The translations under genes were made by a program, and so were the position numbers. From Stramenopiles sp. TOSAG23-6 (lineage: Eukaryota): DNA of 60,587 nt. Every line of letters starts with the position of its first letter. The first letter of the stretch is position 1. Shown one piece after another: positions 1-60,587 of the stretch. The notes under the pieces were generated by a model. It had not been told where the DNA came from. It was given only the letters and a program-made list of their open reading frames with translations, and searched no databases. The stretch is taken from contig LT635916.1 in assembly GCA_900128565.1 (NCBI GenBank), positions 1 through 60,587 on the forward strand, read 5' to 3'.

Positions 1-405
1 TCCATTGTAGAAAAAAAGGAAAAGAAAAAAGAAAACGAACATTACATCATCACCAGAAATAAACATCACATCAGCACCAGAAATAAACATCACATCATCA
101 CCACAAATAAACATCACATCAGCACCACAAATAAACATCACATCATCACCACAAATAAACATCACATCAGCACCATCCATGCGTATAAAATCCTCCAAAT
201 AAAATCAGCAATATTACAACTATAAAACAAATCCATTGTAGAAAAAAAAGGAAAAAGGAAAAAGAAAACGCACATTACATCATCACCAGAAATAAACATC
301 ACATCAGCACCACCCATACGTATAAAATACTCCAAACAAAATCAACAATATAACAACTATAAAACAAATCCATTGGAGAAAGAAAAAAAAAGAAAAGAGG
401 AAACG
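1..405. repeat. Nested tandem repeats: 24-nt unit (SAAATAAACATCACATCAKCACCA) about 5 times at 44-175, inside a higher-order unit starting TCCATTG (copies 1-231, 232-368, partial 369-405)
   Basis: Direct repeats read from the sequence; the second large copy has only about one 24-nt unit. Confidence 0.9.
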
Positions 406-451
406 GTACTAAAAAACTTACGAAATTAAAACTCTTAAAAAGCAACAACCA

Positions 452-1183
452 TTATGCAAATACCTCGTCATATTGCTGTGCAAGTTGAAATGCTTTGTTG
501 CAAGTTTTGGTGGCTTCTTCTGAAGCCAGTCCAGCTGCGATTGCTTTAGCCAAACGATCGGAAAGCATCTTACGAAGACTATCCAACTCGTTTTTGCGCG
601 CAGAGATTCTCTGTTTCGAACATGCTTTAGCTACAGCTGCTCGCTTTTTCATACGAACACGACGGTTGCGTAATGCATAACGAACGCTTGACTGAGAAAA
701 ATCTAGACGATTCTTGCGTGGCGCTTTTGAAGCGTTAGCACCGAGCATTCTCTGAACGTGTTCCATTTGTTTGTCCGACATTTTACACGCAGAACGAACG
801 TATGGCTTAGAACGCAACTCAGATCGAACGTTTGGCTTAGAACGCAACTCAGATCGAACGCATGGCTTAGAATTATTTCGTGGCGCTTTTGAATCGTTAG
901 CACCGCGAATTCTCTCCGCGTGTTTCTTTATTTGGTCCGACAATGCCATTTGTTTGTCCGACATTTTACATGCAGAACGAACGCGTGGCTTAGAACGCAA
1001 CTTAGATCGAACGCGTGGCTCAGTACGCAACTTAGATTGAACGCGTGGCTTAGAATTATTTCGTAGCGCTTTTGAAGCTTTAGCACCGCGAATTCTCTCC
1101 GCGTGTTTGTTTATTTGGTCCGACAATTTACTTTCTCGACTTTCTTCCTGACGGACAATCTTCGATTTATTACCAAGACACAT
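452..1183 (-). CDS. Highly basic, internally repetitive hypothetical protein
   Basis: 243-aa ATG ORF with 10-aa repeats (SKPRVRSKLR-like) nested in a duplicated ~60-aa unit; no recognised domain. Confidence 0.5.
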   Translation of the reverse strand: MCLGNKSKIVRQEESRESKLSDQINKHAERIRGAKASKALRNNSKPRVQSKLRTEPRVRSKLRSKPRVRSACKMSDKQMALSDQIKKHAERIRGANDSKAPRNNSKPCVRSELRSKPNVRSELRSKPYVRSACKMSDKQMEHVQRMLGANASKAPRKNRLDFSQSSVRYALRNRRVRMKKRAAVAKACSKQRISARKNELDSLRKMLSDRLAKAIAAGLASEEATKTCNKAFQLAQQYDEVFA

Positions 1184-1859
1184 CTTTTTAAACTTTAAAA
1201 AAATGTATTGTGAATATATATGTTATAAGAAGGTATTGTGAGTATTTTTTTTGAGAATAATATGAGTTGTTTGTAAGAATAGAGTTGGGAAGTTGGGAAG
1301 AGGGGAAGGGTATAGTGATAAATTAAAGAACAATTGAGAATGGCACAAAAGAGAGAGAAATGGAAGAAAGTGTGTAGAATTTTTGGGACAATTTTGAGGA
1401 ATTATTATATCCAATCGAAATTATGTGAAAAGTGAGTGAACTTACCTTTAAATCACTTTAAATTACGAAGGCTCTACTGATACAAGTACGGTGAAAGAAA
1501 AGGAAGAGAAACAAAAGGACAAGAGACAGCAACGGAGAGGAAGAGAGAGAAAGAAAGAAAAGAGAGAGGAAGCGAGCGCGAATTAAAAAACATGACTATC
1601 AAAAATTGACATCAAAAAATACAAAACATCAAAATTCGCTGTTATTTTTCTAAAATCCCCCGCGCAAATAAAGTTANAATTTCGTGTTTTTGATTTGAAT
1701 GACGTCATGACTCAACATCTGTTGTTATCACTAAAAGACTATCTCGTTATATTGAGGTAGCAATCAATACGAATACAATCGGATTCTGTATTTTCTTTGG
1801 TAAGGTGGAATTAAAGTAGTTTGTGCAGACGTCCGAGAGATCCAATACTCTCCAGGATA

Positions 1860-3926
1860 ATGTCATACGCATCAATGGATGCAACAGTATCTGCTATCAT
1901 CCTTGGGGTAGCCATTTTGCTTGCAGCGTTACAACCATCTCAGTGGTTGACAATGATTTGTTGTTTACTTTGTCCGTGCGCTTTTGTTTTATTTTACCGC
2001 ATTAATTTTGGTTCATCAAATGCGAAAGCTCCACCACAATTCAAAACTGGCTTGCCTTTAATAGGTCCATTTATTGCATTTGCAAAAGACCCCCTTGGAA
2101 CAGTTTCACGTGCACGTTCTCAGCTTGGTAACGTGTTTACTATTCGCATGTTTCATATGCAACAAACGTTTCTAGTTGGAAGTGCGGCACATAAAGCTTT
2201 CTTTGAAGCAAGCGACGAAGAACTAGACCAAGCTCCAGTATACCGTTTTATGGTACCAGTATTTGGGAAAGGCGTTGTATATGATGCGCCTCTAACTGTT
2301 CGCCGTCAACAATTTCGAATGTTGGGAAATTCCCTCCGTCCCTCTGGTCTTCGACGTTATCCTGAAGTTATTGCTGCTGAGGCTCGTGACTTTTTTTCGA
2401 CATCATATGGCCCATCTGCAGATGTAGATTTACTCCATTCTATGGCAGATTTGACTATTCTTACAGCAAGTGCAACTCTCCATGGTCCAGATGTACGACA
2501 GAAGTTGCACAAACAAGTTTCTCATTTATTTCGACAAATGGACGAAGGAATATCACCGTTGAGTATAGTTATGCCATATCTTCCAACCCCTGCTCACCGT
2601 CGACGTGATGCTGCTCACCGTAAAATGGTTAAACTCTTTGCTGGAGTCATTCGTGATCGTCGGAAAGCTGAACGTCTTGCAGCAAAAACTACTTCAAATA
2701 AAACATCACCACCTACTGATATTCTTCACAAACTAATTCATGCAAAGTATAAAGATGGCACTAGAGTTCCTGGTCATGAAATTGCAGGGATGTTGATTGC
2801 TGCTCTCTTTGCGGGACAACACACATCTTCTGTAACTGTTACTTGGACAATTTTGTTTTTATTGGATAATCACAGAAAACACGAAAAAGAAAATATAGAA
2901 GGAAAAAGTTGGTTGTCCAAAGTATTGGATGAATTAAATGAAGTTGAAACTTTAGATAATTTATTTTGTAATGGTAAAGTTACTCATGATGATGTCAGTA
3001 AAATGAAAATACTTCATGCTTGTGTCAAAGAATCTATTCGAATGTTCCCTCCTTTAATATTTCTCATGCGTCGTGTTGTGAAAAAACCTTTGGATGTTGA
3101 AGGTTTTAAAGTTCCAGTTGGACATAATGTCATGTATGTTTTATGTTTTTTCAATTTCGAGTTTTTTTTTCGTGCGAAATTTTGTACCTAAAGATTTTTT
3201 TTTTGAAATATTTTTCCAAAATATATGGTCTCTAATGCTGTTGCTCAAAGGTTACCTGAAGTATTCGAAAACCCAAACACGTGGCTTCCAGGAAGATGGC
3301 TTGATTTTGATATTCGAACACTTCCACCGTATTCATTCATTGGTTTTGGAGCTGGGATTCATACCTGTATGGGTGAAAGTTTTGCATTTATGCAGATAAA
3401 GACAATACTTGCTGTTTTACTCACTACGTATGATATGAAATTGACAGGTCCATTACCACCAGCTAGTTATGACGCTATGGTCGTGATGCCACGGGGGCCA
3501 AATATAGTCAAATTTCGTCGTAAATCTGGGATTCTACAGTCATCTGTTGGCGTTTCAGAGAAAGAGAAGACTTCTTTGAAGACAGTTACTACAAAATCTC
3601 AAGGAAAAAAAAAATCAAACATATTAAAGACACTACCTTCATCTAACTTTGAGAAAAATGAAAATTCTGATCCAAATGAAGAGTTTGGTCTAGACAGTTT
3701 CACTATTGAAGAAATTTCAAAACATTCAAAACGAGATGATTTGTGGATAATTGTGAAGGATCGTGTCTATGACGTCACACAATTTTTACCTGTTCATCAA
3801 GGTGGAGATTCGCTTCTTAAATGGGGTGGGAAAGATGCCACTGTCGGTGTCTTTGGACCCCAACATCCTTCCACAGTCCCAACCCTATTAAAACGATATT
3901 TAATTGGAAAAGTTGATAGAAACTAA
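1860..3926 (+). CDS. CYP51: Sterol 14-alpha-demethylase (CYP51) with C-terminal cytochrome b5 domain; exons 1860-3133 and 3227-3926
   Basis: N-terminal TM; YRFMVPVFGKGVVYDA, I-helix AGQHTS, ExxR (ESIR), heme motif FGAGIHTCMGE; b5 domain LWIIVKDRVYDVTQFLPVHQGG...GKDAT...QH. Removing 3134-3226 gives GHNVMVSNAVAQRLPEVF. Confidence 0.92.
3134..3226 (+). mobile_element. 93-nt repeated non-canonical GT-AT intron-like element, copy 1
   Basis: GTATGTTTTAT...TTCGTGCGAAATTTTGTACCTAA...TTTGAAATATTTTTCCAAAATATAT; contains in-frame TAA and TGA; similar to 8075-8166 and 27775-27866. Confidence 0.85.
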
Positions 3927-4080
3927 ATATATTGTTTTTTGTCAAATTCTTCCATTGTGATTTTTCATCAAAGAAAATGTCGTAGCGTAACATGTGCCAC
4001 ATAAAGTTTTAAAATTTGGGTAGTTAATTTGATAGACCTGCTGATTTATTTTGTTATTAAATATTAAAATACAATTTATT

Positions 4081-6411
4081 CTATGTAGAACTTTTGTTTC
4101 GATTTGCACGAATTTTTGCCGATAAAGGTTCTGATAGACAATGATCTTTCATTATAATCTCAGCACATTTGTCACCAATCATCATGCAGCATGCATTTGT
4201 ATTCCCAGACGAAATACTAGGCATAACACTTGCATCAGCAACTCGAAGACCTGAAACGTTTCTTACTCTGAGTTGTGGGTCTAAAACAAATTCTGTTACG
4301 TCACCATCAACATGCCCCATTCTTGCTGTACATGCATAATGCCAAGTTGTTCCCACGGAATATTTCGCAAGTGAAGCTAATTGTTCATCAGTAGCATTAA
4401 AAAAATCTTCATTGCCTTTATAACCCCAAACTTTTTCAGCAAATTGAGGTCCAAAAAATGAAGGTTTATGTACACCCATCAAATGTCTCATACATCCTAC
4501 ATATTTTGAAAATGGGGTTGATTTACATATATCACGTATTTTCTTATACACTTCAACCATTGCGTCTAAATCTGAGGAATCACTTAAATAATTTGGATCA
4601 ATGACAGGTTTGTCAAAAGGATCATTAGAGCGAAGAGTAAGAGTACCTCGAGATTGTGGATGATTATATTCAAAACCAAAGATAAATGTTCTTCTTAATC
4701 CTTCTTTTTCACATTCTGGAGCATTTCTACAATATGTCAAAATTAAAGGTTGAAATATAGATTTACCAAACCATGAGTTCATCAAAGTTGAGCCTAATGT
4801 TTGATGTCCAAGTTGTTCTATACCCAAACGTTGTAGTGCACCCATCGCTGGACGTGATATTAAAATGAGTTCTGCATCTGGACCAGAATCAAAATTCTTG
4901 TTTTCATCTCGTTTTTTATCTACATCAGTTTTAAAGAATGCAACTCCATTTAGTGATGAAGTGCTTGATACTTCCACTGGTGTTTTCGTACACTTTAATG
5001 AATCCTCAGACGTAGGATTATCAGGTAAATAAAATCCTATGAAACCTGAAGGATGATCTTGTAGATGTCTTCCTACAGCTGGAACATTAGCAACACATGG
5101 AAGACCATATTTTTTCAATTCATTTGAGTCTCCAATTCCACTTAATAAAAGTATTTGGGGAGTCTGCAAAGCACCGGAACACAATATTACTTCACCACAT
5201 TTATTACACCCACGAATATTTACATTTGAAGCTCGGTTTACATACACATTACAAACAGATCCATCCGATAATGTAACAACAACACCACATGCTTGAGGTA
5301 ATTCCTTAGATGATTCATCTATGGAATCCTTAGATGATTCATCTATGGAATCCTTAGATGATTCATCTATGGAACAACCCCAGTTATCGAAGAGAACCTT
5401 TATAACAAAAGCTTCACTACAAACTGTGAGATTTGGAGTTGTTCTCAGTATTGGCTCGATAAAAGTATTGAAAGCATCAGAGCGAGTTCCACCAGAATTA
5501 GTATTGGAAGATTGTTGAACATGAGCTGAACCAGCTTGTGAACTGCCATTATAGTCATTAGTTCTTGGAATGCCATTTTGGCTGCAAGACTCTACAAATG
5601 CTTCTACTTCTTCCAAAAGTGGAAATGGAACATTTGGAGTCATTAAACCTTCACTTCCTCTATTTTCTGGAACAGAATCTTTTTCTCTTTCCCTAGTAAG
5701 AACATCTCTGCAAGATAACGAAACTTTTCTTGGACAAATCGCTGATTGAGTAACCTTTTCAAGAGCCATAAAATTTGGAAGAACAGAATCATATGACCAT
5801 TCTTCGCCACAACCAAATTCATCACTTGCCCAACGATCAAAGTCTTGAGGAGCTCCTCGTACCCACATTGACCAGTTGAGACAACTAGAACCACCTAAAG
5901 TTTTCCCTCTGTCCAAGTGAATGCATTTACCACGAGGTAGTAAATTACGTTGTGGTTCGGAAGTAAATCCCCAGTCAACTTCAGATCTATATAATGAAAA
6001 TGCATTCGATGGATTTTTAATATTACTAGCATTCTGAGCCTCTCCGCCAGCTTCAATAAGGAGGACTCTCACAGTAGGATCTCTAGAGAGACGATTAGCA
6101 AGGACACAGCCAGCACTACCAGCGCCAACAATGATAAAGTCGAATGGCTCCCTCAATGGATAAGATAAACCAAGATTTTCGTGTGTTGCAATGAAACGAT
6201 TCTCAAATTCAGAAGGTAAAACACCTCCCGGGTTTTCGCAGTTAATTCGCTTACTATGAGTACCTGGGTGACGTAACAAAAACGGTTTGTTTTTTAAGCA
6301 CATTGGAAAAATTATAATTAATAAAACTGCCACAAAAAAATGGACATAAGTAATATCGCTCAGCAATGTCCGATATAAATACAGAAATAAAGGATTCAAA
6401 CTGTCGAACAT
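4081..6411 (-). CDS. GMC (glucose-methanol-choline) oxidoreductase with N-terminal TM segment
   Basis: FDFIIVGAGSAGCVLANRLS, GKTLGGSSCLN, GALQTPQILLLSGIG, HLQDH, C-terminal WHYAC...LRVADASVMP...GNTNA. Confidence 0.93.
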   Translation of the reverse strand: MFDSLNPLFLYLYRTLLSDITYVHFFVAVLLIIIFPMCLKNKPFLLRHPGTHSKRINCENPGGVLPSEFENRFIATHENLGLSYPLREPFDFIIVGAGSAGCVLANRLSRDPTVRVLLIEAGGEAQNASNIKNPSNAFSLYRSEVDWGFTSEPQRNLLPRGKCIHLDRGKTLGGSSCLNWSMWVRGAPQDFDRWASDEFGCGEEWSYDSVLPNFMALEKVTQSAICPRKVSLSCRDVLTREREKDSVPENRGSEGLMTPNVPFPLLEEVEAFVESCSQNGIPRTNDYNGSSQAGSAHVQQSSNTNSGGTRSDAFNTFIEPILRTTPNLTVCSEAFVIKVLFDNWGCSIDESSKDSIDESSKDSIDESSKELPQACGVVVTLSDGSVCNVYVNRASNVNIRGCNKCGEVILCSGALQTPQILLLSGIGDSNELKKYGLPCVANVPAVGRHLQDHPSGFIGFYLPDNPTSEDSLKCTKTPVEVSSTSSLNGVAFFKTDVDKKRDENKNFDSGPDAELILISRPAMGALQRLGIEQLGHQTLGSTLMNSWFGKSIFQPLILTYCRNAPECEKEGLRRTFIFGFEYNHPQSRGTLTLRSNDPFDKPVIDPNYLSDSSDLDAMVEVYKKIRDICKSTPFSKYVGCMRHLMGVHKPSFFGPQFAEKVWGYKGNEDFFNATDEQLASLAKYSVGTTWHYACTARMGHVDGDVTEFVLDPQLRVRNVSGLRVADASVMPSISSGNTNACCMMIGDKCAEIIMKDHCLSEPLSAKIRANRNKSST
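5303..5374. repeat. Perfect 3x 24-nt in-frame tandem repeat (SIDESSKD) in the GMC gene
   Basis: TCCTTAGATGATTCATCTATGGAA three times. Confidence 0.95.
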
Positions 6412-6579
6412 TTTGATTTAATTGGGGTTCTTTTACAGTATATATTCTAATTGATGACAACCTTCAAGACCTGATAATTACCGGCAACAAGACTTGGTGA
6501 AAAGGTAGGGAGAGGAGGAGTCTGTCTTGGCCGAAGAAGTTGGCAGCTGTCATTTTTGTGAACTTGGAAAAGATTACGA

Positions 6580-6594
6580 TTAGGGTTAGGGTTA
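6580..6594. promoter_or_regulatory. Telo-box-like motif TTAGGGTTAGGGTTA
   Basis: In a divergent intergenic region, ~76 nt before ATG 6671; recurs at three other gene starts. Confidence 0.55.
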
Positions 6595-6670
6595 TATTTG
6601 AATGTTAGTTTTCAGAAAAAAAGCGAAATACTCAGATAAAAAACTTCTTTTCTTTCTCAGCATTGGTATA

Positions 6671-9225
6671 ATGCCTCTAGGTTGGGCTCTTTGTCTATTT
6701 CTCTCTTGCAAATTGTTTGTGCTAACACATTCTATCACTCCTACAGATCCTACAGTGGTCAGTGTTGACGTGGCTGTTGATGGAAAGACTTATATTTTTG
6801 AAGTAAACCCTACCATTTCACCTGATGAAGTGTCCGAAAGTGCACGGAGTTGGTGTGAAAGTCATGGTATATCTCAATCTGCTGATCTAAATACATGCGC
6901 ACAAGCCATTTCCAATAGAGTGCAAAATATTAATGCGTCGCCTGATATAAATTCGTCGATAGAAGCAAAGAACCTGCTTGCTGACGCAATGAAGCTTCAC
7001 CGAACAGGTCACTTGAGTAAAGCCATTGAAGTATATAGTCAACTATTAAAGTTGGATCCATTAAATGGTGATGCCTTTCATTTGCTTGGTGGTGCATTTC
7101 AAGGAAATGGTGATGTTATAGAAGCAATTGAAGCATTTCAAGGGGCTTTACGTGTCGCTCCCAAAGTTCCACAGTTCAGCGTTTCCTTGGCAAAAATACT
7201 ACTTTTTGATGCACCAAGTTTGGAACCCTCAAAACTATTAGATATTAGTGGACACCACACAATAAATGAATGGATTGAATCTGTATTACGTTCTGCTTTA
7301 AACCACGGTGCAATGAAAAGTGAAATATCCGGAAATGATCTTGATGCACTAGGGTTTTTAATGCACTTTCTCAATCGTGAAAATCGTCCCATGGACGCAC
7401 TAAAAGCATTTAACAAGTGGAATACTCTTACTACTCTCGATCCAAAAGCAATAAGCAATGCACTACACCTCGATAACTTTCTTAATAAAAATGCAAAGGC
7501 ATATGCTGAATATATAATGGAGGCAGGCTTAGCTTTACACCGTACAGAGTCACTAGAAGATGCTGTTAATATGTTTGAGGCTGCAGCAGCATTTACACCA
7601 AATTCTTCTCGACCATGGATGAATGCTGGTGTTGTCCTTGTTGCATTGAAGCAACATGATAATGCTGGAAAAAGATTTGTTAGAGCTGTGAATGTACAGA
7701 CTAGTTTAGATTGGAATGCTCTACAAAATTGGCAAGGTCACACATATAATAAACATCAAATGACTCAAACATATAATACTACTACGAAAGCAAAAAAGAA
7801 TAAATTTCGTTGGATTTCTCGTCCATTAAACAAGAAAGTAATTGCGATATATTGCAATGAATATGGAAATAGTTGGTGGCCAAAATGGGGTTGGCGTACT
7901 GCTGGTGGTGGTGGCGGTGGTGGTAGTGGTGGTGGAATTGGTGGCTCAGAAGAAGCTGTTGTATTTCTATCTCGTCAATTAGCTAATATTGGGTATTGGG
8001 TAGAAGTGTATGCTAAACCACCTGATGATCAAATAGGTGAGGAACCTGATGGTAATGTTGTATGGTATCCACATGTATGTTTTATTTTTTTTCAATTTCC
8101 AATTTATTTTTCGTACGAAATTTTGTACCTAACAAAAAACATTTGAAATATTTTCCTACAATACATTCCGCTTTCTCTCTTCTTCCTATGGATGCACCTG
8201 ATATTTTTGTTTCATGGCGGTATGCTGTCTCTGCTACTTTGGGTCGATATGCAGGTTTATCATATATATGGCTTCAAGATATTGGTCGTGATATATCATC
8301 ACAGCTTACTTCGCGTATGATGAATTGTATTGATGGTGTGTTTGCTTTAAGCCATTTTCATGTATCACTATTAGATCCTGTTACACAACCAATGGCAGTG
8401 GTAACACCAAATGCACTCGATCCTGCATTTTTTCGAAATGGTAAAAATGCACCGTGGAAATTTATTTATGGAAGTAACCCTTCCAGAGGTCTTGAACAAT
8501 TACTTACGGTATGGCCAAAGATTCGAAATGGACTTGCTCATATGTCTAAAGAATGGAAGAAACACGCGGAAACAGAAAATATGTTGGATGAATATGAAGA
8601 CGGTGCAACACTTTTTGTATATTATGGATTTTCTGAAGCTTTTATGAAATGGGGTAAAGCATCAATGTCTAACTTTGATGAATGGCTTCGACATATGAAA
8701 ACATTATTAAAACAACCAGGTATTCGATATATTGGTATGGTAGGGCATGGGGAATTAGCCGAAGCATATGCAAGCAGTGGATTTTCCTTATATCCTACTT
8801 CTTTCCCTGAAACTGGTTGTGTATCATTAATGAAAGCACAAGCTATGGGCTCTATTCCGATTACTAGTAGATACACAAAATCAACTCTTCCAGAACTAAC
8901 TGCCGAATTTGACCTTGGACCACCTAGTAGACCTGGTAAAATATCTGATGATCCAGAATGGTTGAATGAGTGGGCTGCATCGGTCATTACAGCAGCTGGG
9001 GCTACAGGTGAGAGATTAATAAGTATGAAAAAACATAGAGAGAATATGATTCATTGGGCAAGAAAGAAATTTTTATGGTCACATGTTGCGCACCTATGGC
9101 ATCGATCGTTTCAGCGAGGTGGGGAGAGATTATTTGATGATAAAAAACAAAAGCCAAGATCTATATATTTTGATGAAGAAACTATTGATGCATCGCATGA
9201 AGCAGTATTTTCAAAGAAACAATGA
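6671..9225 (+). CDS. Secretory-pathway TPR-repeat GT-B (GT4-like) glycosyltransferase; exons 6671-8074 and 8167-9225
   Basis: Signal peptide, TPR helices, GIGGSEEAVVFLSRQLA, DIFVSWR, YGSNPSRGLEQLL, YPTSFPETGCVSLMKAQAMG; the two ORFs join in frame when 8075-8166 is removed. Confidence 0.85.
8075..8166 (+). mobile_element. 92-nt repeated non-canonical GT-AT intron-like element, copy 2
   Basis: GTATGTTTTAT...TTTCGTACGAAATTTTGTACCTAAC...TTTGAAATATTTTCCTACAATACAT; contains no AG; removal gives VWYPH|SAFSLLPMDAPDIFVSWR. Confidence 0.85.
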
Positions 9226-9315
9226 TTATTGCTTCAAATAGAATAAATCTCTCTTGATACAATTCATTTTTTTTCTGAAACTTATAATTTATTTGTGACA
9301 ATGTGATGGTACAAT

Positions 9316-10494
9316 TTACTCCTTTTTCCACTTTAATTCAAAATTATGCTTCATTGCAACACATTCCAATAAAGTTTCAAATTCGTGCCAAGAAAGCGTA
9401 CCTGAGCCATCTTCATCCACAATCTTCATCATTTCTAGTATTTCATCTGCACGTAATTCATAATTCATCTTTTTAAACAAAGATTTTAGTTCAGAAATAT
9501 TCAATTCGCCATTTCCGTCAATGTCTGTAGATAAAAAGTTTCCTTTCACATCACTAATATCAGGCAATTTAGCAATTTGAGATAATGCCGTCGACCAGGT
9601 TCTTTTACTATTTACTTCTCGACGCTGCTTTTCATATTCAGATATTTGTTGTACTATCTTACAAAACTCAGGTAAATCTATCTTGTTATCATTATTAAAG
9701 TCTGCACTTTCCATTATATTTTTCACATATTCAGTGGAAACTTCTGAGCCAGACTTTTTAAGTGCCAACATGAGCTCATCAAAATCTATACTGCCGCTTT
9801 TATCTCGATCTATTTTACGAAATGTAGTTTCTACACTACTATTTGATAAAGACATTCCAAGTAGTCCTCTTACACTATCCTGTTTTAAAATAATTCTTTC
9901 ATCAAGTGCTTGAGCAAGCCAACCATGTGAGTGTAAATTAGTGATATGAGGTTGAATTTCATTTTGTATAAATTCTTGACCCCAATGAACCATAATATTT
10001 GCCGCCTCATGAGCAGTATATCCACCATTATTCTCGTGAAGGATAAAAAGAATTTCTGATGCAGGAAAACGTTCAAGAAGGTGCGCAACATAGTCATCCT
10101 GCCAAAATTCATCCTTAAAATGAAGTTCATCAATTACATTAGCTACAATTTCTTTATCGCAATTTGACAAGATTTCAATAACATGTAAGAAATCCCATTT
10201 TCGCATAAAATAACATAATCGGGTAGTACCCATTCGTTTGTGAGAGAACACTGAAATTAGTCTTTCATTTTTCCAACCGTGAATTAATTTTTCTAGTTCT
10301 TTAGCCGTATAATCTTGACACGCGATCATAAATTTATTCACTGTCCATGTTTCAAGCACCTTATTTAACTTTTCTTTATCGCAGGCGTCGTTCAAAACCT
10401 GTCTCAACTCAGCAAACCAGTTGTAATTTAGAGCTTCAGACTCAACTATATCTGTAGTAGACGGGGTAACGTCGAATGTATCGGCATTTGACAT
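9316..10494 (-). CDS. Protein with four C-terminal EF-hands and an unrecognised helical N-terminal half
   Basis: Loops DRDKSGSIDFDE, DFNNDNKIDLPE, DIDGNGELNISE, DEDGSGTLSWHE; first ATG at 10494. Confidence 0.88.
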   Translation of the reverse strand: MSNADTFDVTPSTTDIVESEALNYNWFAELRQVLNDACDKEKLNKVLETWTVNKFMIACQDYTAKELEKLIHGWKNERLISVFSHKRMGTTRLCYFMRKWDFLHVIEILSNCDKEIVANVIDELHFKDEFWQDDYVAHLLERFPASEILFILHENNGGYTAHEAANIMVHWGQEFIQNEIQPHITNLHSHGWLAQALDERIILKQDSVRGLLGMSLSNSSVETTFRKIDRDKSGSIDFDELMLALKKSGSEVSTEYVKNIMESADFNNDNKIDLPEFCKIVQQISEYEKQRREVNSKRTWSTALSQIAKLPDISDVKGNFLSTDIDGNGELNISELKSLFKKMNYELRADEILEMMKIVDEDGSGTLSWHEFETLLECVAMKHNFELKWKKE

Positions 10495-10795
10495 TATAAA
10501 GTTGCGCTTATTAAATGATGTATTAATATTAGATATCAATCAATGGCAAAGATAAGTGCATTCAAAAAGACTTTTGTTATTTGTAGTAAGTGGAGGTGAA
10601 GGTTACTTCAATTGAAATGTGTGATCAAAATTTAGTAGGTTGGCTAAACCAATTTATAATTATTCCCTTGGGCTAAATAGCTAACCCAGTTTATTTTTTA
10701 ACCGTTAACTAACGCGTATTAACGTATCAATTTTTGAACAACACATAGCTACAGATCGGATCGATCAATGGTCATTATTTAGGGTTGTAAAAGTT

Positions 10796-12811
10796 ATGTC
10801 GAGGTCTTTTTCAAAATTTATTGTGATTGGTGGTGGCATTGCAGGTGTAACTGTTGTCTCTGAGTTAAGCCAGCGTCTCCCCTCAGCATCAATACTGTTG
10901 ATAAGCGCCAGTGATACGGCCAAATTTCCTGTGAATGTAACTCAGGTAACTCAAAACTTGGATACATTTGACGTAGCTGAACAGCCCCTGGAAAAATTAT
11001 TAGACTGTAGTCCAAATGTGTCGGTAATGAAAGCATGGGTAGCGTCGATTGACTCCGAGAAGAAGATTGTTCGTACCACTAAAGGACAAGAAATAAAATA
11101 CGAACGCATATGTTTTTGTACAGGTGCAATTCCAAAACTTCTTGTTCAGAACCATCCAAATATTATAGGAATCCGTGACACAGACAGTGTTCTAAAACTT
11201 GCCTCTCGACTTTCTACTTCGCGTCGAGTGCTGATTGTTGGTAATGGAGGTATAGCTCTTGAACTTGTTCATGCTGTTCAAGATGTTGAAATTATATGGT
11301 CCACTAAAGATGCATATATAGGCAATACATTTTTTGATGCCACTGCAGCTGATTTTTTTATGCCCGAACTAAAGCAGAGATTAAAAACTCCTTTTGAATT
11401 ATACGGGAAAACTACAAAAATCAATGAAGTAGACATGATAGAAACAGAATGTTATAATACTAGAGATAAAATTAATGATTGTAATACACAGAATCTACCG
11501 ATCCAGAAAGTGACACCAATCGAACCAATAGGGACATCAATGGGACCAAAATGGTTAAGTATATTACAATCTATGACAAATACTTCTTTATCAAGTCCTT
11601 TGCAGTGTGTGTCTCCGTCCTCTTCAAAGAAGAAAAATGTTTTTCATAAAGGTTGTTGCAGTCATGGTATTCAAAAGGGTATTTATATGTTTGATGAAGA
11701 AATGTCGAATACTACTACCACTACTACTACTACTACTACTGAGAGAGACAATAAAGAATTTTGTAGAAAACATAATAAAAAGTCAAAACCGTCATCATTA
11801 GTCTGGGAAAAGCTAACAGAAATTGACTCAATATGTGATACCCACAATAAAAATATTTCAGAATTTCATTACTGGTGTAAAATATCCAAACTACCAAATG
11901 GTAGAACGAATGAAAATTTTCACCAGGAAGCACCCAGTAACAAAAATCAAGATATTGTATCACAATCAATAATAAAGCAATCTGGTAATTGGCCACTACT
12001 TGTGCGATTAACTAATGGTGCTGTATTTGGATGTGATATCATTATTTCGTGTATTGGTGTTGTGCCTAATTGTAAAGTAGCACCGATTGAATGCCTTGTG
12101 AATAAAGACTTTGGTGGGTTCATTGTAGATAAACGTATGCGCATACAACAATATCAACGAAATAATGATCAGAAGAATAGTGTTTGTGTACCCTACGCTA
12201 AAGGTTCTATATTTGCAGCTGGCGATTGTACGTTCATAAAATCAAATGAAAATTGGTTTCAAATGAAATTATGGAGTCAAGCACGAACTGCTGGTTCTTA
12301 TGCCGCGCAATGTATGGCAGATCAAGTAGATTGTCTCGAAGGAGGTATGCGTTTTGAATTATTTTCTCATGTGACATCATTTTTTGATAGACGTGTTGTA
12401 CTATTAGGTTCATTCAATGGACAAAATATGGGCTTACCTGAAAATACAATTGTAGACTTTACACACTTTATAATGACAAAATCAGGGGTAAAACGTGTAA
12501 AACAACGTCAAAACTATCTAAATAATACAAAGTGTTTTGTTGATAATCCTGATACAACATATCGTGATTCAGCGTCTTCCTCAAAAGACGCAGATATTGA
12601 AGTGATATTTCGCATTACTTCATCTAAAGAATACATAAAAGTTGTCTTTCAATATGGTAGAGTTGTCGGAGCTGTACTCATTGGTGATACTGGTCTTGAA
12701 GAAACTATTGAAAACTTGATCCTTGATCGACTTGATGTAAGATCAGTATTTCGTGGTGATTGTGCTGCTCTTTTAGATCCTCGTGTTGATGTTGAAGATT
12801 TTTTTGACTAA
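10796..12811 (+). CDS. PYROXD1: Pyridine nucleotide-disulfide oxidoreductase domain-containing protein 1
   Basis: IGGGIAGV, IRDTDSV, VGNGGIALEL, WFQMKLWSQAR, FELFSHVTSFF, GDTGLEETIENLIL, C-terminal LLDPRVDVEDFFD. Confidence 0.92.
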   Translation: MSRSFSKFIVIGGGIAGVTVVSELSQRLPSASILLISASDTAKFPVNVTQVTQNLDTFDVAEQPLEKLLDCSPNVSVMKAWVASIDSEKKIVRTTKGQEIKYERICFCTGAIPKLLVQNHPNIIGIRDTDSVLKLASRLSTSRRVLIVGNGGIALELVHAVQDVEIIWSTKDAYIGNTFFDATAADFFMPELKQRLKTPFELYGKTTKINEVDMIETECYNTRDKINDCNTQNLPIQKVTPIEPIGTSMGPKWLSILQSMTNTSLSSPLQCVSPSSSKKKNVFHKGCCSHGIQKGIYMFDEEMSNTTTTTTTTTTERDNKEFCRKHNKKSKPSSLVWEKLTEIDSICDTHNKNISEFHYWCKISKLPNGRTNENFHQEAPSNKNQDIVSQSIIKQSGNWPLLVRLTNGAVFGCDIIISCIGVVPNCKVAPIECLVNKDFGGFIVDKRMRIQQYQRNNDQKNSVCVPYAKGSIFAAGDCTFIKSNENWFQMKLWSQARTAGSYAAQCMADQVDCLEGGMRFELFSHVTSFFDRRVVLLGSFNGQNMGLPENTIVDFTHFIMTKSGVKRVKQRQNYLNNTKCFVDNPDTTYRDSASSSKDADIEVIFRITSSKEYIKVVFQYGRVVGAVLIGDTGLEETIENLILDRLDVRSVFRGDCAALLDPRVDVEDFFD

Positions 12812-12865
12812 ATAAATAAAAATAATAAATTAGATTTTGATAAGTGTATTCAAAATTTTCAGAAT

Positions 12866-15800
12866 TTAGACGAATTTTTTATTTCTATCACCAAATACAG
12901 AAGAACAATGCTCATATCCGCTATTTAACATGCCGTTGCTTTCAGCGTTGGTGTTCCACCAGCACTTTGTTTTTGATTTTACACAACCATACGGTATGAT
13001 GTCCATTGAAGCTTCTATTGGTCTTCCAACACTTCTGCAAAAAATAGCACATTCGTTAAGGGAAGAACATGATGTAGTAGTGTCGTTTTTTGTTTGATGA
13101 TTTAGCGCTAGCCAGTTGTTAAGTTCATTCTTTAAATTCTGTAGTTCATTAGCCCGCGATCCTGGTGCAGCTGATACTGGTGGTATATTCGTAAGACTAT
13201 GCATGAGTTTACTTAAATTGTCCATTATACTCTTTTTTTGTTTCATTGAGCTATTTTTGCCGTTTTTTAATTTTTGCTGTATACCTTCAAGAGCCTGTTC
13301 CATCAGCAAACTAATACTATTTGTATTATTCAGAGATTTTGTAATATTTTGCCTAGTATGTAATATATTTTTGGCGAAACCAGCTTTAATACCCGTTTTA
13401 TACACTTGTTGTCGCTCAACTATTTTGAACGTTTCTTCGGCTAACTTATCGTGTCCATATAAGTTACGGCATGTATCCTTGTAGCAAATCTGGTTTAAAC
13501 CACAATCAATTGAAACCTTGCATTTTTCGCCATCCAGTACAGCAGTAGTAAATCCACATACGCCATTGTAACATATCTGAGGAGATGCGCACGCGTCCTC
13601 ATTTAAACCACATGGATCACCTGTTCTTTCAACACACTTCCCATACATACAATTCACATTTTCTCCGCTGCAATCATCAGCTTTGGAGCAAGTTTGTGTG
13701 TTTGCTTTACTTTGGTCAGCGAGACATGACTCGCCATTACCCAAAATTGCTCCGTTACACAATTTAGTAATATTCATCGGAATATCATCAAAACTAGAAG
13801 CAACAATTGTGTTGTTAATCTTGGTGGCCAATCTATACGGGAAGTGGACTGACACAGTATTATTAATGCGTTCTTGTAATCTTGTAGAAATACAGAAACC
13901 TTTTATACATACAAATCCCGAATTGCAATTAAAATCAGAGGTGCACACGTTTTTCCATAATGTCCCACTACTATCAAATTCATCATTACATTGTAATGTT
14001 GAGTCGCACATGCAGCCTAACACAAATTGATAAAGACGATCTTCATCAACATTTGGTAAAGCAATAGACTCAGATACAATTTTGTCTGCCTCTTTTTTCA
14101 TTCGCAATGATATAGATGCCTCTGTTGATAAGGTCTCCCGAAAACGCATTTTATCGAGACTTGTACTGTTGAGTTTACTCAGTCGTGTATTGAGTATATT
14201 GCGTACATTTTGGAGAGACTCTACCGCTAACTTATGTTTTAAAGTATTATTTTGTTTCCCTTTTGAATGTGTAGTTTTGTTCAAATACGAATGTGTTGTG
14301 TGTTTTTTTATCAAGTCTTCTACGTGTTGTATTTCCCATTGCAGTTTATTTATCGTTCGGTTTAGTTTATTTGCCTGCCAGACACTTCCCTCATTCAAGT
14401 ATACCAACATAGATTGTCTTTCCTCTTTATCCAAAAAGTGATCAAATATCAAAGCTTCATGTAAAAGACCATTAAAACCTGCTGTAGATAGACTATGTGC
14501 TCGAAAAGGACAGCCACCACCGACTACAAATCTTCCAGTCATATTCATAAAATCCTTTGTTTTGTCAGCAGTATTCGGTGAATCGTATGCTGGAGTACGT
14601 GGACCGAGTAGTAAAGGGCCTAATTTTTCTGCCATATCAATTGTTATGCCAAGATGTAAAAATGGCTTCAACAGAGTCTTGTCTTTTACCATCGTTATTT
14701 CTTCTTCTTCCCATAAAGTTTTGTCAGTGGCTCCCCATGCAGTAATATTTTGAAATCGACGATCACTTTTGATAACATTTGTGCTCCCAATTGTAGTTGA
14801 AATCATGAGGACCACCCATTCTTCCCTTGCATCTTCAGGCAAATATTTTTCATGAATAGCTGCAGTAATATTTTCTGCATTCGTAAGAAATTCCATCTCA
14901 TTAGTTGTAAGTAGTTCCCTTTTTTTGTATTTATTATTCAAATCAAACATACTAAGATTTTTGTTTTTATTTTCAGGTAGCATGCCTGTTCTAGGGGTAC
15001 GATTACCCTGCCATACCTCAAGATGGCCGTCTTGTGATCGCATAAAAGAAAAAAAAGGTCGGGTAGAATTATTTTCTTTACCTGCATTAAAATTTTGGAT
15101 AGAAAATAAACATTGGGTACCGTCAGTATGCTTTGGTAATTTGGCAGCTATAACAAAGGTAATATTAGTGGGATTTGTAAAGTTGAAATGTTTGTGTGAG
15201 ACCAAAGAACTGTCAGGCTCACCAGTAAACTTTAGAGACAATGTATGTTCTCGAGCTTTACTTCGTTTAAGCAAATAATTTTGATCGATGGAATTCTCTA
15301 TCGTTGGACTATGATCTCCACGAATAGGAAAAAGGTTGAATCCATTACCACTAAGATCAGTGATTGCTTGAATACTTTTTTGGCCATTCGTGTGCTTTAT
15401 ATGTACACCCTTTGAGGCGGAAACATGCCAGATAAGGCCGCCTGGTAACGTGTTTGGGATTTTTATGTCACTTACAATATCATCTGGAGGCTTGATGGAT
15501 GTTGAATTTTCATTATTGGATGTACCATCTACTTCAATACTTTTTGTAGACGAAGACTTTTGTATTTGCTTGAATCTTGGTAAACTGCGGGATAGAGATT
15601 GTTGAAGACACATATTTCTGGTACTTTTAAGATCTGTTAGGTTTTTCGTTTTCTTTACTAGCTGCTCATACAAATTACTTCCCCGAACATAGTTAAGACA
15701 ATGTTTCAGTCTTTCTATAGGTGCTTTATTAGCATCACATAGTTCACCAATATTAAAATTGTTTACACAGTTCTTTTGTAAGCTACACGTTTGAGATAGA

Positions 15801-18800
15801 CCACAGTCCTTACTATCTGAACATGCTGTACTATCACGCAATTGACGGCATTGATTAGCTTGACATACTTGCCCATTCCCACAATCATTTCTACTGCTAC
15901 ATGACGATCTAACTTTATTACTTGTACATGCCTCACCGATGCAACGCTGACCACAACCGCAATCTAGATCCTTATTACAGAGTGCACCTTCTTTAAATGT
16001 TTCACACCCGCATACGTGAAAAATGTCGCGGCAATATTTTGAAACACAAACTTGTCCATGCCCACAATCTTTGTTTCCACCAGGGCAACGAAACCTGTGT
16101 GGAACGTAAGTACACACTCTATTCTTACACGCCATACTAAGACCACAATCGCTTTTTTGCTTACACGTATACAAATCATTTTTAATGACACATTCAAAAT
16201 TTTCACATTTTTCTTGTGTCGTGCATTCCATTGTATCTTTACATTTATGTATATGACCGATTATGTTACTTTTACATCGCAAACCTACAGTTTCGTCTAC
16301 AGAGCGTTCATGTCGCCCAAAAATTGGCCTACAACGATCCAGAAAACATAAAAACCCATAACCTTCACATTCTTTATTAGGCCCACATTTAGGGAATTTC
16401 TCGATCATTGCATCAGTGCAATAATGAGCTGATTTATGACACTTGTAACCAATAGCACAGTCAGAAGATTTCATACACTGTGAGGCCTTCATAGAATTAA
16501 TTGAATTTGGATATGTAGTAACACATTGTGATGAGCCATGCTGAGTATAACATCGTTCACCAAAACTACAATCAAAATCTACACTGCAATGATGGATAAC
16601 AGATGTTGAACTTCTCGAAATAATACGCGTATATGCTGGTCGACATTTACCTGAAATACACGTTTTCCCTGTACCGCAAGTATCGATTGTATCTTCATTA
16701 TTACAGATAGTATTGTAGTTGTACATACACGTGCCAGAAAGAGCGCCAGTCTGACATCGCTGCCCATTTCCACAACCAGAAGAACCATCAAAATCATTTT
16801 GTGTCGTAATACATGATGTTCCTGCACTCACGGGTAAACACCTTCCACCTGAACATCGCATGTCCAAAGCACAGTCAAGAACGGTAGTACAAGCATCGCT
16901 AGGTAAAGATACACCCCTGGTTCTCAAACAGTAACCATCCACGCAAGTTTGAGACATACCACATGGGGAAGATAAACTACATGGAATTCCTAATGGTACA
17001 AATCGGCATTTCTTACTGAAGCAATAAAATTCATTACCACATTCTTTTGTTGATGTGTAGTCTGGAACCTTGCAAGGACTATCATACATATTTTTTTGAG
17101 TCTTTTGACACTGTCCTTTTGTTGCGATTGATTCTGATAATACCAGTCTATTTTTAACTGCACCCGTCATACGCGATTCTGACTTATCTGTGATCATCCA
17201 GCGAGAAATCTCTAAGGATTCTTTATCTGGCTCACACCACTGCGCTAAACCACATTCTTCGTGTTGAGTACAAGGACTTCCAATCTCAACTTTGATAACA
17301 TTCAAGGCCCCCATTCGAACCTGTAGCTCCATTTTTAATTCAAGTTCTTTTTTCTTTAACTTTTCTATTTGATGCTTCTGAGATGGTTTAGGAAGTAACT
17401 CCAACAATTTCTTTTCACTGTGAACATGATCTAAAGCACTATTTATGGTTTGTATTCGAGAGCGAATTGCACTTTCTTCCGCTTGTTTTATACTGGATGC
17501 CTTGAGTTTGAATTTAGTTTTACGCAAGCGGGACATGTGTTTTTTGTATTCTGCTGTTCCTTTCTTAATTTTGAATGTTTCTGAATTCAGTTTCAAGAGT
17601 TCCTCGCGGAGGTGTACCCTTTGTAAGTCTGCAGCGTAGGCTATATCATATGCAGCAATTTCACCTTCTGGTAGAGGTATCTCACCAGCAAGCAACATTT
17701 TGTAGCGTTCTTTCAGCGCTAAAAAAAGAAAATTTGTCTCAGCTAACTTGTCATCTACATACTTTTGTTGAAGGGGTTTCAAAATGCCTTGCATAAATGA
17801 CTCAATTTCTGTGCGATCTGCAGCCACCTTATTTTTTGCATTACTAGCTTCTATATTCATATTCACTTTCTTGAACCAGTAAGTCTCACACTTAAGTGCA
17901 GCCTTAATAATGCGCATATTTTTGTGAAAGTGTTGGGTTTCATATTGGAATCGGGTCATATCAGAAGACAGATTTATGTTGATAACATCAGCTCCCAAAT
18001 TTGCTTTTTCGAACATTTTTATTTCATTTTCTGCTGCAATACGTACGTTCTTACATTTTCTAGCTTCACAGAGTCCAAAACATGTGTCGAAATAAGATCT
18101 AGCGACATTATCACATTGAAAATCACACGAAGCATCAATCCCAGGCATAAACGGCAATTTTTTCATACTATTTTTAACAAACAAAGTTCCCATGTCTAGT
18201 TTTGTGTCGTTCCCCTTGCGCTTGGGTAGGTGAATTGTTGAGGTAATATTTAAAGTAGTCGTGTTTCTACGTACAACTGTAAAGTTCAATGGTGACAGAG
18301 TCAAATTTTCAGGAGGATCTTCCCATTTTGTTTTCTTTTTATTTTCAGATTTTCCTGGTAGGCACACACAATATAAATCTCTATTTAGTTCACTTCCAGG
18401 TAAACAACTACATTTTGATTTACTTTGAACTGTCCTTGCCATCGTCTTAGCTATCGTTTCAAGGTGTTCATTCGTTAGCGATTCCCCCACAGTAAAGTAC
18501 ACAGCTTCGGTTTCCATGGTCGTAAAGTTTACGTAGATGCTATTAATTTTCGCACTATTGTAACTACTAGCATTTGACGTCGCGTTTGACTCATTAATAA
18601 CTTTTGAGGTCGCGTTTGACTCCTTAATAACTTTTGNGGTCATATTCGACGTCATCTTTTTCAAGTTGTCTCTAGTTGCGTTTGCGTCCATAGATAGTGT
18701 TAGATTTAAACCATTATTTAAAAGTCTCGATTGCAATTGAGCGCATACCATAATATGGTTCCCGCTACATTGTATAAAAATAAGCACCGCTAATACAGTA

Positions 18801-18808
18801 AAGAACAT
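12866..18808 (-). CDS. Giant secreted cysteine-rich repeat protein with coiled coil and a LamG/concanavalin-A-like domain
   Basis: Signal peptide; many CxxxxDCxxGxxCxxxxC modules; LIWHVSAS...DLSGNG...FNGLLHEALIFDHFL...YL pattern; many N-glycosylation sequons. Confidence 0.8.
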   Translation of the reverse strand: MFFTVLAVLIFIQCSGNHIMVCAQLQSRLLNNGLNLTLSMDANATRDNLKKMTSNMTXKVIKESNATSKVINESNATSNASSYNSAKINSIYVNFTTMETEAVYFTVGESLTNEHLETIAKTMARTVQSKSKCSCLPGSELNRDLYCVCLPGKSENKKKTKWEDPPENLTLSPLNFTVVRRNTTTLNITSTIHLPKRKGNDTKLDMGTLFVKNSMKKLPFMPGIDASCDFQCDNVARSYFDTCFGLCEARKCKNVRIAAENEIKMFEKANLGADVININLSSDMTRFQYETQHFHKNMRIIKAALKCETYWFKKVNMNIEASNAKNKVAADRTEIESFMQGILKPLQQKYVDDKLAETNFLFLALKERYKMLLAGEIPLPEGEIAAYDIAYAADLQRVHLREELLKLNSETFKIKKGTAEYKKHMSRLRKTKFKLKASSIKQAEESAIRSRIQTINSALDHVHSEKKLLELLPKPSQKHQIEKLKKKELELKMELQVRMGALNVIKVEIGSPCTQHEECGLAQWCEPDKESLEISRWMITDKSESRMTGAVKNRLVLSESIATKGQCQKTQKNMYDSPCKVPDYTSTKECGNEFYCFSKKCRFVPLGIPCSLSSPCGMSQTCVDGYCLRTRGVSLPSDACTTVLDCALDMRCSGGRCLPVSAGTSCITTQNDFDGSSGCGNGQRCQTGALSGTCMYNYNTICNNEDTIDTCGTGKTCISGKCRPAYTRIISRSSTSVIHHCSVDFDCSFGERCYTQHGSSQCVTTYPNSINSMKASQCMKSSDCAIGYKCHKSAHYCTDAMIEKFPKCGPNKECEGYGFLCFLDRCRPIFGRHERSVDETVGLRCKSNIIGHIHKCKDTMECTTQEKCENFECVIKNDLYTCKQKSDCGLSMACKNRVCTYVPHRFRCPGGNKDCGHGQVCVSKYCRDIFHVCGCETFKEGALCNKDLDCGCGQRCIGEACTSNKVRSSCSSRNDCGNGQVCQANQCRQLRDSTACSDSKDCGLSQTCSLQKNCVNNFNIGELCDANKAPIERLKHCLNYVRGSNLYEQLVKKTKNLTDLKSTRNMCLQQSLSRSLPRFKQIQKSSSTKSIEVDGTSNNENSTSIKPPDDIVSDIKIPNTLPGGLIWHVSASKGVHIKHTNGQKSIQAITDLSGNGFNLFPIRGDHSPTIENSIDQNYLLKRSKAREHTLSLKFTGEPDSSLVSHKHFNFTNPTNITFVIAAKLPKHTDGTQCLFSIQNFNAGKENNSTRPFFSFMRSQDGHLEVWQGNRTPRTGMLPENKNKNLSMFDLNNKYKKRELLTTNEMEFLTNAENITAAIHEKYLPEDAREEWVVLMISTTIGSTNVIKSDRRFQNITAWGATDKTLWEEEEITMVKDKTLLKPFLHLGITIDMAEKLGPLLLGPRTPAYDSPNTADKTKDFMNMTGRFVVGGGCPFRAHSLSTAGFNGLLHEALIFDHFLDKEERQSMLVYLNEGSVWQANKLNRTINKLQWEIQHVEDLIKKHTTHSYLNKTTHSKGKQNNTLKHKLAVESLQNVRNILNTRLSKLNSTSLDKMRFRETLSTEASISLRMKKEADKIVSESIALPNVDEDRLYQFVLGCMCDSTLQCNDEFDSSGTLWKNVCTSDFNCNSGFVCIKGFCISTRLQERINNTVSVHFPYRLATKINNTIVASSFDDIPMNITKLCNGAILGNGESCLADQSKANTQTCSKADDCSGENVNCMYGKCVERTGDPCGLNEDACASPQICYNGVCGFTTAVLDGEKCKVSIDCGLNQICYKDTCRNLYGHDKLAEETFKIVERQQVYKTGIKAGFAKNILHTRQNITKSLNNTNSISLLMEQALEGIQQKLKNGKNSSMKQKKSIMDNLSKLMHSLTNIPPVSAAPGSRANELQNLKNELNNWLALNHQTKNDTTTSCSSLNECAIFCRSVGRPIEASMDIIPYGCVKSKTKCWWNTNAESNGMLNSGYEHCSSVFGDRNKKFV

Positions 18809-19127
18809 TATATATACGAAAGAAATTATACCTTCTATCTATACCCAAACGTCTCCCCTGAAGAACACACAATGTTCAAATTGCGTTCAATTTTGCTCCT
18901 GTGACATTTAAATTAAAAATTCGCATTTTTTCGTTCAGTTCGAAGTTCGAACATCTCGATCGATCAGTCACACCTCGAATCAGGCCTTCTACCACAAGTA
19001 AACTACGCTTATTAATAGTAAATGATAAAAGCGACGATATTAGTTATAGGAATCACAATAACGGATTAGTATATTTGTTATAATCTTGAATTGCATTATT
19101 TGTGTATACATATAGTACAAAGGAACG

Positions 19128-21527
19128 ATGGAAGTCTTTGATGGCTTTGCTTTAGCTGCGTATTCAGGGGGGTTGGATTCTGGTAGCGTTCGACCACCAA
19201 TGCAAATTGGCCTTCACCCGGAAACAATTTTTGCGGCTAAATTTAGTCCTTATAGCCGAGTGAAGCTGGTACGCAACATGCGAGACAATAGTATTCGAGG
19301 TAGTAATGTAAATCGTGTGACAATAAAAGGGGGTGAAAACGTTAAGGATACGATAGTGTTTTGTGAAGTAGTCCCTGATATTGATGTAGACAAAAGCAGT
19401 GTCGCGGTTCAACCGTGGGTTCTCAGTGTTTTTGGTCTACCAGAAGGAGGAATATTAAATGTATCTAGTGTGCCACAAATTACAAATTTAACTGATCCAG
19501 TTGAAGATAACACTTCAATATTGACAGAAACGCCTCAGGACGTTAGTAGCATATTCGTTGAGTCATTGGGTAGTTTCCCACCTCGACCAGGCGATGTTCT
19601 TTCTTTTGGTTGGGATAGTAATGACAACAAAATATTTTCTCTGAAGAATTCTATACTTCGATCTCTCCATCGACAACTACACGGTCATATTTTAGCAGTT
19701 GGCTCTATTTTTGCATCTATTATGATGGGAAATATATTATTATTTAAAGTAGTATCTGGAAATAGTATATCAAACAACAAACTTTGTCAAGTTGGAGAAA
19801 ATGTTTGTTTGAAATTTGCAGATAAATTTGCAAACAATAATTTGAATAAAGTAAAGGCAACTGATCATTCAGAACATGATATAGTAGTTCCAGGACATTC
19901 AAAAAAGGCTCATGAATTACTTGAAAATATACGAATGGTTTTAGGTATTGGGAAAAACTCTGAAGATATTTCGAAAAAAGATGACTCTCGTGTTTTAAGA
20001 CCTGGTGGTATAATTCTACATGGCCCTCCAGGATGTGGTAAAAGTTATCTTTTATCATGCACCTTACAATATTTATTAGCTAGAGGAAATGTTTCTGGAT
20101 GTGTCTGCATTTCATCACATAAATTATTTGATATGAAAAGTACTAATTATTTGAATAATGCACTGAACGATATCACGAAATTATCTACAGATTACACAAA
20201 TGCAGAACCAAATTTTATTCGAAATGTTACTGGATTTTATAATAGTGTATTTGTTGTTTTAGAAGACTTGGATATGATTTCTAGTCATCCTAGTATATCT
20301 TCAAAACTTTTATCATTTGTCAAAAGCATAAAAAAAATCAGTAATATTTGTATCATTGGTGTGTGTCGTAATCTAAACTGTGTACCTCAATCCTTTTCTG
20401 GTAATGGTATGCTTGAATTATCTGTAAAACTTTCGCCACCGGTTGTAATGGAACGTCAAGAGATGCTTGATGTGATAATAAAAAACCATCAAAGTAAAAA
20501 ATATGATGTGGACAGTGCAGTAATAGAGACAAGAAGTTTGATATCTAGTGAATTGAGTTGTCTTACTAGTGGATATGTTGCGGATGATTTAGTCCGTCTC
20601 ATTCGAACATCGAAATTGATGGCATTGGCAGATGTAGAAGAAAAAGGCCTTAATAATCATCAAAAGACAAATAGTATAAATTGGAAATATTATCAGGCGG
20701 CTCTACACGAAATCCGTCCATCACAATTACATAATTTAGATGTAAAAGTTCCAATAGAACGATGGGTTGATATTGGTGGTTATGATGATATAAAACGCCG
20801 TCTTCAACAATTAATTCAGTGGCAGTGGTTGCATCCAGAAAAATTTAATTCTCTAGGAGTTGCAGCAACTTCTGGTGTATTATTATATGGTCCTTCTGGT
20901 TGTGGGAAAACTCTTTTTGCACATGCTTTAGCCGGAGAATGTTCTGCTAATTTTGTATCTGTAAAATCTACAGAATTGTTTTCACAATATCTAGGTGAAA
21001 GTGAAGCTGCATTACGTAATATATTTACAAAAGCAAGGGCTGCGGCACCATGTATTCTTTTCTTTGATGAAATTGATTCTTTAGCAATGGGTAGGGATTT
21101 ATCTGGAGGTGGTGATAAGGCTAGTGGTGTTGCTGAAAGAATGTTGGCTACATTATTGAATGAAATGGATGGTGTCGAAAGCTCAAATGGTGTAGTTGTC
21201 TTAGCAGCAACAAATTTAATATCTAATATTGATAAAGCCTTACTTAGACCAGGCCGTATTGATCAATCTATTTATATAGGCCCACCGGATAAATCTACTC
21301 AGAAAAGTATTTTAGAAATAAATACAAAGAAAACACCTCTTGCAAAAGATGTAAACTTTGATGAGATTTTAGCTGAAAGATGGGTAGAGAAAAGGACTGG
21401 TGCTGATCTCTGTAGATTATGTCAAGAAGCAGCGCTTGTGGCACTGAGAAGTGACTTAAATATTCCGTCTGTATCAGCCATTCACTTCAAAACCGCTGCA
21501 ATTGAGTTAGGGTACACTCATGAATAA
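19128..21527 (+). CDS. CDC48-family double AAA+ ATPase (AFG2/SPATA5L1-like)
   Basis: D1 GPPGCGKS with degenerate Walker B (VVLEDLD); D2 GPSGCGKT, FFDEID, ALLRPGRID. Confidence 0.88.
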   Translation: MEVFDGFALAAYSGGLDSGSVRPPMQIGLHPETIFAAKFSPYSRVKLVRNMRDNSIRGSNVNRVTIKGGENVKDTIVFCEVVPDIDVDKSSVAVQPWVLSVFGLPEGGILNVSSVPQITNLTDPVEDNTSILTETPQDVSSIFVESLGSFPPRPGDVLSFGWDSNDNKIFSLKNSILRSLHRQLHGHILAVGSIFASIMMGNILLFKVVSGNSISNNKLCQVGENVCLKFADKFANNNLNKVKATDHSEHDIVVPGHSKKAHELLENIRMVLGIGKNSEDISKKDDSRVLRPGGIILHGPPGCGKSYLLSCTLQYLLARGNVSGCVCISSHKLFDMKSTNYLNNALNDITKLSTDYTNAEPNFIRNVTGFYNSVFVVLEDLDMISSHPSISSKLLSFVKSIKKISNICIIGVCRNLNCVPQSFSGNGMLELSVKLSPPVVMERQEMLDVIIKNHQSKKYDVDSAVIETRSLISSELSCLTSGYVADDLVRLIRTSKLMALADVEEKGLNNHQKTNSINWKYYQAALHEIRPSQLHNLDVKVPIERWVDIGGYDDIKRRLQQLIQWQWLHPEKFNSLGVAATSGVLLYGPSGCGKTLFAHALAGECSANFVSVKSTELFSQYLGESEAALRNIFTKARAAAPCILFFDEIDSLAMGRDLSGGGDKASGVAERMLATLLNEMDGVESSNGVVVLAATNLISNIDKALLRPGRIDQSIYIGPPDKSTQKSILEINTKKTPLAKDVNFDEILAERWVEKRTGADLCRLCQEAALVALRSDLNIPSVSAIHFKTAAIELGYTHE

Positions 21528-21553
21528 TAAATTTCTCAAAATATTTTTATATT

Positions 21554-21988
21554 TCATATTTTATTTCTAAATTCATCAATAGCTTTTTTTAAGGGTTTGG
21601 CACTCCACTTTGACATAAGTTTGACATTTAAACAAGATGAACCCTCACTTATATCATCAGATTCCTTACCAATTAACTTTGTTTTCACTTCAAAAATAAC
21701 TTCGGTGTCGTTTAACCACTCAATGTTTACGTTACAAACGTCACATTTAAAAAGACACTCGTCTTCAACATAGGATAATTCAGCGTCTGCAGTTAATGTT
21801 GACTGGAGTGCTACTTTATTATTACAAGTCAACTTTCCTGGTCTCGCTAACAAAAGTACACCATTTTCGAACTTTAATTTGCATCTTCCACCTTGTCCCA
21901 CGCAATTAAGAACTTTGTAATTCTCGGTGAATCCAATTCGTTTCGAAGCTTCACTAACGGCAGCAGCAATAGCCATTATCCTCGACAC
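21554..21988 (-). CDS. Hypothetical protein (144 aa)
   Basis: ATG ORF filling the gap between neighbours; no recognised domain. Confidence 0.6.
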   Translation of the reverse strand: MSRIMAIAAAVSEASKRIGFTENYKVLNCVGQGGRCKLKFENGVLLLARPGKLTCNNKVALQSTLTADAELSYVEDECLFKCDVCNVNIEWLNDTEVIFEVKTKLIGKESDDISEGSSCLNVKLMSKWSAKPLKKAIDEFRNKI

Positions 21989-22336
21989 AATAATACTCTT
22001 ATATCAAGAATCTATTGGTCCAATAAATTCATTGAAAATAAATCAAAAGAACCTAACAAGATGTATTGTATTATATATAGGTCAGGTAAGTCTATAAAAT
22101 TGCTATTTTTTTCGGTTTTGACACGTGTTGTTTGAAACCATTTTTTATATGTCTACAGCTATATCCTGGCAAATATTTGGACATGGGGTCGAGAAATAAA
22201 TATCCACCCACCACGGTGTGTATATATAAAATAAACGACGAACGAAGAGTATCCGAGTCCTACCTCTATCGACGATTGGACAAGTATCGACGTGAAAAGT
22301 AGTTGCATTTTGCAAGATATACTTACCAATTTAACA

Positions 22337-23137
22337 ATGCTAATCTTTGAAGATATTTTCCCTTTTATTGGTTTAGCTGTGTTTCTCTCCGGTTTTGTTT
22401 CTATTTTACACAGTTGCCTTTCATTTGCAAAAAGTGAGGACAACGTCTTTGCTCGATCAAGGAAGCAGAGAACCTTCAAGGGATACCTTGGTGGTGATAT
22501 CACTATATATCAAGCTTTCGATGGGTCTAGTTATGGCAGTTGTACTGGTGGTAGTGTTGGAGCATCTGTATGGAGATCTGCAGTCGTTCTTGGTCAATAT
22601 CTTCAGGCTAATTCAGAAAAACTCAATATAAAAGAGAAAGTGGTTCTTGAGTTGGGTTGTGGCACTGGCATTACTAGTATTATCGCATCACGATTAGGTG
22701 CCAAAGTATTTTGTACAGATGGGGATGAGCAATTATTGAAACTAACTAGGCGAAATATAGATAAAAATTTGTCTGCTGAAAAACGAGAGAGTTGCATTGT
22801 AAAGAAATTACACTGGGGAAGCACTGACGATGTTGCAAAAATAGAATCTTCAGTAGATCTCATTATTGCAGCAGATGTTATTTATCATCCATCAAATTTT
22901 CAATCTTTTGTATATACATTAGAAAGTATTGGTCAACGCAACGTTAATTTCACTGGAAGTAAATCTATAAAATTTATATTGGGCTATACAAAGAGATTTA
23001 CGAGTGACAAACTGTTTTTCGACATTTTACATAAAAGTTCATATTTATCTTCTCCGTGCCTTTTATTGGATGATAAAGATTCTGGCGTCAAAATATTTGA
23101 ATATACTATTTTTAATAAAACTCTCAAAAGAGGATAA
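22337..23137 (+). CDS. METTL21-family protein-lysine methyltransferase
   Basis: VGASVWRSAVVL, VLELGCGTG, TDG, LHWG, DLIIAADVIY; first ATG at 22337, start uncertain. Confidence 0.88.
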   Translation: MLIFEDIFPFIGLAVFLSGFVSILHSCLSFAKSEDNVFARSRKQRTFKGYLGGDITIYQAFDGSSYGSCTGGSVGASVWRSAVVLGQYLQANSEKLNIKEKVVLELGCGTGITSIIASRLGAKVFCTDGDEQLLKLTRRNIDKNLSAEKRESCIVKKLHWGSTDDVAKIESSVDLIIAADVIYHPSNFQSFVYTLESIGQRNVNFTGSKSIKFILGYTKRFTSDKLFFDILHKSSYLSSPCLLLDDKDSGVKIFEYTIFNKTLKRG

Positions 23138-23338
23138 ATTTAAAAAAAAAAAAAAAATAAAAATAAAAATAAAAATATAACCGTTATAAAACCGTTAACG
23201 TTTAGCCGCCGTGCGATCATATACTAGTAGCTAAGTTACAGTAGCTACTTGCACTATATACTGTATATTATATTGAGCTTCTTTACTGCGTTTTTCAATC
23301 TTTTCTTAAAGACTTTCTTTTCATAAAAGGCAATTACA

Positions 23339-25798
23339 ATGAGTGGTTCTAGGGGTTTTAGTTATAATATTAGTGGTACTGGTGCCGGTGAAAGTGATCC
23401 CTATGCTTTCGACATGGGCACAGACCTTGGGTTTGACTTTGGTAGTAAAGATAAGACGAAAAAGAAACAAAATAAAGGTAGGAAAAAACGGACCAAGTCC
23501 AAACGAAGTAAGCGTGATAGCAATAGAGATTCTCTTGGAAAAAATCGCTTTGCAAAAGATAGTCGAGGTAGTTCCAACTTTCTGACTGACGTCGACAAAC
23601 TGTTGGCATCTGCAAAGAACGGAGAAGACATTTTCAATAAAACCCCTACAAGAAAGTCACCACCAGCGAATACAAGAGACTCCCCGCAAGTGTCCCCTGC
23701 ATCTTCTGTGCCTAGAAATTGGGCTGAAGCTGAATCACAACTTGATTCGGGGGCAGAAAAATTAACAACAGAACCTTTTTCTCATTACGAAATGAGTAGT
23801 CGTTCACTTACAAGACCTGTCTCAAGTTACCGCAAAAATGATTTTAGTGGCTCATTTAGCAGCTACAGTAATTTGTCTAATCCAGATATATATAGAAATA
23901 ATGATGAAAATGAACATAAAGAACTTAATGAAGAGCAAGATAGTGATATCATGAAGAATTCTTTTGAAAATCGTGACAAGAATCGTTTTTCTGAGGTGCA
24001 AGATAACTTATCAGGGTCTTTATCATTTTCTCTTGATGATAATATAACAGGTAAAATAAAATCATCAAGGGTCAAGGATGAAGATACAAAAGCGACTGTG
24101 AGACACAATGCTGAAAATGACAATGAAGATAATAATTACGGTGAAACTACAAAAATGTACACAGATTTAATTAGTAGTAAACACAGTATTAATGATGATA
24201 TTGACGAAACGGGAAACACCATTGGATCAATTGCTTACTCAGTAGATGAAGATTTTGATAATGGTGAAAGCGAAAAATCTAAAGGTACAAATAGTGATAC
24301 TTCTCAATCTGATTCTGATGACAACTCTGCTTTAATTGCAGCAGCTGCTCGATTGAGAGAACTGGAAAATCAAGTCCATGGAGGTACTTTTCCTCAACCG
24401 AATACTATAGAATCAGAAGAGAGCGATAATGACTCGCATACTTCTAGATCCGATATAAACGACACAAATAAAGGCACTCCTGGCATCATTATACCATCTC
24501 CAAATACTACAGGTAATCGTTTTGTACAAGAAGTTGAAAATTCAGATCATTCTGTAGATTCTTATAGCAAAGAAGAAGATCGTGTTGCAAGTAAAATTGA
24601 AGAAATCACAGAAGAGGATAATAAATGGAACGAAAAGATTGAACATTTAAAAGAATCTGAACTAGCCCTACAAATGAAACATCAAAAGCATTGGGAAAGT
24701 AAAGTAATTCATCTGCAACAACAGTTTGCTAATGCAAAACATCTAGAACAAAAGAGAAGAACTAATGAAATCAACGCAATGATAAAACAAGAAGAAGATC
24801 GACTGGATAAATGGCATAAAGCAGAGACTATACGACACCGCGAACTACTTAATGTAATACGAATGGGAACAGACAGTTTAAGAGGAGGTAGTTCATTTGT
24901 TAACAGTATACCAGGTACTGGATTTACACTCACTCCTATTCGTGAAACACGAACAATTGCCTGCCAATGTTCTGGAGTAAGTGACGTTGGTATTCAATGT
25001 AAATTTCCATCCGAGGCTACATCAAATCAATTACGATATAGACAAGGATTTGGTGACTATTACGGAGGTAGTTATAATGAAATAGATGTTCGTAAATATG
25101 CACAACTTTTCCCCAGACCTCCTCCTGCACCAAACAATCCTCTTGGAAGTTATTTATCTCATAGAGGAGCACAGACTATACAAAATACAAATATGGAAAA
25201 GGTGTTAAATTCAAAGTCAAAGAACAAATCAGTGAAAACACATAGAGAAAAATTACAAGTTCAGTTTCAGAACATTGCTTCAGATGATGAAGATGATTAT
25301 GCTGATGAAACATTTGAAGATATATCACAAATATATGAGAATGATGAGGCTGGAGATAAAACTAATGAAACAGAGAGGAGTAAAGTAGAAATATTAGATT
25401 CTAACCAATCGAATACCGAACCTAAAAGTTTAGAAAAACCTGCAAAAAACGAGAATTCAAATACTGCTGTTCTTGATTTACTTGCAGAAGCATTAGGTAT
25501 TTCAAGCAAATCAGGGAAAGAACGAAAAGTCAATATATCAAATATTTCTGTATTTGAAAAAGTAGCACTAGCATTACGAACAAAGAATCTAACCAAATCA
25601 AACAGCGTAACACCCCAACCAAACCCAAACCATCTTGAAATATTCCCACCAAATACTCCTGATGCTGCTCTACGCCGATTTCATACATCTTTGGCTTTAA
25701 CAAATCGTATACATCAACAGAATCTAGCAGCACTTCGATTTGACATTGATAAATCACATGAACAACAAATTTCAAAGAGACGTATTTATGGTCTATAG
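23339..25798 (+). CDS. Low-complexity, acidic, partly coiled-coil hypothetical protein
   Basis: 819-aa uninterrupted ORF; no recognised domain. Confidence 0.75.
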   Translation: MSGSRGFSYNISGTGAGESDPYAFDMGTDLGFDFGSKDKTKKKQNKGRKKRTKSKRSKRDSNRDSLGKNRFAKDSRGSSNFLTDVDKLLASAKNGEDIFNKTPTRKSPPANTRDSPQVSPASSVPRNWAEAESQLDSGAEKLTTEPFSHYEMSSRSLTRPVSSYRKNDFSGSFSSYSNLSNPDIYRNNDENEHKELNEEQDSDIMKNSFENRDKNRFSEVQDNLSGSLSFSLDDNITGKIKSSRVKDEDTKATVRHNAENDNEDNNYGETTKMYTDLISSKHSINDDIDETGNTIGSIAYSVDEDFDNGESEKSKGTNSDTSQSDSDDNSALIAAAARLRELENQVHGGTFPQPNTIESEESDNDSHTSRSDINDTNKGTPGIIIPSPNTTGNRFVQEVENSDHSVDSYSKEEDRVASKIEEITEEDNKWNEKIEHLKESELALQMKHQKHWESKVIHLQQQFANAKHLEQKRRTNEINAMIKQEEDRLDKWHKAETIRHRELLNVIRMGTDSLRGGSSFVNSIPGTGFTLTPIRETRTIACQCSGVSDVGIQCKFPSEATSNQLRYRQGFGDYYGGSYNEIDVRKYAQLFPRPPPAPNNPLGSYLSHRGAQTIQNTNMEKVLNSKSKNKSVKTHREKLQVQFQNIASDDEDDYADETFEDISQIYENDEAGDKTNETERSKVEILDSNQSNTEPKSLEKPAKNENSNTAVLDLLAEALGISSKSGKERKVNISNISVFEKVALALRTKNLTKSNSVTPQPNPNHLEIFPPNTPDAALRRFHTSLALTNRIHQQNLAALRFDIDKSHEQQISKRRIYGL

Positions 25799-25820
25799 AA
25801 TAATAATAGTAACTATGGTT

Positions 25821-26657
25821 TTAATTAGATGATTGTGCCATATTTTTAGCGTTAAGTCTTCTTGTTATACATAAAGTATCATTATCATCTTTACATCTTT
25901 TACACTTACTATCATTTGGATTACATTCCCAGTAAGGCACAAAAGCACCAGACCGTTTTCGAGCTTCACTGCTCTTTCTATTGACACAAATGCAACGAAT
26001 ATTTGTGCGATTTTTATCATGAAAGTCTAAATAAGTGTACTCCCTTGGAACATGCGTTTCATCACACCAAACCGTTGATCCATCAACTGCAGTCCACTGG
26101 CTATTACACCTTGGATATTTTATAGTATCAGCTTCTGAAAGTTTCTCATTTTCTTCCCTTTGTTCAATTCTTTTATTTACTATTCTCAATTCTTCTGTAG
26201 GCCGTCCTGAATCATCATAATATCGACCAACTAGCACACCCTTAAATGTGTATTTTTCATGATTTTCATAAAAAGATTTCCAATCAACGACTCCCTTTAA
26301 CTCTCCAGAACTCAGAGTGGTGACATCGTCAGTTAAATTGTCCCCTTCAAAAATACCAGTTGCGAATGACGCAGATATATCACACCCACTAAAGCACGCA
26401 TACCCACCATTTTTACCATAATATTCCCTGCCTTTAGTCACATCGTATACTCGGCCTAGCACAGCAAGATAAATTTCATCTGGATTATTGGGTCCAAACT
26501 TTGAGAGCTCATTAACTGTAAATATTCTATTAATTGTCTCCGTTTCCACAAGAGGAGAAGAAGAGCCAGGAATATTGAGGTCATTTGTAAAAAAGATACC
26601 GATAGCCAGAGCAACTAATGCTACTAATATCATGGTCAGGATAGAAATATAATTCAT
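25821..26657 (-). CDS. CYB5D2: Neuferricin-like MAPR/cytochrome b5-like heme-binding protein
   Basis: N-terminal hydrophobic segment, YLAVLGRVYDVTKGREYYG, DISASFATG, GVLVGRYYD, YPRCNSQW...VWC. Confidence 0.85.
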   Translation of the reverse strand: MNYISILTMILVALVALAIGIFFTNDLNIPGSSSPLVETETINRIFTVNELSKFGPNNPDEIYLAVLGRVYDVTKGREYYGKNGGYACFSGCDISASFATGIFEGDNLTDDVTTLSSGELKGVVDWKSFYENHEKYTFKGVLVGRYYDDSGRPTEELRIVNKRIEQREENEKLSEADTIKYPRCNSQWTAVDGSTVWCDETHVPREYTYLDFHDKNRTNIRCICVNRKSSEARKRSGAFVPYWECNPNDSKCKRCKDDNDTLCITRRLNAKNMAQSSN

Positions 26658-26924
26658 TCTATTTCGTGATTATGGCTGTGAATCATAATACTATTGGATT
26701 GATTTTGTTTGGGAGAGAGTGTTTAATCATTTAATGGTTGATGTCAACAAGCCGACTAATAGCAAATCTGAATTTGACACGTGTTTGACATCATTCTAGA
26801 AAAAAATGTAGCCTAACTTGCTATACGATACGTAGTGTGTCTGTCAGACTCTGTCTACTATCCAGTTGATGTAATTGTACAAGTACTAGCATCTTGTTTG
26901 AAAAGAATACAATAATAGCTAATA

Positions 26925-28447
26925 ATGAGCAAGAAAAATATTGCGGTTATTGGAGGTGGTATTAGTGGATGCGTTTCTGCTGCTTTTCTTCGAATGAGTG
27001 GTCACAATGTCACAATATTTGAAAGTAATGCTTTCTTGGGTGGAAGAGCTATAACCCTTCAAACAAATTCTTTGGAAGCTAGTACAGAGAGTTGTTCATC
27101 AATATCGAATATTGATTTGGGTGCACAGTTTATTACGGTAACAGATCCACGCTTCAGGGTTTTCATTAATTCTCCTATAATGCAAGGGATACTTCAGCCA
27201 TGGAGTCAGAATTTTTCAGTTATTGGTTGTACCCCAGGTCATAGTGCAGTTTTACAACGAGACATTGCTCTCCAAAATTTCAAACTAGATGTTGCAAAAG
27301 AGTATAGCAATGATGAAGTTCAGCTGCAGCGTAATGCTCCAATGAATTTTTGTGGTTTTTTAGAATGTGAAAGAAAGGCAAAAAGTGTAGAGGAATCTAG
27401 AACAATCTATACTGGCCGTGATGGTGTTGGAAGTTTCTGTTATGACTTACTCAAACGAACAGGTGTTCATGATATTGTTAGTGATGCATATGTGAAATCT
27501 GTTGATTTTCAACAGTCTAGTCTGTCATGGTCTGTCATTACAGAAGAAAACAAATCAAATTCAAATTTTACAAAGTTAACTTGTGATAGAGAAAACTCTC
27601 ATGGTCCTTTTGACTTTTGTATTTTAGCCAATAATGATGCAAAGTTTGCTGCTGATACGATTGACAAGTTAATGTGTGATACAACAGATCATGAAATGCG
27701 TGATACACAAGTTCGTGAAATTATCAACGATTTCACTTTGAAACTTCGAGAATTGGAAAAGACAAATGTAAACTGTATGTTTTATTTTTTTTCAATTTCA
27801 ATTTTGTTTTCGTACGAAGTTTTGTACCTAACGGGTTTTTTTTTGAAATATTTTTCCAAAATACATGTTATTCACTTGTTGTTAAATTTGAAACTTTTTT
27901 AGATGTTCCATTTGATGCTGCTTCGCTTCAGGGTTCTTTAGCACTTTCATTTCTCTCTCGAGATTCATCCAAACCAGGTAAATATAATACATATGAAGGA
28001 TCTACAAATGTTGAAGAAGAATTCTGGGTTGTACAATCAACTCCTGAGTTTGCTGCTTGGATAGATTCATTTTTTCCCGACATTGAAATGGAAAAATCTC
28101 AAACTATCAAACTACAAAAAGCTGAAAAAGAATTATGGTCAGAATTTAAGCGTGTAATTGAACCAATTTTGAGAAAAGAAGCAACAAAATCGGATGGTTT
28201 TGACAATAAGATTAATTTCCCCAAACATTGTTTTGTTGAAACAAAAAGATGGGAAAAAGCATTCTTTGAAACACCAATGAAATTAAATGAAAATGATCAA
28301 AATAATAATGATGCTGTAACATTTAAACCATGGTGTCTTGCACTGGCGGCTGATTATTTAGGGGAAATACAATGTATACAGAGTGCGGCCCTCAGTGGTC
28401 TTATGTCGGCTGATAGAATAAATCAATGGATATCCTTAAATAAATAG
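26925..28447 (+). CDS. Renalase-like FAD-dependent oxidoreductase; exons 26925-27774 and 27867-28447
   Basis: IAVIGGGISG, DLGAQFIT; after removing 27775-27866: CYSLVVKFETFLDVPFDAA, RDSSKPG, WVVQSTPEFA, then continuous with ORF 28088-28447 (ADYL...AALSG). Confidence 0.88.
27775..27866 (+). mobile_element. 92-nt repeated non-canonical GT-AT intron-like element, copy 3
   Basis: GTATGTTTTAT...TTCGTACGAAGTTTTGTACCTAAC...TTTGAAATATTTTTCCAAAATACAT; removal corrects the frameshift (AAC T|GT TAT). Confidence 0.85.
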
Positions 28448-28486
28448 AACTAATTATTTATAAGAAAAAATATTAAGGTACTTTCT

Positions 28487-31400
28487 CTATTTAGTAACTT
28501 GCTTACTTTCCTGTGATTTCATATAATTTCGTGTAGCGGTTGATACGCGATATCTTTGGGCAGTTGTGAGTCTAGTAGGAATATTGCACTCATCAACTTC
28601 TCTTGCAACAACAGATAAAACTTCCTGTGGTAGAAGGAGTTTATTCAAATGTACTTCATATAAGTTGTGTTTGGCATTTCGTTTAGCTTGTCGCTCTTCA
28701 GCTTCATTTGATGGGACAGCAAGGCAAGCCCAACTACCATTTAAATGTCGACTTTTAATCGATTTAAGTCCAGTAATCATAAACACACAACTAGCTGTGG
28801 GCTTTTGGTGTATCCCACAGAAATCGGTGGTAACAAGTCCCATCTTCGGTTGGTTTTCATCAAGCAATTGCCGTTTTGAACAATTTGGATTCTTACAAAA
28901 TTCTGTCTTGGTAAATGATTTAAACTTAGAACTGTTCTGTTTAACTTTGACTTCTTTAAGACCAAGCTTTTTTCGTAAATACTTTGCTGCGTTAACCATG
29001 ACACCTTTAGTGGAGGATATGGAATATCGAAGTTGCTTGTAATGTGCGGATGGAAAACGTGCGTGGAGTTCACGCACGTAATCTCTTAGGTCGTTTGCTG
29101 TTGTTTGTGAATCCTTCAAACCTCCTTTATCTTGCAAAGTCATTGCCCACTTTTGTGTCTTGAGTTCCTCCATTCTTCCCAAATCTTTAGTAGCACCAAC
29201 TGCAAGCTTTATTAAATTTTTTCGCGACACTAAAACTCTACGTGTATCTCCACTTAAAAGCCGCACAATCCATGTTCGCTTAGGATCGTTTGGATTGTAT
29301 GTTTTTGGTCGCCGTTTCATAGGGATTCCAGCAGATGTGGTATAAGATTCTAATGGACGAGCATCAAATAATTCCAATGCAACGACCCATTCGTTCTCCA
29401 GTGTTGCATAACTTCGGCCGACATTGTTTATTTTTAGTGTATCGCCTTTCAATGGAATCCTTGTTTGACCATTCAATTCATTAGACCTAGTTGAAAGTCC
29501 TCTTTGGGTTTTACGCTTATAACTTACACGTTTCTTTTTACCTTTATGCTGAGCGAATTGAACACTGTCGTTGTCGTCTTCATCTTTATCAGGTGTTTCA
29601 TTTTCTAAAAGTATTTTATTTTCAGCAACATTTTCTTCCCTTTCACCAACATCTAATAAAACATTAAATGTGTTGTTACTATTTTCTCCATCAATAACAC
29701 CTTTAAACCAAGTTTTTTTCCCCCGTAACAAAAACATCTTTNTCTGAGAACNTGTNCGCGCACACTATTTCGAAGAATCGGATATTTCAGGTTTTCACAA
29801 AACAGGTTTATCACTGTCTCTTCTTCCTGTCCTATCAAAGATTCAATTTCTACACCAAAACTTCCATCATTATTAAAACGAACAATACGACCGCTTTCAA
29901 ATATTCTCAGATCAGGGGGTGCTTTTGGAATACCAATCTCAGATGCTTTCGTTTTAATATTATTGTTCTCAACATCCACTTTTTCATCTTTATCTTTTGT
30001 TTTATTTGTATTTTCTTCGCCACTTTCATCTTCATCTTCTGTGTAATCGCTATCAGATTCACTGTCTTTTGATTCAGTCGTAGGGTCGCCTGGGACAATT
30101 TTTTTCTCTTGCGTAGCCAAAACTCGAGCTCCTATAACATAATAAGGATCACCTTTGAACTTATTCCATAGAGGGTCGGGGTCTGTGACATCGTAAACAT
30201 CATTCTTTTTCCCTCGATCTTTCGCTTTTGGCCATCTATATCGGACCAATTGACCTCGCCTGAGGGGCATTTGAACAGCAGTGCGCATGTTCTTTCCATG
30301 GAGCCAGAAATAATCCCATGGACCACCCCCTTTACTAATTTCTAACTTGTAGAGCTTATGCTCTGTTCCATTAATTAGTACAGCCTTTGGTACGTTTTTA
30401 TCTCCATCATTTTCATCCGGAGCACCATGTATTGCCACATGTAGCAATTGATCAAGTAATTTATTGTTACTCCGGATTTCGCGTAGATCTGACCTTAGTT
30501 TTGGCGTAGCTCCAATGAGTTTTAATTCACTATATGACATTCGGAGCTTGGCCATTTGTATTTTTTCAACTTCGTCTAATGCCCTTTGTTCTTGCTGTCG
30601 AACTATTGCTGTAGCTGGTCTCGCAGGTCGAGCACTATCCCACTCTTGTGTACCGCCATATTTTTCTACAAAATAANATTTTGAGAATGGTGCTTGGGAA
30701 TCGGCAATGTCGTCATTTTTTTCTTCGCGAANAAAGTCATATCGCAACTCTGCTCCATTTAGAACTCGCTCTAATTCCATTTTAGCTGATTTGACGTCCA
30801 ACGCACTTTCTCTCAAAGCAGCAGTAAGTTGAGCAGCTCGTAGCTTCACTTGCTTTGTTTGTGTTAACCCTTTCAAAGTAATTGCGTCTGGTCTCCGACC
30901 CCATCGATCTTCTAAAAGTGTTGCTTGGGGAAATCTATTGAGCAATTCATTTACTACATTCGTTCTTCCCCAATAAACGGCAAGATGAAGAGGCGTTGAA
31001 TTATCATTTGTCCTGGCATCACATTTTGCCCCTGAATTTAATAGTAACCGTAATGATTCAAGGCATCCAGAAAATGCAGCAGCGTGAAGAGGTGTCCAAC
31101 CACTTTTGTCACAAATACTAATGGAAGCTTTTGAGTCTGGATCGACATATGCATTTCCTGATGAAAGAAGTTTTCTAACAATAACATGATGACGGGCTTG
31201 TGCTGCCCAATGTAAAGCAGTTCGACCATGGTAATCACAACTATTTATAGGAACTCCTTCTTTCAGCATCGCCTCAACACTTTCGAGGTCACCAAACCGT
31301 GCAGACCTTACAAAGTCAAAGGCACGTTGGTCTTTTTCTGAAATTGCAAAGATAGCTTTGTGTGGTTCTGCGTGCATCATCCTATTTGATTCAACACTAT

Positions 31401-31779
31401 ACTGCTCATGCTTACTTTTACTGGCTAGTATAAAAGATGTCCTGCGGTTGGAGCTTTTGCGGCTATTTTTAGAGTGTTTTGTTGAAGTTTTTATTGGTTT
31501 TCTGACTTGTCCTCGTTCACTTGGTTGAATATTTGGGCATAACTCCAAAACTAATTTTTGAGCTGATCGTTCACTATCACTTGGATCCGCCATTTTCAGT
31601 GCAAGTTGTAAAACTTCAGTGCTTACATGGGGATACTGCTTTTGAAGTAGTTGAAATGGGTTTAATTTCGGAGCCCTACGAGACTGAGAATGAACTAGTG
31701 TAGATCGTGAACCTAAAACTAATGTAGATATGCCAGGAAGGCTCCCTTTTGCGTTGGAGTACTTTCCATTACGGCCCAT
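28487..31779 (-). CDS. Ankyrin-repeat protein with CUE-like and Tudor-like segments; probably one gene split by ambiguous bases
   Basis: Ankyrin motifs GRTALHWAA, GWTPLHAAA, STPLHLAV; the frameshift between ORFs 29653-31779 and 28487-29737 coincides with N calls at ~29743-29756; Tudor-like RGKKTWFKGVI...TFNVLLDVGEREENV follows the junction. Confidence 0.75.
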
Positions 31780-32037
31780 GGTGCTGCTTAAAATAAACTA
31801 AATATCTCAAACTATATTACAATCTTACAATCATATAGAATGAATTTATTACCCTGAATCATGTCTTTCCCCATGAACATATTGATTTTATTGGGTTTTG
31901 AATACTTGGAGTAAGTTATAGTGTTGTATGATAAGAAATATTCAATATAATATATTCAGCATGAAACTGTCAAACTTGTCACTCAAAAGTGATCTGCCAC
32001 TTTTTGATAGAGTGTCTCGTGAGACTCCTCTCTCCCA

Positions 32038-34437
32038 ATGGACAAATCTATTTCAACATTAGCATCTGGTGGAACCCATACCACATTCCATAATACTTCA
32101 TTCGGATGGAATGTAAAAGTATGCAAGGCACCAATACTAATAAATGACAAAACCAACGTGAGCTCGGAGTACTCGCAGAATTCCTGGTGCCGTGATCTTA
32201 ACCTAACTCTTCATGCGGAACAGCATCTACCTGAAGCGACATTTGGTGGAAATATTCTCGAGCTAAGACATTTATCCAGCGGCGTGCATATTAGATTCTG
32301 TGCAATTGAAGCATTGCGTTGTTGGGCATTACAAGGGTTAGATCCTGTTGCTCATTTATCAAAGAATGTGAAGCAATGTGAATGGGATTACACTTTTACT
32401 ACAGCGTACCCTGGTTCAACTTCAATGGAACAGGTGAATGCTTCACAAGTACCTGGAAGAAGCATATATTCGCGAACTGCAGTTGATCTTGCCCGTGGCC
32501 CTCCCATACTACGCAAACCATTGTGTAAGTGCGTCAGTGGTGGTGTCCCATTAGTCAAATTCAGAAACGATAGTGATGCATCCAAGTCCACAGTTTCTCT
32601 TTCTGATATTTCCCCAAGCGTACCCCCCTCTCCGCAGTGGAGACCAACTCACGAGAAAGTAGATATTAGAAATTTAATGAAAACACAACCCCATCCGCAA
32701 TTTCGAGAAATAATTGATTTGTGGCGGGACAATCTTGACCCTCAAAGCTTATGTTTTCTACGTGCAAAAGTATTTGTTTGTGCGAATTTTTGGGCTCTTT
32801 ACTTGCGTTGTTTTGCACGCGTAAATGGAGTTATGGCACGGGTGATCGATACTCGTTTTGTCTGCAAAGCGAGTGAACCAAATATAGTTTTGCGGGAGCG
32901 ATCATGGAGGGAAGGTAATTGGGAGAAATATGCTGGGAAGGATGCAGCTGCTTATTTAGACTTTTATGGTGGCGATGGTGATGAACTTGCTGTGCAGCGA
33001 CTACCTCTACTGCGTCCACCAATTACAGAAAAGTTGACTATTCCATCACATACTAAGACTTACATTGGTAGTGATTATACAGCAGTAGGTTCGAATTCAT
33101 ATCTTTGGAAGCGGAATTTACGATGTGAGTCAATTTCGGTTTGTCAATACAAGCCAATGACATTTGCTAATGAAACACATTCAATGTCTTTTGATAATAC
33201 CGATACCATGATAGTTGTTGTTACTGCAGAGGGTCGAGGAATAGAAATGTTGAATGCTGCTACTGGTGATACAAAATGGTCTAGGGCATCACCTGAAGGA
33301 ACAACGATTGTCTCTGCTGCTGTATACCCTTTTGCATCGTCGACACACGAGTGTAGGTTGGCATTAGGAACTGAGTGTGGTAAAGTATACTTGGTGAAAA
33401 CAAGTAGTGGCGAAGATATTTTACATTTTCCCGTCGTCCCAGAAAAGTCGACGAAACAAAATTCTAGGACTAAAACAGCAATGAATAGTTGGGTTGATAA
33501 TATTGCTTGGAGTTCCAATGGTGAGAGTATTGTTGCTGCTGCTGGGCGAATCGTAGTAGCTTACAACATACAAAATCGTGTAGTTGTTGGGAAAAAGTGT
33601 GTCACTGGAACTATTCACGCACTTGGCTTTATAGAAAATACCGTAATTATTGCATCGTATGGTGGGATAACGTTTTTTGATACTGTTCCTACCATTGATA
33701 AAAGCATCATTGTAAACGAGGTAAATGGTTTTAATAGTATTGAATTGATTCCTGTTACACTAGAAATTGGTGCAACAGCCGTGCTTTCAATATCCGTGTC
33801 TTCCGACGGTCGGTATCTTGCCGCGGGTTGTTTAGATAATCGAGTTCGCATATTTGAAATTGAATCCACAGAAAAGGATACATTTGTAAAATGTAAAACA
33901 TCAAGTACTCGCGATTGGGTAGGTATTACTGGCCCCGTCACTTCTCTTTCATGGAGTTGCAAAAGTAGATGGCTTGCTGCTTGTGGTGGTGATACCTTAT
34001 TAGTAATCCCAGGTGATTTACCTTCTGGTGAACCTCCAATAGTATGCATACCCCCAAGACAGAAAACTTCATCATGTGGAGAAGTACAAAAAAGGTTTAA
34101 AGCAATTTCATGGGCACCAAGCGTTCAAGTGGAATCTCTTTTGGCTGCAGTAGAGTCGAATAATGGCCGAGCATATATATTCAATGTTTTATACCGGGAC
34201 GATGGTGTACCGCGAGTTGCTAATCCTATCTACGCAATTGAATGCCCAGAAAATAGTATTTATTCTGGTACTACTTCATCATTGCAAAATCTTGCTTTCT
34301 CATCAATGTTTTCAATAGATCATCCCACGCTCATAATAAGTCATGGTGACGTTATTGCGAGTACCTGTGTGCCTTCTAAAATATTAGAAACAGCCAATGA
34401 ATGTGAACAAAGTGAGAGAAAACATGAAACTTTATGA
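32038..34437 (+). CDS. TIP41-like domain fused to a WD40 beta-propeller
   Basis: LPEATFGGN, WDYTFTTAYPGS, LRCFARVNGVMARVIDTRF (TIP41-like); WVDNIAWSSNG, ISVSSDGRYLAAGCLDNRVRIF, VTSLSWS (WD40). Confidence 0.8.
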   Translation: MDKSISTLASGGTHTTFHNTSFGWNVKVCKAPILINDKTNVSSEYSQNSWCRDLNLTLHAEQHLPEATFGGNILELRHLSSGVHIRFCAIEALRCWALQGLDPVAHLSKNVKQCEWDYTFTTAYPGSTSMEQVNASQVPGRSIYSRTAVDLARGPPILRKPLCKCVSGGVPLVKFRNDSDASKSTVSLSDISPSVPPSPQWRPTHEKVDIRNLMKTQPHPQFREIIDLWRDNLDPQSLCFLRAKVFVCANFWALYLRCFARVNGVMARVIDTRFVCKASEPNIVLRERSWREGNWEKYAGKDAAAYLDFYGGDGDELAVQRLPLLRPPITEKLTIPSHTKTYIGSDYTAVGSNSYLWKRNLRCESISVCQYKPMTFANETHSMSFDNTDTMIVVVTAEGRGIEMLNAATGDTKWSRASPEGTTIVSAAVYPFASSTHECRLALGTECGKVYLVKTSSGEDILHFPVVPEKSTKQNSRTKTAMNSWVDNIAWSSNGESIVAAAGRIVVAYNIQNRVVVGKKCVTGTIHALGFIENTVIIASYGGITFFDTVPTIDKSIIVNEVNGFNSIELIPVTLEIGATAVLSISVSSDGRYLAAGCLDNRVRIFEIESTEKDTFVKCKTSSTRDWVGITGPVTSLSWSCKSRWLAACGGDTLLVIPGDLPSGEPPIVCIPPRQKTSSCGEVQKRFKAISWAPSVQVESLLAAVESNNGRAYIFNVLYRDDGVPRVANPIYAIECPENSIYSGTTSSLQNLAFSSMFSIDHPTLIISHGDVIASTCVPSKILETANECEQSERKHETL

Positions 34438-34502
34438 TGTTATAAATGAATATTTTTTCAAAAATATTTTTTTGTATATTTTACTCTTCTGTGATCTTTT
34501 CT

Positions 34503-37450
34503 TTAAATTACAATATCTTCATTGTGATCAAGTTTTTCATTAGGTAGCCTTAACCGCAATTCACTTAGATTTTCTAAACCAGATGTATTACATTTTTCAA
34601 TGCCGGTGGAGTCATGAGTTTCGTTTTCATCAGATGCCATCATTCGAGGAGATATCTGGATAGTAGCATTAACTTCGGAAGGATGTTGTAAATTTATATC
34701 AATCGGATTAAGTTTAGTGTTATTGAGTAAACACCAATCAGAAAATCCTTTCTTCCATACATATGTTCTACTGGTGATGTCACCGGTTGATATCAGTGTT
34801 TTTAGAGTAGAGTCGTTTACAGGGCCCTTTCGCTTTCTTTCAGCATTAATGAAGAACCATTTATGTGGTTTTTGCAGTAGTTTTGGTAATGTTAATAAAT
34901 TGGCGGCCACATTGCCTGCTTTTGTCCAGTCTTTCATGGTATTACTCCATATATATGTCTTCTTGGTCAAACTACCGTTCGTAAATTTTTTTAATAGTGT
35001 GTCTTGGTCTATTGGACCTTGTCGAATTCGTTGTGAATCTAGATAATACCACTTAATATCTTTTCTATTCTCTTTCGTACTCATTTTAAAAGTATTATCA
35101 GAGTTATCACCCTTTTCTTCGCCATCAGCTTCGTCTGCATCAGAAGAAGAAGAATTATGATCTCTTGATAAATGTTTCTTTGCCTTTTTGTTTATTGGAG
35201 TTTTACTCGTTAATTTATCTGCAGTTGTTGCATTCATAAACGCCGCGAGGAGAGAAGAACGAATTTGAGGAGTATCTTGAAAAACATTTGAATTCGCAGA
35301 CTTTTGTGAACGCAAGGTTTCAGAATCATCTTCATCTTGTTTCTCGAATAAATTGCTCCCCAATTTATTTCCACTGAACAAAAACTGACTTCGCTTTGTT
35401 TTGCCGCGATTTGTTTGTGGTGTAATCGTTGAATTCCCAGTAGGTATCTCAAAACTCACAGATTCCCTCAAAGGCGATTTAAACTTATATGAACTATTTT
35501 CTCTATTATTATTTGCAGATACATCATTATTACTTGGGAATTCATCGGAACGGATTGTAAAATCAGTGTCACTTATATCTTTAAATACTTTTAAATTGGA
35601 TATTCGAATCCATTCTTTCATACCACGTTTCCATGAATACGTTTTAGGTTTTAGAAATCCATTCTTCAGCATTATGCTTATAGCATTTGCTGAAACTGGT
35701 CCACACTGTTTTCTTTTGCTATCGATATAATACCATACTTTCTTATTATTAATATTATGTGTAGTAGAATGTTTATTACTCTGCATACCCACTTTATGTG
35801 TTTCTACAGAAGATTTCGAGTCTGTATTCATCTTCTTAGCAGCGGCCCTTGCTAAGGCTTTTGCAGCCGGTGTTGTTAAGACTTTTGTACGAGTTGAAGT
35901 AATTGTATCATATTTAAAAGAATATTCAGATGTATACGGATCTGATGTTTCTTGTAATTTAGAGAATTCTTTCTTTGTGCCTACAAATCGAGTCTTAGCT
36001 TGACAAAAACGTTTGTACACATCCCTTAATTCAGAAAGATATGTCCACGTTTTCAGCGCCTTATGCCACATATATGTCTTTGAAGTTATGACACAATCCA
36101 AAAACAAAATATATAAATCTACCTCGAGCAATGGACCACATTGATTACGGTTTGCATCAATAAAAAACCATTTAGTTTGGTTGTATTTGGATTGGGCTCC
36201 TGATGGAAATTTTGATGCATGTTTTTCATGTTTTTTAAATTCGTTTTGGGCTTTTTTATCATTCAGAGGATTTGTACTGCTTGGCGATGTAAAAGAATTT
36301 GAATTTGTATCATTAAGAAGTAATCCAGGAATTTGAAACGCACGCTTCCAAGAGATCATTTTAGTATTCCACACGTAAGACTCAAATGAGATTAGAGTTG
36401 AGCTTATCAACTTTTGTAATGCTATTGTTGATATTGGCCCACGCTTACGTTTTTTTTTGTCGAGATAGTACCAGTTTGTGTTTTTGAAAACTTCATTATA
36501 ATCAAGTTTGGAATGTGAGAATTTAGTAGTTTTCTTTACAGAATCTGAACGCCATGCGTTGTAAATTTGACCACGTGGTTTATCATTACAATCTAGCATC
36601 TGGTATTTCGTTTCTATCAATTTACACTTTATCCTTTTCCCTGAATCACATAGAATATCAGCCTCATCAGTATTAGTATTATATTCCATGAAAGATCCTT
36701 TGCACCATTTTTTATTAAGTAGTATAGAAATCCGTGAAAACTTTGGGGGGATGTGCTTGTTATCTGGACGTCGTTTGTAACTATAACCACGTCTTTCCCA
36801 AGGATTAGTTTGAGTTTTGTTTTGGTGTTCTTTTTTTTCATTTTGATTACTATTATGTTTATATTTTTTATACTTGGATGTTTTATCATCTGAATCTTTT
36901 GTTTGGTTGCTTCTACTCTCTGTATTATTATTATTTTTACCAAAATTAAACCTTTTCCAACGTTCAGAATAAAAGTTGGATTTGAAATCTTTGTATTTTG
37001 CTTGGAAAGTATCATTGAATTTGGCCGAATCTTGAGAACTGTAGACATCTTTAGCTTTTCGAGAAGATGTACGTTTCTTTACTTTATCTGTACCCAATAA
37101 TCGATCTTGTGACGAGTCATATCTTCGTCGTAAAACTTCATCGGAGAGAATTTTATAGGCGTTGCGGACGTCAATGAAAGCTTCCGCACTTGCGTTGGAG
37201 TTAGAAACCTGCTTATCAGGGTGCACTTTTAGTATAGCCTTTTTATATGCTGTTTTAACTTGTTCGCTTGAAGCACTTTGTGAAATTCCTAAAATCTATA
37301 TTTGTAAAGAGTATAAGGATTTGTAGTAAAGTGAGAAAATGCTGTGAAGAAAACTAGATATTACCAAAAATTTAAAGAAGAGGTTTCAGATTGATCAAAA
37401 CTTACGTGGTATAGATTTTTCTTTGTTTTCAACTTGGGTTGCCGAGGCAT
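34503..37450 (-). CDS. DnaJ-domain protein with five GYF_2 (DUF4339) domains; exons 37450-37406 and 37295-34503
   Basis: Spliced N-terminus MPRQPKLKTKKNLYH|ILGISQSAS...VHPDK; five W(Y/F)(Y/F)...GP...YxW...W units. Confidence 0.88.
37296..37405 (-). other. Canonical GT-AG intron (110 nt)
   Basis: Minus strand GTAAG...AAATATAG; removal restores the J-domain start LYHILG. Confidence 0.9.
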
Positions 37451-37657
37451 TATTAGCTAACTGTAAACGTTGAGACAATAGTGGAAATTCAATGAAGAAA
37501 GAAGTGTCATGTATTATCAATTCCCATTCCTACACTAGCTGAGTAAACTTGATTGACCACAGAGACACAGACACAGACAGGAGGTTGTTTTGAAATTTGA
37601 TTTGAATGATGATGGAATTTGTCCAGAATGATGCATGTCAAAATTCGCGCGCGAGGC

Positions 37658-37672
37658 CTAGGGTTAGGGTTT
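37658..37672. promoter_or_regulatory. Telo-box-like motif CTAGGGTTAGGGTTT
   Basis: ~90 nt before ATG 37762 in a divergent intergenic region. Confidence 0.55.
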
Positions 37673-37761
37673 CATTGATGTGATCATCTCGAGAGCAACT
37701 GAACACACCAGTCAATGTTTTAAATAATATTGCCAGAAATTTATTCTATTTTTCTTGTACA

Positions 37762-38691
37762 ATGGGCGACGTTGATCCAGGGCAACATAGATTTGAATTA
37801 GAAAACAGAATGTTGGGAAAGTCTCGTTCTAGTTCACGAGTAAAGAAAAATTTCCATCCAACATTCAAGAAAATTCGTCGTTTTTCCGGTCCCTTTCTTT
37901 TTGTCTTTTTGCTACTCATTATACGCTTAAGTGGCTACCATGAATACTTGACTCTTTCTACGTTAAACGAGCATTACACTGAGATGAAGTTATACACATC
38001 TCGTCATCCAATATTTAGTGCATTTTTATATCTTTTAACGTATTTCATCGTCGTAACACTAACGATACCTGGTGCTACTGCTCTTACGATTTTATCTGGT
38101 ACGTTATTCAATCAACCGCTAGGCTTCTTCTGCGCTATCTTTGGAGCTACTTTAGGAGCGTGTGGATGTTTCTTATTTGTCAAAGTAACGCTTGTCCCAT
38201 CTATTAAGGACGTGTTTCACTTAGACAAATGTGCTTCTTCGAAAAATGTTTCATCGAAGTCTAGTCAGGACCCACTTTGTATAGCTCGAGAGTGGTTGGA
38301 TGTTAATAGTATTTCCTCCTTAGTGGTATCTCTAACATTTCTGCGTATTGTACCAATCTTACCATTTTTTGCTGTGAATATGGCTTGTGCTTTGTTGGGT
38401 GTCAATTTAAAAATGTTTGGTATTTCCACATTGATTGGCTGTATTCCAGGGGGGCTCTTATATTCCAGCGTTGGTAAAATACTAGGTGATATTCTAGAAA
38501 AGGGCAGTAAAAAAGATAAAAATGAAGAAATATTTTCTTTTGTTCCAAGTAGAATTTTATGGGAATCCCTTAATGAGCCTCTCATTTTCAGATCAGTAGT
38601 ATTCTGTTTATTATGGGTTTTCACTCTCATTCCTCTCAAACTATTTCTAAAATCAAAACAACATAATACTTCCAAGGATAAGAATGAATAA
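37762..38691 (+). CDS. TVP38/TMEM64 (VTT/DedA superfamily) membrane protein
   Basis: IPGATALTILSGTLF, GATLGA, LRIVPILPFFAVN, STLIGCIPG. Confidence 0.9.
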   Translation: MGDVDPGQHRFELENRMLGKSRSSSRVKKNFHPTFKKIRRFSGPFLFVFLLLIIRLSGYHEYLTLSTLNEHYTEMKLYTSRHPIFSAFLYLLTYFIVVTLTIPGATALTILSGTLFNQPLGFFCAIFGATLGACGCFLFVKVTLVPSIKDVFHLDKCASSKNVSSKSSQDPLCIAREWLDVNSISSLVVSLTFLRIVPILPFFAVNMACALLGVNLKMFGISTLIGCIPGGLLYSSVGKILGDILEKGSKKDKNEEIFSFVPSRILWESLNEPLIFRSVVFCLLWVFTLIPLKLFLKSKQHNTSKDKNE

Positions 38692-38829
38692 TTTCATTGT
38701 GACCCAACTGTAAATGAATAAAAAACAATAATAATTGAGAATATGTGCTATAGTATTAAAAGATATATATAATAAAACTATCATTAAAAATATAGAAGAA
38801 ATTCGACTACCAGATTTATTTTCAATTTA

Positions 38830-41800
38830 TTATTCTTCCCAGATGTATTGACCATAGCTTTCATATTCTGACTGTTTTGTAGCAATCCATTCAGCTGCTT
38901 CATGCCCCGCAACTTCAAGAGGTGTCTTACCATCAAAAGCTGGAGTTTCCATAATTAAACCATGATACAATAACGTTGCCATTGCATCAAGAGCGTTTGC
39001 TTTTGCAGCATAATGAAAAGGAGACCATCCCTTATGATCCACAAGTTCAGGTTGTGTTGCTCCGACTAATGCTTCTACATAGTGTACATAATTATTTGAA
39101 CAAGCTCTATGCAACGGAGTACACCCTTCTACATCTTGCTCATTAGGATCTAATCCACTATCAAGTAAAAAGGAAATACAACCATGCTCTGCGCTGGAAT
39201 TTTCAGATGCACAACAAAGATGTAGTAATCGCTCTTGATCATCTGAAATATAATCCAGTGATGAACCCATTGCACCTAGAAGCTGCACCGCTGTTGCACA
39301 TCCCACCATCACAGCACATTGAAATGGTGTAAAACTATCAAAATTTGGTTTGTGAATAATCCAATCGTGTTGGTCAGGGGGGACACAATCAATAAGAATT
39401 TGCACTCCTTCACCATTACCAGCAAGACAGACATCATGTACAAGATTAGTACGATAGACTTCATCAAGAATACCACCACCTCGTTTTGCAATCATCTCCG
39501 CACATTGATTTGCTTGATTGAGTAATGCCGCTCTGAGTGGCGAGACACCTTCTTCATCCCACAATGCCGGATCACCACCTCCAGCAAGAATAATTTGGAG
39601 GCATCTAGGAGATGCTGCTTCAATACAAATACGTACAGAAGTTTCTCCTTTATAATTTTCTGTGTTTGGAACAGCACCATTCTCCAAAAATAATTGCACT
39701 GTATGTTCACTAACTGCTGCACAAGCCAAATGTAATGGAGTATTCCCATCCTTGTTTTTTATATGAAGCATATCTGGATCACCTACCATACATAAGTCGG
39801 CTGCATAATCATAAAATTCAGCACTAGCTGCATGATGAGCAATTGTGTTTCCTTGGCTATCTTGTAAGTCTAGACGAACTCCACGTTGAAGAATTTCTCC
39901 AAATGGCCTATTATTATGTTTTGACATTGCTAACATAAGTGGAGTGAAACCAAAATTATCCTGTACATTCAGCTCTCGCTCCGTTGCTTCAAAAAACATA
40001 AAGTTATTCTCTGCTGCATCGAAGCAAGCATTACGACCCATTTTATCTTTTACAGTAATAGAACAACCTTTCTTAAGAAGGTATTTAGCAATTTTGGGAT
40101 GCACACAAGCAAAATGAATTGCTGTTTTACCTTCAAGATTTTGTAAGCCTAATTTAGCACCCTTTCTTAGACACATTTCTATTATACGTTTTGAACCACA
40201 CATTGATGCACCCATTAGAATAGTATTTCCAGTGGATGCATCTGTAACGTCAATTGGTGCACCAACATCAATCATTTCTTGAACCGTACCCATATCATCA
40301 TGCATTGCAGCTAATACTGCTGCCGCTTTCGCCTCTTCAGGCAATGCTTGATTCATAAGTTGTTTTGTTTGTTGGCCTACCATATTACTCCAAGCATGAC
40401 GCAGTATCATCGCTGTTTCTTCATGCTCATTCAATAATGCAACACGCCATGGAGTATGGTCCAATGCATCTTGTAACGAAAGATCTGCGCCCGATTCTAC
40501 GATCATCAGCACAACCTTATCAGCTCCAACAGATGCTGCGTAATGTAATGGAGTATTGTGTTCTTCATCAAAGGCATTAACATTAGCACCTCGATCGAGG
40601 AGGCAACGTACGACCTTTTCACGTTTCTTTAGTGCAGCAAGGTGTAATGGAGTCTGTCCATTTGTATTCTTTTCATTAACCTTGATACCACGAGCTAATA
40701 ATGCCAATGTAAGTCCATGGAAACCTGACTTGGCTGCTCTATGTAACAGCGTATCACCATAAAATTCTATTTCTGCATCTTTAGTGACAAGATACTCCCC
40801 AATATCGGCATGTCCATTACGTATTGCGAGTTGTACGGCAGATTCCCCTCGGTCGTTGACGTGATTAATCTCCATACCAACACGCAACATCTTTCGAACA
40901 ATTTTCTTCCAACCCCATTGGGCTGCTATTAGTAACACAGTATTTCCATTTGGATCCATTGATTGAACATCGTATATTTTTGAGGTATTGAAACCTGCTA
41001 GTAAGGCATCTACTGCCTTCAAATTTCCAAGTCGAGCTTGTACAAAGATATTCTCTTGCTGACTGTCCATTTCATCTAACGCAGCAATTCGGCCAAGCAT
41101 TCCACGGATTCCACGCTCTATTAACATAGCAGCGCACCATTCTGTTTCTACCTTCATTCGATGCCTTTCCTTTCTTGCTATTGAGCGGCCCAGATGACCT
41201 CGGAAGACAGCCTGTATTGATAGTGCAGAAGCATGACTGAGTTCCTGTTTCTCTTGATTCCGCATTGCGATTACTACACGACGCTCCATTCGACCTCGAA
41301 ATACTGCTTGAAGAGCTATTGCAGCATCATTTGTAAGCATTACACGACGCACAGTAAGCTCTTTCTTGACGAATTTAAGTGAAAGATAACGTCTGTAAGG
41401 GCGTTGAATCATTGACGCCGCAATGACTTGTAATAACAACCGACGTTGTTTGGCATGTTGTGAGTGCATCACACCACGAAATACTCTCTGTATTATAGTA
41501 ACTGCATGATTTCGTTCACCTAAATACCATCGCATGCGTACATTCGCTACATGTCGTCTGGCAAAGCGCTTCCGTACAAGACATTGTACACTAGTAGCAG
41601 TATAGTTGAGAACTTCTTCACATAATGTAATCTTTTCTTTTGCTGATGCACGCATAGCAAAGAAGCGACGTACAACAGACTGTATTTTTGTTGCACCGTC
41701 AGCCTTTTTAGTCTGTGCCCTACGTAAGTTTTCTTCCATTTCTCTTTGTAACCGAATACGTTGCGACATTGACTTATAACTCTTTTTCAACCTCGCTTTT

Positions 41801-42282
41801 GCTATTAATCGTTTTCGTTCCTTTATGAAGTATAGGCGCATTAAGTAACCCCTAAGACTTCTTTGTATAATAGTAGCTGCATTTGTCTCACATTCTTCAC
41901 GCTGTCGTCGCCTCTCATCTAGCTTTGAAATAAATAACTCCTCTTCAAGCCACAAAGCTTGGTTTTTTCGTGCATGCTCAGTGCGCTCTGCTTCGGCTGG
42001 TTCTCGAAGAGGTGAGGTGTACTTAGGATCTTTCAAGGGAACTTGAATACGCCTCGCACCGCGATTCCATTTCTTACCTGTATTTACACAAGTTTTAGTC
42101 GTTGTTACAAGAGATATCACGTCACTATGTGTCGTTCTCCATGTACCAAAATATAAAACAGGTGCGACGCACATTGCTTCTCGCATAACTATAACTTGAT
42201 CTTGTGCAAGTTCACTTTGATTACGTAACCATTTATCTATGTCTTGATTTTCATGATCGGGATTAATTATAGACCCTTCCAT
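38830..42282 (-). CDS. IQ-motif and ankyrin-repeat protein
   Basis: Multiple IQxxxRG motifs followed by a long ankyrin array (GQTPLHLAA, NTPLHYAA, GNTPLHLAC). Confidence 0.9.
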   Translation of the reverse strand: MEGSIINPDHENQDIDKWLRNQSELAQDQVIVMREAMCVAPVLYFGTWRTTHSDVISLVTTTKTCVNTGKKWNRGARRIQVPLKDPKYTSPLREPAEAERTEHARKNQALWLEEELFISKLDERRRQREECETNAATIIQRSLRGYLMRLYFIKERKRLIAKARLKKSYKSMSQRIRLQREMEENLRRAQTKKADGATKIQSVVRRFFAMRASAKEKITLCEEVLNYTATSVQCLVRKRFARRHVANVRMRWYLGERNHAVTIIQRVFRGVMHSQHAKQRRLLLQVIAASMIQRPYRRYLSLKFVKKELTVRRVMLTNDAAIALQAVFRGRMERRVVIAMRNQEKQELSHASALSIQAVFRGHLGRSIARKERHRMKVETEWCAAMLIERGIRGMLGRIAALDEMDSQQENIFVQARLGNLKAVDALLAGFNTSKIYDVQSMDPNGNTVLLIAAQWGWKKIVRKMLRVGMEINHVNDRGESAVQLAIRNGHADIGEYLVTKDAEIEFYGDTLLHRAAKSGFHGLTLALLARGIKVNEKNTNGQTPLHLAALKKREKVVRCLLDRGANVNAFDEEHNTPLHYAASVGADKVVLMIVESGADLSLQDALDHTPWRVALLNEHEETAMILRHAWSNMVGQQTKQLMNQALPEEAKAAAVLAAMHDDMGTVQEMIDVGAPIDVTDASTGNTILMGASMCGSKRIIEMCLRKGAKLGLQNLEGKTAIHFACVHPKIAKYLLKKGCSITVKDKMGRNACFDAAENNFMFFEATERELNVQDNFGFTPLMLAMSKHNNRPFGEILQRGVRLDLQDSQGNTIAHHAASAEFYDYAADLCMVGDPDMLHIKNKDGNTPLHLACAAVSEHTVQLFLENGAVPNTENYKGETSVRICIEAASPRCLQIILAGGGDPALWDEEGVSPLRAALLNQANQCAEMIAKRGGGILDEVYRTNLVHDVCLAGNGEGVQILIDCVPPDQHDWIIHKPNFDSFTPFQCAVMVGCATAVQLLGAMGSSLDYISDDQERLLHLCCASENSSAEHGCISFLLDSGLDPNEQDVEGCTPLHRACSNNYVHYVEALVGATQPELVDHKGWSPFHYAAKANALDAMATLLYHGLIMETPAFDGKTPLEVAGHEAAEWIATKQSEYESYGQYIWEE

Positions 42283-42583
42283 GTGTATATAATTACTATG
42301 AACTAACTAAAACGAGCCTGTCGTACTCAACGACAATGACAAATCACTTGAGCAACTTTGCTCAGTTCCGATTCTTGTGTGACAGAAATATCTTGACATA
42401 AAAACTTTGTCGTTACCGTTACCTTTTTTGTAGGTCAACGTTTCTTACGGATTTTTGTACCAATTCAATCGGTCAAAAGTGATGTTTTTCTCTCACAGTT
42501 ACAAAATAAGTAGCTATTTGCATCCATGAAGAAGATGCTTCCCTTGAATCTTAAAAAAAAAGAGCAACGAAACAGAATAATTG

Positions 42584-43192
42584 ATGGCTACTATTTCTGT
42601 ACAATTGGATGGTTATGCTCAATTTGTAACACTTAAAGTTGTTTCTGCGTCTGATCTTGGACTATCGGGTAATAAAAATACATCAAAAACAAAAGTAGAG
42701 CTTGATATAGAGTCAACTGAAAGCCAGATCAAAAGTGTGAAAAAGGTTAATAGAATAGTAAATACACCGCAAACGCGCAAAGTAGTGAAAAAAAATTTCT
42801 TTGCCATCAATAAAGAAAGTTGTAAATTGGGTTCATTGGCTCGTTTTCATAGAGGAAATGTTTCAGTGGAGGAATACACGAAATCGATTGAACAGAGAGA
42901 ACAGATGGAATTAGAAAAAAAAAGAAAAGTAAAAAGAGAAAGGATAAAAAGGTGGAAGAAAAGAAAGGAAACACTTGCACTTTCAAGAGCTAAAATAGTA
43001 GAGACTCAAAGAGAAAGATTAAGCAAACATAAAATAGCAAAGGATCGAGATAAAGCTGAAAGACAAAAGAAGCTTGAGGAAACAAAGTCATATTCAGCAA
43101 TGTTACGTCGCAGAAAAGACATATTAAAAAAAAAACTTGATAAACAAAGAGTTGATTTTTCCTCAAAGACTACACCATCTATAGCAATATAG
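42584..43192 (+). CDS. Basic coiled-coil hypothetical protein; start uncertain
   Basis: ~200-aa K/R/E-rich ORF. Confidence 0.55.
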   Translation: MATISVQLDGYAQFVTLKVVSASDLGLSGNKNTSKTKVELDIESTESQIKSVKKVNRIVNTPQTRKVVKKNFFAINKESCKLGSLARFHRGNVSVEEYTKSIEQREQMELEKKRKVKRERIKRWKKRKETLALSRAKIVETQRERLSKHKIAKDRDKAERQKKLEETKSYSAMLRRRKDILKKKLDKQRVDFSSKTTPSIAI

Positions 43193-43324
43193 GATATTCA
43201 TGGAAAAACAAATATTGGGCTAAAAACACGATATCATATGGTTCTTTCTCAATACGTTGGCTTGATAAACAGTACCAAAAACTAAATTAAATTCTTCATA
43301 TATCAAAGAGTTGCGTTCAATTTA

Positions 43325-44578
43325 TTATTTTTTATCTCTCAAATCGACAACTAAAACCAAAATATTATCTGTGCTACCACGTTCAAAAGCACGCGAAGTC
43401 AGAGCGGACGCAATATGACTTGCTTCTAATGAAATACTTTGGGTAGTGTGCTGAGTATTTTTAGAACTCTCTACTTTATTCGTATTTTTTTTATCAGTAG
43501 TTTTTCCATCATTTTCACCAGTAACTTTTTTGTCAATAGTACCATTTCTATCATCAGTAACATTGTTGGAATTTTCAAAGGCTAATTTTCTTTGAGTCGA
43601 TGCTACAATATCGACAATATCTGTTTCCTTAAGAACGTCCCATAGTCCATCCGTTGCAATAACAAGCCAATTATCTCTACTTTTATCATAGGTATGTACT
43701 TGAATATCAGGTTCCGCTATAACAAATCGTTTAAGTCTACGATCACCAAATGCACGGGAGACAGCAAGTACACCTTCGACTCTCCATACACCCTGATGAA
43801 TGACTATACCACCTGCTTTTTGTATTCTAGATAACTCACTAGGAACATTAGGTTTGTGGTCTTTTGATAGAGCTATAGCTTCATCACCGCGTAGAAGAAC
43901 AGCTCGTGAGTCACCAACATTAGCCACGTATAATTTATTTTCACGAGCCATCACTACACATGCTGTTGAGCCATCATCGTAAAAATTGGCAGAAGCAACC
44001 TCAAGAAATCGTCGATCACACTCACTGAAGCCATTATTTAACGCCTTCGTAATACATGCTTCTTTATCTGCAACATTTTTAATACGAATAGTTGAACCAG
44101 CATTTGAAATACATTTTACAATATTTTGCATGCAATAATCAGCTGCTTTGCATCCACCATGACCGTCAAATACCCCAAAATATGAAATACTATCATTTGT
44201 ATCTGTATTACTTCCATCGACACCAACCCAGTCAGGAGTTACTGAAACTAAATATCGATCTTCCATATATGGTCGATATCCTTGGAGTTGTCGAACTGCA
44301 TAAGGATATAAAGTCTTAACTAATTCGCCTGGCGCTTCTGGATTTTCTGGCGTTGAGCTAACAAGGTCACTCATATAAGAACGTCCACCAAATATACCCA
44401 GCGAAGAAGATGAGCTAATATGAGTGGAGGATACTAATAAAACTCTTATACCATATATGACTAAATATACGCCAATAAATAACATAAATGTTTGTAAAGA
44501 TGGAGACGACACTATTAAGTCTATAGCATTTTGTTCACTGCCAATAAAATCAAGCCAATAATCAACACTAAACATCAT
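43325..44578 (-). CDS. PP2C (PPM) protein phosphatase with N-terminal TM segment
   Basis: RPYMEDR, FGVFDGHGG, ANVGDSRAVL, DHKP, LAVSRAFGD, ATDGLWD, GSTDNI. Confidence 0.95.
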   Translation of the reverse strand: MMFSVDYWLDFIGSEQNAIDLIVSSPSLQTFMLFIGVYLVIYGIRVLLVSSTHISSSSSLGIFGGRSYMSDLVSSTPENPEAPGELVKTLYPYAVRQLQGYRPYMEDRYLVSVTPDWVGVDGSNTDTNDSISYFGVFDGHGGCKAADYCMQNIVKCISNAGSTIRIKNVADKEACITKALNNGFSECDRRFLEVASANFYDDGSTACVVMARENKLYVANVGDSRAVLLRGDEAIALSKDHKPNVPSELSRIQKAGGIVIHQGVWRVEGVLAVSRAFGDRRLKRFVIAEPDIQVHTYDKSRDNWLVIATDGLWDVLKETDIVDIVASTQRKLAFENSNNVTDDRNGTIDKKVTGENDGKTTDKKNTNKVESSKNTQHTTQSISLEASHIASALTSRAFERGSTDNILVLVVDLRDKK

Positions 44579-44813
44579 CCTAGAAATTGAATGATTACAG
44601 CTAACAGGTAGTAGCTCTTTCCTTGCGAATCAGAATAGAATGACAACTGAACTGATCGACTCTCTATCCTCAAAACGTGCCACGTGGCACTATAATTTCA
44701 AATGCATGACTGACCGCGACTCGACTTATAAGTTATATAACCTCCTTATAATATATAGTATGATCCGAAAGAAATAAGCGATTATTTTTTGCTTCAACTC
44801 ATTGCCTACCACG

Positions 44814-47800
44814 ATGTTTCTTGGGCTATTTTTGTTTATAGTGTTGCTCAATCTTCAAAAACCAGTAATGTCAAGCGGCTTATTTTGTTGTTGGAGACAT
44901 ACCAGAGTAGTAGCGGTTGAGGTAGGGTTGAAAGTTAAGAGAACATCGAGTCACTGTGTGACTAAAGACAAGAGTGTCGTTGATGTATTGGAGTCAGCGT
45001 TAGTTCAGTTGCGGCCGACTTTATGTTCTGACTTATTTTACAGCAACGAAGGTACTTTCTCTATTTGTCTCGTACGCTCGAAAATTATAGAACACTCGCG
45101 GGACGTGTTTGATGATGAATTTAAATCAAAAATTTGTGCAGCAGGTTTTGTCAGTGAATATCCAAGTTCCGGTTTGTATTTTCAAAGTATGTATAAACTT
45201 CTTTATACTCATGGTAGTTGGGCTCATATTAAGTTACTGAAAAGTTCAGGCAAAGGTCAGTTGAATACATTGTTCCATCCAATTCCAGGTGAAGTTGCTT
45301 TTGCCTCTGCCTCTGTCTCAGATATGGCTCAAATATTTCTTTCATCGGAACATAAAAGTAAAGATAATATTCCATATACTGAAAGAGGGGAATTATTATG
45401 TTTCTGGACGTTAATTCCAGATATTGTCACGGTGGGTCGGTCGACTATGTTTGTGACAGGTACAACAAAAGATGATGGAAGCTATGGAGTGTTTTGGCAC
45501 AAACACGATGCGTCCAACAAAGAGGTAGCCAGTATCCTTGAACGTAAAGTTGCTTTGTGTTCAGAATATAAAGTTAGTAATGGTACGGTATCTATTTGTT
45601 CTCCATTATCATACCCTTCAGAAGTAATTGGAGTTGGAAAAGAAAGTTCCTTTATGGAAGTAAAGTCAAGTTGGTGTTTTCGTGTGTATATAGATCATTT
45701 TAATCCTCTGTTTAAAAAGGGAAGTAATACAGTAAATCCTCTTTACCAAAGCAATATATTCCGGCTAATATATGATTATGGTGATGTGCAAATTGGAAAT
45801 GACATTCCATTAGCAACTTCACTTAATGCAAGCATTGAAAGATTCGAAACTAAAAATGATCCTCTCGTAAGTAGTATTATAATAGAGCCTCATCAGAAAC
45901 ATGAATTTTTAAGTGTTGGTGAAATTAATACCCTGATAGAACCAATACCACTAGATCAATCTATAGTATTTAATGATAGCATATGCAATAATGTAGACAC
46001 TTGTGAGACCACGAAAGATAATGCTGCTGAAAAAAGTATTCAGCGTTACTTTATATTGCCTAATAAATGTATTGTAGTACAACATTACTATGCATTAACC
46101 GAGGCTGAAGCTTTCGAAAATAACTGCCATGTGATAATCAAGTTAATTCGTAAACTTTCTCCACATTTCGACGATGTTCAACTTATTATGAGTGACGATA
46201 CTTTAAAAAATATGAATATGCGCTTATCACAATGGATAATATGGGCATTTATACGAGGTCTGTCTGATAATAACTCAGTCAATAAAATAATTGTTTTAGG
46301 TCAACAGTTAGAAGAAAACAATAATGGAAAACTTATACTTAAAGCAACTAAATTGTTAAATATTAAAATTCGGAATTCAGAAATTATGATTGGAAAAGGA
46401 AACAAACCTGTAGGTATGTCTGTTGTTGTGATTCCACAGAGAAGTCTACAATATTTGTATGTAACACTTTCCTCAGGTATATCAAAATCTTTACCTGCGT
46501 GCGTATTAGATCTTTGGAACCAATTACATATTGTTGGATCATTGTCAAAGTCATTTGTTGTTGTTGTGTGTTATAATAATTGTAAGTTGAATATGGAGAA
46601 AATGCAAAAACTTCTTATCAAATTTATGTCGCGTGACGTTGCAGATACAGCATTAACATCTCAGAAAGATTGGAGAATATTTTATACCAGTAGTTTCAGT
46701 GGATCACAATTGTTTGTAATAGAGCGAATGCATCATTACAATATGCCAGTTCCCTCATTTTTTTACGCTACGATGGAAAATTCAATGCTGAAGAAGCGGG
46801 AAAAGGAGTTACCTACTTTAGGTATTTCCGGTATTGCTGGTATTGCTGGTGTTGCTGTAATAGTTGAACCGCGGAGACATATCAAACTGTCTTATGTTGT
46901 ACATAATGTTTTGAAAATCCTTCCGAATAAATGGATTATTAAAATATATCATGGTAATGGAAATAAAGAGTGGATCTTATCACAAGATCTTTTACAAAGT
47001 GGGTTTATAGAGGGGAAAATTATAATACATGAGTTAGATGTAGCTAACTTAAATGGTTATACTTATTCTGATATTCTAAAATCTGAACGCTTTTGGCGTG
47101 ATATGCCAGCTGAAAATGTGTTGGTTTTTCAAACAGATTCTATTCTTTGCAGTGGAAGTAATTTCAATATTAGTTCGTTTATGCATTTATCCTACGTAGG
47201 ATCATTTTTTGTTTGGCCTCGACATATATCTCGAAACTTAAATGGTGACCGTGGAGGAAATGGTGGATTTTCTTTTCGTCGACGCTCATCTATGCTACGT
47301 GTCATTCGCGAACGTCCTCCACTTCCAACAAGTGAGATTTGTGTTCGACAGATATCTATGATGAATACATCTGAGGTAAAAGAACAATCTTCTACTATGA
47401 AATTTGAATTTAGCCGGTGTTACGAAGATGTGTATTTTGTGATGGGTATTCATTCAATCGCTAGAGAAGATGCCTTTAATGGTTTAGATAATACATCACA
47501 TGTAACTTCAATGCGTCTCGCATCTGTAGTTGATGCACAGCGTTTTGGTATTCAGTACCATTTCGATGATAATTTAAAGCAGTTTGGAATTCATAAAATG
47601 GAAGTACACTTTGATGCAACATTGCAAAAACGTATTCTAGAGTATTGCCCAGAATACACTGAAATTCTCAATATAGAACATGATCTCAAAGTGCAAAATG
47701 TATCTAGTATAGTAAATTCTTCTATTCTGAGTAAACCCAAAGATCCTTTACATTCAAAAAAAAAATCATGGATGACTATTTTAGAATGTAACTCTATACG

Positions 47801-48872
47801 ATATATTCGCGCTTATAATATGAAAGAGACTTTTCCTGCGACGATTAGACCAACTACATTGGTAGATGGTGTTCTTACTCAAAAAAAGATGTCAAGACGA
47901 CCTCGAGTAATTGAAATGTTTACATTTAATAATGAATTTCTAATGCTTGAGGCACACTTAGATGAACTTGCAAGTGTTGTTGATATTTTTGTCATTGCTG
48001 AGGCTACAACAACATTTCAAGGTAAAGCAAAACGTTTGTGGTTCACAGATCTCATCGTGAATAAAGAGGATATACCGAAAAATATCGCTAATACAGGAGG
48101 AAATCTTTTAGGTATTGACGAAGAAGGTCGAAATCGTCTAATTCGTTTCCTTCCCCAAATTCGTGTTGTATCAGTTTCAGATATGCCCATATGTTCTTCT
48201 AATGTGGGAGCGGCTTGGTCATGTGAATATTGGCAGCGAAATGCACTACAACGGGGTATACCTGATCTATTGGACGATGACATAGTCATTATAAGCGACG
48301 TTGATGAAATTGTACGCTCTCGTGTTGTGACTGCTATACGAGATTGTAGTATAGCATTACCTGCAACATTGTCTCTCCAATTTCACTACTATTCAGTTAA
48401 TTGGCGAAAACAATATGAATGGGGTTATCCAAATGTTGTTTGGGGCAAGGAATTGAGAAATAAAACTCCTCAACAAATACGATCATTATCTACTTGGCGC
48501 ATCAAAGAAAGCACGACAAAGAAAGAAAATGCTCATACGGAAGTACAGGAAATGGACTATGATGCGTGGAGGCAAACGTGTAAAATAAAAATACTCGACG
48601 CAGGATGGCATTTTTCCTATTTCATGACACCTCCAGGCATTATTGATAAAATTCACTCGTTTGCTCATACAGAATTTGTTTCGAGTTTTACTGACGATGA
48701 AAATAGTATTGAAAAATTAGTAAAATCAGGCCGTGACATTTTCAATCGGGATACAACGAATAAAAATGGTTGGACTGAAAATCTCGAGAGGACTCCAGAA
48801 GAAAGACTTAAGGACTTACCAAAATTCTTTATTAAGTATAAGCATAATCGTGTTGCACAGTTTTGGTCATAA
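44814..48872 (+). CDS. Large secretory protein: unknown N-terminus, DUF5672-like domain and GT17 (MGAT3-like) GlcNAc transferase domain
   Basis: AVIVEPR...LVFQTDSILC...GNGGFSFR...EDVYF; FTFNNEFLMLE...FVIAEATTTFQG...QRNAL...IISDVDEI...AGWHFSY. Confidence 0.8.
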   Translation: MFLGLFLFIVLLNLQKPVMSSGLFCCWRHTRVVAVEVGLKVKRTSSHCVTKDKSVVDVLESALVQLRPTLCSDLFYSNEGTFSICLVRSKIIEHSRDVFDDEFKSKICAAGFVSEYPSSGLYFQSMYKLLYTHGSWAHIKLLKSSGKGQLNTLFHPIPGEVAFASASVSDMAQIFLSSEHKSKDNIPYTERGELLCFWTLIPDIVTVGRSTMFVTGTTKDDGSYGVFWHKHDASNKEVASILERKVALCSEYKVSNGTVSICSPLSYPSEVIGVGKESSFMEVKSSWCFRVYIDHFNPLFKKGSNTVNPLYQSNIFRLIYDYGDVQIGNDIPLATSLNASIERFETKNDPLVSSIIIEPHQKHEFLSVGEINTLIEPIPLDQSIVFNDSICNNVDTCETTKDNAAEKSIQRYFILPNKCIVVQHYYALTEAEAFENNCHVIIKLIRKLSPHFDDVQLIMSDDTLKNMNMRLSQWIIWAFIRGLSDNNSVNKIIVLGQQLEENNNGKLILKATKLLNIKIRNSEIMIGKGNKPVGMSVVVIPQRSLQYLYVTLSSGISKSLPACVLDLWNQLHIVGSLSKSFVVVVCYNNCKLNMEKMQKLLIKFMSRDVADTALTSQKDWRIFYTSSFSGSQLFVIERMHHYNMPVPSFFYATMENSMLKKREKELPTLGISGIAGIAGVAVIVEPRRHIKLSYVVHNVLKILPNKWIIKIYHGNGNKEWILSQDLLQSGFIEGKIIIHELDVANLNGYTYSDILKSERFWRDMPAENVLVFQTDSILCSGSNFNISSFMHLSYVGSFFVWPRHISRNLNGDRGGNGGFSFRRRSSMLRVIRERPPLPTSEICVRQISMMNTSEVKEQSSTMKFEFSRCYEDVYFVMGIHSIAREDAFNGLDNTSHVTSMRLASVVDAQRFGIQYHFDDNLKQFGIHKMEVHFDATLQKRILEYCPEYTEILNIEHDLKVQNVSSIVNSSILSKPKDPLHSKKKSWMTILECNSIRYIRAYNMKETFPATIRPTTLVDGVLTQKKMSRRPRVIEMFTFNNEFLMLEAHLDELASVVDIFVIAEATTTFQGKAKRLWFTDLIVNKEDIPKNIANTGGNLLGIDEEGRNRLIRFLPQIRVVSVSDMPICSSNVGAAWSCEYWQRNALQRGIPDLLDDDIVIISDVDEIVRSRVVTAIRDCSIALPATLSLQFHYYSVNWRKQYEWGYPNVVWGKELRNKTPQQIRSLSTWRIKESTTKKENAHTEVQEMDYDAWRQTCKIKILDAGWHFSYFMTPPGIIDKIHSFAHTEFVSSFTDDENSIEKLVKSGRDIFNRDTTNKNGWTENLERTPEERLKDLPKFFIKYKHNRVAQFWS

Positions 48873-48892
48873 ATTCATTTAAATAAATATAT

Positions 48893-50611
48893 TTACTTTC
48901 TAATCAAGTACCCTATATACACTAATTCTAAAATAAGTAATTTGCAAAACTCCGGTGTTACACAATCATCACTTTCCATAAATAATGTAGCGAAAGTGGG
49001 AATGTCAAAATCAAAATCTGGTTCTTTAGTTAATATATTCTGTAGACGCATTAAAATAGTTGTAGCTACCCCCATATTTGACTCATCTGAAATAATGGTC
49101 TGGTGCAGGGACTGAGCATCATCATTACCAAAATTTACATGCAAAGCAAATACGACTTTTTTGTCATTGCATTGATTGTTTGTTCTAGAGCTAACAATAT
49201 CGGATGTGTCGCTTGTTTCTCCAAGGCCAGGTACCTCATTTGAAGATATAAGTACAGCCAATGGATTTTTACGAAAATGAATGTTTTTGGAAGATTGATC
49301 CACTTCTTTGCGCATTGAAGAAAGTATTTCATTTTCAGCAGCAGAATGTGTTCCAAATAATTCAAACTGGCGAACACCACCAAAACTTGGGCCTCCCAGG
49401 GAACGACCCGATACTTCAATTACAACTTCTTCTTCAACTTCGGCTTCGCCGTCATTTATCACAACATTATCTTTCATATCTGCGTTACAATGATTTTCCT
49501 TGGGTTTCACTAAATATTCTTGGGCAATATTTGCAGCATATGGAGTAAGCATTTGTTTGGGAAGTATTGAATCCGAAGTCAATTTATTCTTAACAATATC
49601 AGGGAGTTTATGTAAAAGATTTCTAAGATGGTCTTGGGCTTTCTGTGGTGTTGTAGTGCATATTCCTTGACGAAACGAATCATCTTGCCATAACACTTGA
49701 CGTACAGCACTAGAAACAATATCTGCCCAACAGAGAGTTTTAAGACTAACATTTATCGATATACTGTCTTCAACACACTCAACTCTATGCCACATTCCAG
49801 CAGGAAAGTAAAAACAATCTCCAGGATACAACACAATTTCATCAAACGTTTCTGGATCTTTCACTTGCTGCTGGAACGGACAACTTTGATTAATAGAACG
49901 GAGTTTATGTATTTTTGCCTGCATTTCAATTACACCAACTTCTTCTTTATAATGAGGCGTGCAGCCTCTAATAGGACTAGGTGGCCCAGGTTTAAGTTTC
50001 CATCTTTTAATACCACTAAGCTGAAAAGTGAAATTCTCCATGAAATCAAAATGCCAATCGGTTACGTGACCTTTTTTGCTGATGAATGTCTCAATCTCTC
50101 CCTTATTGTCGCCATCTGGAAACACACCAGCAAAGTTTAAGCCCAATTCGCGCTGAAATGGTGTTACCAATGCATCAGATAATTCTTGTGGAGCACGAAA
50201 ATATAAGGATGCTCCAGAGCGATGTAAAATGTGAGCAGTATGTGGGTTATCAACAGTAATGGATTCGAGAGCTTCAGTTTTGCCTAAATCTTTTAGCCAG
50301 GCGTGAATCTCTTCGCTTGGAGTTTGCTGAAGTAATTCCATCAGATCAAGATCACTCAAATGTTCAGAAATCATCATGCTGAAACGGGAAACATTTCCAT
50401 GAGTTACAAAAGCCCGCTTCTTCCAATTTTTAGATAGAAACTCTGACACTGTTAAAGGATGACAAAATGTCGATAAAATACCTTGACTATTTGACCCACT
50501 ACCTAAAACCATGGGAGAGATATCAATTTTTATTTCATCGACGCAATTATAAGATGCATTCTCGGATAATGTACCAGCTGTCTTTTGCCTTTTTGCAGTG
50601 GGTTCAGACAT
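48893..50611 (-). CDS. JmjC/cupin 2OG-Fe(II) oxygenase, ribosomal oxygenase (NO66/YcfD)-like
   Basis: FLSKNWKKRAF, WHFD (HxD), FQLSGIKRW, LYPGDCFYFPAGMWH. Confidence 0.85.
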   Translation of the reverse strand: MSEPTAKRQKTAGTLSENASYNCVDEIKIDISPMVLGSGSNSQGILSTFCHPLTVSEFLSKNWKKRAFVTHGNVSRFSMMISEHLSDLDLMELLQQTPSEEIHAWLKDLGKTEALESITVDNPHTAHILHRSGASLYFRAPQELSDALVTPFQRELGLNFAGVFPDGDNKGEIETFISKKGHVTDWHFDFMENFTFQLSGIKRWKLKPGPPSPIRGCTPHYKEEVGVIEMQAKIHKLRSINQSCPFQQQVKDPETFDEIVLYPGDCFYFPAGMWHRVECVEDSISINVSLKTLCWADIVSSAVRQVLWQDDSFRQGICTTTPQKAQDHLRNLLHKLPDIVKNKLTSDSILPKQMLTPYAANIAQEYLVKPKENHCNADMKDNVVINDGEAEVEEEVVIEVSGRSLGGPSFGGVRQFELFGTHSAAENEILSSMRKEVDQSSKNIHFRKNPLAVLISSNEVPGLGETSDTSDIVSSRTNNQCNDKKVVFALHVNFGNDDAQSLHQTIISDESNMGVATTILMRLQNILTKEPDFDFDIPTFATLFMESDDCVTPEFCKLLILELVYIGYLIRK

Positions 50612-50873
50612 ATTAAACTGAAGGGTAGTAACTTCGAGAACTTAGGTAGTTGTTTGTGTAAGTAGTAGGAGGAAAGTTGACTTGCAAGTTTGCACTTGCT
50701 ATATAAAAAAAGAATGGTTCTTCGAAACACACGAAATCGAAAATCGGAAATTAAAAATTTAATCGCGGGTCGCGAAGAAGTCAAAATCGAAAATCAAATC
50801 ATAATCAAAAATCATCTTTCACCGCTCCTCCTCTCTGCTCTCACTCACTAGTACTAACAACTTATATTTGAAA

Positions 50874-53215
50874 ATGAATCAAATCATTTCAGTTAAAGTC
50901 TGGTTTAAAACCATTTTATTAACTATATTAGTGGTAAATGCTTCCAATGTATTGGAAAATTGCATTGATGTGGATACTTTATGCGCAGATCTCAATACTG
51001 AGTGCACAGGTCAACTCCATTCCAACGCAGATGTCGACCTATGCACTGAGTTATGGCAACGCTGTAGAAATATACAAGCTGATTGCAACAAAGAAAGGTA
51101 TTTTAACGCCAGCAGCGTTACATATAATCCAGATATACATCAACATACTTCAACAAATCGACTCTTAGCATCTTTGTCAATGAAAAAATCTTTAACAAAA
51201 GTTGAAGCAAAAAAGCTTATTTTGAGTGGAGCCAATGTTCATGCCCGAACCTTTCGCAATGCAACTGCACTTATGCTGGCTGTTTCACACCAAATACCTT
51301 CCCCCGAGCTTATAGAGACTTTACTTTTGGCTGGAGCTGACCCCAATGAAGAAAATTCTTTCAAAGAGACAACTTTGCATTTACTTCTGGTAAATTGGAG
51401 TGTAGCGTCCAATAACCAGTGGAATGTTTTTGAACAAACTCTTGACTTACTTCTCAAATTTGGTGGAGATAGTAGTTTAGGTGATCAATATGGACAAACA
51501 CCCCTACACATTGCGGTATCAACACATAATTTATCTGCGACAGAAGCATTTTTTATCCGTCAGCCATTTGCTGTTGAAGCTTGCGCAGTGGACATCGAAG
51601 GCAGGACAGCTTTACATATTGCTGTTGCTCAACCAATGTGGACAAAGATTGTCAGTGCTGCAATTCTCGCCGATAAAAGTAAAACATCTTCCAACACTGC
51701 ATCACATTTGACTAGCTTATCAAAAGATATTGCTTTCATGAATTTTGAATCATGTATTGATATATTTAAATCATATGTTTTGATGGAGAATAAGAAGACT
51801 GACAATGATCAAGGAGATGAATTAAGTATTCATATTACTTATATTTTAAATATATTTTCAGCTTGTGGTTTTAGTAGCCGTATTGTAAGAGCTTTACTTG
51901 AAAATGGAGCTAGCAAATGCATATCAAAAAAGGATGCTTCAGGACTTAGTCCGATAGAATTGGCCGTTGATAATGTTAATATTGCCGCTGTTCGAGAGTT
52001 ACTTAAATATGGTGTAAGAGACACAGCTACAGACATGGATGATATTATAAATATAGCCATTGCTAGAGGTTCTGATTCAATTGTAAAATTGTTATCACAA
52101 TCTACTGAAAAATTGGATGTAAAAATAAATGTAGAAGAAGTTTTTCATGTGGAAGAAAAAAGAAATTTAGCATTATCAGAAGTACAAAGTTTTAATATAA
52201 AGCAACGAAAAATACATGGTGATGGAGGATGGTCGTTTCCATTTAGTAGTCCAGGTGGCCAACTAGAAGATAAATTGGTTGATATGACTCATAATTGGAA
52301 CTCTAACTATTGTAGTCTTGATCAATTGCAAATTGCCGATGTCGATTTTCAGCGTTTTTGGGATGATTATGTGACTACCCGGCGTCCTGTTATTCTTAAA
52401 GGAGCTTTATCAGATAATGCAGGAGCCTGGACAAATTGGCAGAGGATGAATATCGAAGAAACATATGGTTCTATGATATTTCAGGTTGGTCGCCAACCAT
52501 ATCCAAAACAGGTTGGTCAAGAAGAGTGGTCAATGTCTCTTAGTGAATACATGCAATATATGCATCGAACTTGGTCAGAGGAAAATGAAATATTATTGGA
52601 AGAACGCCATGAACCAAAATATATTTTTCAATTCAAAAAATGTAGTAAAATGGGAAATAATACAGGTTTAATTTTTCAGTCGAGACCAATACCAAATTGG
52701 GCTGACGATCTTGGTCATATTGAAGCTTTCAAGCATCCAAATATCCAGCCGAGGCATTTACAATTTTACCTCGGCCCTCCTTTAAGTGGTGCTCCAATGC
52801 ACTTTCACGGTAAATATTAAATTTTACTAAAATACAAAGAGTATTTTTTTTTATCAACTTCAAGTAAATTAATTTTTATCACACTTCACATATTCGAAAT
52901 ATTACAGGTCATGCAATCAATATTTTAGCATATGGTTTGAAACACTGGACATTTATTCCTCCAGGTAAAGCATACACAACAAGTCAAAATGTGGGGAAAC
53001 ATTTTGAAGAAAAAATAAGAAGACTAAAACAGCCCAATTTAAACAATCATAGTACCAGCTGCCTGCAGAGCCCAGGTGATGCAATCTATGTACCAATAGG
53101 GTGGGGGCATGAAGTCATTAATATAAAAACTAGTGTAGGAGCTGCACTTGCATTTGAACAACAAGCAAGTGAAGAAGCAGAAGCATCAGTAATCCCATAT
53201 CATCAGTTAATATAA
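50874..53215 (+). CDS. Signal-peptide ankyrin-repeat protein with JMJD8-like JmjC domain; exons 50874-52809 and 52908-53215
   Basis: Ankyrin motifs; spliced SGAPMHFHG|HAINILAYGLKHWTFIPP...QSPGDAIYVPIGWGHEVIN. Confidence 0.87.
52810..52907 (+). other. Canonical GT-AG intron (98 nt)
   Basis: GTAAAT...ATTACAG; removal restores the JmjC core. Confidence 0.9.
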
Positions 53216-53276
53216 GAAATAAATGTCTCCAATTTTTAATTTTCATCCAAATTAGTTACCCGGGTCCAAATCTGCG

Positions 53277-53290
53277 GGCTAGGGTTAGGG
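53277..53290. promoter_or_regulatory. Telo-box-like motif GGCTAGGGTTAGGG
   Basis: 90 nt before ATG 53381. Confidence 0.55.
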
Positions 53291-53380
53291 CATTTTTGAC
53301 TCGGATAAACGTCAACAACAAGAACGATCGATCGAAGCATAAGTGCGTGCCTATAAGGTGCATTTTACAACTACAATAAA

Positions 53381-53806
53381 ATGGCAACGCGTACTGCACT
53401 TGCTAGACTGTTTAGGCATGGTGGTGTTAGAACTAGACCAAATATTGGTGCTGGTTATGCAATAGCTACTCGTGGAGCTGGTGGTCACATGCAACCTCCA
53501 TTTGTTCGACGTGCCGTTGCATACGACACACTCCCAGAGAGTGATGAGCTTGTGTGGGATGACGGTGTTGCGCCAGAAACCTGTCTTGATTTTGATGCTG
53601 AGCACGTTAGTACGGGTACAGCTTTTGCGTGGCTATTAGGTGGATTTGCCTTTTTTGGGCTATTATATGGTTATCAGACTTTGAAAGATCCAGAAAATAT
53701 GCGTCCAACTGCAACCCGAGTTTTACCGTATGGCAACTGTCGTTTAGCATTAGGTGGCGACCCCAATAAAAACGAAGAAGAAGAGCCCGAAGAAGAAGAG
53801 GAGTAA
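53381..53806 (+). CDS. NDUFB8: Mitochondrial complex I subunit NDUFB8-like (plant/algal type)
   Basis: Arg-rich presequence; DELVWDDGVAPETCLD, single TM (AWLLGGFAFF), LPYGNCRLALGG. Confidence 0.78.
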   Translation: MATRTALARLFRHGGVRTRPNIGAGYAIATRGAGGHMQPPFVRRAVAYDTLPESDELVWDDGVAPETCLDFDAEHVSTGTAFAWLLGGFAFFGLLYGYQTLKDPENMRPTATRVLPYGNCRLALGGDPNKNEEEEPEEEEE

Positions 53807-54126
53807 TGAATGCTCTAGTTAGTCTCATGGTGTTTCTGTGTGAATTTTAGTTGCCTGCAGATAAGTTGCATCTCAATTTTAATGATGTTGTTCTTTAAAC
53901 GTAGGCTTCTACTAGTGATTCTACCTTTGTGTGAGAGGAAAGTGTTAAAGCACTATTTCCATCGTAATAATAGGCAAATAAGAAAACCCCATTTATAAAA
54001 GTCGGTATATTACAAATTAATACCGTTTATTTAAGATCATTCATTACAAATAAATACTGTAAATCATACATATTTTGACTTTGCTGAAACCGCTTTAGTT
54101 GGTGTTTTTCTGTTTCTACCCAAAAA

Positions 54127-55710
54127 TTAACGCTTCCCTGATTTACCAGGTAACACTCGAAATAACTCTTGAACAGCTGATACAACAACCGGCCATTGTT
54201 GATCATTCATTAATGGCATATTGTGAGGACTTCTAGATTCACCGAGAAGTTCGATGCTCAATGAATTGGCTGGACCATTAATAGGTGCTTTTCCATAACC
54301 AAAATTTTTATTACTACTGCCAAAACTTGAAGAACCACTTCCATCCGAAACAGATCTTGAAGCAGATGCAATAGCACCACCAGTTATAGTGGAAGTAAAT
54401 TCCGACACATTAATATTTGAAGAATCCATATCATTATCTTGAATACCAGTTAAACCACTATAAAGGGAAGCTCCAGAGTAGCGAATGATGTCATCATTTT
54501 TGTGGAAAAGTATAACACATTTACATGATAGGTCTTTTGTGGATTGTTTCCACACATTACCAACATCAAGAGTCCATCCAAGATTACTCATGATCCATGG
54601 CACGGAAACTCTTAAAAAACGTAAAAAGTAGTTTTTGTTTCCAAAACGAGCAAGAACTGGAGATAACACTGATAGAGGAACTGATGGGAGTGAAATAAAT
54701 GTTCGATCTAAGAGTAAAGGACACATTTCAAATGTTCCAGATGACAACAACCACGTCGGGGGTGATTTCTCCATTTCTGCTCGCATTAATGCTGCAACAG
54801 AACCACCTAGTGAATGACCATATAATAAAATATTTTCGGGTCTCGCTTTCTCTTCAAGAATTAAGTGCTTTAAACAAGCCATTCCATCTATAACTAAATC
54901 TTGATCATACAAAGCAACACCACCACTTTTACACACACCGCGATAATTCATAGTCATGATATTGCAGTTAAATTCTTTACTGAATATCATTGACTCTTGA
55001 GAATGTAATTCAAATAAACCTCCGTTTCCTAAAAACATCAGTATCCACTTCTTGTCCTCACATTTTTTACTTACTGAACTATTATGATATTTAGCAACAT
55101 TAATTGAAACATTATCTGAAGTAGTAATATTCAACAATTTCCAACCTTGCTTTGACATATTTTGGCGTATATTTTCAAGGTTGAGATTGCGATACAGAAG
55201 TTTACTAGAAAAAAAAGGGGACATGCTGGCAGGCAAAATAACACCACGAACAATAAGTAGTCGAAAAGTATAGGCACATATTATAATAATTGAAGCAAAA
55301 ATGAATCCAATGCCAGCGAAAATAGGGACACTGGTATTCCATGATAAACCAGAATAACCTAAATTATCTAAAATATAATACCCTGCGAGGCCACTGCAAA
55401 TAGAAGTTGTCGCCACGGTCAACCAGCAATCTCGGATTACCACAAACATCACATGCCCAAAAGCAGCTTGGAAGCAAAATAAACATAAAAATCCAAATGA
55501 TGCAAATATCAATGATAATAAAACACACATGGCAACAGAAAATACAACAAATGACTCAAAAAGAACAGCAATAATCAATGAAGCCGATAATGATGCTGAT
55601 ACCAAAGGTGCTAACTCGAACTTAGAAGTCATTATTATGGGCAGCGCGATGGCAAGAAAAACAAAACAAACAGATACCATCTTCAGTAGCGGTATTCTTG
55701 AACTTTCCAT
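54127..55710 (-). CDS. Multi-TM alpha/beta hydrolase (ABHD-like)
   Basis: N-terminal TM bundle, FLGNG, NYRGV, YGHSLGG nucleophile motif, candidate Asp (DDII) and His (HN). Confidence 0.85.
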   Translation of the reverse strand: MESSRIPLLKMVSVCFVFLAIALPIIMTSKFELAPLVSASLSASLIIAVLFESFVVFSVAMCVLLSLIFASFGFLCLFCFQAAFGHVMFVVIRDCWLTVATTSICSGLAGYYILDNLGYSGLSWNTSVPIFAGIGFIFASIIIICAYTFRLLIVRGVILPASMSPFFSSKLLYRNLNLENIRQNMSKQGWKLLNITTSDNVSINVAKYHNSSVSKKCEDKKWILMFLGNGGLFELHSQESMIFSKEFNCNIMTMNYRGVCKSGGVALYDQDLVIDGMACLKHLILEEKARPENILLYGHSLGGSVAALMRAEMEKSPPTWLLSSGTFEMCPLLLDRTFISLPSVPLSVLSPVLARFGNKNYFLRFLRVSVPWIMSNLGWTLDVGNVWKQSTKDLSCKCVILFHKNDDIIRYSGASLYSGLTGIQDNDMDSSNINVSEFTSTITGGAIASASRSVSDGSGSSSFGSSNKNFGYGKAPINGPANSLSIELLGESRSPHNMPLMNDQQWPVVVSAVQELFRVLPGKSGKR

Positions 55711-56068
55711 TCTACTATAATACAAATGGAAGCAATATAACTATTTTCAGTTTGAATAATACTTTGGAATAGTCAATGTAGACGAAGCTATATTAGAAAT
55801 CACAGCCTATTTTTAGCATATATATTATAATCAAAATCTTAATAAATTCTTCTACTCTCTAAAAAAATTTAGTTCGAAACTGGGAAGAAAAAAATATTAT
55901 ATTTTTCGTGTTTATTTTAAATATTCAATATTTTTAATTTCATTTACTTTTAATAAAAGGGAACCAAGATAACTTGATTGCATGTTGTTGATATGAATAT
56001 GATAAAGAAACATCTACTCAGAAGTTTTTTTAGATATCAATTCACTTTCTTTGATTATTTACTCGCTT

Positions 56069-57319
56069 TTATACAGCTGAAATGACATACACCTTTCTGT
56101 TATTTAAAGGTTGTGTTGGTCTATATTTATTTGTTTCACCACCTAAAGCTTTTTGAAGTGTGGAAAGTTGCTTTTCACTGCACGTTAGTGACTCAGTTGC
56201 GATATTCCATAGACAGCGTTCAGCACAAGGAGGAGTAGTAAGAGACCCCATATACAAATAAAGTGATGCGTTCTTATTTTCAAAAACTTTGGATAATTCT
56301 TTAAGTTCGATAGTTCCCAAGGGTTGCGCTTTATCAGTTAGGTTCATAGGCATTTTTTGACATAGTTGTTCCAAAAAATCACTCGAAGCACCAATTTTGA
56401 AAAAAGCAGCAACAAATGCAATTTGACCCGAATCACCATTCACATGAGCAAACTGAATTTCAAGGGGATATCTCATACCATCCACTGTATGCTCACTTGG
56501 GCATCTGAACTGAAATTGCTTGCACTTGAATGAACGATATCCATCTGAAAGGAAATCTCCGCCCTTCCAATTTACATGAATAGTTTGACCATTATTAAGT
56601 ATCTCACCAGAGACTGCTATATATTTTGGTTTCCACATCATGGCACTAGTTCCCACTAAAATATTTGCAGTGACAATATTAATTGGTGACTGGCTCTTCC
56701 CTGCTTTTGCAGCCCTGTTTAACGGTGATAAATTATGCCATTCGCTAGGACCATTATATCCAAAATAACCCCAGTGTGCAGGTGCCACGATTTCTTCAAG
56801 GTCTTCTTGAGAGTATCCTAACCCTTCAAGAGCACCGGGTGAGACTTTCTTATTTAGCATAATAAATAAAAAATCATGAAAACTAATAGTAGACTTTTTC
56901 TTTAGTGCCTTCCGTTTAATTTTATCAAATATGCTTTTTCCACTTTTATCAATCACAGGAACACTGGGTAAGTCGTGTTTTTTTTGCCACTGTGTAATTA
57001 AACTCTGAATTGGAGGTTCCCGCTTCCATGTTTTCAAAAACTGATCCTTAGAAATACTTCCATCCATATTCAATGACATATGGTCAAATATAATCCGCAA
57101 ATGAAGGTCTCTCTGAAGCATCGAAGGCAACAACGTACCCACTGCCTCCATATAAGAGTTGATCAAATTAGTGTCCTCAGCAGAAAAAAAATTCTCGCAT
57201 TTTGCAGGAATCCCTTGTACTTTTTCACGTAACTCCTCAAGTAAAAATCTCGCTTTGTGAAAACTCTTCCTAGCTTCGAAATATTGGTCCTTAACTTTCA
57301 TCTCAATCGATTTATCCAT
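56069..57319 (-). CDS. Alpha carbonic anhydrase-related protein lacking Zn-binding histidines, with degenerate EF-hand-like N-terminus
   Basis: HWGY...QSPINI, NNGQTI, QFQFRCPSEHTVDG..YPLEIQFAH, YMGSLTTPPC, YRPTQPLNNR. Confidence 0.87.
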   Translation of the reverse strand: MDKSIEMKVKDQYFEARKSFHKARFLLEELREKVQGIPAKCENFFSAEDTNLINSYMEAVGTLLPSMLQRDLHLRIIFDHMSLNMDGSISKDQFLKTWKREPPIQSLITQWQKKHDLPSVPVIDKSGKSIFDKIKRKALKKKSTISFHDFLFIMLNKKVSPGALEGLGYSQEDLEEIVAPAHWGYFGYNGPSEWHNLSPLNRAAKAGKSQSPINIVTANILVGTSAMMWKPKYIAVSGEILNNGQTIHVNWKGGDFLSDGYRSFKCKQFQFRCPSEHTVDGMRYPLEIQFAHVNGDSGQIAFVAAFFKIGASSDFLEQLCQKMPMNLTDKAQPLGTIELKELSKVFENKNASLYLYMGSLTTPPCAERCLWNIATESLTCSEKQLSTLQKALGGETNKYRPTQPLNNRKVYVISAV

Positions 57320-57464
57320 TCTCTAATAAAGCTCTAAGAAGGCATACCCGATTTCGAGAGGCTTTGTAGTTTAGAGCTGTTGTTGTTGTTATAGTATCTA
57401 TTAGTATCTATACGTACATTTTCGACGATCTTTAATTTTTCTTTTCTTCGAAAAAAAAGTACAC

Positions 57465-57480
57465 AACCCTAACCCTAGCC
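57465..57480. promoter_or_regulatory. Telo-box-like motif AACCCTAACCCTAGCC (reverse orientation)
   Basis: ~105 nt before ATG 57586 in a divergent intergenic region; reverse complement matches 53277-53290. Confidence 0.55.
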
Positions 57481-57585
57481 AGCCAAAATTCAAGTAGCGT
57501 GCGTCAGAAGTTCAGAACTCAGAAGAAGAGGAAATAAAATAACTCTAAATCTGCTAAACTAAGTGTTTAGTGAAGTGAATATTGC

Positions 57586-60012
57586 ATGATGAATAGGGGA
57601 AGTGACACACATCGTCGCAGGCGAAGCCGTAGTCATAGTCGCAGTAGAAGTCGTGATCGAAATCGTCGTCGTGATCATGAAGGCTCGTATAAAAAGTCGC
57701 GTGAAGATGCTTGGGCAAGCGGTGGTGGTGACAGATATTCTAAATCACGTGGTGGTGACAGATACTCTAATTCGAGATATGATGATAGATATTCTCCTGG
57801 GGGCGACAGATACGGTGACAGATACTCTAATTCGAGATATGATGACAGATATTCTCGTGGGGACAGATATTCTAGTCCACGTGGTGGTGACAGATATTCT
57901 AGCTCACGCCGAAATGACTATCATAGAGAGCTAAAACATGGCGGCTACGACTCTCGCGCTGGTGAGCGTAAAGGGCCAGAACCACAAGGTCCTGTGCGGC
58001 GTCAAAATAATCCACAGTGGGACTTTGGAATTCCCTTTAAAAATATTTCTGAAAAGGGGAGCGATGCAAAGGAACGCTTTCGTATTGATGGTCGACCACT
58101 AGTCAAATCTGAAATGAATGGAACATTGGAAACTCCTAATGCTACAACTGAGTCTAACCAATCTGGGGGTTGGGCTATTCGACCAGATGTCGAATATGCT
58201 AGGTATAAAGCTGTTGAAAGGTTACGTCGTATTTTACAAGATACTTCAAGGAAGCGTTTAGGAATTAAAGTGCCACGTTTAGCTTTTGAGCGTTGGCTAT
58301 TGGAACAAGTAGCTCGTCCATACCACCCTTCTTCAGGATGCGATCCTTGCTTACGTCATCCTCAGTCTTGTTGGGATACTGATGTAATTCGTAGAGAACT
58401 TCTTGCAGAGTTACCTTGTCGAATATTTGGTTTTAGACAGAAGAAAAATCCAACTCGATTGTATAAAAACTTAAAACAATGGGTTGATGCTGGTTGTAGG
58501 TGGATTGATAAATTGAGCAAATCTCGAGATACTGTGGCGTCTTCACAAACTTGCAAGAATGTAAATAGTAGTGGTTCTGTTCCTATGAATAAATCGGATA
58601 TATCTGCCGATAATGTTGTAGAAAAATATAATACTACTAGTCAAGTGGAGGATAAAGATGAGAAATTTGTTCCAGTGACCCGTCCTTCAGTTGATAGTTC
58701 TGGGGGGGATAAATTACAACGACATTCCTTTGAAGGTGTGTCTGTAGAAGCTCATCATATTTCTGTGTCTGATAATGATGGAATTCTTATTGCTTGTACA
58801 AAGGCAAAAACATTCCTTGATAATGCCGACGTATTTCTTCAAGATTGTAACGTCCAAGGTATACATAGAAAGAGGGGCGACTTCACTGACCCTCAACTTA
58901 TTGAAGACCAACTCAAAATTTTACGAGATGAATGTGCTCCCTTGTTTAATAAAATTGTACTTCCTGATGTCGATTTTGTGTGCAAAACACTTAGTGATGC
59001 TGCTGTTCGTGTTGTAACCGACCTTGCTTCTTTATCAGCAAAAGAACAAGTGGGAGAGTCCAAAATTGAAATCATTGAAGGTGGTCGACATAGAGGCAGT
59101 TTAGAAGGATTAGTTCGTGTAAGTTTCAAAGACGATTATTTAGAATTGAATTTGCAACATCTTACGAAACTTCGAACTCTCTACACCATACATAATGCAA
59201 CTCTTTCAACAATGGCTAATGATGTAACAGCTGACACACAAAACGTTGTTCAGTTGTCTTCAAATACAAAAGATGGGGTTGAGAAAGAAGAAGAATCTAA
59301 TGGAAGTATTGAAAAAACGTACAATCCTGATACAATTCGCTTGTTAGACCCAGTACATTTAGGATATAATTCGAATTGTGACCCAGACTTGAAACGTTTC
59401 CCTGATGCACTGTACTCTTTAGCGCGGCGATATCATACTTTTATTGGCAGTGATTCAGGAAATATGCATGCTGCTGCAAGTGAGGGTACATTCAGGTGTA
59501 TGATTGATGAATTTGAAGTTTGTATGGAATCGTATGGATCTCCTTTTAATTGTTTCTTTCAACGTTTTGGATCTGCATTTCCTGATACGGATGGACCATT
59601 TGGATCAGTAGGTTCATTTTTTGATTATACTCCAGTGGAAGGTTCTTTTGAATGTGGACCACCATACGTTCAAGAAACGATGGATCGAATGGCTGAGCGA
59701 ATAGATGTTCTATTAGAACAGTCACAGAGACCATTATCATTTATTGTATTTGTACCCGATTGGTATGATCCCCCATTGCCAGCAAAAATTACGATGGAAA
59801 AAAGTAAATTTTTGAGAGCGGATCTTGTAGCACCAGGAAATGGGCATACTTATGTTGTTGGTTTACAGCATAAACCTTTAGCACAAGGACGCAAGCGATA
59901 TTACAAAGTACCTCATGGAACTCACCTTTACTGGATGCAAAATGATGCTGGGTTTGCAAAGTGGCCACCAACAAAAGAAAAACTTGCTAAATTACAAAAA
60001 GCTCTTGGATAA
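57586..60012 (+). CDS. PCIF1/CAPAM-like cap-adjacent adenosine methyltransferase-domain protein with RS/DRYS-repeat N-terminus
   Basis: AFERWLLE, LARRYHTF, ESYGSPFNCFF..FGSAFPDTDGPFGSVGSFFDYTPVEGSFECGPPY, PLSFIVFVPDW, HTYVVGLQH, WMQNDAG..KWP. Confidence 0.82.
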   Translation: MMNRGSDTHRRRRSRSHSRSRSRDRNRRRDHEGSYKKSREDAWASGGGDRYSKSRGGDRYSNSRYDDRYSPGGDRYGDRYSNSRYDDRYSRGDRYSSPRGGDRYSSSRRNDYHRELKHGGYDSRAGERKGPEPQGPVRRQNNPQWDFGIPFKNISEKGSDAKERFRIDGRPLVKSEMNGTLETPNATTESNQSGGWAIRPDVEYARYKAVERLRRILQDTSRKRLGIKVPRLAFERWLLEQVARPYHPSSGCDPCLRHPQSCWDTDVIRRELLAELPCRIFGFRQKKNPTRLYKNLKQWVDAGCRWIDKLSKSRDTVASSQTCKNVNSSGSVPMNKSDISADNVVEKYNTTSQVEDKDEKFVPVTRPSVDSSGGDKLQRHSFEGVSVEAHHISVSDNDGILIACTKAKTFLDNADVFLQDCNVQGIHRKRGDFTDPQLIEDQLKILRDECAPLFNKIVLPDVDFVCKTLSDAAVRVVTDLASLSAKEQVGESKIEIIEGGRHRGSLEGLVRVSFKDDYLELNLQHLTKLRTLYTIHNATLSTMANDVTADTQNVVQLSSNTKDGVEKEEESNGSIEKTYNPDTIRLLDPVHLGYNSNCDPDLKRFPDALYSLARRYHTFIGSDSGNMHAAASEGTFRCMIDEFEVCMESYGSPFNCFFQRFGSAFPDTDGPFGSVGSFFDYTPVEGSFECGPPYVQETMDRMAERIDVLLEQSQRPLSFIVFVPDWYDPPLPAKITMEKSKFLRADLVAPGNGHTYVVGLQHKPLAQGRKRYYKVPHGTHLYWMQNDAGFAKWPPTKEKLAKLQKALG

Positions 60013-60313
60013 ATAAGTAAAACACCTTTGTAATTTTGAAAGGGCAAAAAATATTTAAGAGTCGTACTATTAATTTTATACTTGATGATTCTTATTTGAA
60101 ATGAAAAATAGTTTATAAATTATAAAAGAAAAACTGTATTGTTGATTTATAGCTTTTAGCTCTCTCAGGTTTAAATTTCAGATTTGAGATTGCCGAACAT
60201 TATAAAATATAAATATTAGTAAAATTGTCAATATTATTTTCTATTACTATTAGTTTATTATAATAATTTTGGATTTCGTGTCTTTTTCATAATAGCTAAT
60301 AAGACCAAGGGAA

Positions 60314-60587
60314 CAAGGTTATAGAATTGGGAAGGAATGACACGAAATTTGAAAAAAAAAAATAATTCACCTACCAAAATTTCATACCTAAAGCAGAACA
60401 CGAAATCCTGCTGGAATCATCTTTAGCAACTCAAAAATAATTGAATTTACTATAAAACCAATTTCAAATTTATTATTTTTTTTTTTGCTACAAAATTTTT
60501 GTACTTAACAATTTTTTTTTATTTTTGAGTTGCTAAAGATGATTCCAGCAGGATTTCGTGTCATTCCTTCCCAATTCTATAACCTTG
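60314..60587. repeat. Interrupted long inverted repeat at the window end
   Basis: 60314-60348 is the reverse complement of 60553-60587 (35 nt); 60398-60440 is the reverse complement of 60519-60561 (43 nt). Confidence 0.9.

Follow-up and report, generated by a model that had tools for sequence, protein, structure and literature searches.

The window and its genes

The window, by which we mean the whole 60,587-nt stretch of DNA analysed here (Stramenopiles sp. TOSAG23-6), is compact, intron-poor marine eukaryote DNA, ~87% of it coding, and its best protein matches are the gene models of an assembly from a MAST-3 stramenopile, an uncultured marine flagellate. Three of its genes are each interrupted by an insert of closely similar sequence (Table 1). 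The Pfam matches are p450 and Cyt-b5 for gene 1, TPR for gene 2 (whose downstream exon has 2,724 relatives), and NAD_binding_8 and Amino_oxidase for gene 3, which also matches renalase in PDB (E 6e-6).

Table 1. Host genes, inserts and the ordinary intron of the window, with the motifs read in each insert.
Feature	Coordinates	Strand	Structure	Motifs
Host gene 1, sterol 14-demethylase (CYP51) fused to cytochrome b5	1821..3926	+	exons ORF start-3133 and 3227-3926	
Copy 1	3134..3226	+	93 nt, in CYP51-cytochrome b5 gene, phase 2	GTATGT 3134-3139; CTAAA 3188-3192; terminal ATATAT
Host gene 2, TPR protein with C-terminal glycosyltransferase-like domain	6602..9225	+	exons 6602-8074 and 8167-9225	
Copy 2	8075..8166	+	92 nt, in TPR/glycosyltransferase-like gene, phase 0	GTATGT 8075-8080; CTAAC 8129-8133; terminal ATACAT
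Host gene 3, renalase-like FAD/NAD(P)-binding oxidoreductase	26925..28447	+	exons 26925-27774 and 27867-28447	
Copy 3	27775..27866	+	92 nt, in renalase-like FAD oxidoreductase gene, phase 1	GTATGT 27775-27780; CTAAC 27828-27832; terminal ATACAT
Ordinary GT-AG intron, DnaJ-GYF gene	37296..37405	-	110 nt, phase 0	GTAAGT...TATAG

An ordinary GT-AG intron lies in the DnaJ-GYF gene. The ORF 34503-37226 lacks the start of the J domain, its Pfam DnaJ match beginning at profile position 28, and joining across 37405->37296 restores the first 27 positions of the domain. The presence of this intron implies that the organism has a spliceosome. It is the only canonical intron that we verified; the count in the preliminary description, which had set three inserts against two such introns, was not reproduced. 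A script looking for more GT-AG introns between neighbouring ORFs of the window gave output that was mostly noise; candidates at 22086-22376 and 25909-25793 were unconvincing on reading, and an ORF overlap at ~29650-29740 coincides with N bases. Rfam detected no RNA family in the window, hence no minor snRNA within it.

A sense-oriented family of inserts

The three inserts, found where the preliminary description had placed them and with the shared length that it gave, can be aligned end to end with pairwise identities of 80.6%, 82.8% and 89.2% (81-89%), and their similarity ends at their boundaries, the flanking DNA giving no alignment. A 25-nt core, TTTTCGTRCGAARTTTTGTACCTAA, occurs three times on the plus strand against 0.00 expected (100 shuffles). 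A profile of the three copies (nhmmer --max) matched just those three in the window (E 5e-22 to 2e-20), the next match having an E value of 1.2, and a repeat search found the element to be the sole dispersed repeat of its kind there. The window holds no autonomous transposon with matching ends. Each insert is preceded by an exonic T and lies in the sense orientation of its host gene, as had been described.

A seawater metagenome contig (L001) with part of a DNA polymerase delta gene contains a fourth copy, again in sense orientation, and here the exon likewise ends in CAT directly before GTATGT; beyond the element this contig continues into unrelated AT-rich sequence and sequencing adapter, so that its 3' end is unusable. 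L001 was the only match of the 25-nt core among public metagenome contigs, and there was none among public genome or viral contigs. A peptide search for proteins reading through the element, with four candidates, gave one match, the public model of the host gene itself. The four copies readable base by base are all in sense orientation within coding sequence. The earlier proposal of a repeated, intron-like family in unrelated genes thus holds for all three inserts of the window and gains one metagenome copy.

Anatomy and boundaries of the element

The element is T-rich and of fixed length. Its GTATGT donor, which fits GTRNGT, is present in 4/4 copies, and two of the three window copies have TACCTAAC, a putative branch site, at 33-34 nt from the 3' end, insert 1 having CTAAA instead. 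The terminal inverted repeats are short, (A)TGTAT / ATACA(T) with subterminal TTTCAA / TTGAAA; the perfect terminal repeat spans only ~5-6 nt and the arms are otherwise poorly matched. In two of the three window copies AT flanks a GTAT...ATAC element on both sides, insert 3 being imperfect (CT/AT), and many metagenome copies begin matching at CAT or AT (joints at 8072/8073). The predicted fold is the same three-helix hairpin in 3/3 copies, with the cut sites 2 nt apart and a terminal helix in which the last two exon bases and GUAU pair with AUAC and AU, but this hairpin is not significantly stabler than shuffled sequence (z -1.1 to -1.7).

Several placements of each insert give the same mRNA: AT..AT, TG..TA, GT..AT and TA..TG for insert 1, AC..AT, CA..TA, AT..AC, TG..CA and GT..AT for insert 2, and TG..CA, GT..AT, TA..TG and AT..GT for insert 3. 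A script check confirmed that GT..AT and TG..YA are the only boundaries common to all three and that neither ends in AG; canonical GY-AG sites are absent, with AG at no equivalent boundary placement of any copy. AT-AC as a common boundary was discarded, being possible for insert 2 alone.

Exact removal and the host proteins

Copy 1 carries an in-frame TAA, copy 2 puts the ORFs 6602-8146 and 8062-9225 in different frames, and copy 3 is open in the upstream frame, the ORF 26925-27902 reading through it. Alignment with homologues bears out the earlier claim that exact removal restores frame and conserved residues in all three genes. Gene 1 then reads GHNVM followed by VSNAVAQRLPEVF, the same stretch that runs uninterrupted across the junction in its homologues P0002, P0003 and P0006 (GHNV[WM]VSNAVAQRLPE). 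Gene 2 reads WYPH followed by SAFSLLPMDAPDIFVSWRY, gapless and of equal length against P0211 between WYPH and DAPDIFVSWRY, and gene 3 reads NVNC followed by YSLVVKFETFLDVPFDAASLQG, gapless against 9/9 aligned homologues; a PDB search with the exons of gene 3 gave no alignment near the junction. The downstream exons of all three genes are still open and conserved.

The nearest downstream AG acceptors were considered and rejected. The AG at 3250 in gene 1 is in frame but costs VSNAVAQR, that at 27902 in gene 3 is in frame but costs 12 conserved residues, and that at 8254 in gene 2 removes 180 nt and leaves the wrong frame. Removal has to be exact in these genes and, if exact, cannot end at an AG; as far as the sequence can tell, working proteins can only be made by excision at GT...AT, not at GT...AG.

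Depth in seawater DNA and in polyA RNA

Contigs of several sequencing runs were mapped to the window, X3 being an independent seawater DNA run of 2024 and X6 and X10 being polyA RNA. The sites are filled in the independent DNA sample: X3 contigs pass from single-copy flanks into copy 1 on both sides (records 9 and 10), and another begins inside copy 2 (record 12). The element is also very highly repeated there, as the idea of a mobile family had implied, with a depth of 60,682 at 3192 and 50,139 at 8100 against 7.8-8.8 in the flanks, a ratio of ~7,000, which has to be read with the reservation that contig depths sum all organisms of a metagenome and are a poor gauge of copy number or expression. 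Since 87% of the window is coding, that many copies cannot all be gene-killing. The depth at position 3192, where copy 1 has A, is made up of C in 59,404 of 60,682 units, in agreement with the earlier view of CTAAC as the family consensus.

In polyA RNA the depth of the element is 26.4 against 2-5.8 in the flanks (X6) and 654.5 against 2-13 (X10), so that the ratio is ~5-330, 20- to 1,000-fold below that in DNA. The element nevertheless still occurs in polyA RNA contigs at 3192, in four of X6 and nine of X10. One X6 contig (record 19) covers 2832-3134 and then continues for five letters unlike the genome, leaving the genomic sequence at the donor (3134/3135), whereas the DNA contig at the same place continues to 3157. 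RNA thus lends splicing indirect support, through the lower ratio in polyA RNA and this divergence at the donor. In each of the 15 best-supported of 137 joints, the two sides are an element 3' end and an element 5' start, with no change of strand. A joint skipping 92 or 93 nt is absent from those 15, as is an RNA contig bridging any of the three junctions from the 32 of 6,148 pieces listed, and we gave neither absence weight in either direction. A further run (X7) is RNA by its label, but its coverage is even over 27 of 30 bins and its ratio of element to flanks is DNA-like; it was likewise given no weight.

Proposed origin and removal of the inserts

The evidence points to a family of introns of transposon origin that appears to be unreported and to follow an odd splice rule. 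We give an even chance to the full reading, namely that the inserts belong to a MITE-like introner of a MAST-3-type marine stramenopile that is spliced at GT...AT. The inserts would be copies of a short, non-autonomous, MITE-like mobile element ("introner"), the element proper being GTAT...ATAC, which would insert at (C)AT sites and come to lie between two copies of the dinucleotide AT, probably a target-site duplication. It would be transcribed with the host gene and excised from the pre-mRNA together with the 3' copy of AT, which would leave an mRNA exact to the base. The element would supply its own 5' splice site, GTATGT, from its very first base, and the branch-site-like TACCTAAC ~34 nt from its 3' end, which we infer to be the branch point. 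The 3' cut would fall after ...A(C/T)AT, with no AG, and its position would presumably depend on how far away the branch site is, on the terminal helix, or on both. Removal would take place at the RNA level and probably by the spliceosome, our preference being the major spliceosome under a relaxed 3' rule, although this machinery is not known to handle a T at the 3' end well. Copies that diverge by 11-19% in genes that are otherwise intact suggest that the insertions are not brand new.

A rival not raised in the preliminary description, which we consider unlikely, is that the same mobile intron is removed by a minor, U12-like spliceosome, the 3' site being chosen by branch distance and a non-AG end tolerated. 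GT-AT is a documented U12-type boundary pair (PMC1557818; bioRxiv 10.1101/2020.10.12.336362), and the latter source provides a precedent in Physarum, whose thousands of gained U12-type introns look transposon-derived and have inverted repeats (rtatctt...aagATAT) as well as a TA repeat. The start of the element, GTATGTTTT, agrees at 8/9 positions with the Physarum GTATCTTTT and at 7/9 with GTATCCTTT; TTTGA lies 20 nt and a TTCC-A-rich motif 9-10 nt from the 3' end; and another stramenopile, Blastocystis, has all four minor snRNAs, along with minor introns that are short, number in the hundreds and may be young (PMC10639083). Positions +5 and +6 are however GT, in place of the CC (or CT) that would pair with U11 and U6atac, and these are the two mismatches that leave GTATGTTT at 6/8 against the extended donor [GA]TATCCTT as given in the Physarum preprint. 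Moreover, TTCCTTRAC has no exact match in the element, TACCTAAC stands 33-34 nt from the 3' end, beyond the usual 10-20 nt, and GTATGT is a perfect major-type donor. Excision might also be guided by structure and proceed without a spliceosome, with the inverted repeats joining the junctions as has been proposed for euglenid introns that leave as circles. The hairpin shared by 3/3 copies, with its cut sites 2 nt apart, would suit this, as would the combination of non-canonical ends and short direct repeats, which recalls euglenid and Amoebophrya elements (PMC11282704; PMC7789003). We regard it as quite improbable, given folds no stabler than shuffled sequence and the absence of the euglenid signature (CAG at +4 to +6 with CTG at -8 to -6), the element having TGT with AAA or CAA; the conserved GTATGT and CTAAC consensus would also be superfluous for such a route. 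We know of no machinery for structure-guided excision outside Euglenozoa.

The remaining readings do without intron removal from RNA. If the inserts were ordinary MITEs that stay in place, the three genes would be broken or truncated, or the filled alleles would be a population minority. The exact "restoration" obtained by taking out the element with one repeat copy is indeed true of any cut-and-paste transposon, the element does occur in RNA contigs with no spliced RNA among the joints and pieces listed, and the sense placement of 3/3 window copies in coding sequence has a chance of ~0.08 under random insertion. Against this, CYP51 would be left with neither its haem-binding cysteine region nor the b5 domain, gene 2 would be frameshifted and DNA polymerase delta would be hit, yet the downstream exons have remained open and conserved despite the 11-19% divergence of the copies. 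Nine years separate the possible source run from the 2024 sample, in which the same sites are filled, the depth suggests thousands of copies in a ~87% coding genome, and polyA RNA is poorer in the element than DNA is. We place this account slightly below the U12-like one, among the improbable ones. Precise excision from DNA in the expressing nuclei, like that of the internal eliminated sequences of ciliates, would mean that transcripts never contain the element; it fits the transposon-like ends, the short repeat and the restoration of the gene on removing the element with one repeat copy, but the element occurs in polyA RNA contigs, and flank-to-element DNA contigs are at normal depth with no empty-site joint among the best 15 of 137. 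Nuclear dualism is, to our knowledge, not known in stramenopiles, and we think this very improbable. We attach the least credence of all to translational bypassing, in which the ribosome would leave the mRNA at a take-off codon, hop over the insert and land on an identical codon. The in-frame junction codon is repeated 5' and 3' in 3/3 genes (ATG/ATG, CAT/CAT, TGT/TGT), but this is largely a by-product of the (C)AT(G) target and the G...C ends of the element, neither a stop codon nor a take-off hairpin of known type follows the take-off codon, and the depletion in polyA RNA also argues against it. All bypass gaps known to us are shorter than the 92 nt that would have to be crossed here.

Comparison with known intron systems

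Bursts of new introns are best explained at present by gain through transposons, and almost all introner families so far described obey GT/GC-AG. The introners of Micromonas pusilla and Aureococcus anophagefferens (PMC11282704; PMC9860276), MITE-like DNA transposons that give rise to introns, are, like the present element, short and non-coding, with inverted repeats and a short flanking repeat, and occur as many copies in unrelated genes; there too, the element supplies one splice site, and its removal with one repeat copy leaves the mRNA unchanged. They are however canonical (GT/GC-AG), one site often being created in the duplicated target, and their flanking repeat is 3-8 nt, whereas the element described here ends in AT with AG unusable and has a repeat of 2 nt (AT).

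Amoebophrya (PMC7789003) is also a marine protist with repeated non-GT-AG introns at which gene predictors fail, and these introns likewise have inverted repeats, which are predicted to bring the exon ends together in a hairpin, and direct repeats a few nucleotides long that span the boundaries. Its introns fall into many families with no consistent terminal dinucleotides and have inverted repeats of 8-20 nt, in contrast to the single homogeneous family seen here, with GTATGT, CTAAC, uniform GT...AT ends and a perfect terminal repeat of ~5-6 nt; the host there is an alveolate, here a stramenopile. In Fritillaria borealis (PMC11282704), MITE-derived, species-specific, non-canonical introns are removed by a spliceosome that evolved greater tolerance, but there it is mostly the 5' end that is unusual (AG-AC, AG-AT), whereas in our inserts the GT donor is ideal and the anomaly is confined to the 3' end.

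Physarum polycephalum (bioRxiv 10.1101/2020.10.12.336362) shares young transposon-like introns, short inverted repeats, a 2-nt flanking repeat and the acceptance of GT-AT, and its annotation pipeline had discarded introns that were not GY-AG. It differs in its RTATC[C/T]TT donor, in TTTGA at 10-12 nt from the 3' end and in a changed U12 snRNA, the present element having GT at +5/+6 and TTTGA at 20 nt. The nonconventional and intermediate introns of euglenids (PMC11282704) resemble ours in their non-canonical junctions, end-pairing repeats, repeats like target-site duplications and suspected MITE origin; they differ in CAG/CTG pairing, highly variable lengths and the lack of a polypyrimidine tract, whereas our element is T-rich and of fixed length.

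Implications

We put slightly better than even confidence in the broader proposition that a whole MAST-3 lineage has a mobile intron with uniform GT...AT ends in roughly a thousand copies or more, the 3' site being chosen without AG. If so, either a spliceosome (the major one, or a minor one co-evolved as in Physarum) would follow a changed 3' rule, or excision would be guided by structure. The family would then offer a clean natural system for 3' splice-site choice without AG, being homogeneous, of high copy number and equipped with a textbook donor and branch motif, and it would add stramenopiles to the alveolates, tunicates and euglenids as hosts of non-canonical introners. Such a family would escape surveys based on annotated introns, and the current gene catalogues of these abundant ocean grazers would contain a systematic error at each of these sites. 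The public gene models P0001 and P0121 of this organism, forced to GT-AG, do run on into the element and leave out conserved residues, which makes it likely that the protein catalogues used in marine metatranscriptomics are wrong at every copy.

Element family and anatomy

The preliminary description had placed inserts in a CYP51-cytochrome b5 gene (gene 1), a TPR/glycosyltransferase-like gene (gene 2) and a renalase-like FAD oxidoreductase gene (gene 3), and reading of the sequence at these places bears it out: the copies are alignable over their full length, similarity stops at the borders listed in the table, and pairwise identity is 80.6-89.2%. Their 25-nt core occurs 3 times in the window against 0.00 expected (100 shuffles). 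A profile search with the three copies, all filters off, returned these copies only (E ~1e-20 to 1e-22; next match in the window, E 1.2), and in a repeat search the element (family D4) was the sole dispersed repeat family of its kind in the window.

Coordinates of the element copies (92-93 nt each, aligned end to end) and related features
Feature	Position	Strand	Remark
Element copy 1	3134-3226	+	in gene 1 (1821-3926)
Element copy 2	8075-8166	+	in gene 2 (6602-9225)
Element copy 3	27775-27866	+	in gene 3 (26925-28447)
Repeated junction codon, gene 1	3132-3134/3225-3227		ATG
Repeated junction codon, gene 2	8072-8074/8164-8166		CAT
Repeated junction codon, gene 3	27774-27776/27866-27868		TGT
Ordinary GT-AG intron	37405->37296	-	110 nt, GTAAGT...TATAG; removal restores J domain of DnaJ-GYF gene

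GTATGT begins at the first base of the element, and a palindromic core (CGTACG...GTAC) lies mid-element. Next come CCTAAC, at 33-34 nt from the 3' end, and a variable spacer rich in T, then TTTGA at 20 nt and TTCC at 9-10 nt from the end, and a final A(C/T)AT. Because position 3192 reads C in nearly all of the depth of X3, a 2024 seawater DNA run, we take CTAAC as the family consensus. In a spliceosomal reading, GTATGTTTT and TACCTAAC would be the stretches facing the U1/U11 5' ends and the U2/U12 branch-binding boxes. At its ends the element carries (A)TGTAT/ATACA(T) and TTTCAA/TTGAAA as short inverted repeats; GTAT...ATAC is flanked by AT on both sides in two of the three window copies, so that the putative intron is longer than the element by one AT. 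Each of the three genes has the same in-frame codon at both junctions, probably a side effect of a (C)AT(G) target combined with element ends of the form G...C.

Many DNA contigs and some RNA contigs match the central core alone (about TTTTCGTACGAAATTTTGTACCTAAC; 8101-8139 and 3163-3215), with unrelated AT-rich sequence beyond the match at one end or at both; these represent either sister families with the same core and other arms, or arms far more variable than the core.

Exact removal and public gene models

Judging from the aligned sequences, exact removal of the inserts is needed in the three genes. Such removal had been claimed to restore frame and family motifs, as homologue alignment confirmed in 3/3 genes. 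Joining 3133 to 3227 in gene 1, whose insert contains an in-frame stop, gives GHNVM followed by VSNAVAQRLPEVF, a stretch unbroken in relatives (P0002, P0003, P0006); joining 8074 to 8167 in gene 2 gives WYPH followed by SAFSLLPMDAPDIFVSWRY, equal in length to the database protein P0211; and joining 27774 to 27867 in gene 3 gives ...NVNC followed by YSLVVKFETFLDVPFDAASLQG, gapless against 9/9 aligned homologues. When all boundary placements yielding the same mRNA were enumerated by script, none of those for the three inserts ended in AG, and GT...AT and TG...YA were the only ones common to all three, just as first described. Downstream AG acceptors were tried and rejected: that in gene 1 (3250) is in frame yet loses conserved residues, the next AG in gene 2 (8254) gives the wrong frame, and a good-looking ttttttAG in gene 3 (27902) is in frame yet loses 12 conserved residues.

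The public models of genes 1 and 3 (P0001 and P0121) are forced to GT-AG introns and extend into the element by 9 and 20 residues (YVLCFFNFE and CMFYFFSISILFSYEVLYLT), with conserved residues dropped. P0001 is also without two more stretches present in the window ORF and in homologues, SWLSKVLDELNEVETLD and one after RGPNI. The database protein P0210 (252 aa) has 99% identity to gene 2 over the C-terminal 209 residues (8596-9225). Its first 43 residues resemble the upstream DNA read in a different frame, which implies that the source of P0210 has an indel or is spliced differently.

Copy number and other copies

Among metagenome contigs, the 25-nt core pattern matched one (L001), in which the element lies in sense after an ORF matching DNA polymerase delta (E 1.5e-4), with CAT once more as the exon end; the pattern had no match in prokaryote-genome or viral contig collections. 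Copies read base by base are these four only (three in the window and that of L001). Four runs were placed on window 1-20000, with depths taken as contig sums. In X3 the summed element depth reaches 60,682 at 3192 and 50,139 at 8100, ~7,000-fold over the flanks, a metagenome sum that may take in relatives. Together with 3 copies per 60 kb of window, this depth, from metagenome contigs, points to at least a thousand-odd element copies. Contig matches typically start at 8072/8073 (CAT or AT before GTATG) and stop at 3223 or 3227, and in all of the best 15 of 137 joints the 3' end of an element is linked to the 5' start of an element on that same strand, which fits co-orientation of neighbouring copies.

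Mode of removal

We infer from the sequence that the inserts are spliced, and consider the chances about even that the element is a MITE-like introner (transposon-derived intron) taken out by the major spliceosome; donor and branch motif would both be element-borne, and the 3' site would be fixed by distance, by a terminal helix, or by both. Removal by the minor spliceosome seems unlikely: accepted U12-type pairs include GT-AT, transposon-like U12 introns were gained by the thousand in Physarum, and a minor spliceosome with many short introns is present in a stramenopile relative, but element positions +5 and +6 do not match. Structure-guided removal without a spliceosome is improbable; the same three-helix hairpin is predicted for all three copies, with a terminal helix that would set two cut sites 2 nt apart, and the folds are not significantly stable (z-scores -1.1 to -1.7).

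It is also distinctly unlikely that the inserts are MITEs (miniature inverted-repeat transposable elements) left unspliced. In polyA RNA seawater runs the element-to-flank ratio was about 5-13 (X6) and 50-330 (X10), against ~7,000 in DNA; run X7 was left out, its element/flank pattern being DNA-like despite its RNA label. X6 spans the CYP51 exons on either side of insert 1, and in its record 19 the match ends at 3134, followed by 5 unmatched letters, where a DNA contig goes on to 3157. This depletion, in metagenome contig depths, and record 19 are hints of RNA-level removal; junction-spanning RNA was absent among the best 15 of 137 joints and the 32 of 6,148 pieces listed. Excision at the DNA level is very improbable, and single-copy X3 contigs (depth 7.8-8.8; records 9, 10 and 12) extend from flanking sequence into both insert 1 and insert 2. 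Ribosomal bypass of the insert is hardly credible, although the repeated junction codon is also the geometry required for translational bypassing.

Known relatives

The nearest analogues are the introners of Micromonas and Aureococcus, the introner elements of Amoebophrya, the non-canonical introns of Fritillaria, the U12 expansion of Physarum and the nonconventional introns of euglenids. The GT...AT family is apparently unreported within the literature found: no report of it turned up on introners in MAST, non-canonical introners in stramenopiles or MAST-3 intron splicing. The MAST single-cell genome paper contains neither "splice" nor "canonical" and has "intron" twice, both on methods; "intron" is absent from the Incisomonas paper; and MAST and stramenopile are absent from the main texts of two introner surveys (PMC9860276, PMC12130899), whose supplementary species lists may include or exclude the lineage.

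Host organism and other features

Long ORFs make up 87% of the window, evenly split between strands, and the genes are plainly eukaryotic (CYP51-cytochrome b5 fusion, GMC oxidoreductase, EF-hand, AAA, TIP41-WD40, DnaJ-GYF, ankyrin-IQ, PP2C, carbonic anhydrase, PCIF1). The best protein matches are EukProt gene models named GSMAST32 (CYP51, 95% identity; renalase-like gene, 100% over the matched part), the next-best CYP51 relatives have ~60% identity, and Incisomonas, the genus of the cultured MAST-3 relative Incisomonas marina, is among the matches; these best matches and the Incisomonas hits indicate a MAST-3-type marine stramenopile. The stretch was detected in seawater DNA and RNA runs of 9 studies. 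The CYP51-cytochrome b5 fusion is common to most of the closest relatives (both Pfam families together) and is not found in more distant CYP51s.

Two blocks of a 24-nt tandem repeat (ATAAACATCACATCAKCACCASAA-like) occupy 11-391 near the window start, where the depth in a seawater DNA run is 91 against ~8; this ~10-fold excess indicates that the repeat is also present elsewhere. At 710-1131, inside the minus-strand ORF 452-1183 (no Pfam match), a 183-nt unit is repeated in tandem as two to three copies with 77-92% identity. At 29740-29770, three N bases fall at the overlap of ORFs 28487-29737 and 29653-31779 (minus strand, ankyrin protein), which are in different frames; this low-quality spot probably splits one gene. 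The window closes (60314-60587) with perfect inverted repeats, whose 43-nt and 35-nt arms are 100% complementary; these may reflect fold-back in amplification or assembly and not biology.

Follow-up and report, generated by a model that had tools for sequence, protein, structure and literature searches.

An introner-like repeat family with apparent GT...AT termini in genes of a marine stramenopile

Introners, which are known from Micromonas, Aureococcus, many other protists, and fungi, are near-identical copies that each make up a whole short intron (PMC11282704 and PMC9860276, in the portions available). In these accounts, introners lie in the sense orientation in unrelated genes of otherwise intron-poor genomes, look like MITEs, have repeats at their junctions, and supply one of their splice sites themselves. 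The known families were found among annotated introns, and the departures from GT-AG mentioned in the available text are limited to rare GC or GA 5' sites.

Amoebophrya reportedly has non-canonical introns derived from MITEs. Introns of a similar kind occur in Fritillaria borealis, where families derived from transposons have non-canonical ends (AG-AC and AG-AT, so that some have AT at the 3' end), TIRs, and TSD-like repeats, and where a U2-type spliceosome handles them (PMC11282704 and PMC13326754, each available in part). GT-AT introns are also found, rarely, in animals: according to the accessible part of PMC1557818, these are functional, as demonstrated or as judged by conservation, a conserved U2-type GT-AT intron is found in mammalian DGCR2, and GT-AT termini as such are permitted for U12-type introns. 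Finally, the non-conventional introns of euglenids have a non-AG end, paired ends, TSD-like repeats, and a suspected MITE origin, and are described as lacking a conventional donor or polypyrimidine tract (PMC11282704, in part). Non-canonical introns and introners were not mentioned for MAST lineages anywhere in the literature searched; supplementary lists, such as those of PMC9860276, may include the lineage.

We analyzed a window of 60,587 nucleotides, which is the whole stretch of contig LT635916.1 from Stramenopiles sp. TOSAG23-6. (The source name of the closest public gene models points to MAST-3 stramenopiles.) A 92-nt insert at 8075-8166 on the forward strand, with 21% G+C, interrupts a gene in phase 0, and the ORFs on its two sides (6602-8146 upstream and 8062-9225 downstream) are in different frames. 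The first exon (6602-8074, forward strand) encodes TPR repeats, which match Pfam's TPR families, and the start of a glycosyltransferase-like domain; it ends with ...WYPH, and homologues align through these last residues. The second exon (8167-9225, forward strand) encodes the glycosyltransferase-like C-terminal domain (SAF...DAPDIFVSWRY...) and has 2,724 relatives at E ≤ 0.001, some of which are named protein O-GlcNAc transferase in their source.

Exact removal of the insert gives the best fit to the homologues of this gene. When alternative isoforms were scored against 144 homologues, deleting 8075-8166 gave the top score, and variants with 3 nucleotides more or fewer lost 1 bit, scoring worse for 81 homologues and better for 17. 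After removal, 102 of 125 HSPs with homologues continue across the junction, and relatives have WYPH-TAY, WLPH-SAF, or something similar where this gene would have WYPH-SAF. The closest relative (P0002, 56% identity) is uninterrupted at this position, as is a relative from Phytophthora (P0007). A search for transcript-derived protein fragments across the junction gave zero candidates that shared three words. We also considered a reading based on paralogues and rejected it, as neither half of the gene has a paralogue in the window.

The main fact about the insert, which is absent from the original prediction, is that it belongs to a repeated, transposon-like intron family. The window contains three copies with 92-93% identity, each lying in sense within a gene of its own, and the three genes are unrelated. 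Copy 1 (3134-3226, 93 nt, phase 2) lies in a gene for a fusion of cytochrome P450 and cytochrome b5 (1821-3926), copy 2 is the insert in the TPR-glycosyltransferase-like gene, and copy 3 (27775-27866, 92 nt, phase 1) lies in a gene for an FAD/NAD-binding oxidoreductase-like protein (26925-28447); all are on the forward strand. In each of the three genes, the frame is regained once exactly one repeat unit is deleted. For copy 1, positions 1-363 of Pfam's P450 model end at the last residue before the element, and the model resumes at position 372, eight residues past the element, which amounts to exact continuity. In copies 1 and 2, only exact removal of one unit restores the conserved protein. 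Reading through the element by frameshifting was rejected: copy 1 contains two in-frame stops, and two shifts would be needed.

All three copies begin with GTATGT, have TACCTAA(C/A) 34-35 nt before the end, and end with A(C/T)AT (ATAT in copy 1, ACAT in copies 2 and 3); these family features are those of three full copies. In copy 2, the donor (8075-8080) has the U2-type consensus and is invariant across the three copies and the alignment of a fourth, partial copy (L001, see below). The branch-point-like box TACCTAAC (8126-8133), which is a motif match, would place the presumed branch A at 8132, 34 nt upstream of the insert's end. The donor and the box fit the strong U2-type consensus and are invariant save for one change in the box of copy 1. 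This change is off consensus: at 3192, nearly all of the contig depth reads C instead (CCTAAC), and CCTAAC was carried by 36, 31, 9, and 4 contigs in four runs. There is a T-rich tract, and in copies 2 and 3 the stretch from the box to the end is free of AG. GT...AT is the sole register in which all three copies have a donor that could be used.

The element also has a short, imperfect candidate TIR (GTATGTTTT and AAAATAC), inner inverted repeats, and, in copy 2, a central palindrome (TTCGTACGAA, 8110-8119) that lies within the best-conserved core of the family and forms the central hairpin of the predicted folds. Repeats of 3-4 nt (ATG, ACAT, and TGT for copies 1, 2, and 3) are found at the junctions, in shifting registers. 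All three copies are predicted to fold into three stems with paired ends (GUAU with AUAC), but the terminal stem is weak (z-scores of -2.2, -0.7, and -1.5), and the folds gain little stability over those of shuffled sequences. The weak stem counts against our reading below.

The fourth, partial copy, L001, is on a metagenome contig, in the sense orientation within a DNA polymerase B-like ORF, and its 3' part is unrelated sequence; it was the one locus found in the scan of metagenome contigs. Searching the window with nhmmer gave no additional copy at E < 1. Scans of genome contigs gave 0 matches and then 2 chance matches without the element, and two scans of viral contigs gave 0 matches. No family in Rfam, ribozymes included, matches the element (best E-value, 1.7).

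We consider it somewhat better than an even bet that this is an introner-like, MITE-like family of introns spliced as GT...AT, and it is our best reading. The family would be a short (92-93 nt), AT-rich, hairpin-forming introner inserted in sense into protein-coding exons, and its host would be a compact, intron-poor marine eukaryote. The major (U2-type) spliceosome would recognize GTATGT and the branch box and form a lariat, and the second step would take place at a non-AG site (YAU), 34-35 nt past the branch A, where the element ends. Such a site would retain the A at -2, so that the last base alone departs from YAG. It might be marked by the short terminal inverted repeat (GTAT.../...ATAC, with AT as a 2-nt overhang) or by the fixed distance from the branch box. 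The junction repeats resemble remnants of insertion, and because of them, the exact cut is ambiguous by a few bases. In copy 2, the end of the element and the putative acceptor would coincide at ACAT (8163-8166), which repeats the ACAT at 8071-8074.

The family is like introners in that near-identical copies each appear to be a whole intron, and it differs from them in its end: introners are defined by GY...AG, and here GT is present and AG is missing, with AT in 3 of 3 copies. It also has no fixed register for the junction repeats, and splicing is something that we infer. By the usual description of U2-type GT-AG introns, the 5' site and the branch box are present as motif matches and the 3' AG is not. 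Fritillaria borealis and Amoebophrya differ from our case in lineage (tunicate and dinoflagellate, not stramenopile), and the accounts available in part give their introns a non-canonical 5' end as well and make most introns in the genome non-canonical; here the donor is GTATGT. The neighboring ordinary introns also differ from theirs: we found two in the window, and both are GT-AG. Because these end in AG, the host's spliceosome is not AG-independent in general, which counts against our reading. As for the animal GT-AT introns, the terminal dinucleotides are identical, but each of those introns is single and unique, whereas this one is a repeated family of the mobile-element type; and in the animal U12-type examples, the donor differs and the branch box lies near the 3' end.

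The original prediction argued for a non-AG acceptor from the sequence of copy 2, and most of its facts are right. The insert (GTATGT...ACAT) does not contain a single AG; in fact, AG is absent from 8042 to 8252, between an AG at 8040-8041 and the next one at 8253-8254. That next AG was said to be out of frame with the donor at 8075 and to lie beyond DIFVSWR, and both statements are correct: 8075-8254 is 180 nt, where a length of 2 modulo 3 is needed, this pair is missing from the ORF-preserving pairs that we enumerated, and the codons for DIFVSWR are at 8200-8220. However, the absence of AG is unremarkable by itself because the insert has just 6 G's and 8.3% of 20,000 mononucleotide shuffles were also free of AG. 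(Across the window, 632 of 60,495 92-mers on the forward strand, or about 1%, lack AG.) The statement that copy 2 has no canonical escape route was too strong, as in-frame GT-AG pairs do exist, such as 8075 to 8304 and 8079 to 8254. The core of the argument is what fits the evidence best: the insert would have to be removed exactly, and every AG route would cost conserved residues. The homologue alignments across the junction, the isoform scores, and the P450 continuity at copy 1 all favor this, and on these grounds we infer a non-AG acceptor for copy 2.

Among the alternatives, the one that fares best, though we think it unlikely, is that the element is a MITE insertion that is not spliced, so that the gene is disrupted (it would be a pseudogene, or an allele, deleterious or polymorphic, that this assembly happened to capture) and yields no full-length protein. 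The RNA data bear on this. We used metatranscriptome Logan contigs from the 4 of 12 runs listed (X1, X2, X4, and X7), aligned to 1800-21799, which includes copies 1 and 2 and leaves copy 3 outside. Spliced RNA was not seen, which tells against our own reading: neither 8074 to 8167 nor 3133 to 3227 is among the 15 joints listed of 21 in the four runs, and no contig listed for these runs bridges the junction of copy 1 or of copy 2. The core of the element was abundant, with matches to hundreds of contigs in two of the four RNA runs, and its depth summed to about 10^4 in X2 and X7, against 1-5 for exons; the alignments to copy 2 mostly cover about 8103-8133. This abundance in contigs from RNA libraries is as expected if the element is not removed, although the high depth could reflect retention in RNA, carry-over of DNA, or other carriers. 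One 308-nt contig in X1 tracks exon 1 of the copy 1 gene up to 3134 and then continues with 5 letters that are unlike the intron, which hints at use of the copy 1 donor. An unspliced insertion would also fit with the element's 3' end, which is not a known acceptor, and with the failure of both public gene models to span the element. On the other hand, all three copies and L001 are in the sense orientation and begin with a consensus donor, the ORFs on either side are conserved and, apart from the element, intact, and three elements in 60 kb (about 1 gene in 8) would mean many broken genes for a compact genome.

A slightly less probable alternative is canonical GT-AG splicing to a cryptic AG downstream (8304 or 8254 for copy 2, 3250 for copy 1, and 27902 for copy 3), which would give internally deleted proteins. 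The host's ordinary introns do use AG; ORF-preserving pairs exist for copy 2 (8075 to 8304, 230 nt, and 8079 to 8254, 176 nt); and for copies 1 and 3, the first AG downstream, at 24 and 36 nt, keeps the frame. But in copy 2, these two pairs would remove 46 or 29 conserved residues, respectively, including the most conserved motif of the protein family; they lower the score by a median of 21-31 bits and fit worse for 116-117 of the 144 homologues. Across five in-frame GT-AG alternatives, the median loss is 21-50 bits, and 116-123 of the 144 homologues fit worse. From the branch box of copy 2 to the first AG beyond the element, the distance is 122 nt. For copy 1, splicing to the in-frame AG at 3249-3250 would cost 8 positions of the P450 model, all of them otherwise matched without gaps. 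Copy 3 has a good canonical in-frame acceptor (TTTTTTAG, with AG at 27901-27902), which counts against our reading. For the choice between AT and AG in copy 3, homologue searches gave only the gene's own public model (P0151) and two weak matches to the N-terminal FAD motif; BLASTP of those matches against the C-terminal part gave nothing, and PDB, NCBIfam, and Atlas held nothing usable.

It is also rather improbable that the element is excised from RNA by a non-spliceosomal, structure-guided process, as has been proposed for the non-conventional introns of euglenids, with the paired ends marking the cuts. The predicted pairing of the ends, the three-stem fold common to all copies, and the junction repeats would suit such a process, as would the pyrimidine-purine border at the 5' side (3 of 3 copies) and the 3' side (2 of 3); these are traits of euglenid introns according to the available part of PMC11282704. 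Unlike those introns as described there, this element carries both GTATGT and a branch box as well as a T-rich tract, all of which would be needless for that mechanism. Also, the terminal stem is weak (z of -0.7 to -2.2), folding barely beats that of shuffles, and Rfam offers no match.

The original prediction pointed out that the ACAT repeat flanking copy 2 (8071-8074 and 8163-8166) would allow the boundary to slide, in this copy alone, to AT...AC. This holds: 8073-8164 is 92 nt, preserves the ORF, and leaves the product unchanged; sliding would give copy 1 the termini AT...AT and copy 3 the termini CT...AC. It seems doubtful, and distinctly more so than the alternatives above, that copy 2 is an AT-AC intron of the minor or the major spliceosome. 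AT does precede GTATGT in copies 1 and 2, in L001, and at one further contig locus, but the register is missing from copies 1 and 3. U12-type introns have an RTATCCTT donor and the box TCCTTAAC 10-26 nt from the 3' end. That consensus is matched neither by the 5' sequence of copy 2 in this register (ATGTATGT) nor by its box, which lies 34 nt from the end, and more generally, the family's donor is GTATGTTT and its box is TACCTAAC at 34-35 nt from the end.

We think it very unlikely that the element is excised from DNA, as in programmed elimination (compare the IESs of ciliates), or that only some members of the population carry it. Short direct repeats do flank every copy, and no RNA junction was seen, but this would leave the splicing signals unexplained; also, P0151 holds residues translated from copy 3, although this model may share the assembly. 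We know of no programmed DNA excision of this kind in stramenopiles.

Least probable of all is translational bypassing, with the ribosome hopping from a take-off codon to a matching one a repeat unit further on. In all three copies, the codon read in frame at the 5' junction does recur 92 or 93 nt on (ATG, CAT, and TGT; P = 0.020 that a random trinucleotide pair so spaced matches). But the coincidence has P of about 0.07 if junction repeats of 3-4 nt simply fall in any register. The take-off codons are followed by TAT, GTA, and ATG rather than by the stop or hungry codon that comes directly after the take-off site in T4 gene 60. The splicing signals would be coincidental, and we know of no precedent for hops of 92 nt at thousands of sites in cytosolic translation.

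Returning to splicing as GT...AT, both public gene models are wrong because they were forced to use GT-AG introns: P0001, for the gene with copy 2, starts in the wrong frame, and P0151 includes 19 residues of element sequence. If three copies per 60 kb holds genome-wide, then a considerable fraction of the reference proteins of this lineage would be corrupted. Surveys of introners would be blind to a family like this because they started from annotated introns (PMC9860276, as far as the available text describes). More broadly, if our reading is true, intron and introner catalogues that are based on annotations, as well as reference proteomes, systematically miss or corrupt such genes.

We would give roughly equal weight to either side of a broader statement, that this is a high-copy introner family of an uncultured marine stramenopile lineage whose 3' site (YAU) is set by the element, via its terminal stem or the spacing from its branch box, and used by the major spliceosome, with ordinary introns of that genome keeping AG. 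The family is abundant in marine metatranscriptomes, so the question is open to study with public raw reads. If true, AG-dependent and AG-independent choices of the 3' splice site would operate side by side in one small genome, and an AG-independent class of introns with a perfect donor and branch box would provide a clean natural test of how the 3' splice site is defined.

Searching the window with the insert at 8075-8166 (BLASTN) identified two further copies, and alignment together with an nhmmer profile scan put the total at exactly three; besides these copies, the scan of the window gave no match with E < 1. Each sits in a different gene, on the coding (plus) strand: copy 1 (3134-3226, 93 nt, phase 2) in a cytochrome P450-cytochrome b5 fusion gene, copy 2 (8075-8166, 92 nt, phase 0) in a TPR plus glycosyltransferase-like gene, and copy 3 (27775-27866, 92 nt, phase 1) in a FAD/NAD-binding oxidoreductase-like gene. 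(In the fusion gene, at 1821-3926, the cytochrome b5 domain is C-terminal, as judged by Pfam p450 plus Cyt-b5.) Within the parts aligned by BLASTN, the copies are 92-93% identical. Each opens with GTATGT, continues with the palindrome TTCGT(A/G)CGAA, TACCTAA(C/A), a run of variable sequence that is rich in A in copy 2 and in T in the other two, and TTTGAAATATTTT(T)CC, and closes with A(C/T)AT, 34-35 nt past the presumed branch A. A fourth, partial copy, in sense orientation, is present on a metagenome contig (L001), where a DNA polymerase B-like ORF ending in ...AACAT lies directly 5' of GTATGT. From within the element onward (170-1076), this contig is unrelated AT-rich sequence, with adapter-like letters at its end; it is probably a chimeric assembly.

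In all three copies, removing the repeat unit alone restores the downstream frame. At copy 2, the two overlapping ORFs (6602..8146 and 8062..9225) are in different frames. The C-terminal half of this gene has 2,724 relatives at E ≤ 0.001, and we used 149 of the best 150, leaving out P0001, which is the public model of the same gene. With a script-built query of 240 residues spanning the junction, there were 125 matches, and 102 of them run across it. There is conservation to either side of the junction, in WYPH before it and in S/T/Y-A-F/Y followed by PDIFVxWRY after it. The closest relative among the best 150 (P0002, 56% identity) has the same spacing in a single open frame on a 3.5-kb contig, and a Phytophthora relative is likewise uninterrupted. 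At copy 1, the match to the Pfam P450 model (1-363) ends at the last residue 5' of the element and restarts at model position 372, the eighth residue 3' of it; counting the split codon, the model match is gap-free across the element. The family is probably a MITE-like introner. Its own sequence would provide a strong donor and branch box, and the second step of splicing would occur after YAU instead of YAG. The family itself, the need for exact removal, and the presence of the signals are established, whereas removal by the spliceosome, the branch, and the acceptor are inferred.

The foremost alternative, which we consider unlikely, is that the element is an unspliced insertion that disrupts the gene. 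Parts of 1800-9300 were found in twelve marine RNA runs, in small shares, and we compared four of these metatranscriptomes (X1, X2, X4, and X7, as Logan contigs rather than raw reads) with 1800-21799. Exon coverage in the four runs was thin (depth of 1-6). The element core (8103-8133 and 3163-3200) had a summed contig depth of ~10^4 in X2 and X7, with 689 and 758 contigs aligned, and of 26 in X1; retention, carry-over of DNA, or other carriers would explain the high values just as well. No splice joint across copy 1 or copy 2 was seen among the 15 of 21 joints listed for these contigs. The listed joints connect copy 1 with copy 2 and originate from other loci; one is from a locus with two elements ~26 nt apart, the first of which ends in ...CCACAT. 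An X1 contig matches exon 1 of the P450 gene as far as 3134, and the five letters that follow differ from the intron, which fits use of the donor and is uninformative about the acceptor. At the branch box position where copy 1 has A, almost all contigs have C, so the family consensus is CCTAAC. Hundreds of distinct contigs match the core in X2 and X7, and the family (or its relatives) is real and abundant in the sea.

It is also rather unlikely that a canonical cryptic AG is used, giving proteins with a deletion. As the original prediction stated, the copy 2 insert (92 nt, from GTATGT to ACAT) contains no AG; the nearest are at 8040-8041 upstream and 8253-8254 downstream. Taken alone, this absence is weak evidence; just 6 of the 92 bases are G, and 8.3% of 20,000 shuffles were AG-free. 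The downstream AG was correctly described as out of frame with the donor at 8075 (an intron at 8075-8254 would measure 180 nt, and the needed length is 2 mod 3) and as lying beyond the DIFVSWR codons (8200-8220). The broader claim that copy 2 has no canonical escape held only in part: ORF-preserving GT-AG pairs do exist, such as 8075 to 8304 and 8079 to 8254, but the in-frame routes score worse. When alternative products were scored against 144 homologs, exact removal, the reference, scored best, and five in-frame GT-AG routes lost a median of 21 to 50 bits (worse in 116-123 of 144). Shifting the cut by 3 nt either way cost a median of 1 bit (81 worse and 17 better, of 144). The observation on copy 2 is confirmed and its interpretation partly supported. 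At copy 1, taking the in-frame AG at 3249-3250 as the acceptor would lose eight matched P450 positions. Copy 3 has two possible in-frame ends, one at 27866, with AT, and one at 27902, with a good TTTTTTAG, and protein and profile searches found no homolog that covers this site.

The window also contains two ordinary GT-AG introns of unique sequence, so AG is the host's normal acceptor, from which the element class departs. The first (37296-37405, minus strand, 110 nt, GTAAGT...TATAG) splits the J domain of a DnaJ-domain gene near its start, with exon 1 at 37406-37450 and exon 2 opening at position 5 of the DnaJ model. The second (52810-52907, plus strand, 98 nt, phase 1, GTAAAT...TTACAG) splits a JmjC/cupin gene, linking the ORF at 50868..52820 (ankyrin repeats and the cupin start) to one that matches JmjC, from 52910 onward. 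By sequence, 21990-22290 (GTAAGT...TCTACAG) is a candidate for a further GT-AG intron; it sits 5' of a lysine methyltransferase-like ORF (22292..23137) that begins without ATG. There are N bases at 1677, 18637, 29742, 29752, 29756, 30677, and 30732. Those at 29742-29756 fall at an apparent frameshift between minus-strand ORFs (28487..29737 and 29653..31779), which looks like assembly uncertainty, not an intron.

Non-spliceosomal excision guided by structure is quite unlikely. The predicted folds of the copies have three stems in common, one of them a terminal pairing of GUAU with AUAC beyond which AU stays single-stranded, and are only slightly more stable than shuffles (z of -2.2, -0.7, and -1.5). 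Splicing in an AT-AC register is very unlikely. As predicted, ACAT occurs on both sides of copy 2 (8071-8074 and 8163-8166), so the boundary could slide to AT...AC (8073-8164) with the product unchanged. However, no register but GT...AT gives every copy a usable donor, and the copies have just one other register in common, one base to the left (TG...CA/TA). The family also departs from the U12 consensus. Direct repeats of 3-4 nt flank copies 1, 2, and 3 (ATG, ACAT, and TGT), at varying offsets relative to the element (-2..+1, -4..-1, and -1..+2). These repeats do not match a fixed-end transposon that duplicates 3 nt. If 1-2 mismatches are allowed in each copy, they do match a CATG-like duplication of 4 nt that the splice register divides 3+1. 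Excision at the DNA level is highly improbable, and ribosomal bypass is barely credible. The repeat holds an in-frame codon in every copy, so the 5' junction codon recurs one unit downstream (ATG at 3132/3225, CAT at 8072/8164, and TGT at 27774/27866). Identity in all three has a probability of 0.02 cubed under a naive null, or ~0.07 given repeats at an arbitrary register. Bypassing would require identical junction codons of this kind; the donor and branch box, however, speak for splicing, and the identity may follow from the 3-4 nt repeats.

If spliced after YAU, the family behaves like introner elements and departs from them in one feature, as they usually end in AG (PMC11282704, PMC9860276). 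The MITE-derived non-canonical introns of Fritillaria borealis, with their AC or AT ends and diverged U2AF, are similar (PMC11282704, PMC13326754); in contrast to those, the element keeps a perfect donor and has ordinary GT-AG introns alongside. Single GT-AT introns, U2-type and U12-type alike, are known in animals (PMC1557818). No such introns turned up for the MAST group in the literature searched, including MAST genome papers, whose supplements may list them. The window's character agrees with the compactness of MAST-3 genomes, which have ~80% exon content (preprint).

A consequence can already be seen in two public gene models, whose exons are 100% identical to the window. The model of the copy 2 gene (P0001, 252 aa, 8411-9222) starts in the wrong frame, downstream of the element. 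That of the copy 3 gene (P0151, 460 aa, 26925-28444) reads into the element, makes a forced GT-AG jump to 27902, and omits two short in-frame stretches, one of 14 and one of 11 residues, where the window's frame stays open. Both public models mis-model the genes that bear the element.

Follow-up and report, generated by a model that had tools for sequence, protein, structure and literature searches.

The window analyzed here (positions 1 to 60,587 of contig LT635916.1 of Stramenopiles sp. TOSAG23-6) is part of a compact, AT-rich eukaryotic genome assembled as 21.1 Mb in 6236 contigs, and it contains three copies of a single repeated intron family (Table 1). Copy 3 interrupts a gene whose product resembles renalase, and at its downstream border two potential 3' splice sites compete, the AT that ends the repeat and an AG that lies beyond it. 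Copy 1 interrupts a gene (window 1815-3926, + strand) in which a cytochrome P450 is fused to a C-terminal cytochrome b5 domain.

Table 1. Coordinates of the intron copies, the renalase-like gene and the elements of copy 3 within the window.
Feature	Position	Strand	Remarks
Copy 1 of the intron family	3134..3226	+	93 nt, AT|GT..TAT, host gene encodes cytochrome P450/cytochrome b5; next in-frame AG lies 24 nt past its end
Copy 2 of the intron family	8075..8166	+	92 nt, AT|GT..CAT, inside a TPR gene; the 80 nt that follow are free of AG
Exon 1, renalase-like FAD oxidoreductase	26925..27774	+	Ends AAC T, phase 1
5' splice site of copy 3, ACT|GTATGTTT	27772..27782	+	
Copy 3 of the intron family	27775..27866	+	92 nt, GTATG...AATACAT, GT..AT ends
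Branch-point-like TACCTAAC	27825..27832	+	Putative branch A at 27831, from U2-type consensus
Family 3' end motif ATTTTTCCAAAATAC plus acceptor AT (27865-6)	27850..27866	+	
36-nt segment, exon under the AT reading, strand CYSLVVKFETFLD	27867..27902	+	Holds the competing TTTTTTAG
Exon 2 to stop codon, renalase-like gene	27867..28447	+	

Copy 3 carries a short terminal inverted repeat (GTAT/ATAC) and the family end AAAATACAT, which stops at 27866, and its 2-nt flank repeat is broken (CT versus AT). The putative branch A is 35 nt upstream of the AT end and 71 nt upstream of the AG at 27902, and the competing TTTTTTAG (27895-27902), in which six T stand before the AG, supplies both the first AG after the branch A and the sole AG from 27831 to 27902. 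The first-pass annotation had positioned the CT before the GT at 27775-6, the family end at 27866 and the AG at 27902, 36 nt apart (27902-27866), and was accurate throughout; it was also right that the AG at 27901-27902 is in frame and that its use swaps CYSLVVKFETFLD for Y. Splicing to 27866 would yield a protein of 477 aa containing ...TNVN-CYSLVVKFETFLD-VPFDAAS, and splicing to 27902 one of 465 aa containing ...TNVN-Y-VPFDAAS.

The two products were compared with homologues of the host protein. The exon 1 region matches NAD_binding_8 (E 5.5e-11), and exon 2 alone matched no solved structure and no Pfam or NCBIfam family. Exon 2 used as a query recovered 49 proteins, from which 31 of 300-699 aa (24-55% identical) were taken into a profile that left out P0003 (the public model of this very gene), one 2296-aa repeat protein and 16 short proteins. 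Among solved structures this profile matches renalase 4zcc best (E 2.4e-44), with a score far above that of other flavoproteins and a renalase-family match that spans the whole fold; the likeness to the renalase family (Pseudomonas 4zcc/3kkj, human 3qj4) is one of sequence profile, and the host protein is longer than its members. The query began at the disputed strand, and many matches aligned only from residue 13 onward, yet these proteins have the strand. Against the profile the AT product scored 336.2 bits and the AG product 312.8, and of the 13 columns missing from the AG form at least 10 residues are present in 31 of 31 homologues. The spacing from the preceding helix to PFD is 23-29 residues in the homologues, 25 in the AT product and 13 in the AG product. 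The CYSLVVKFETFLD segment aligns with PTWAVALAFETPL of renalase 4zcc and corresponds to strand 278-287 in the AlphaFold model of homologue P0005 (mean pLDDT 91.9). These results support the view that the 13 residues around CYSLVVKFETFLD form a conserved strand that is absent from the AG product, as the first-pass annotation had supposed in calling the segment the renalase-family strand before PFDA; the alignment of both products that it proposed was run, and the AT product fits whereas the AG product is without the strand. Because the AG product would lose this strand, AT is the likely acceptor.

The family to which copy 3 belongs is represented by 1419 candidates in the genome, and the 40 that were scored are 89-96% alike. 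These are many similar introns at unrelated sites, and their removal restores the host reading frame, as is characteristic of introners. Of 121 donor-plus-branch candidates, 105 were kept using a cutoff of at least 9 bits for the 3' motif (scored without its last two bases) and 16 were dropped; one duplicate was removed to leave 104, a set that is AG-enriched on purpose. An unbiased set comprises 51 copies in 860 kb chosen without regard to their ends, and these end in AT (46 copies), TT (3), AG (1) or CT (1). Genome-wide, the exact 22-mer of the family end occurs 1854 times ending in AT and 41 times ending in AG, totals that are not copy numbers, since some contigs are redundant. The last two bases of the intron match the last two of the upstream exon in 39 of the 51 copies versus 32.8 when shuffled (p = 0.00025), and among the 104, the seven ends other than AT or AG all copy the last two bases of the exon. 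In discordant pairs it is the intron end that keeps AT, by 11 to 1 in the unbiased set (p = 0.006); in the full set, with its enrichment for AG, the excess of 16 to 7 is not significant (p = 0.09). The 2-nt duplication is thus real, on top of a preference for AT. The inverted repeat of the family is only 4 nt long.

Several arrangements of the repeat were observed in passing. Copies lie back to back or partly duplicated at L113:7483-7680 (+), L132:5891 (+), L030:460 (+) and L064 (-) 8394-8421; in tandem copies the CAT of one is followed directly by the GTATG of the next, which suggests insertion into the junction left by an earlier copy. At the contig end (window 60314-60587), family-like cores on both strands are enclosed by perfect inverted arms of 43 and 35 nt, representing either an assembly fold-back or two opposite-facing copies. 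From RNA run X1 (share 0.11), 348 contigs were placed on window positions 25800-28600 at 80% likeness, nearly all of them on the repeat and with no joints. The contigs on the intron family (window 27774-27867) have a summed depth of about 8700 and the exons almost none; this pile-up could reflect lariats, unspliced RNA, DNA or a related organism.

How the acceptor is chosen across the family was assessed in the 92 copies that do not end in AG, by asking whether the reading frame stays open for 40 codons on each side of the junction. The frame was open in 80 of 92 copies when cut at the family end, compared with 17 and 10 when cut one and two bases further on and 32 when cut at the first AG. 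Among the 12 copies not open at the family end, six were open only in a shifted frame and six in none, and not all of these are explained. Of 61 unambiguous copies, 42 would be thrown out of frame by a cut at the first AG, and scanning for the first AG was rejected on the counts of 80 versus 32. In addition, 27 of the 92 copies have an AG between the branch point and the family end, which is skipped although it is nearer the branch point. AGs are therefore passed over generally, both downstream of the family end and upstream of it. The distance from branch A to the end is 31-48 nt in 49 of the 51 unbiased copies, and in the 12 AG-ending copies the AG occupies the family position, 33-55 nt from branch A; AG is accepted only there (41 AG versus 1854 AT exact ends). 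The frame counts, and the fact that AG-ending copies share the position, indicate that the family end determines where the cut falls and that the dinucleotide there is loosely read. Scanning for the first AT was also rejected, since the stretch from branch A to the CAT end already contains AAT, TAT and AAT.

In this setting the in-frame AG of copy 3 is ordinary, since one occurs within 36 nt in 33 of the 92 copies. In 28 of 92 copies the first AG falls in frame, indistinguishable from the chance rate of 1/3 (p = 0.58), and an in-frame AG was consequently rejected as a sign of selection. A strong pyrimidine run followed by AG within 40 nt is less common, being found in six of the 92 copies, copy 3 among them. 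The proposal that copy 3 offers a natural test of YAT versus YAG choice is thus sound in that the copy is usable for this purpose, although it is one among many such copies and not unique.

That both acceptors are used at copy 3, the AT giving the enzyme and the AG giving more than 10% in-frame mis-splicing that escapes nonsense decay, is unlikely. Copy 3 does belong to the small group with a strong pyrimidine run and a nearby AG, and its donor lacks one U1 pair, but in several copies a TTTTAG located 10-14 nt past the branch point is skipped where splicing to it would run into a stop within 25 codons. It is highly improbable that splicing goes mainly to the AG at 27902 and that a damaged or relaxed gene makes the 465-aa protein without the strand. 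Such use would accord with the place of this AG as the first after branch A, in frame and behind six T, with the acceptance of AG at the family position, and with P0003, whose intron ends at 27902. Against it, all 31 homologues keep the strand, the loss of which costs 23 bits; the AG lies 71 nt from branch A, compared with the 31-48 nt typical of the family; and use of the first AG shifts the frame in the majority of unambiguous copies. P0003 itself is a prediction and no proof that this AG is used. To judge from its sequence, its intron starts at a weak inner GT at 27835, so that the first 59 nt of the repeat are translated as coding sequence; its helix-to-PFD spacing of 33 is outside the homologue range, and it scores 331.5 bits against the profile. 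The same model is also without two short stretches that are open in the window, apparently as invented introns.

The exact register of the cut is a separate matter. Since TGT is repeated at both borders of copy 3, cuts at TG..CA, GT..AT, TA..TG and AT..GT all give identical mRNA, and junction reads alone cannot tell these four registers apart. The best evidence for the register is an altered U1 snRNA, which was absent from the earlier reading. Genes for U5, U2, U1 and U4 lie head to tail within 640 nt (G000:C1146:9-645, L144; contig C6122 shares the first 664 nt), and the only U1 found is located between U2 and U4 (G000:C1146:349-508). It aligns over all 166 positions of the RF00003 model, including four stem-loops and the Sm site (E 3e-12), with a score of 54.1 bits that is below the Rfam gathering cut-off of 69.5. 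This candidate begins AAACGUACAUG where the Rfam consensus has AUACUUACCUG, differing at positions 2, 5 and 9 (U2A, U5G, C9A), and reverse-complementing AAACGUACAUG gives CAU|GUACGUUU. Against the family donor CAU|GUAYGUUU, each of the three substitutions replaces a mismatch with a base pair. The changed positions face +7, +4 and -1 of the donor and pair in 51, 51 and 46 of the 51 unbiased donors, where canonical U1 would pair in 0, 0 and 1. The search pattern itself prescribed donor positions +1 to +8, so that only -3 to -1 are independent. Exon base -1 is T in 46 of 51 copies against a background of 0.30. Over 104 donors, the mean U1-donor duplex energy is -9.8 kcal/mol with the organism's own U1 and -1.9 kcal/mol with canonical U1, and the copy 3 donor forms eight Watson-Crick pairs and one wobble with the former and six pairs with the latter. 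We regard this RNA as the putative working U1 of the organism.

A canonical U1 was not found in the incomplete assembly, in which its 5' end occurs as three exact 12-mers (control, 2), none of them an Rfam match. Such a gene may be missing from the assembly, given two apparently ordinary GTAAGT..YAG introns (L139:8395, + strand, and L121:2324, + strand; 92-94 nt) that are unrelated to the family and whose +4 base would form a mismatch with the altered U1. A looser donor search gave 72 candidates, and most of the intron-like ones were judged by eye to be diverged family members. In metagenomes, the altered U1 5' end gave 42 pattern matches; 40 of them were scanned with Rfam and none was a U1.

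U12-type AT-AC introns have the donor consensus ATATCCT. Copy 3 has instead the donor GTATGTTT and, when both cuts are moved two bases upstream, reads CT..AC. The first-pass annotation held that the flanks exclude an AT-AC intron, and this stands insofar as the shifted register reads CT..AC and an intron at 27777..27864 shifts the frame; the CT before GT, taken alone, leaves a CT..AC cut possible. That the whole family is cut two bases upstream at both ends (NN-GT...AC), mostly as AT-AC and at copy 3 as CT..AC, by a minor-type or altered spliceosome, is nevertheless scarcely credible. In its favor, the 39 of 51 copies whose flanks match would give identical mRNA, an AC almost always precedes the end, and at copy 3 the products differ by one residue, Lys for Asn, which homology cannot decide (335.6 versus 336.2 bits); A-C ends are, moreover, described as isosteric with G-G (PMC13326754). 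On the other side, C8 and A7 of U1 pair canonically with GT, giving nine pairs at 27775 compared with six at 27773; the upstream dinucleotide varies (eight types) whereas the intron end stays AT; the shifted register creates a stop in L038; and GUAUGU fits the ACAGAGA box of U6. A register test on solved homologues at Pex19 (L081) and insulinase (L111) gave alignments that ended before the junctions.

The remainder of the spliceosome appears ordinary where it was covered. U6 has the usual ACAGAGA box, the branch-pairing stretch of U2 and loop 1 of U5 match the Rfam consensus, and U4 looks ordinary. The branch box TACCTAAC is complementary to U2 GUAGUA, which is unchanged, and the GT donor is complementary to U6 and to U1, in the latter case the organism's own and not the canonical one. 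Of the features of canonical U2-type introns, it is the 3' AG that the copy 3 family lacks, and reading an AG there removes the conserved strand. Prp8, examined over 941 of 2021 aa, is close to human, and we claim no telling change in it. Two clusters of differences from human Prp8 were seen in otherwise near-invariant sequence of L145, at about 308-316 and 498-512 of the stretch (TAGQATFTK for ASGSTTFTK, and RKHFRQYIQYRTD for RTDFKQYQVLKQN). A U2AF65-like gene is present (L162:1105-3069, - strand); both of its central RRMs match the first RRM of the U2AF_lg model, which may be typical of the lineage. U2AF1 was not among the 16 of 23 zf-CCCH matches that were translated, the other seven being either weak or second fingers of those same ORFs, and a search with a degenerate motif gave 0. 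Removal without the spliceosome, through pairing of the element ends as proposed for euglenid and Amoebophrya non-canonical introns, is barely conceivable. UGUAU/AUACA close the predicted intron fold, which would suit such a route, but they offer only 4-5 end pairs, and donor, branch box and U1 all match the major spliceosome, of which snRNAs and Prp8 are present.

It is quite probable that copy 3 is a major-spliceosome introner cut at GT 27775 and AT 27866, its 3' cut set by the family motif, with the AG at 27902 unused or a minor leak. Given the conserved strand, the working mRNA almost certainly uses the AT acceptor. The outcome at copy 3 is strongly predicted to be AT, and the locus would make a fair bench test, though one whose in-frame AG is of a common kind. 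In the mechanism that we propose, the donor would be defined as usual by U1 C8 on G+1, and U1 A9 would favor exons ending in ..AT before the GT; the catalytic steps would presumably accept G+1 with U-1. The 3' cut would be set by the family end motif, some 33-45 nt from the branch point, and not by scanning for the first AG, falling right after TTTTTCCAAAATAC+NN, so that the AG at 27902, at a distance of 71 nt, would be out of range, and AT, AG and the rarer TT, CT and AC would be accepted at the family end position. The element would insert with a 2-nt duplication, such that the last two exon bases recur as the last two of the intron. AT acceptors would then predominate because sites ending in AT make the best donors and the exon end is duplicated on insertion. 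In the order of events that we infer, the CT flank of copy 3 would have arisen either because the exon base changed later or because a CT end was corrected to AT.

More tentatively, and with slightly less than even confidence, we propose that the splice consensus of this lineage has been recoded from AG|GT...AG| to AT|GT...AT|. A dominant introner and the U1 changes C9A, U5G and U2A would have co-evolved within an otherwise ordinary set of U2, U5, U6 and Prp8, with a motif-and-distance choice of the 3' site, little or no reading of AG, and U2AF1 lost or changed. The complementarity between the U1 and the family donors suggests that the spliceosome and the introns that invaded this genome have undergone mutual adaptation.

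Parts of this system have counterparts elsewhere, as far as the portions of the cited sources accessible to us describe them. The introners of the Chrysochromulina type (PMC9860276) likewise comprise many near-identical copies that bring their own donor, gain an acceptor by flank duplication and leave mRNA length unchanged; here, the duplication is of 2 nt rather than 4 nt, the inverted ends are short (GTAT/ATAC) and the acceptor is AT rather than AG. Among the non-canonical U2 introns that Fritillaria borealis and F. pellucida possess (PMC13326754), AT is the most frequent 3' end (34% and 44%, respectively); as here, YAY stands at the end of the intron as well as of the exon before it, and the major spliceosome is used. 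The 5' ends in Fritillaria are mostly non-GT and diverse, with two U1 versions that have identical 5' ends and a duplicated U2AF, whereas here the donor is a uniform GTAYGTTT, nearly all introns seen are of one family, and U1 itself is altered. The U1 5' end is altered in Entamoeba and Mastigamoeba (bioRxiv 10.1101/2022.06.08.495308), where, in the text available, AACAAAC pairs with GUUUGUU; the changes described there face intron positions, whereas C9A here faces exon position -1 and accompanies a non-AG acceptor. The introner elements of Amoebophrya (PMC7789003), another marine protist, share repeated non-canonical introns with direct and inverted repeats, but there the borders vary widely, the inverted repeats span 8-20 nt and no U1 was found, in contrast to the fixed signals and matching U1 found here. 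The consulted part of PMC12130899 gives only AG and AC as 3' sites and does not mention GT-AT or MAST. A full-text literature search, with subscription papers and supplements outside its scope, returned no dominant protist GT-AT family and no U1 changed at position 9. What is new here is a U1 matched to the donors of an introner, including the exon side; AT-ended introns and U1 co-evolution are separately known elsewhere.

For the annotation of this organism, the results mean that public gene models are wrong at such sites, as exemplified by P0003, which makes protein from intron. If the recoding is true, copy 3 would bypass a perfect polypyrimidine-AG in favor of AT. Few features of nuclear splicing are as constant as the 3' AG and the U1 5' end, and a genome with thousands of AT-ending introns and a matched U1 would link introner bursts, the proto-splice site and the checking of the last intron base.
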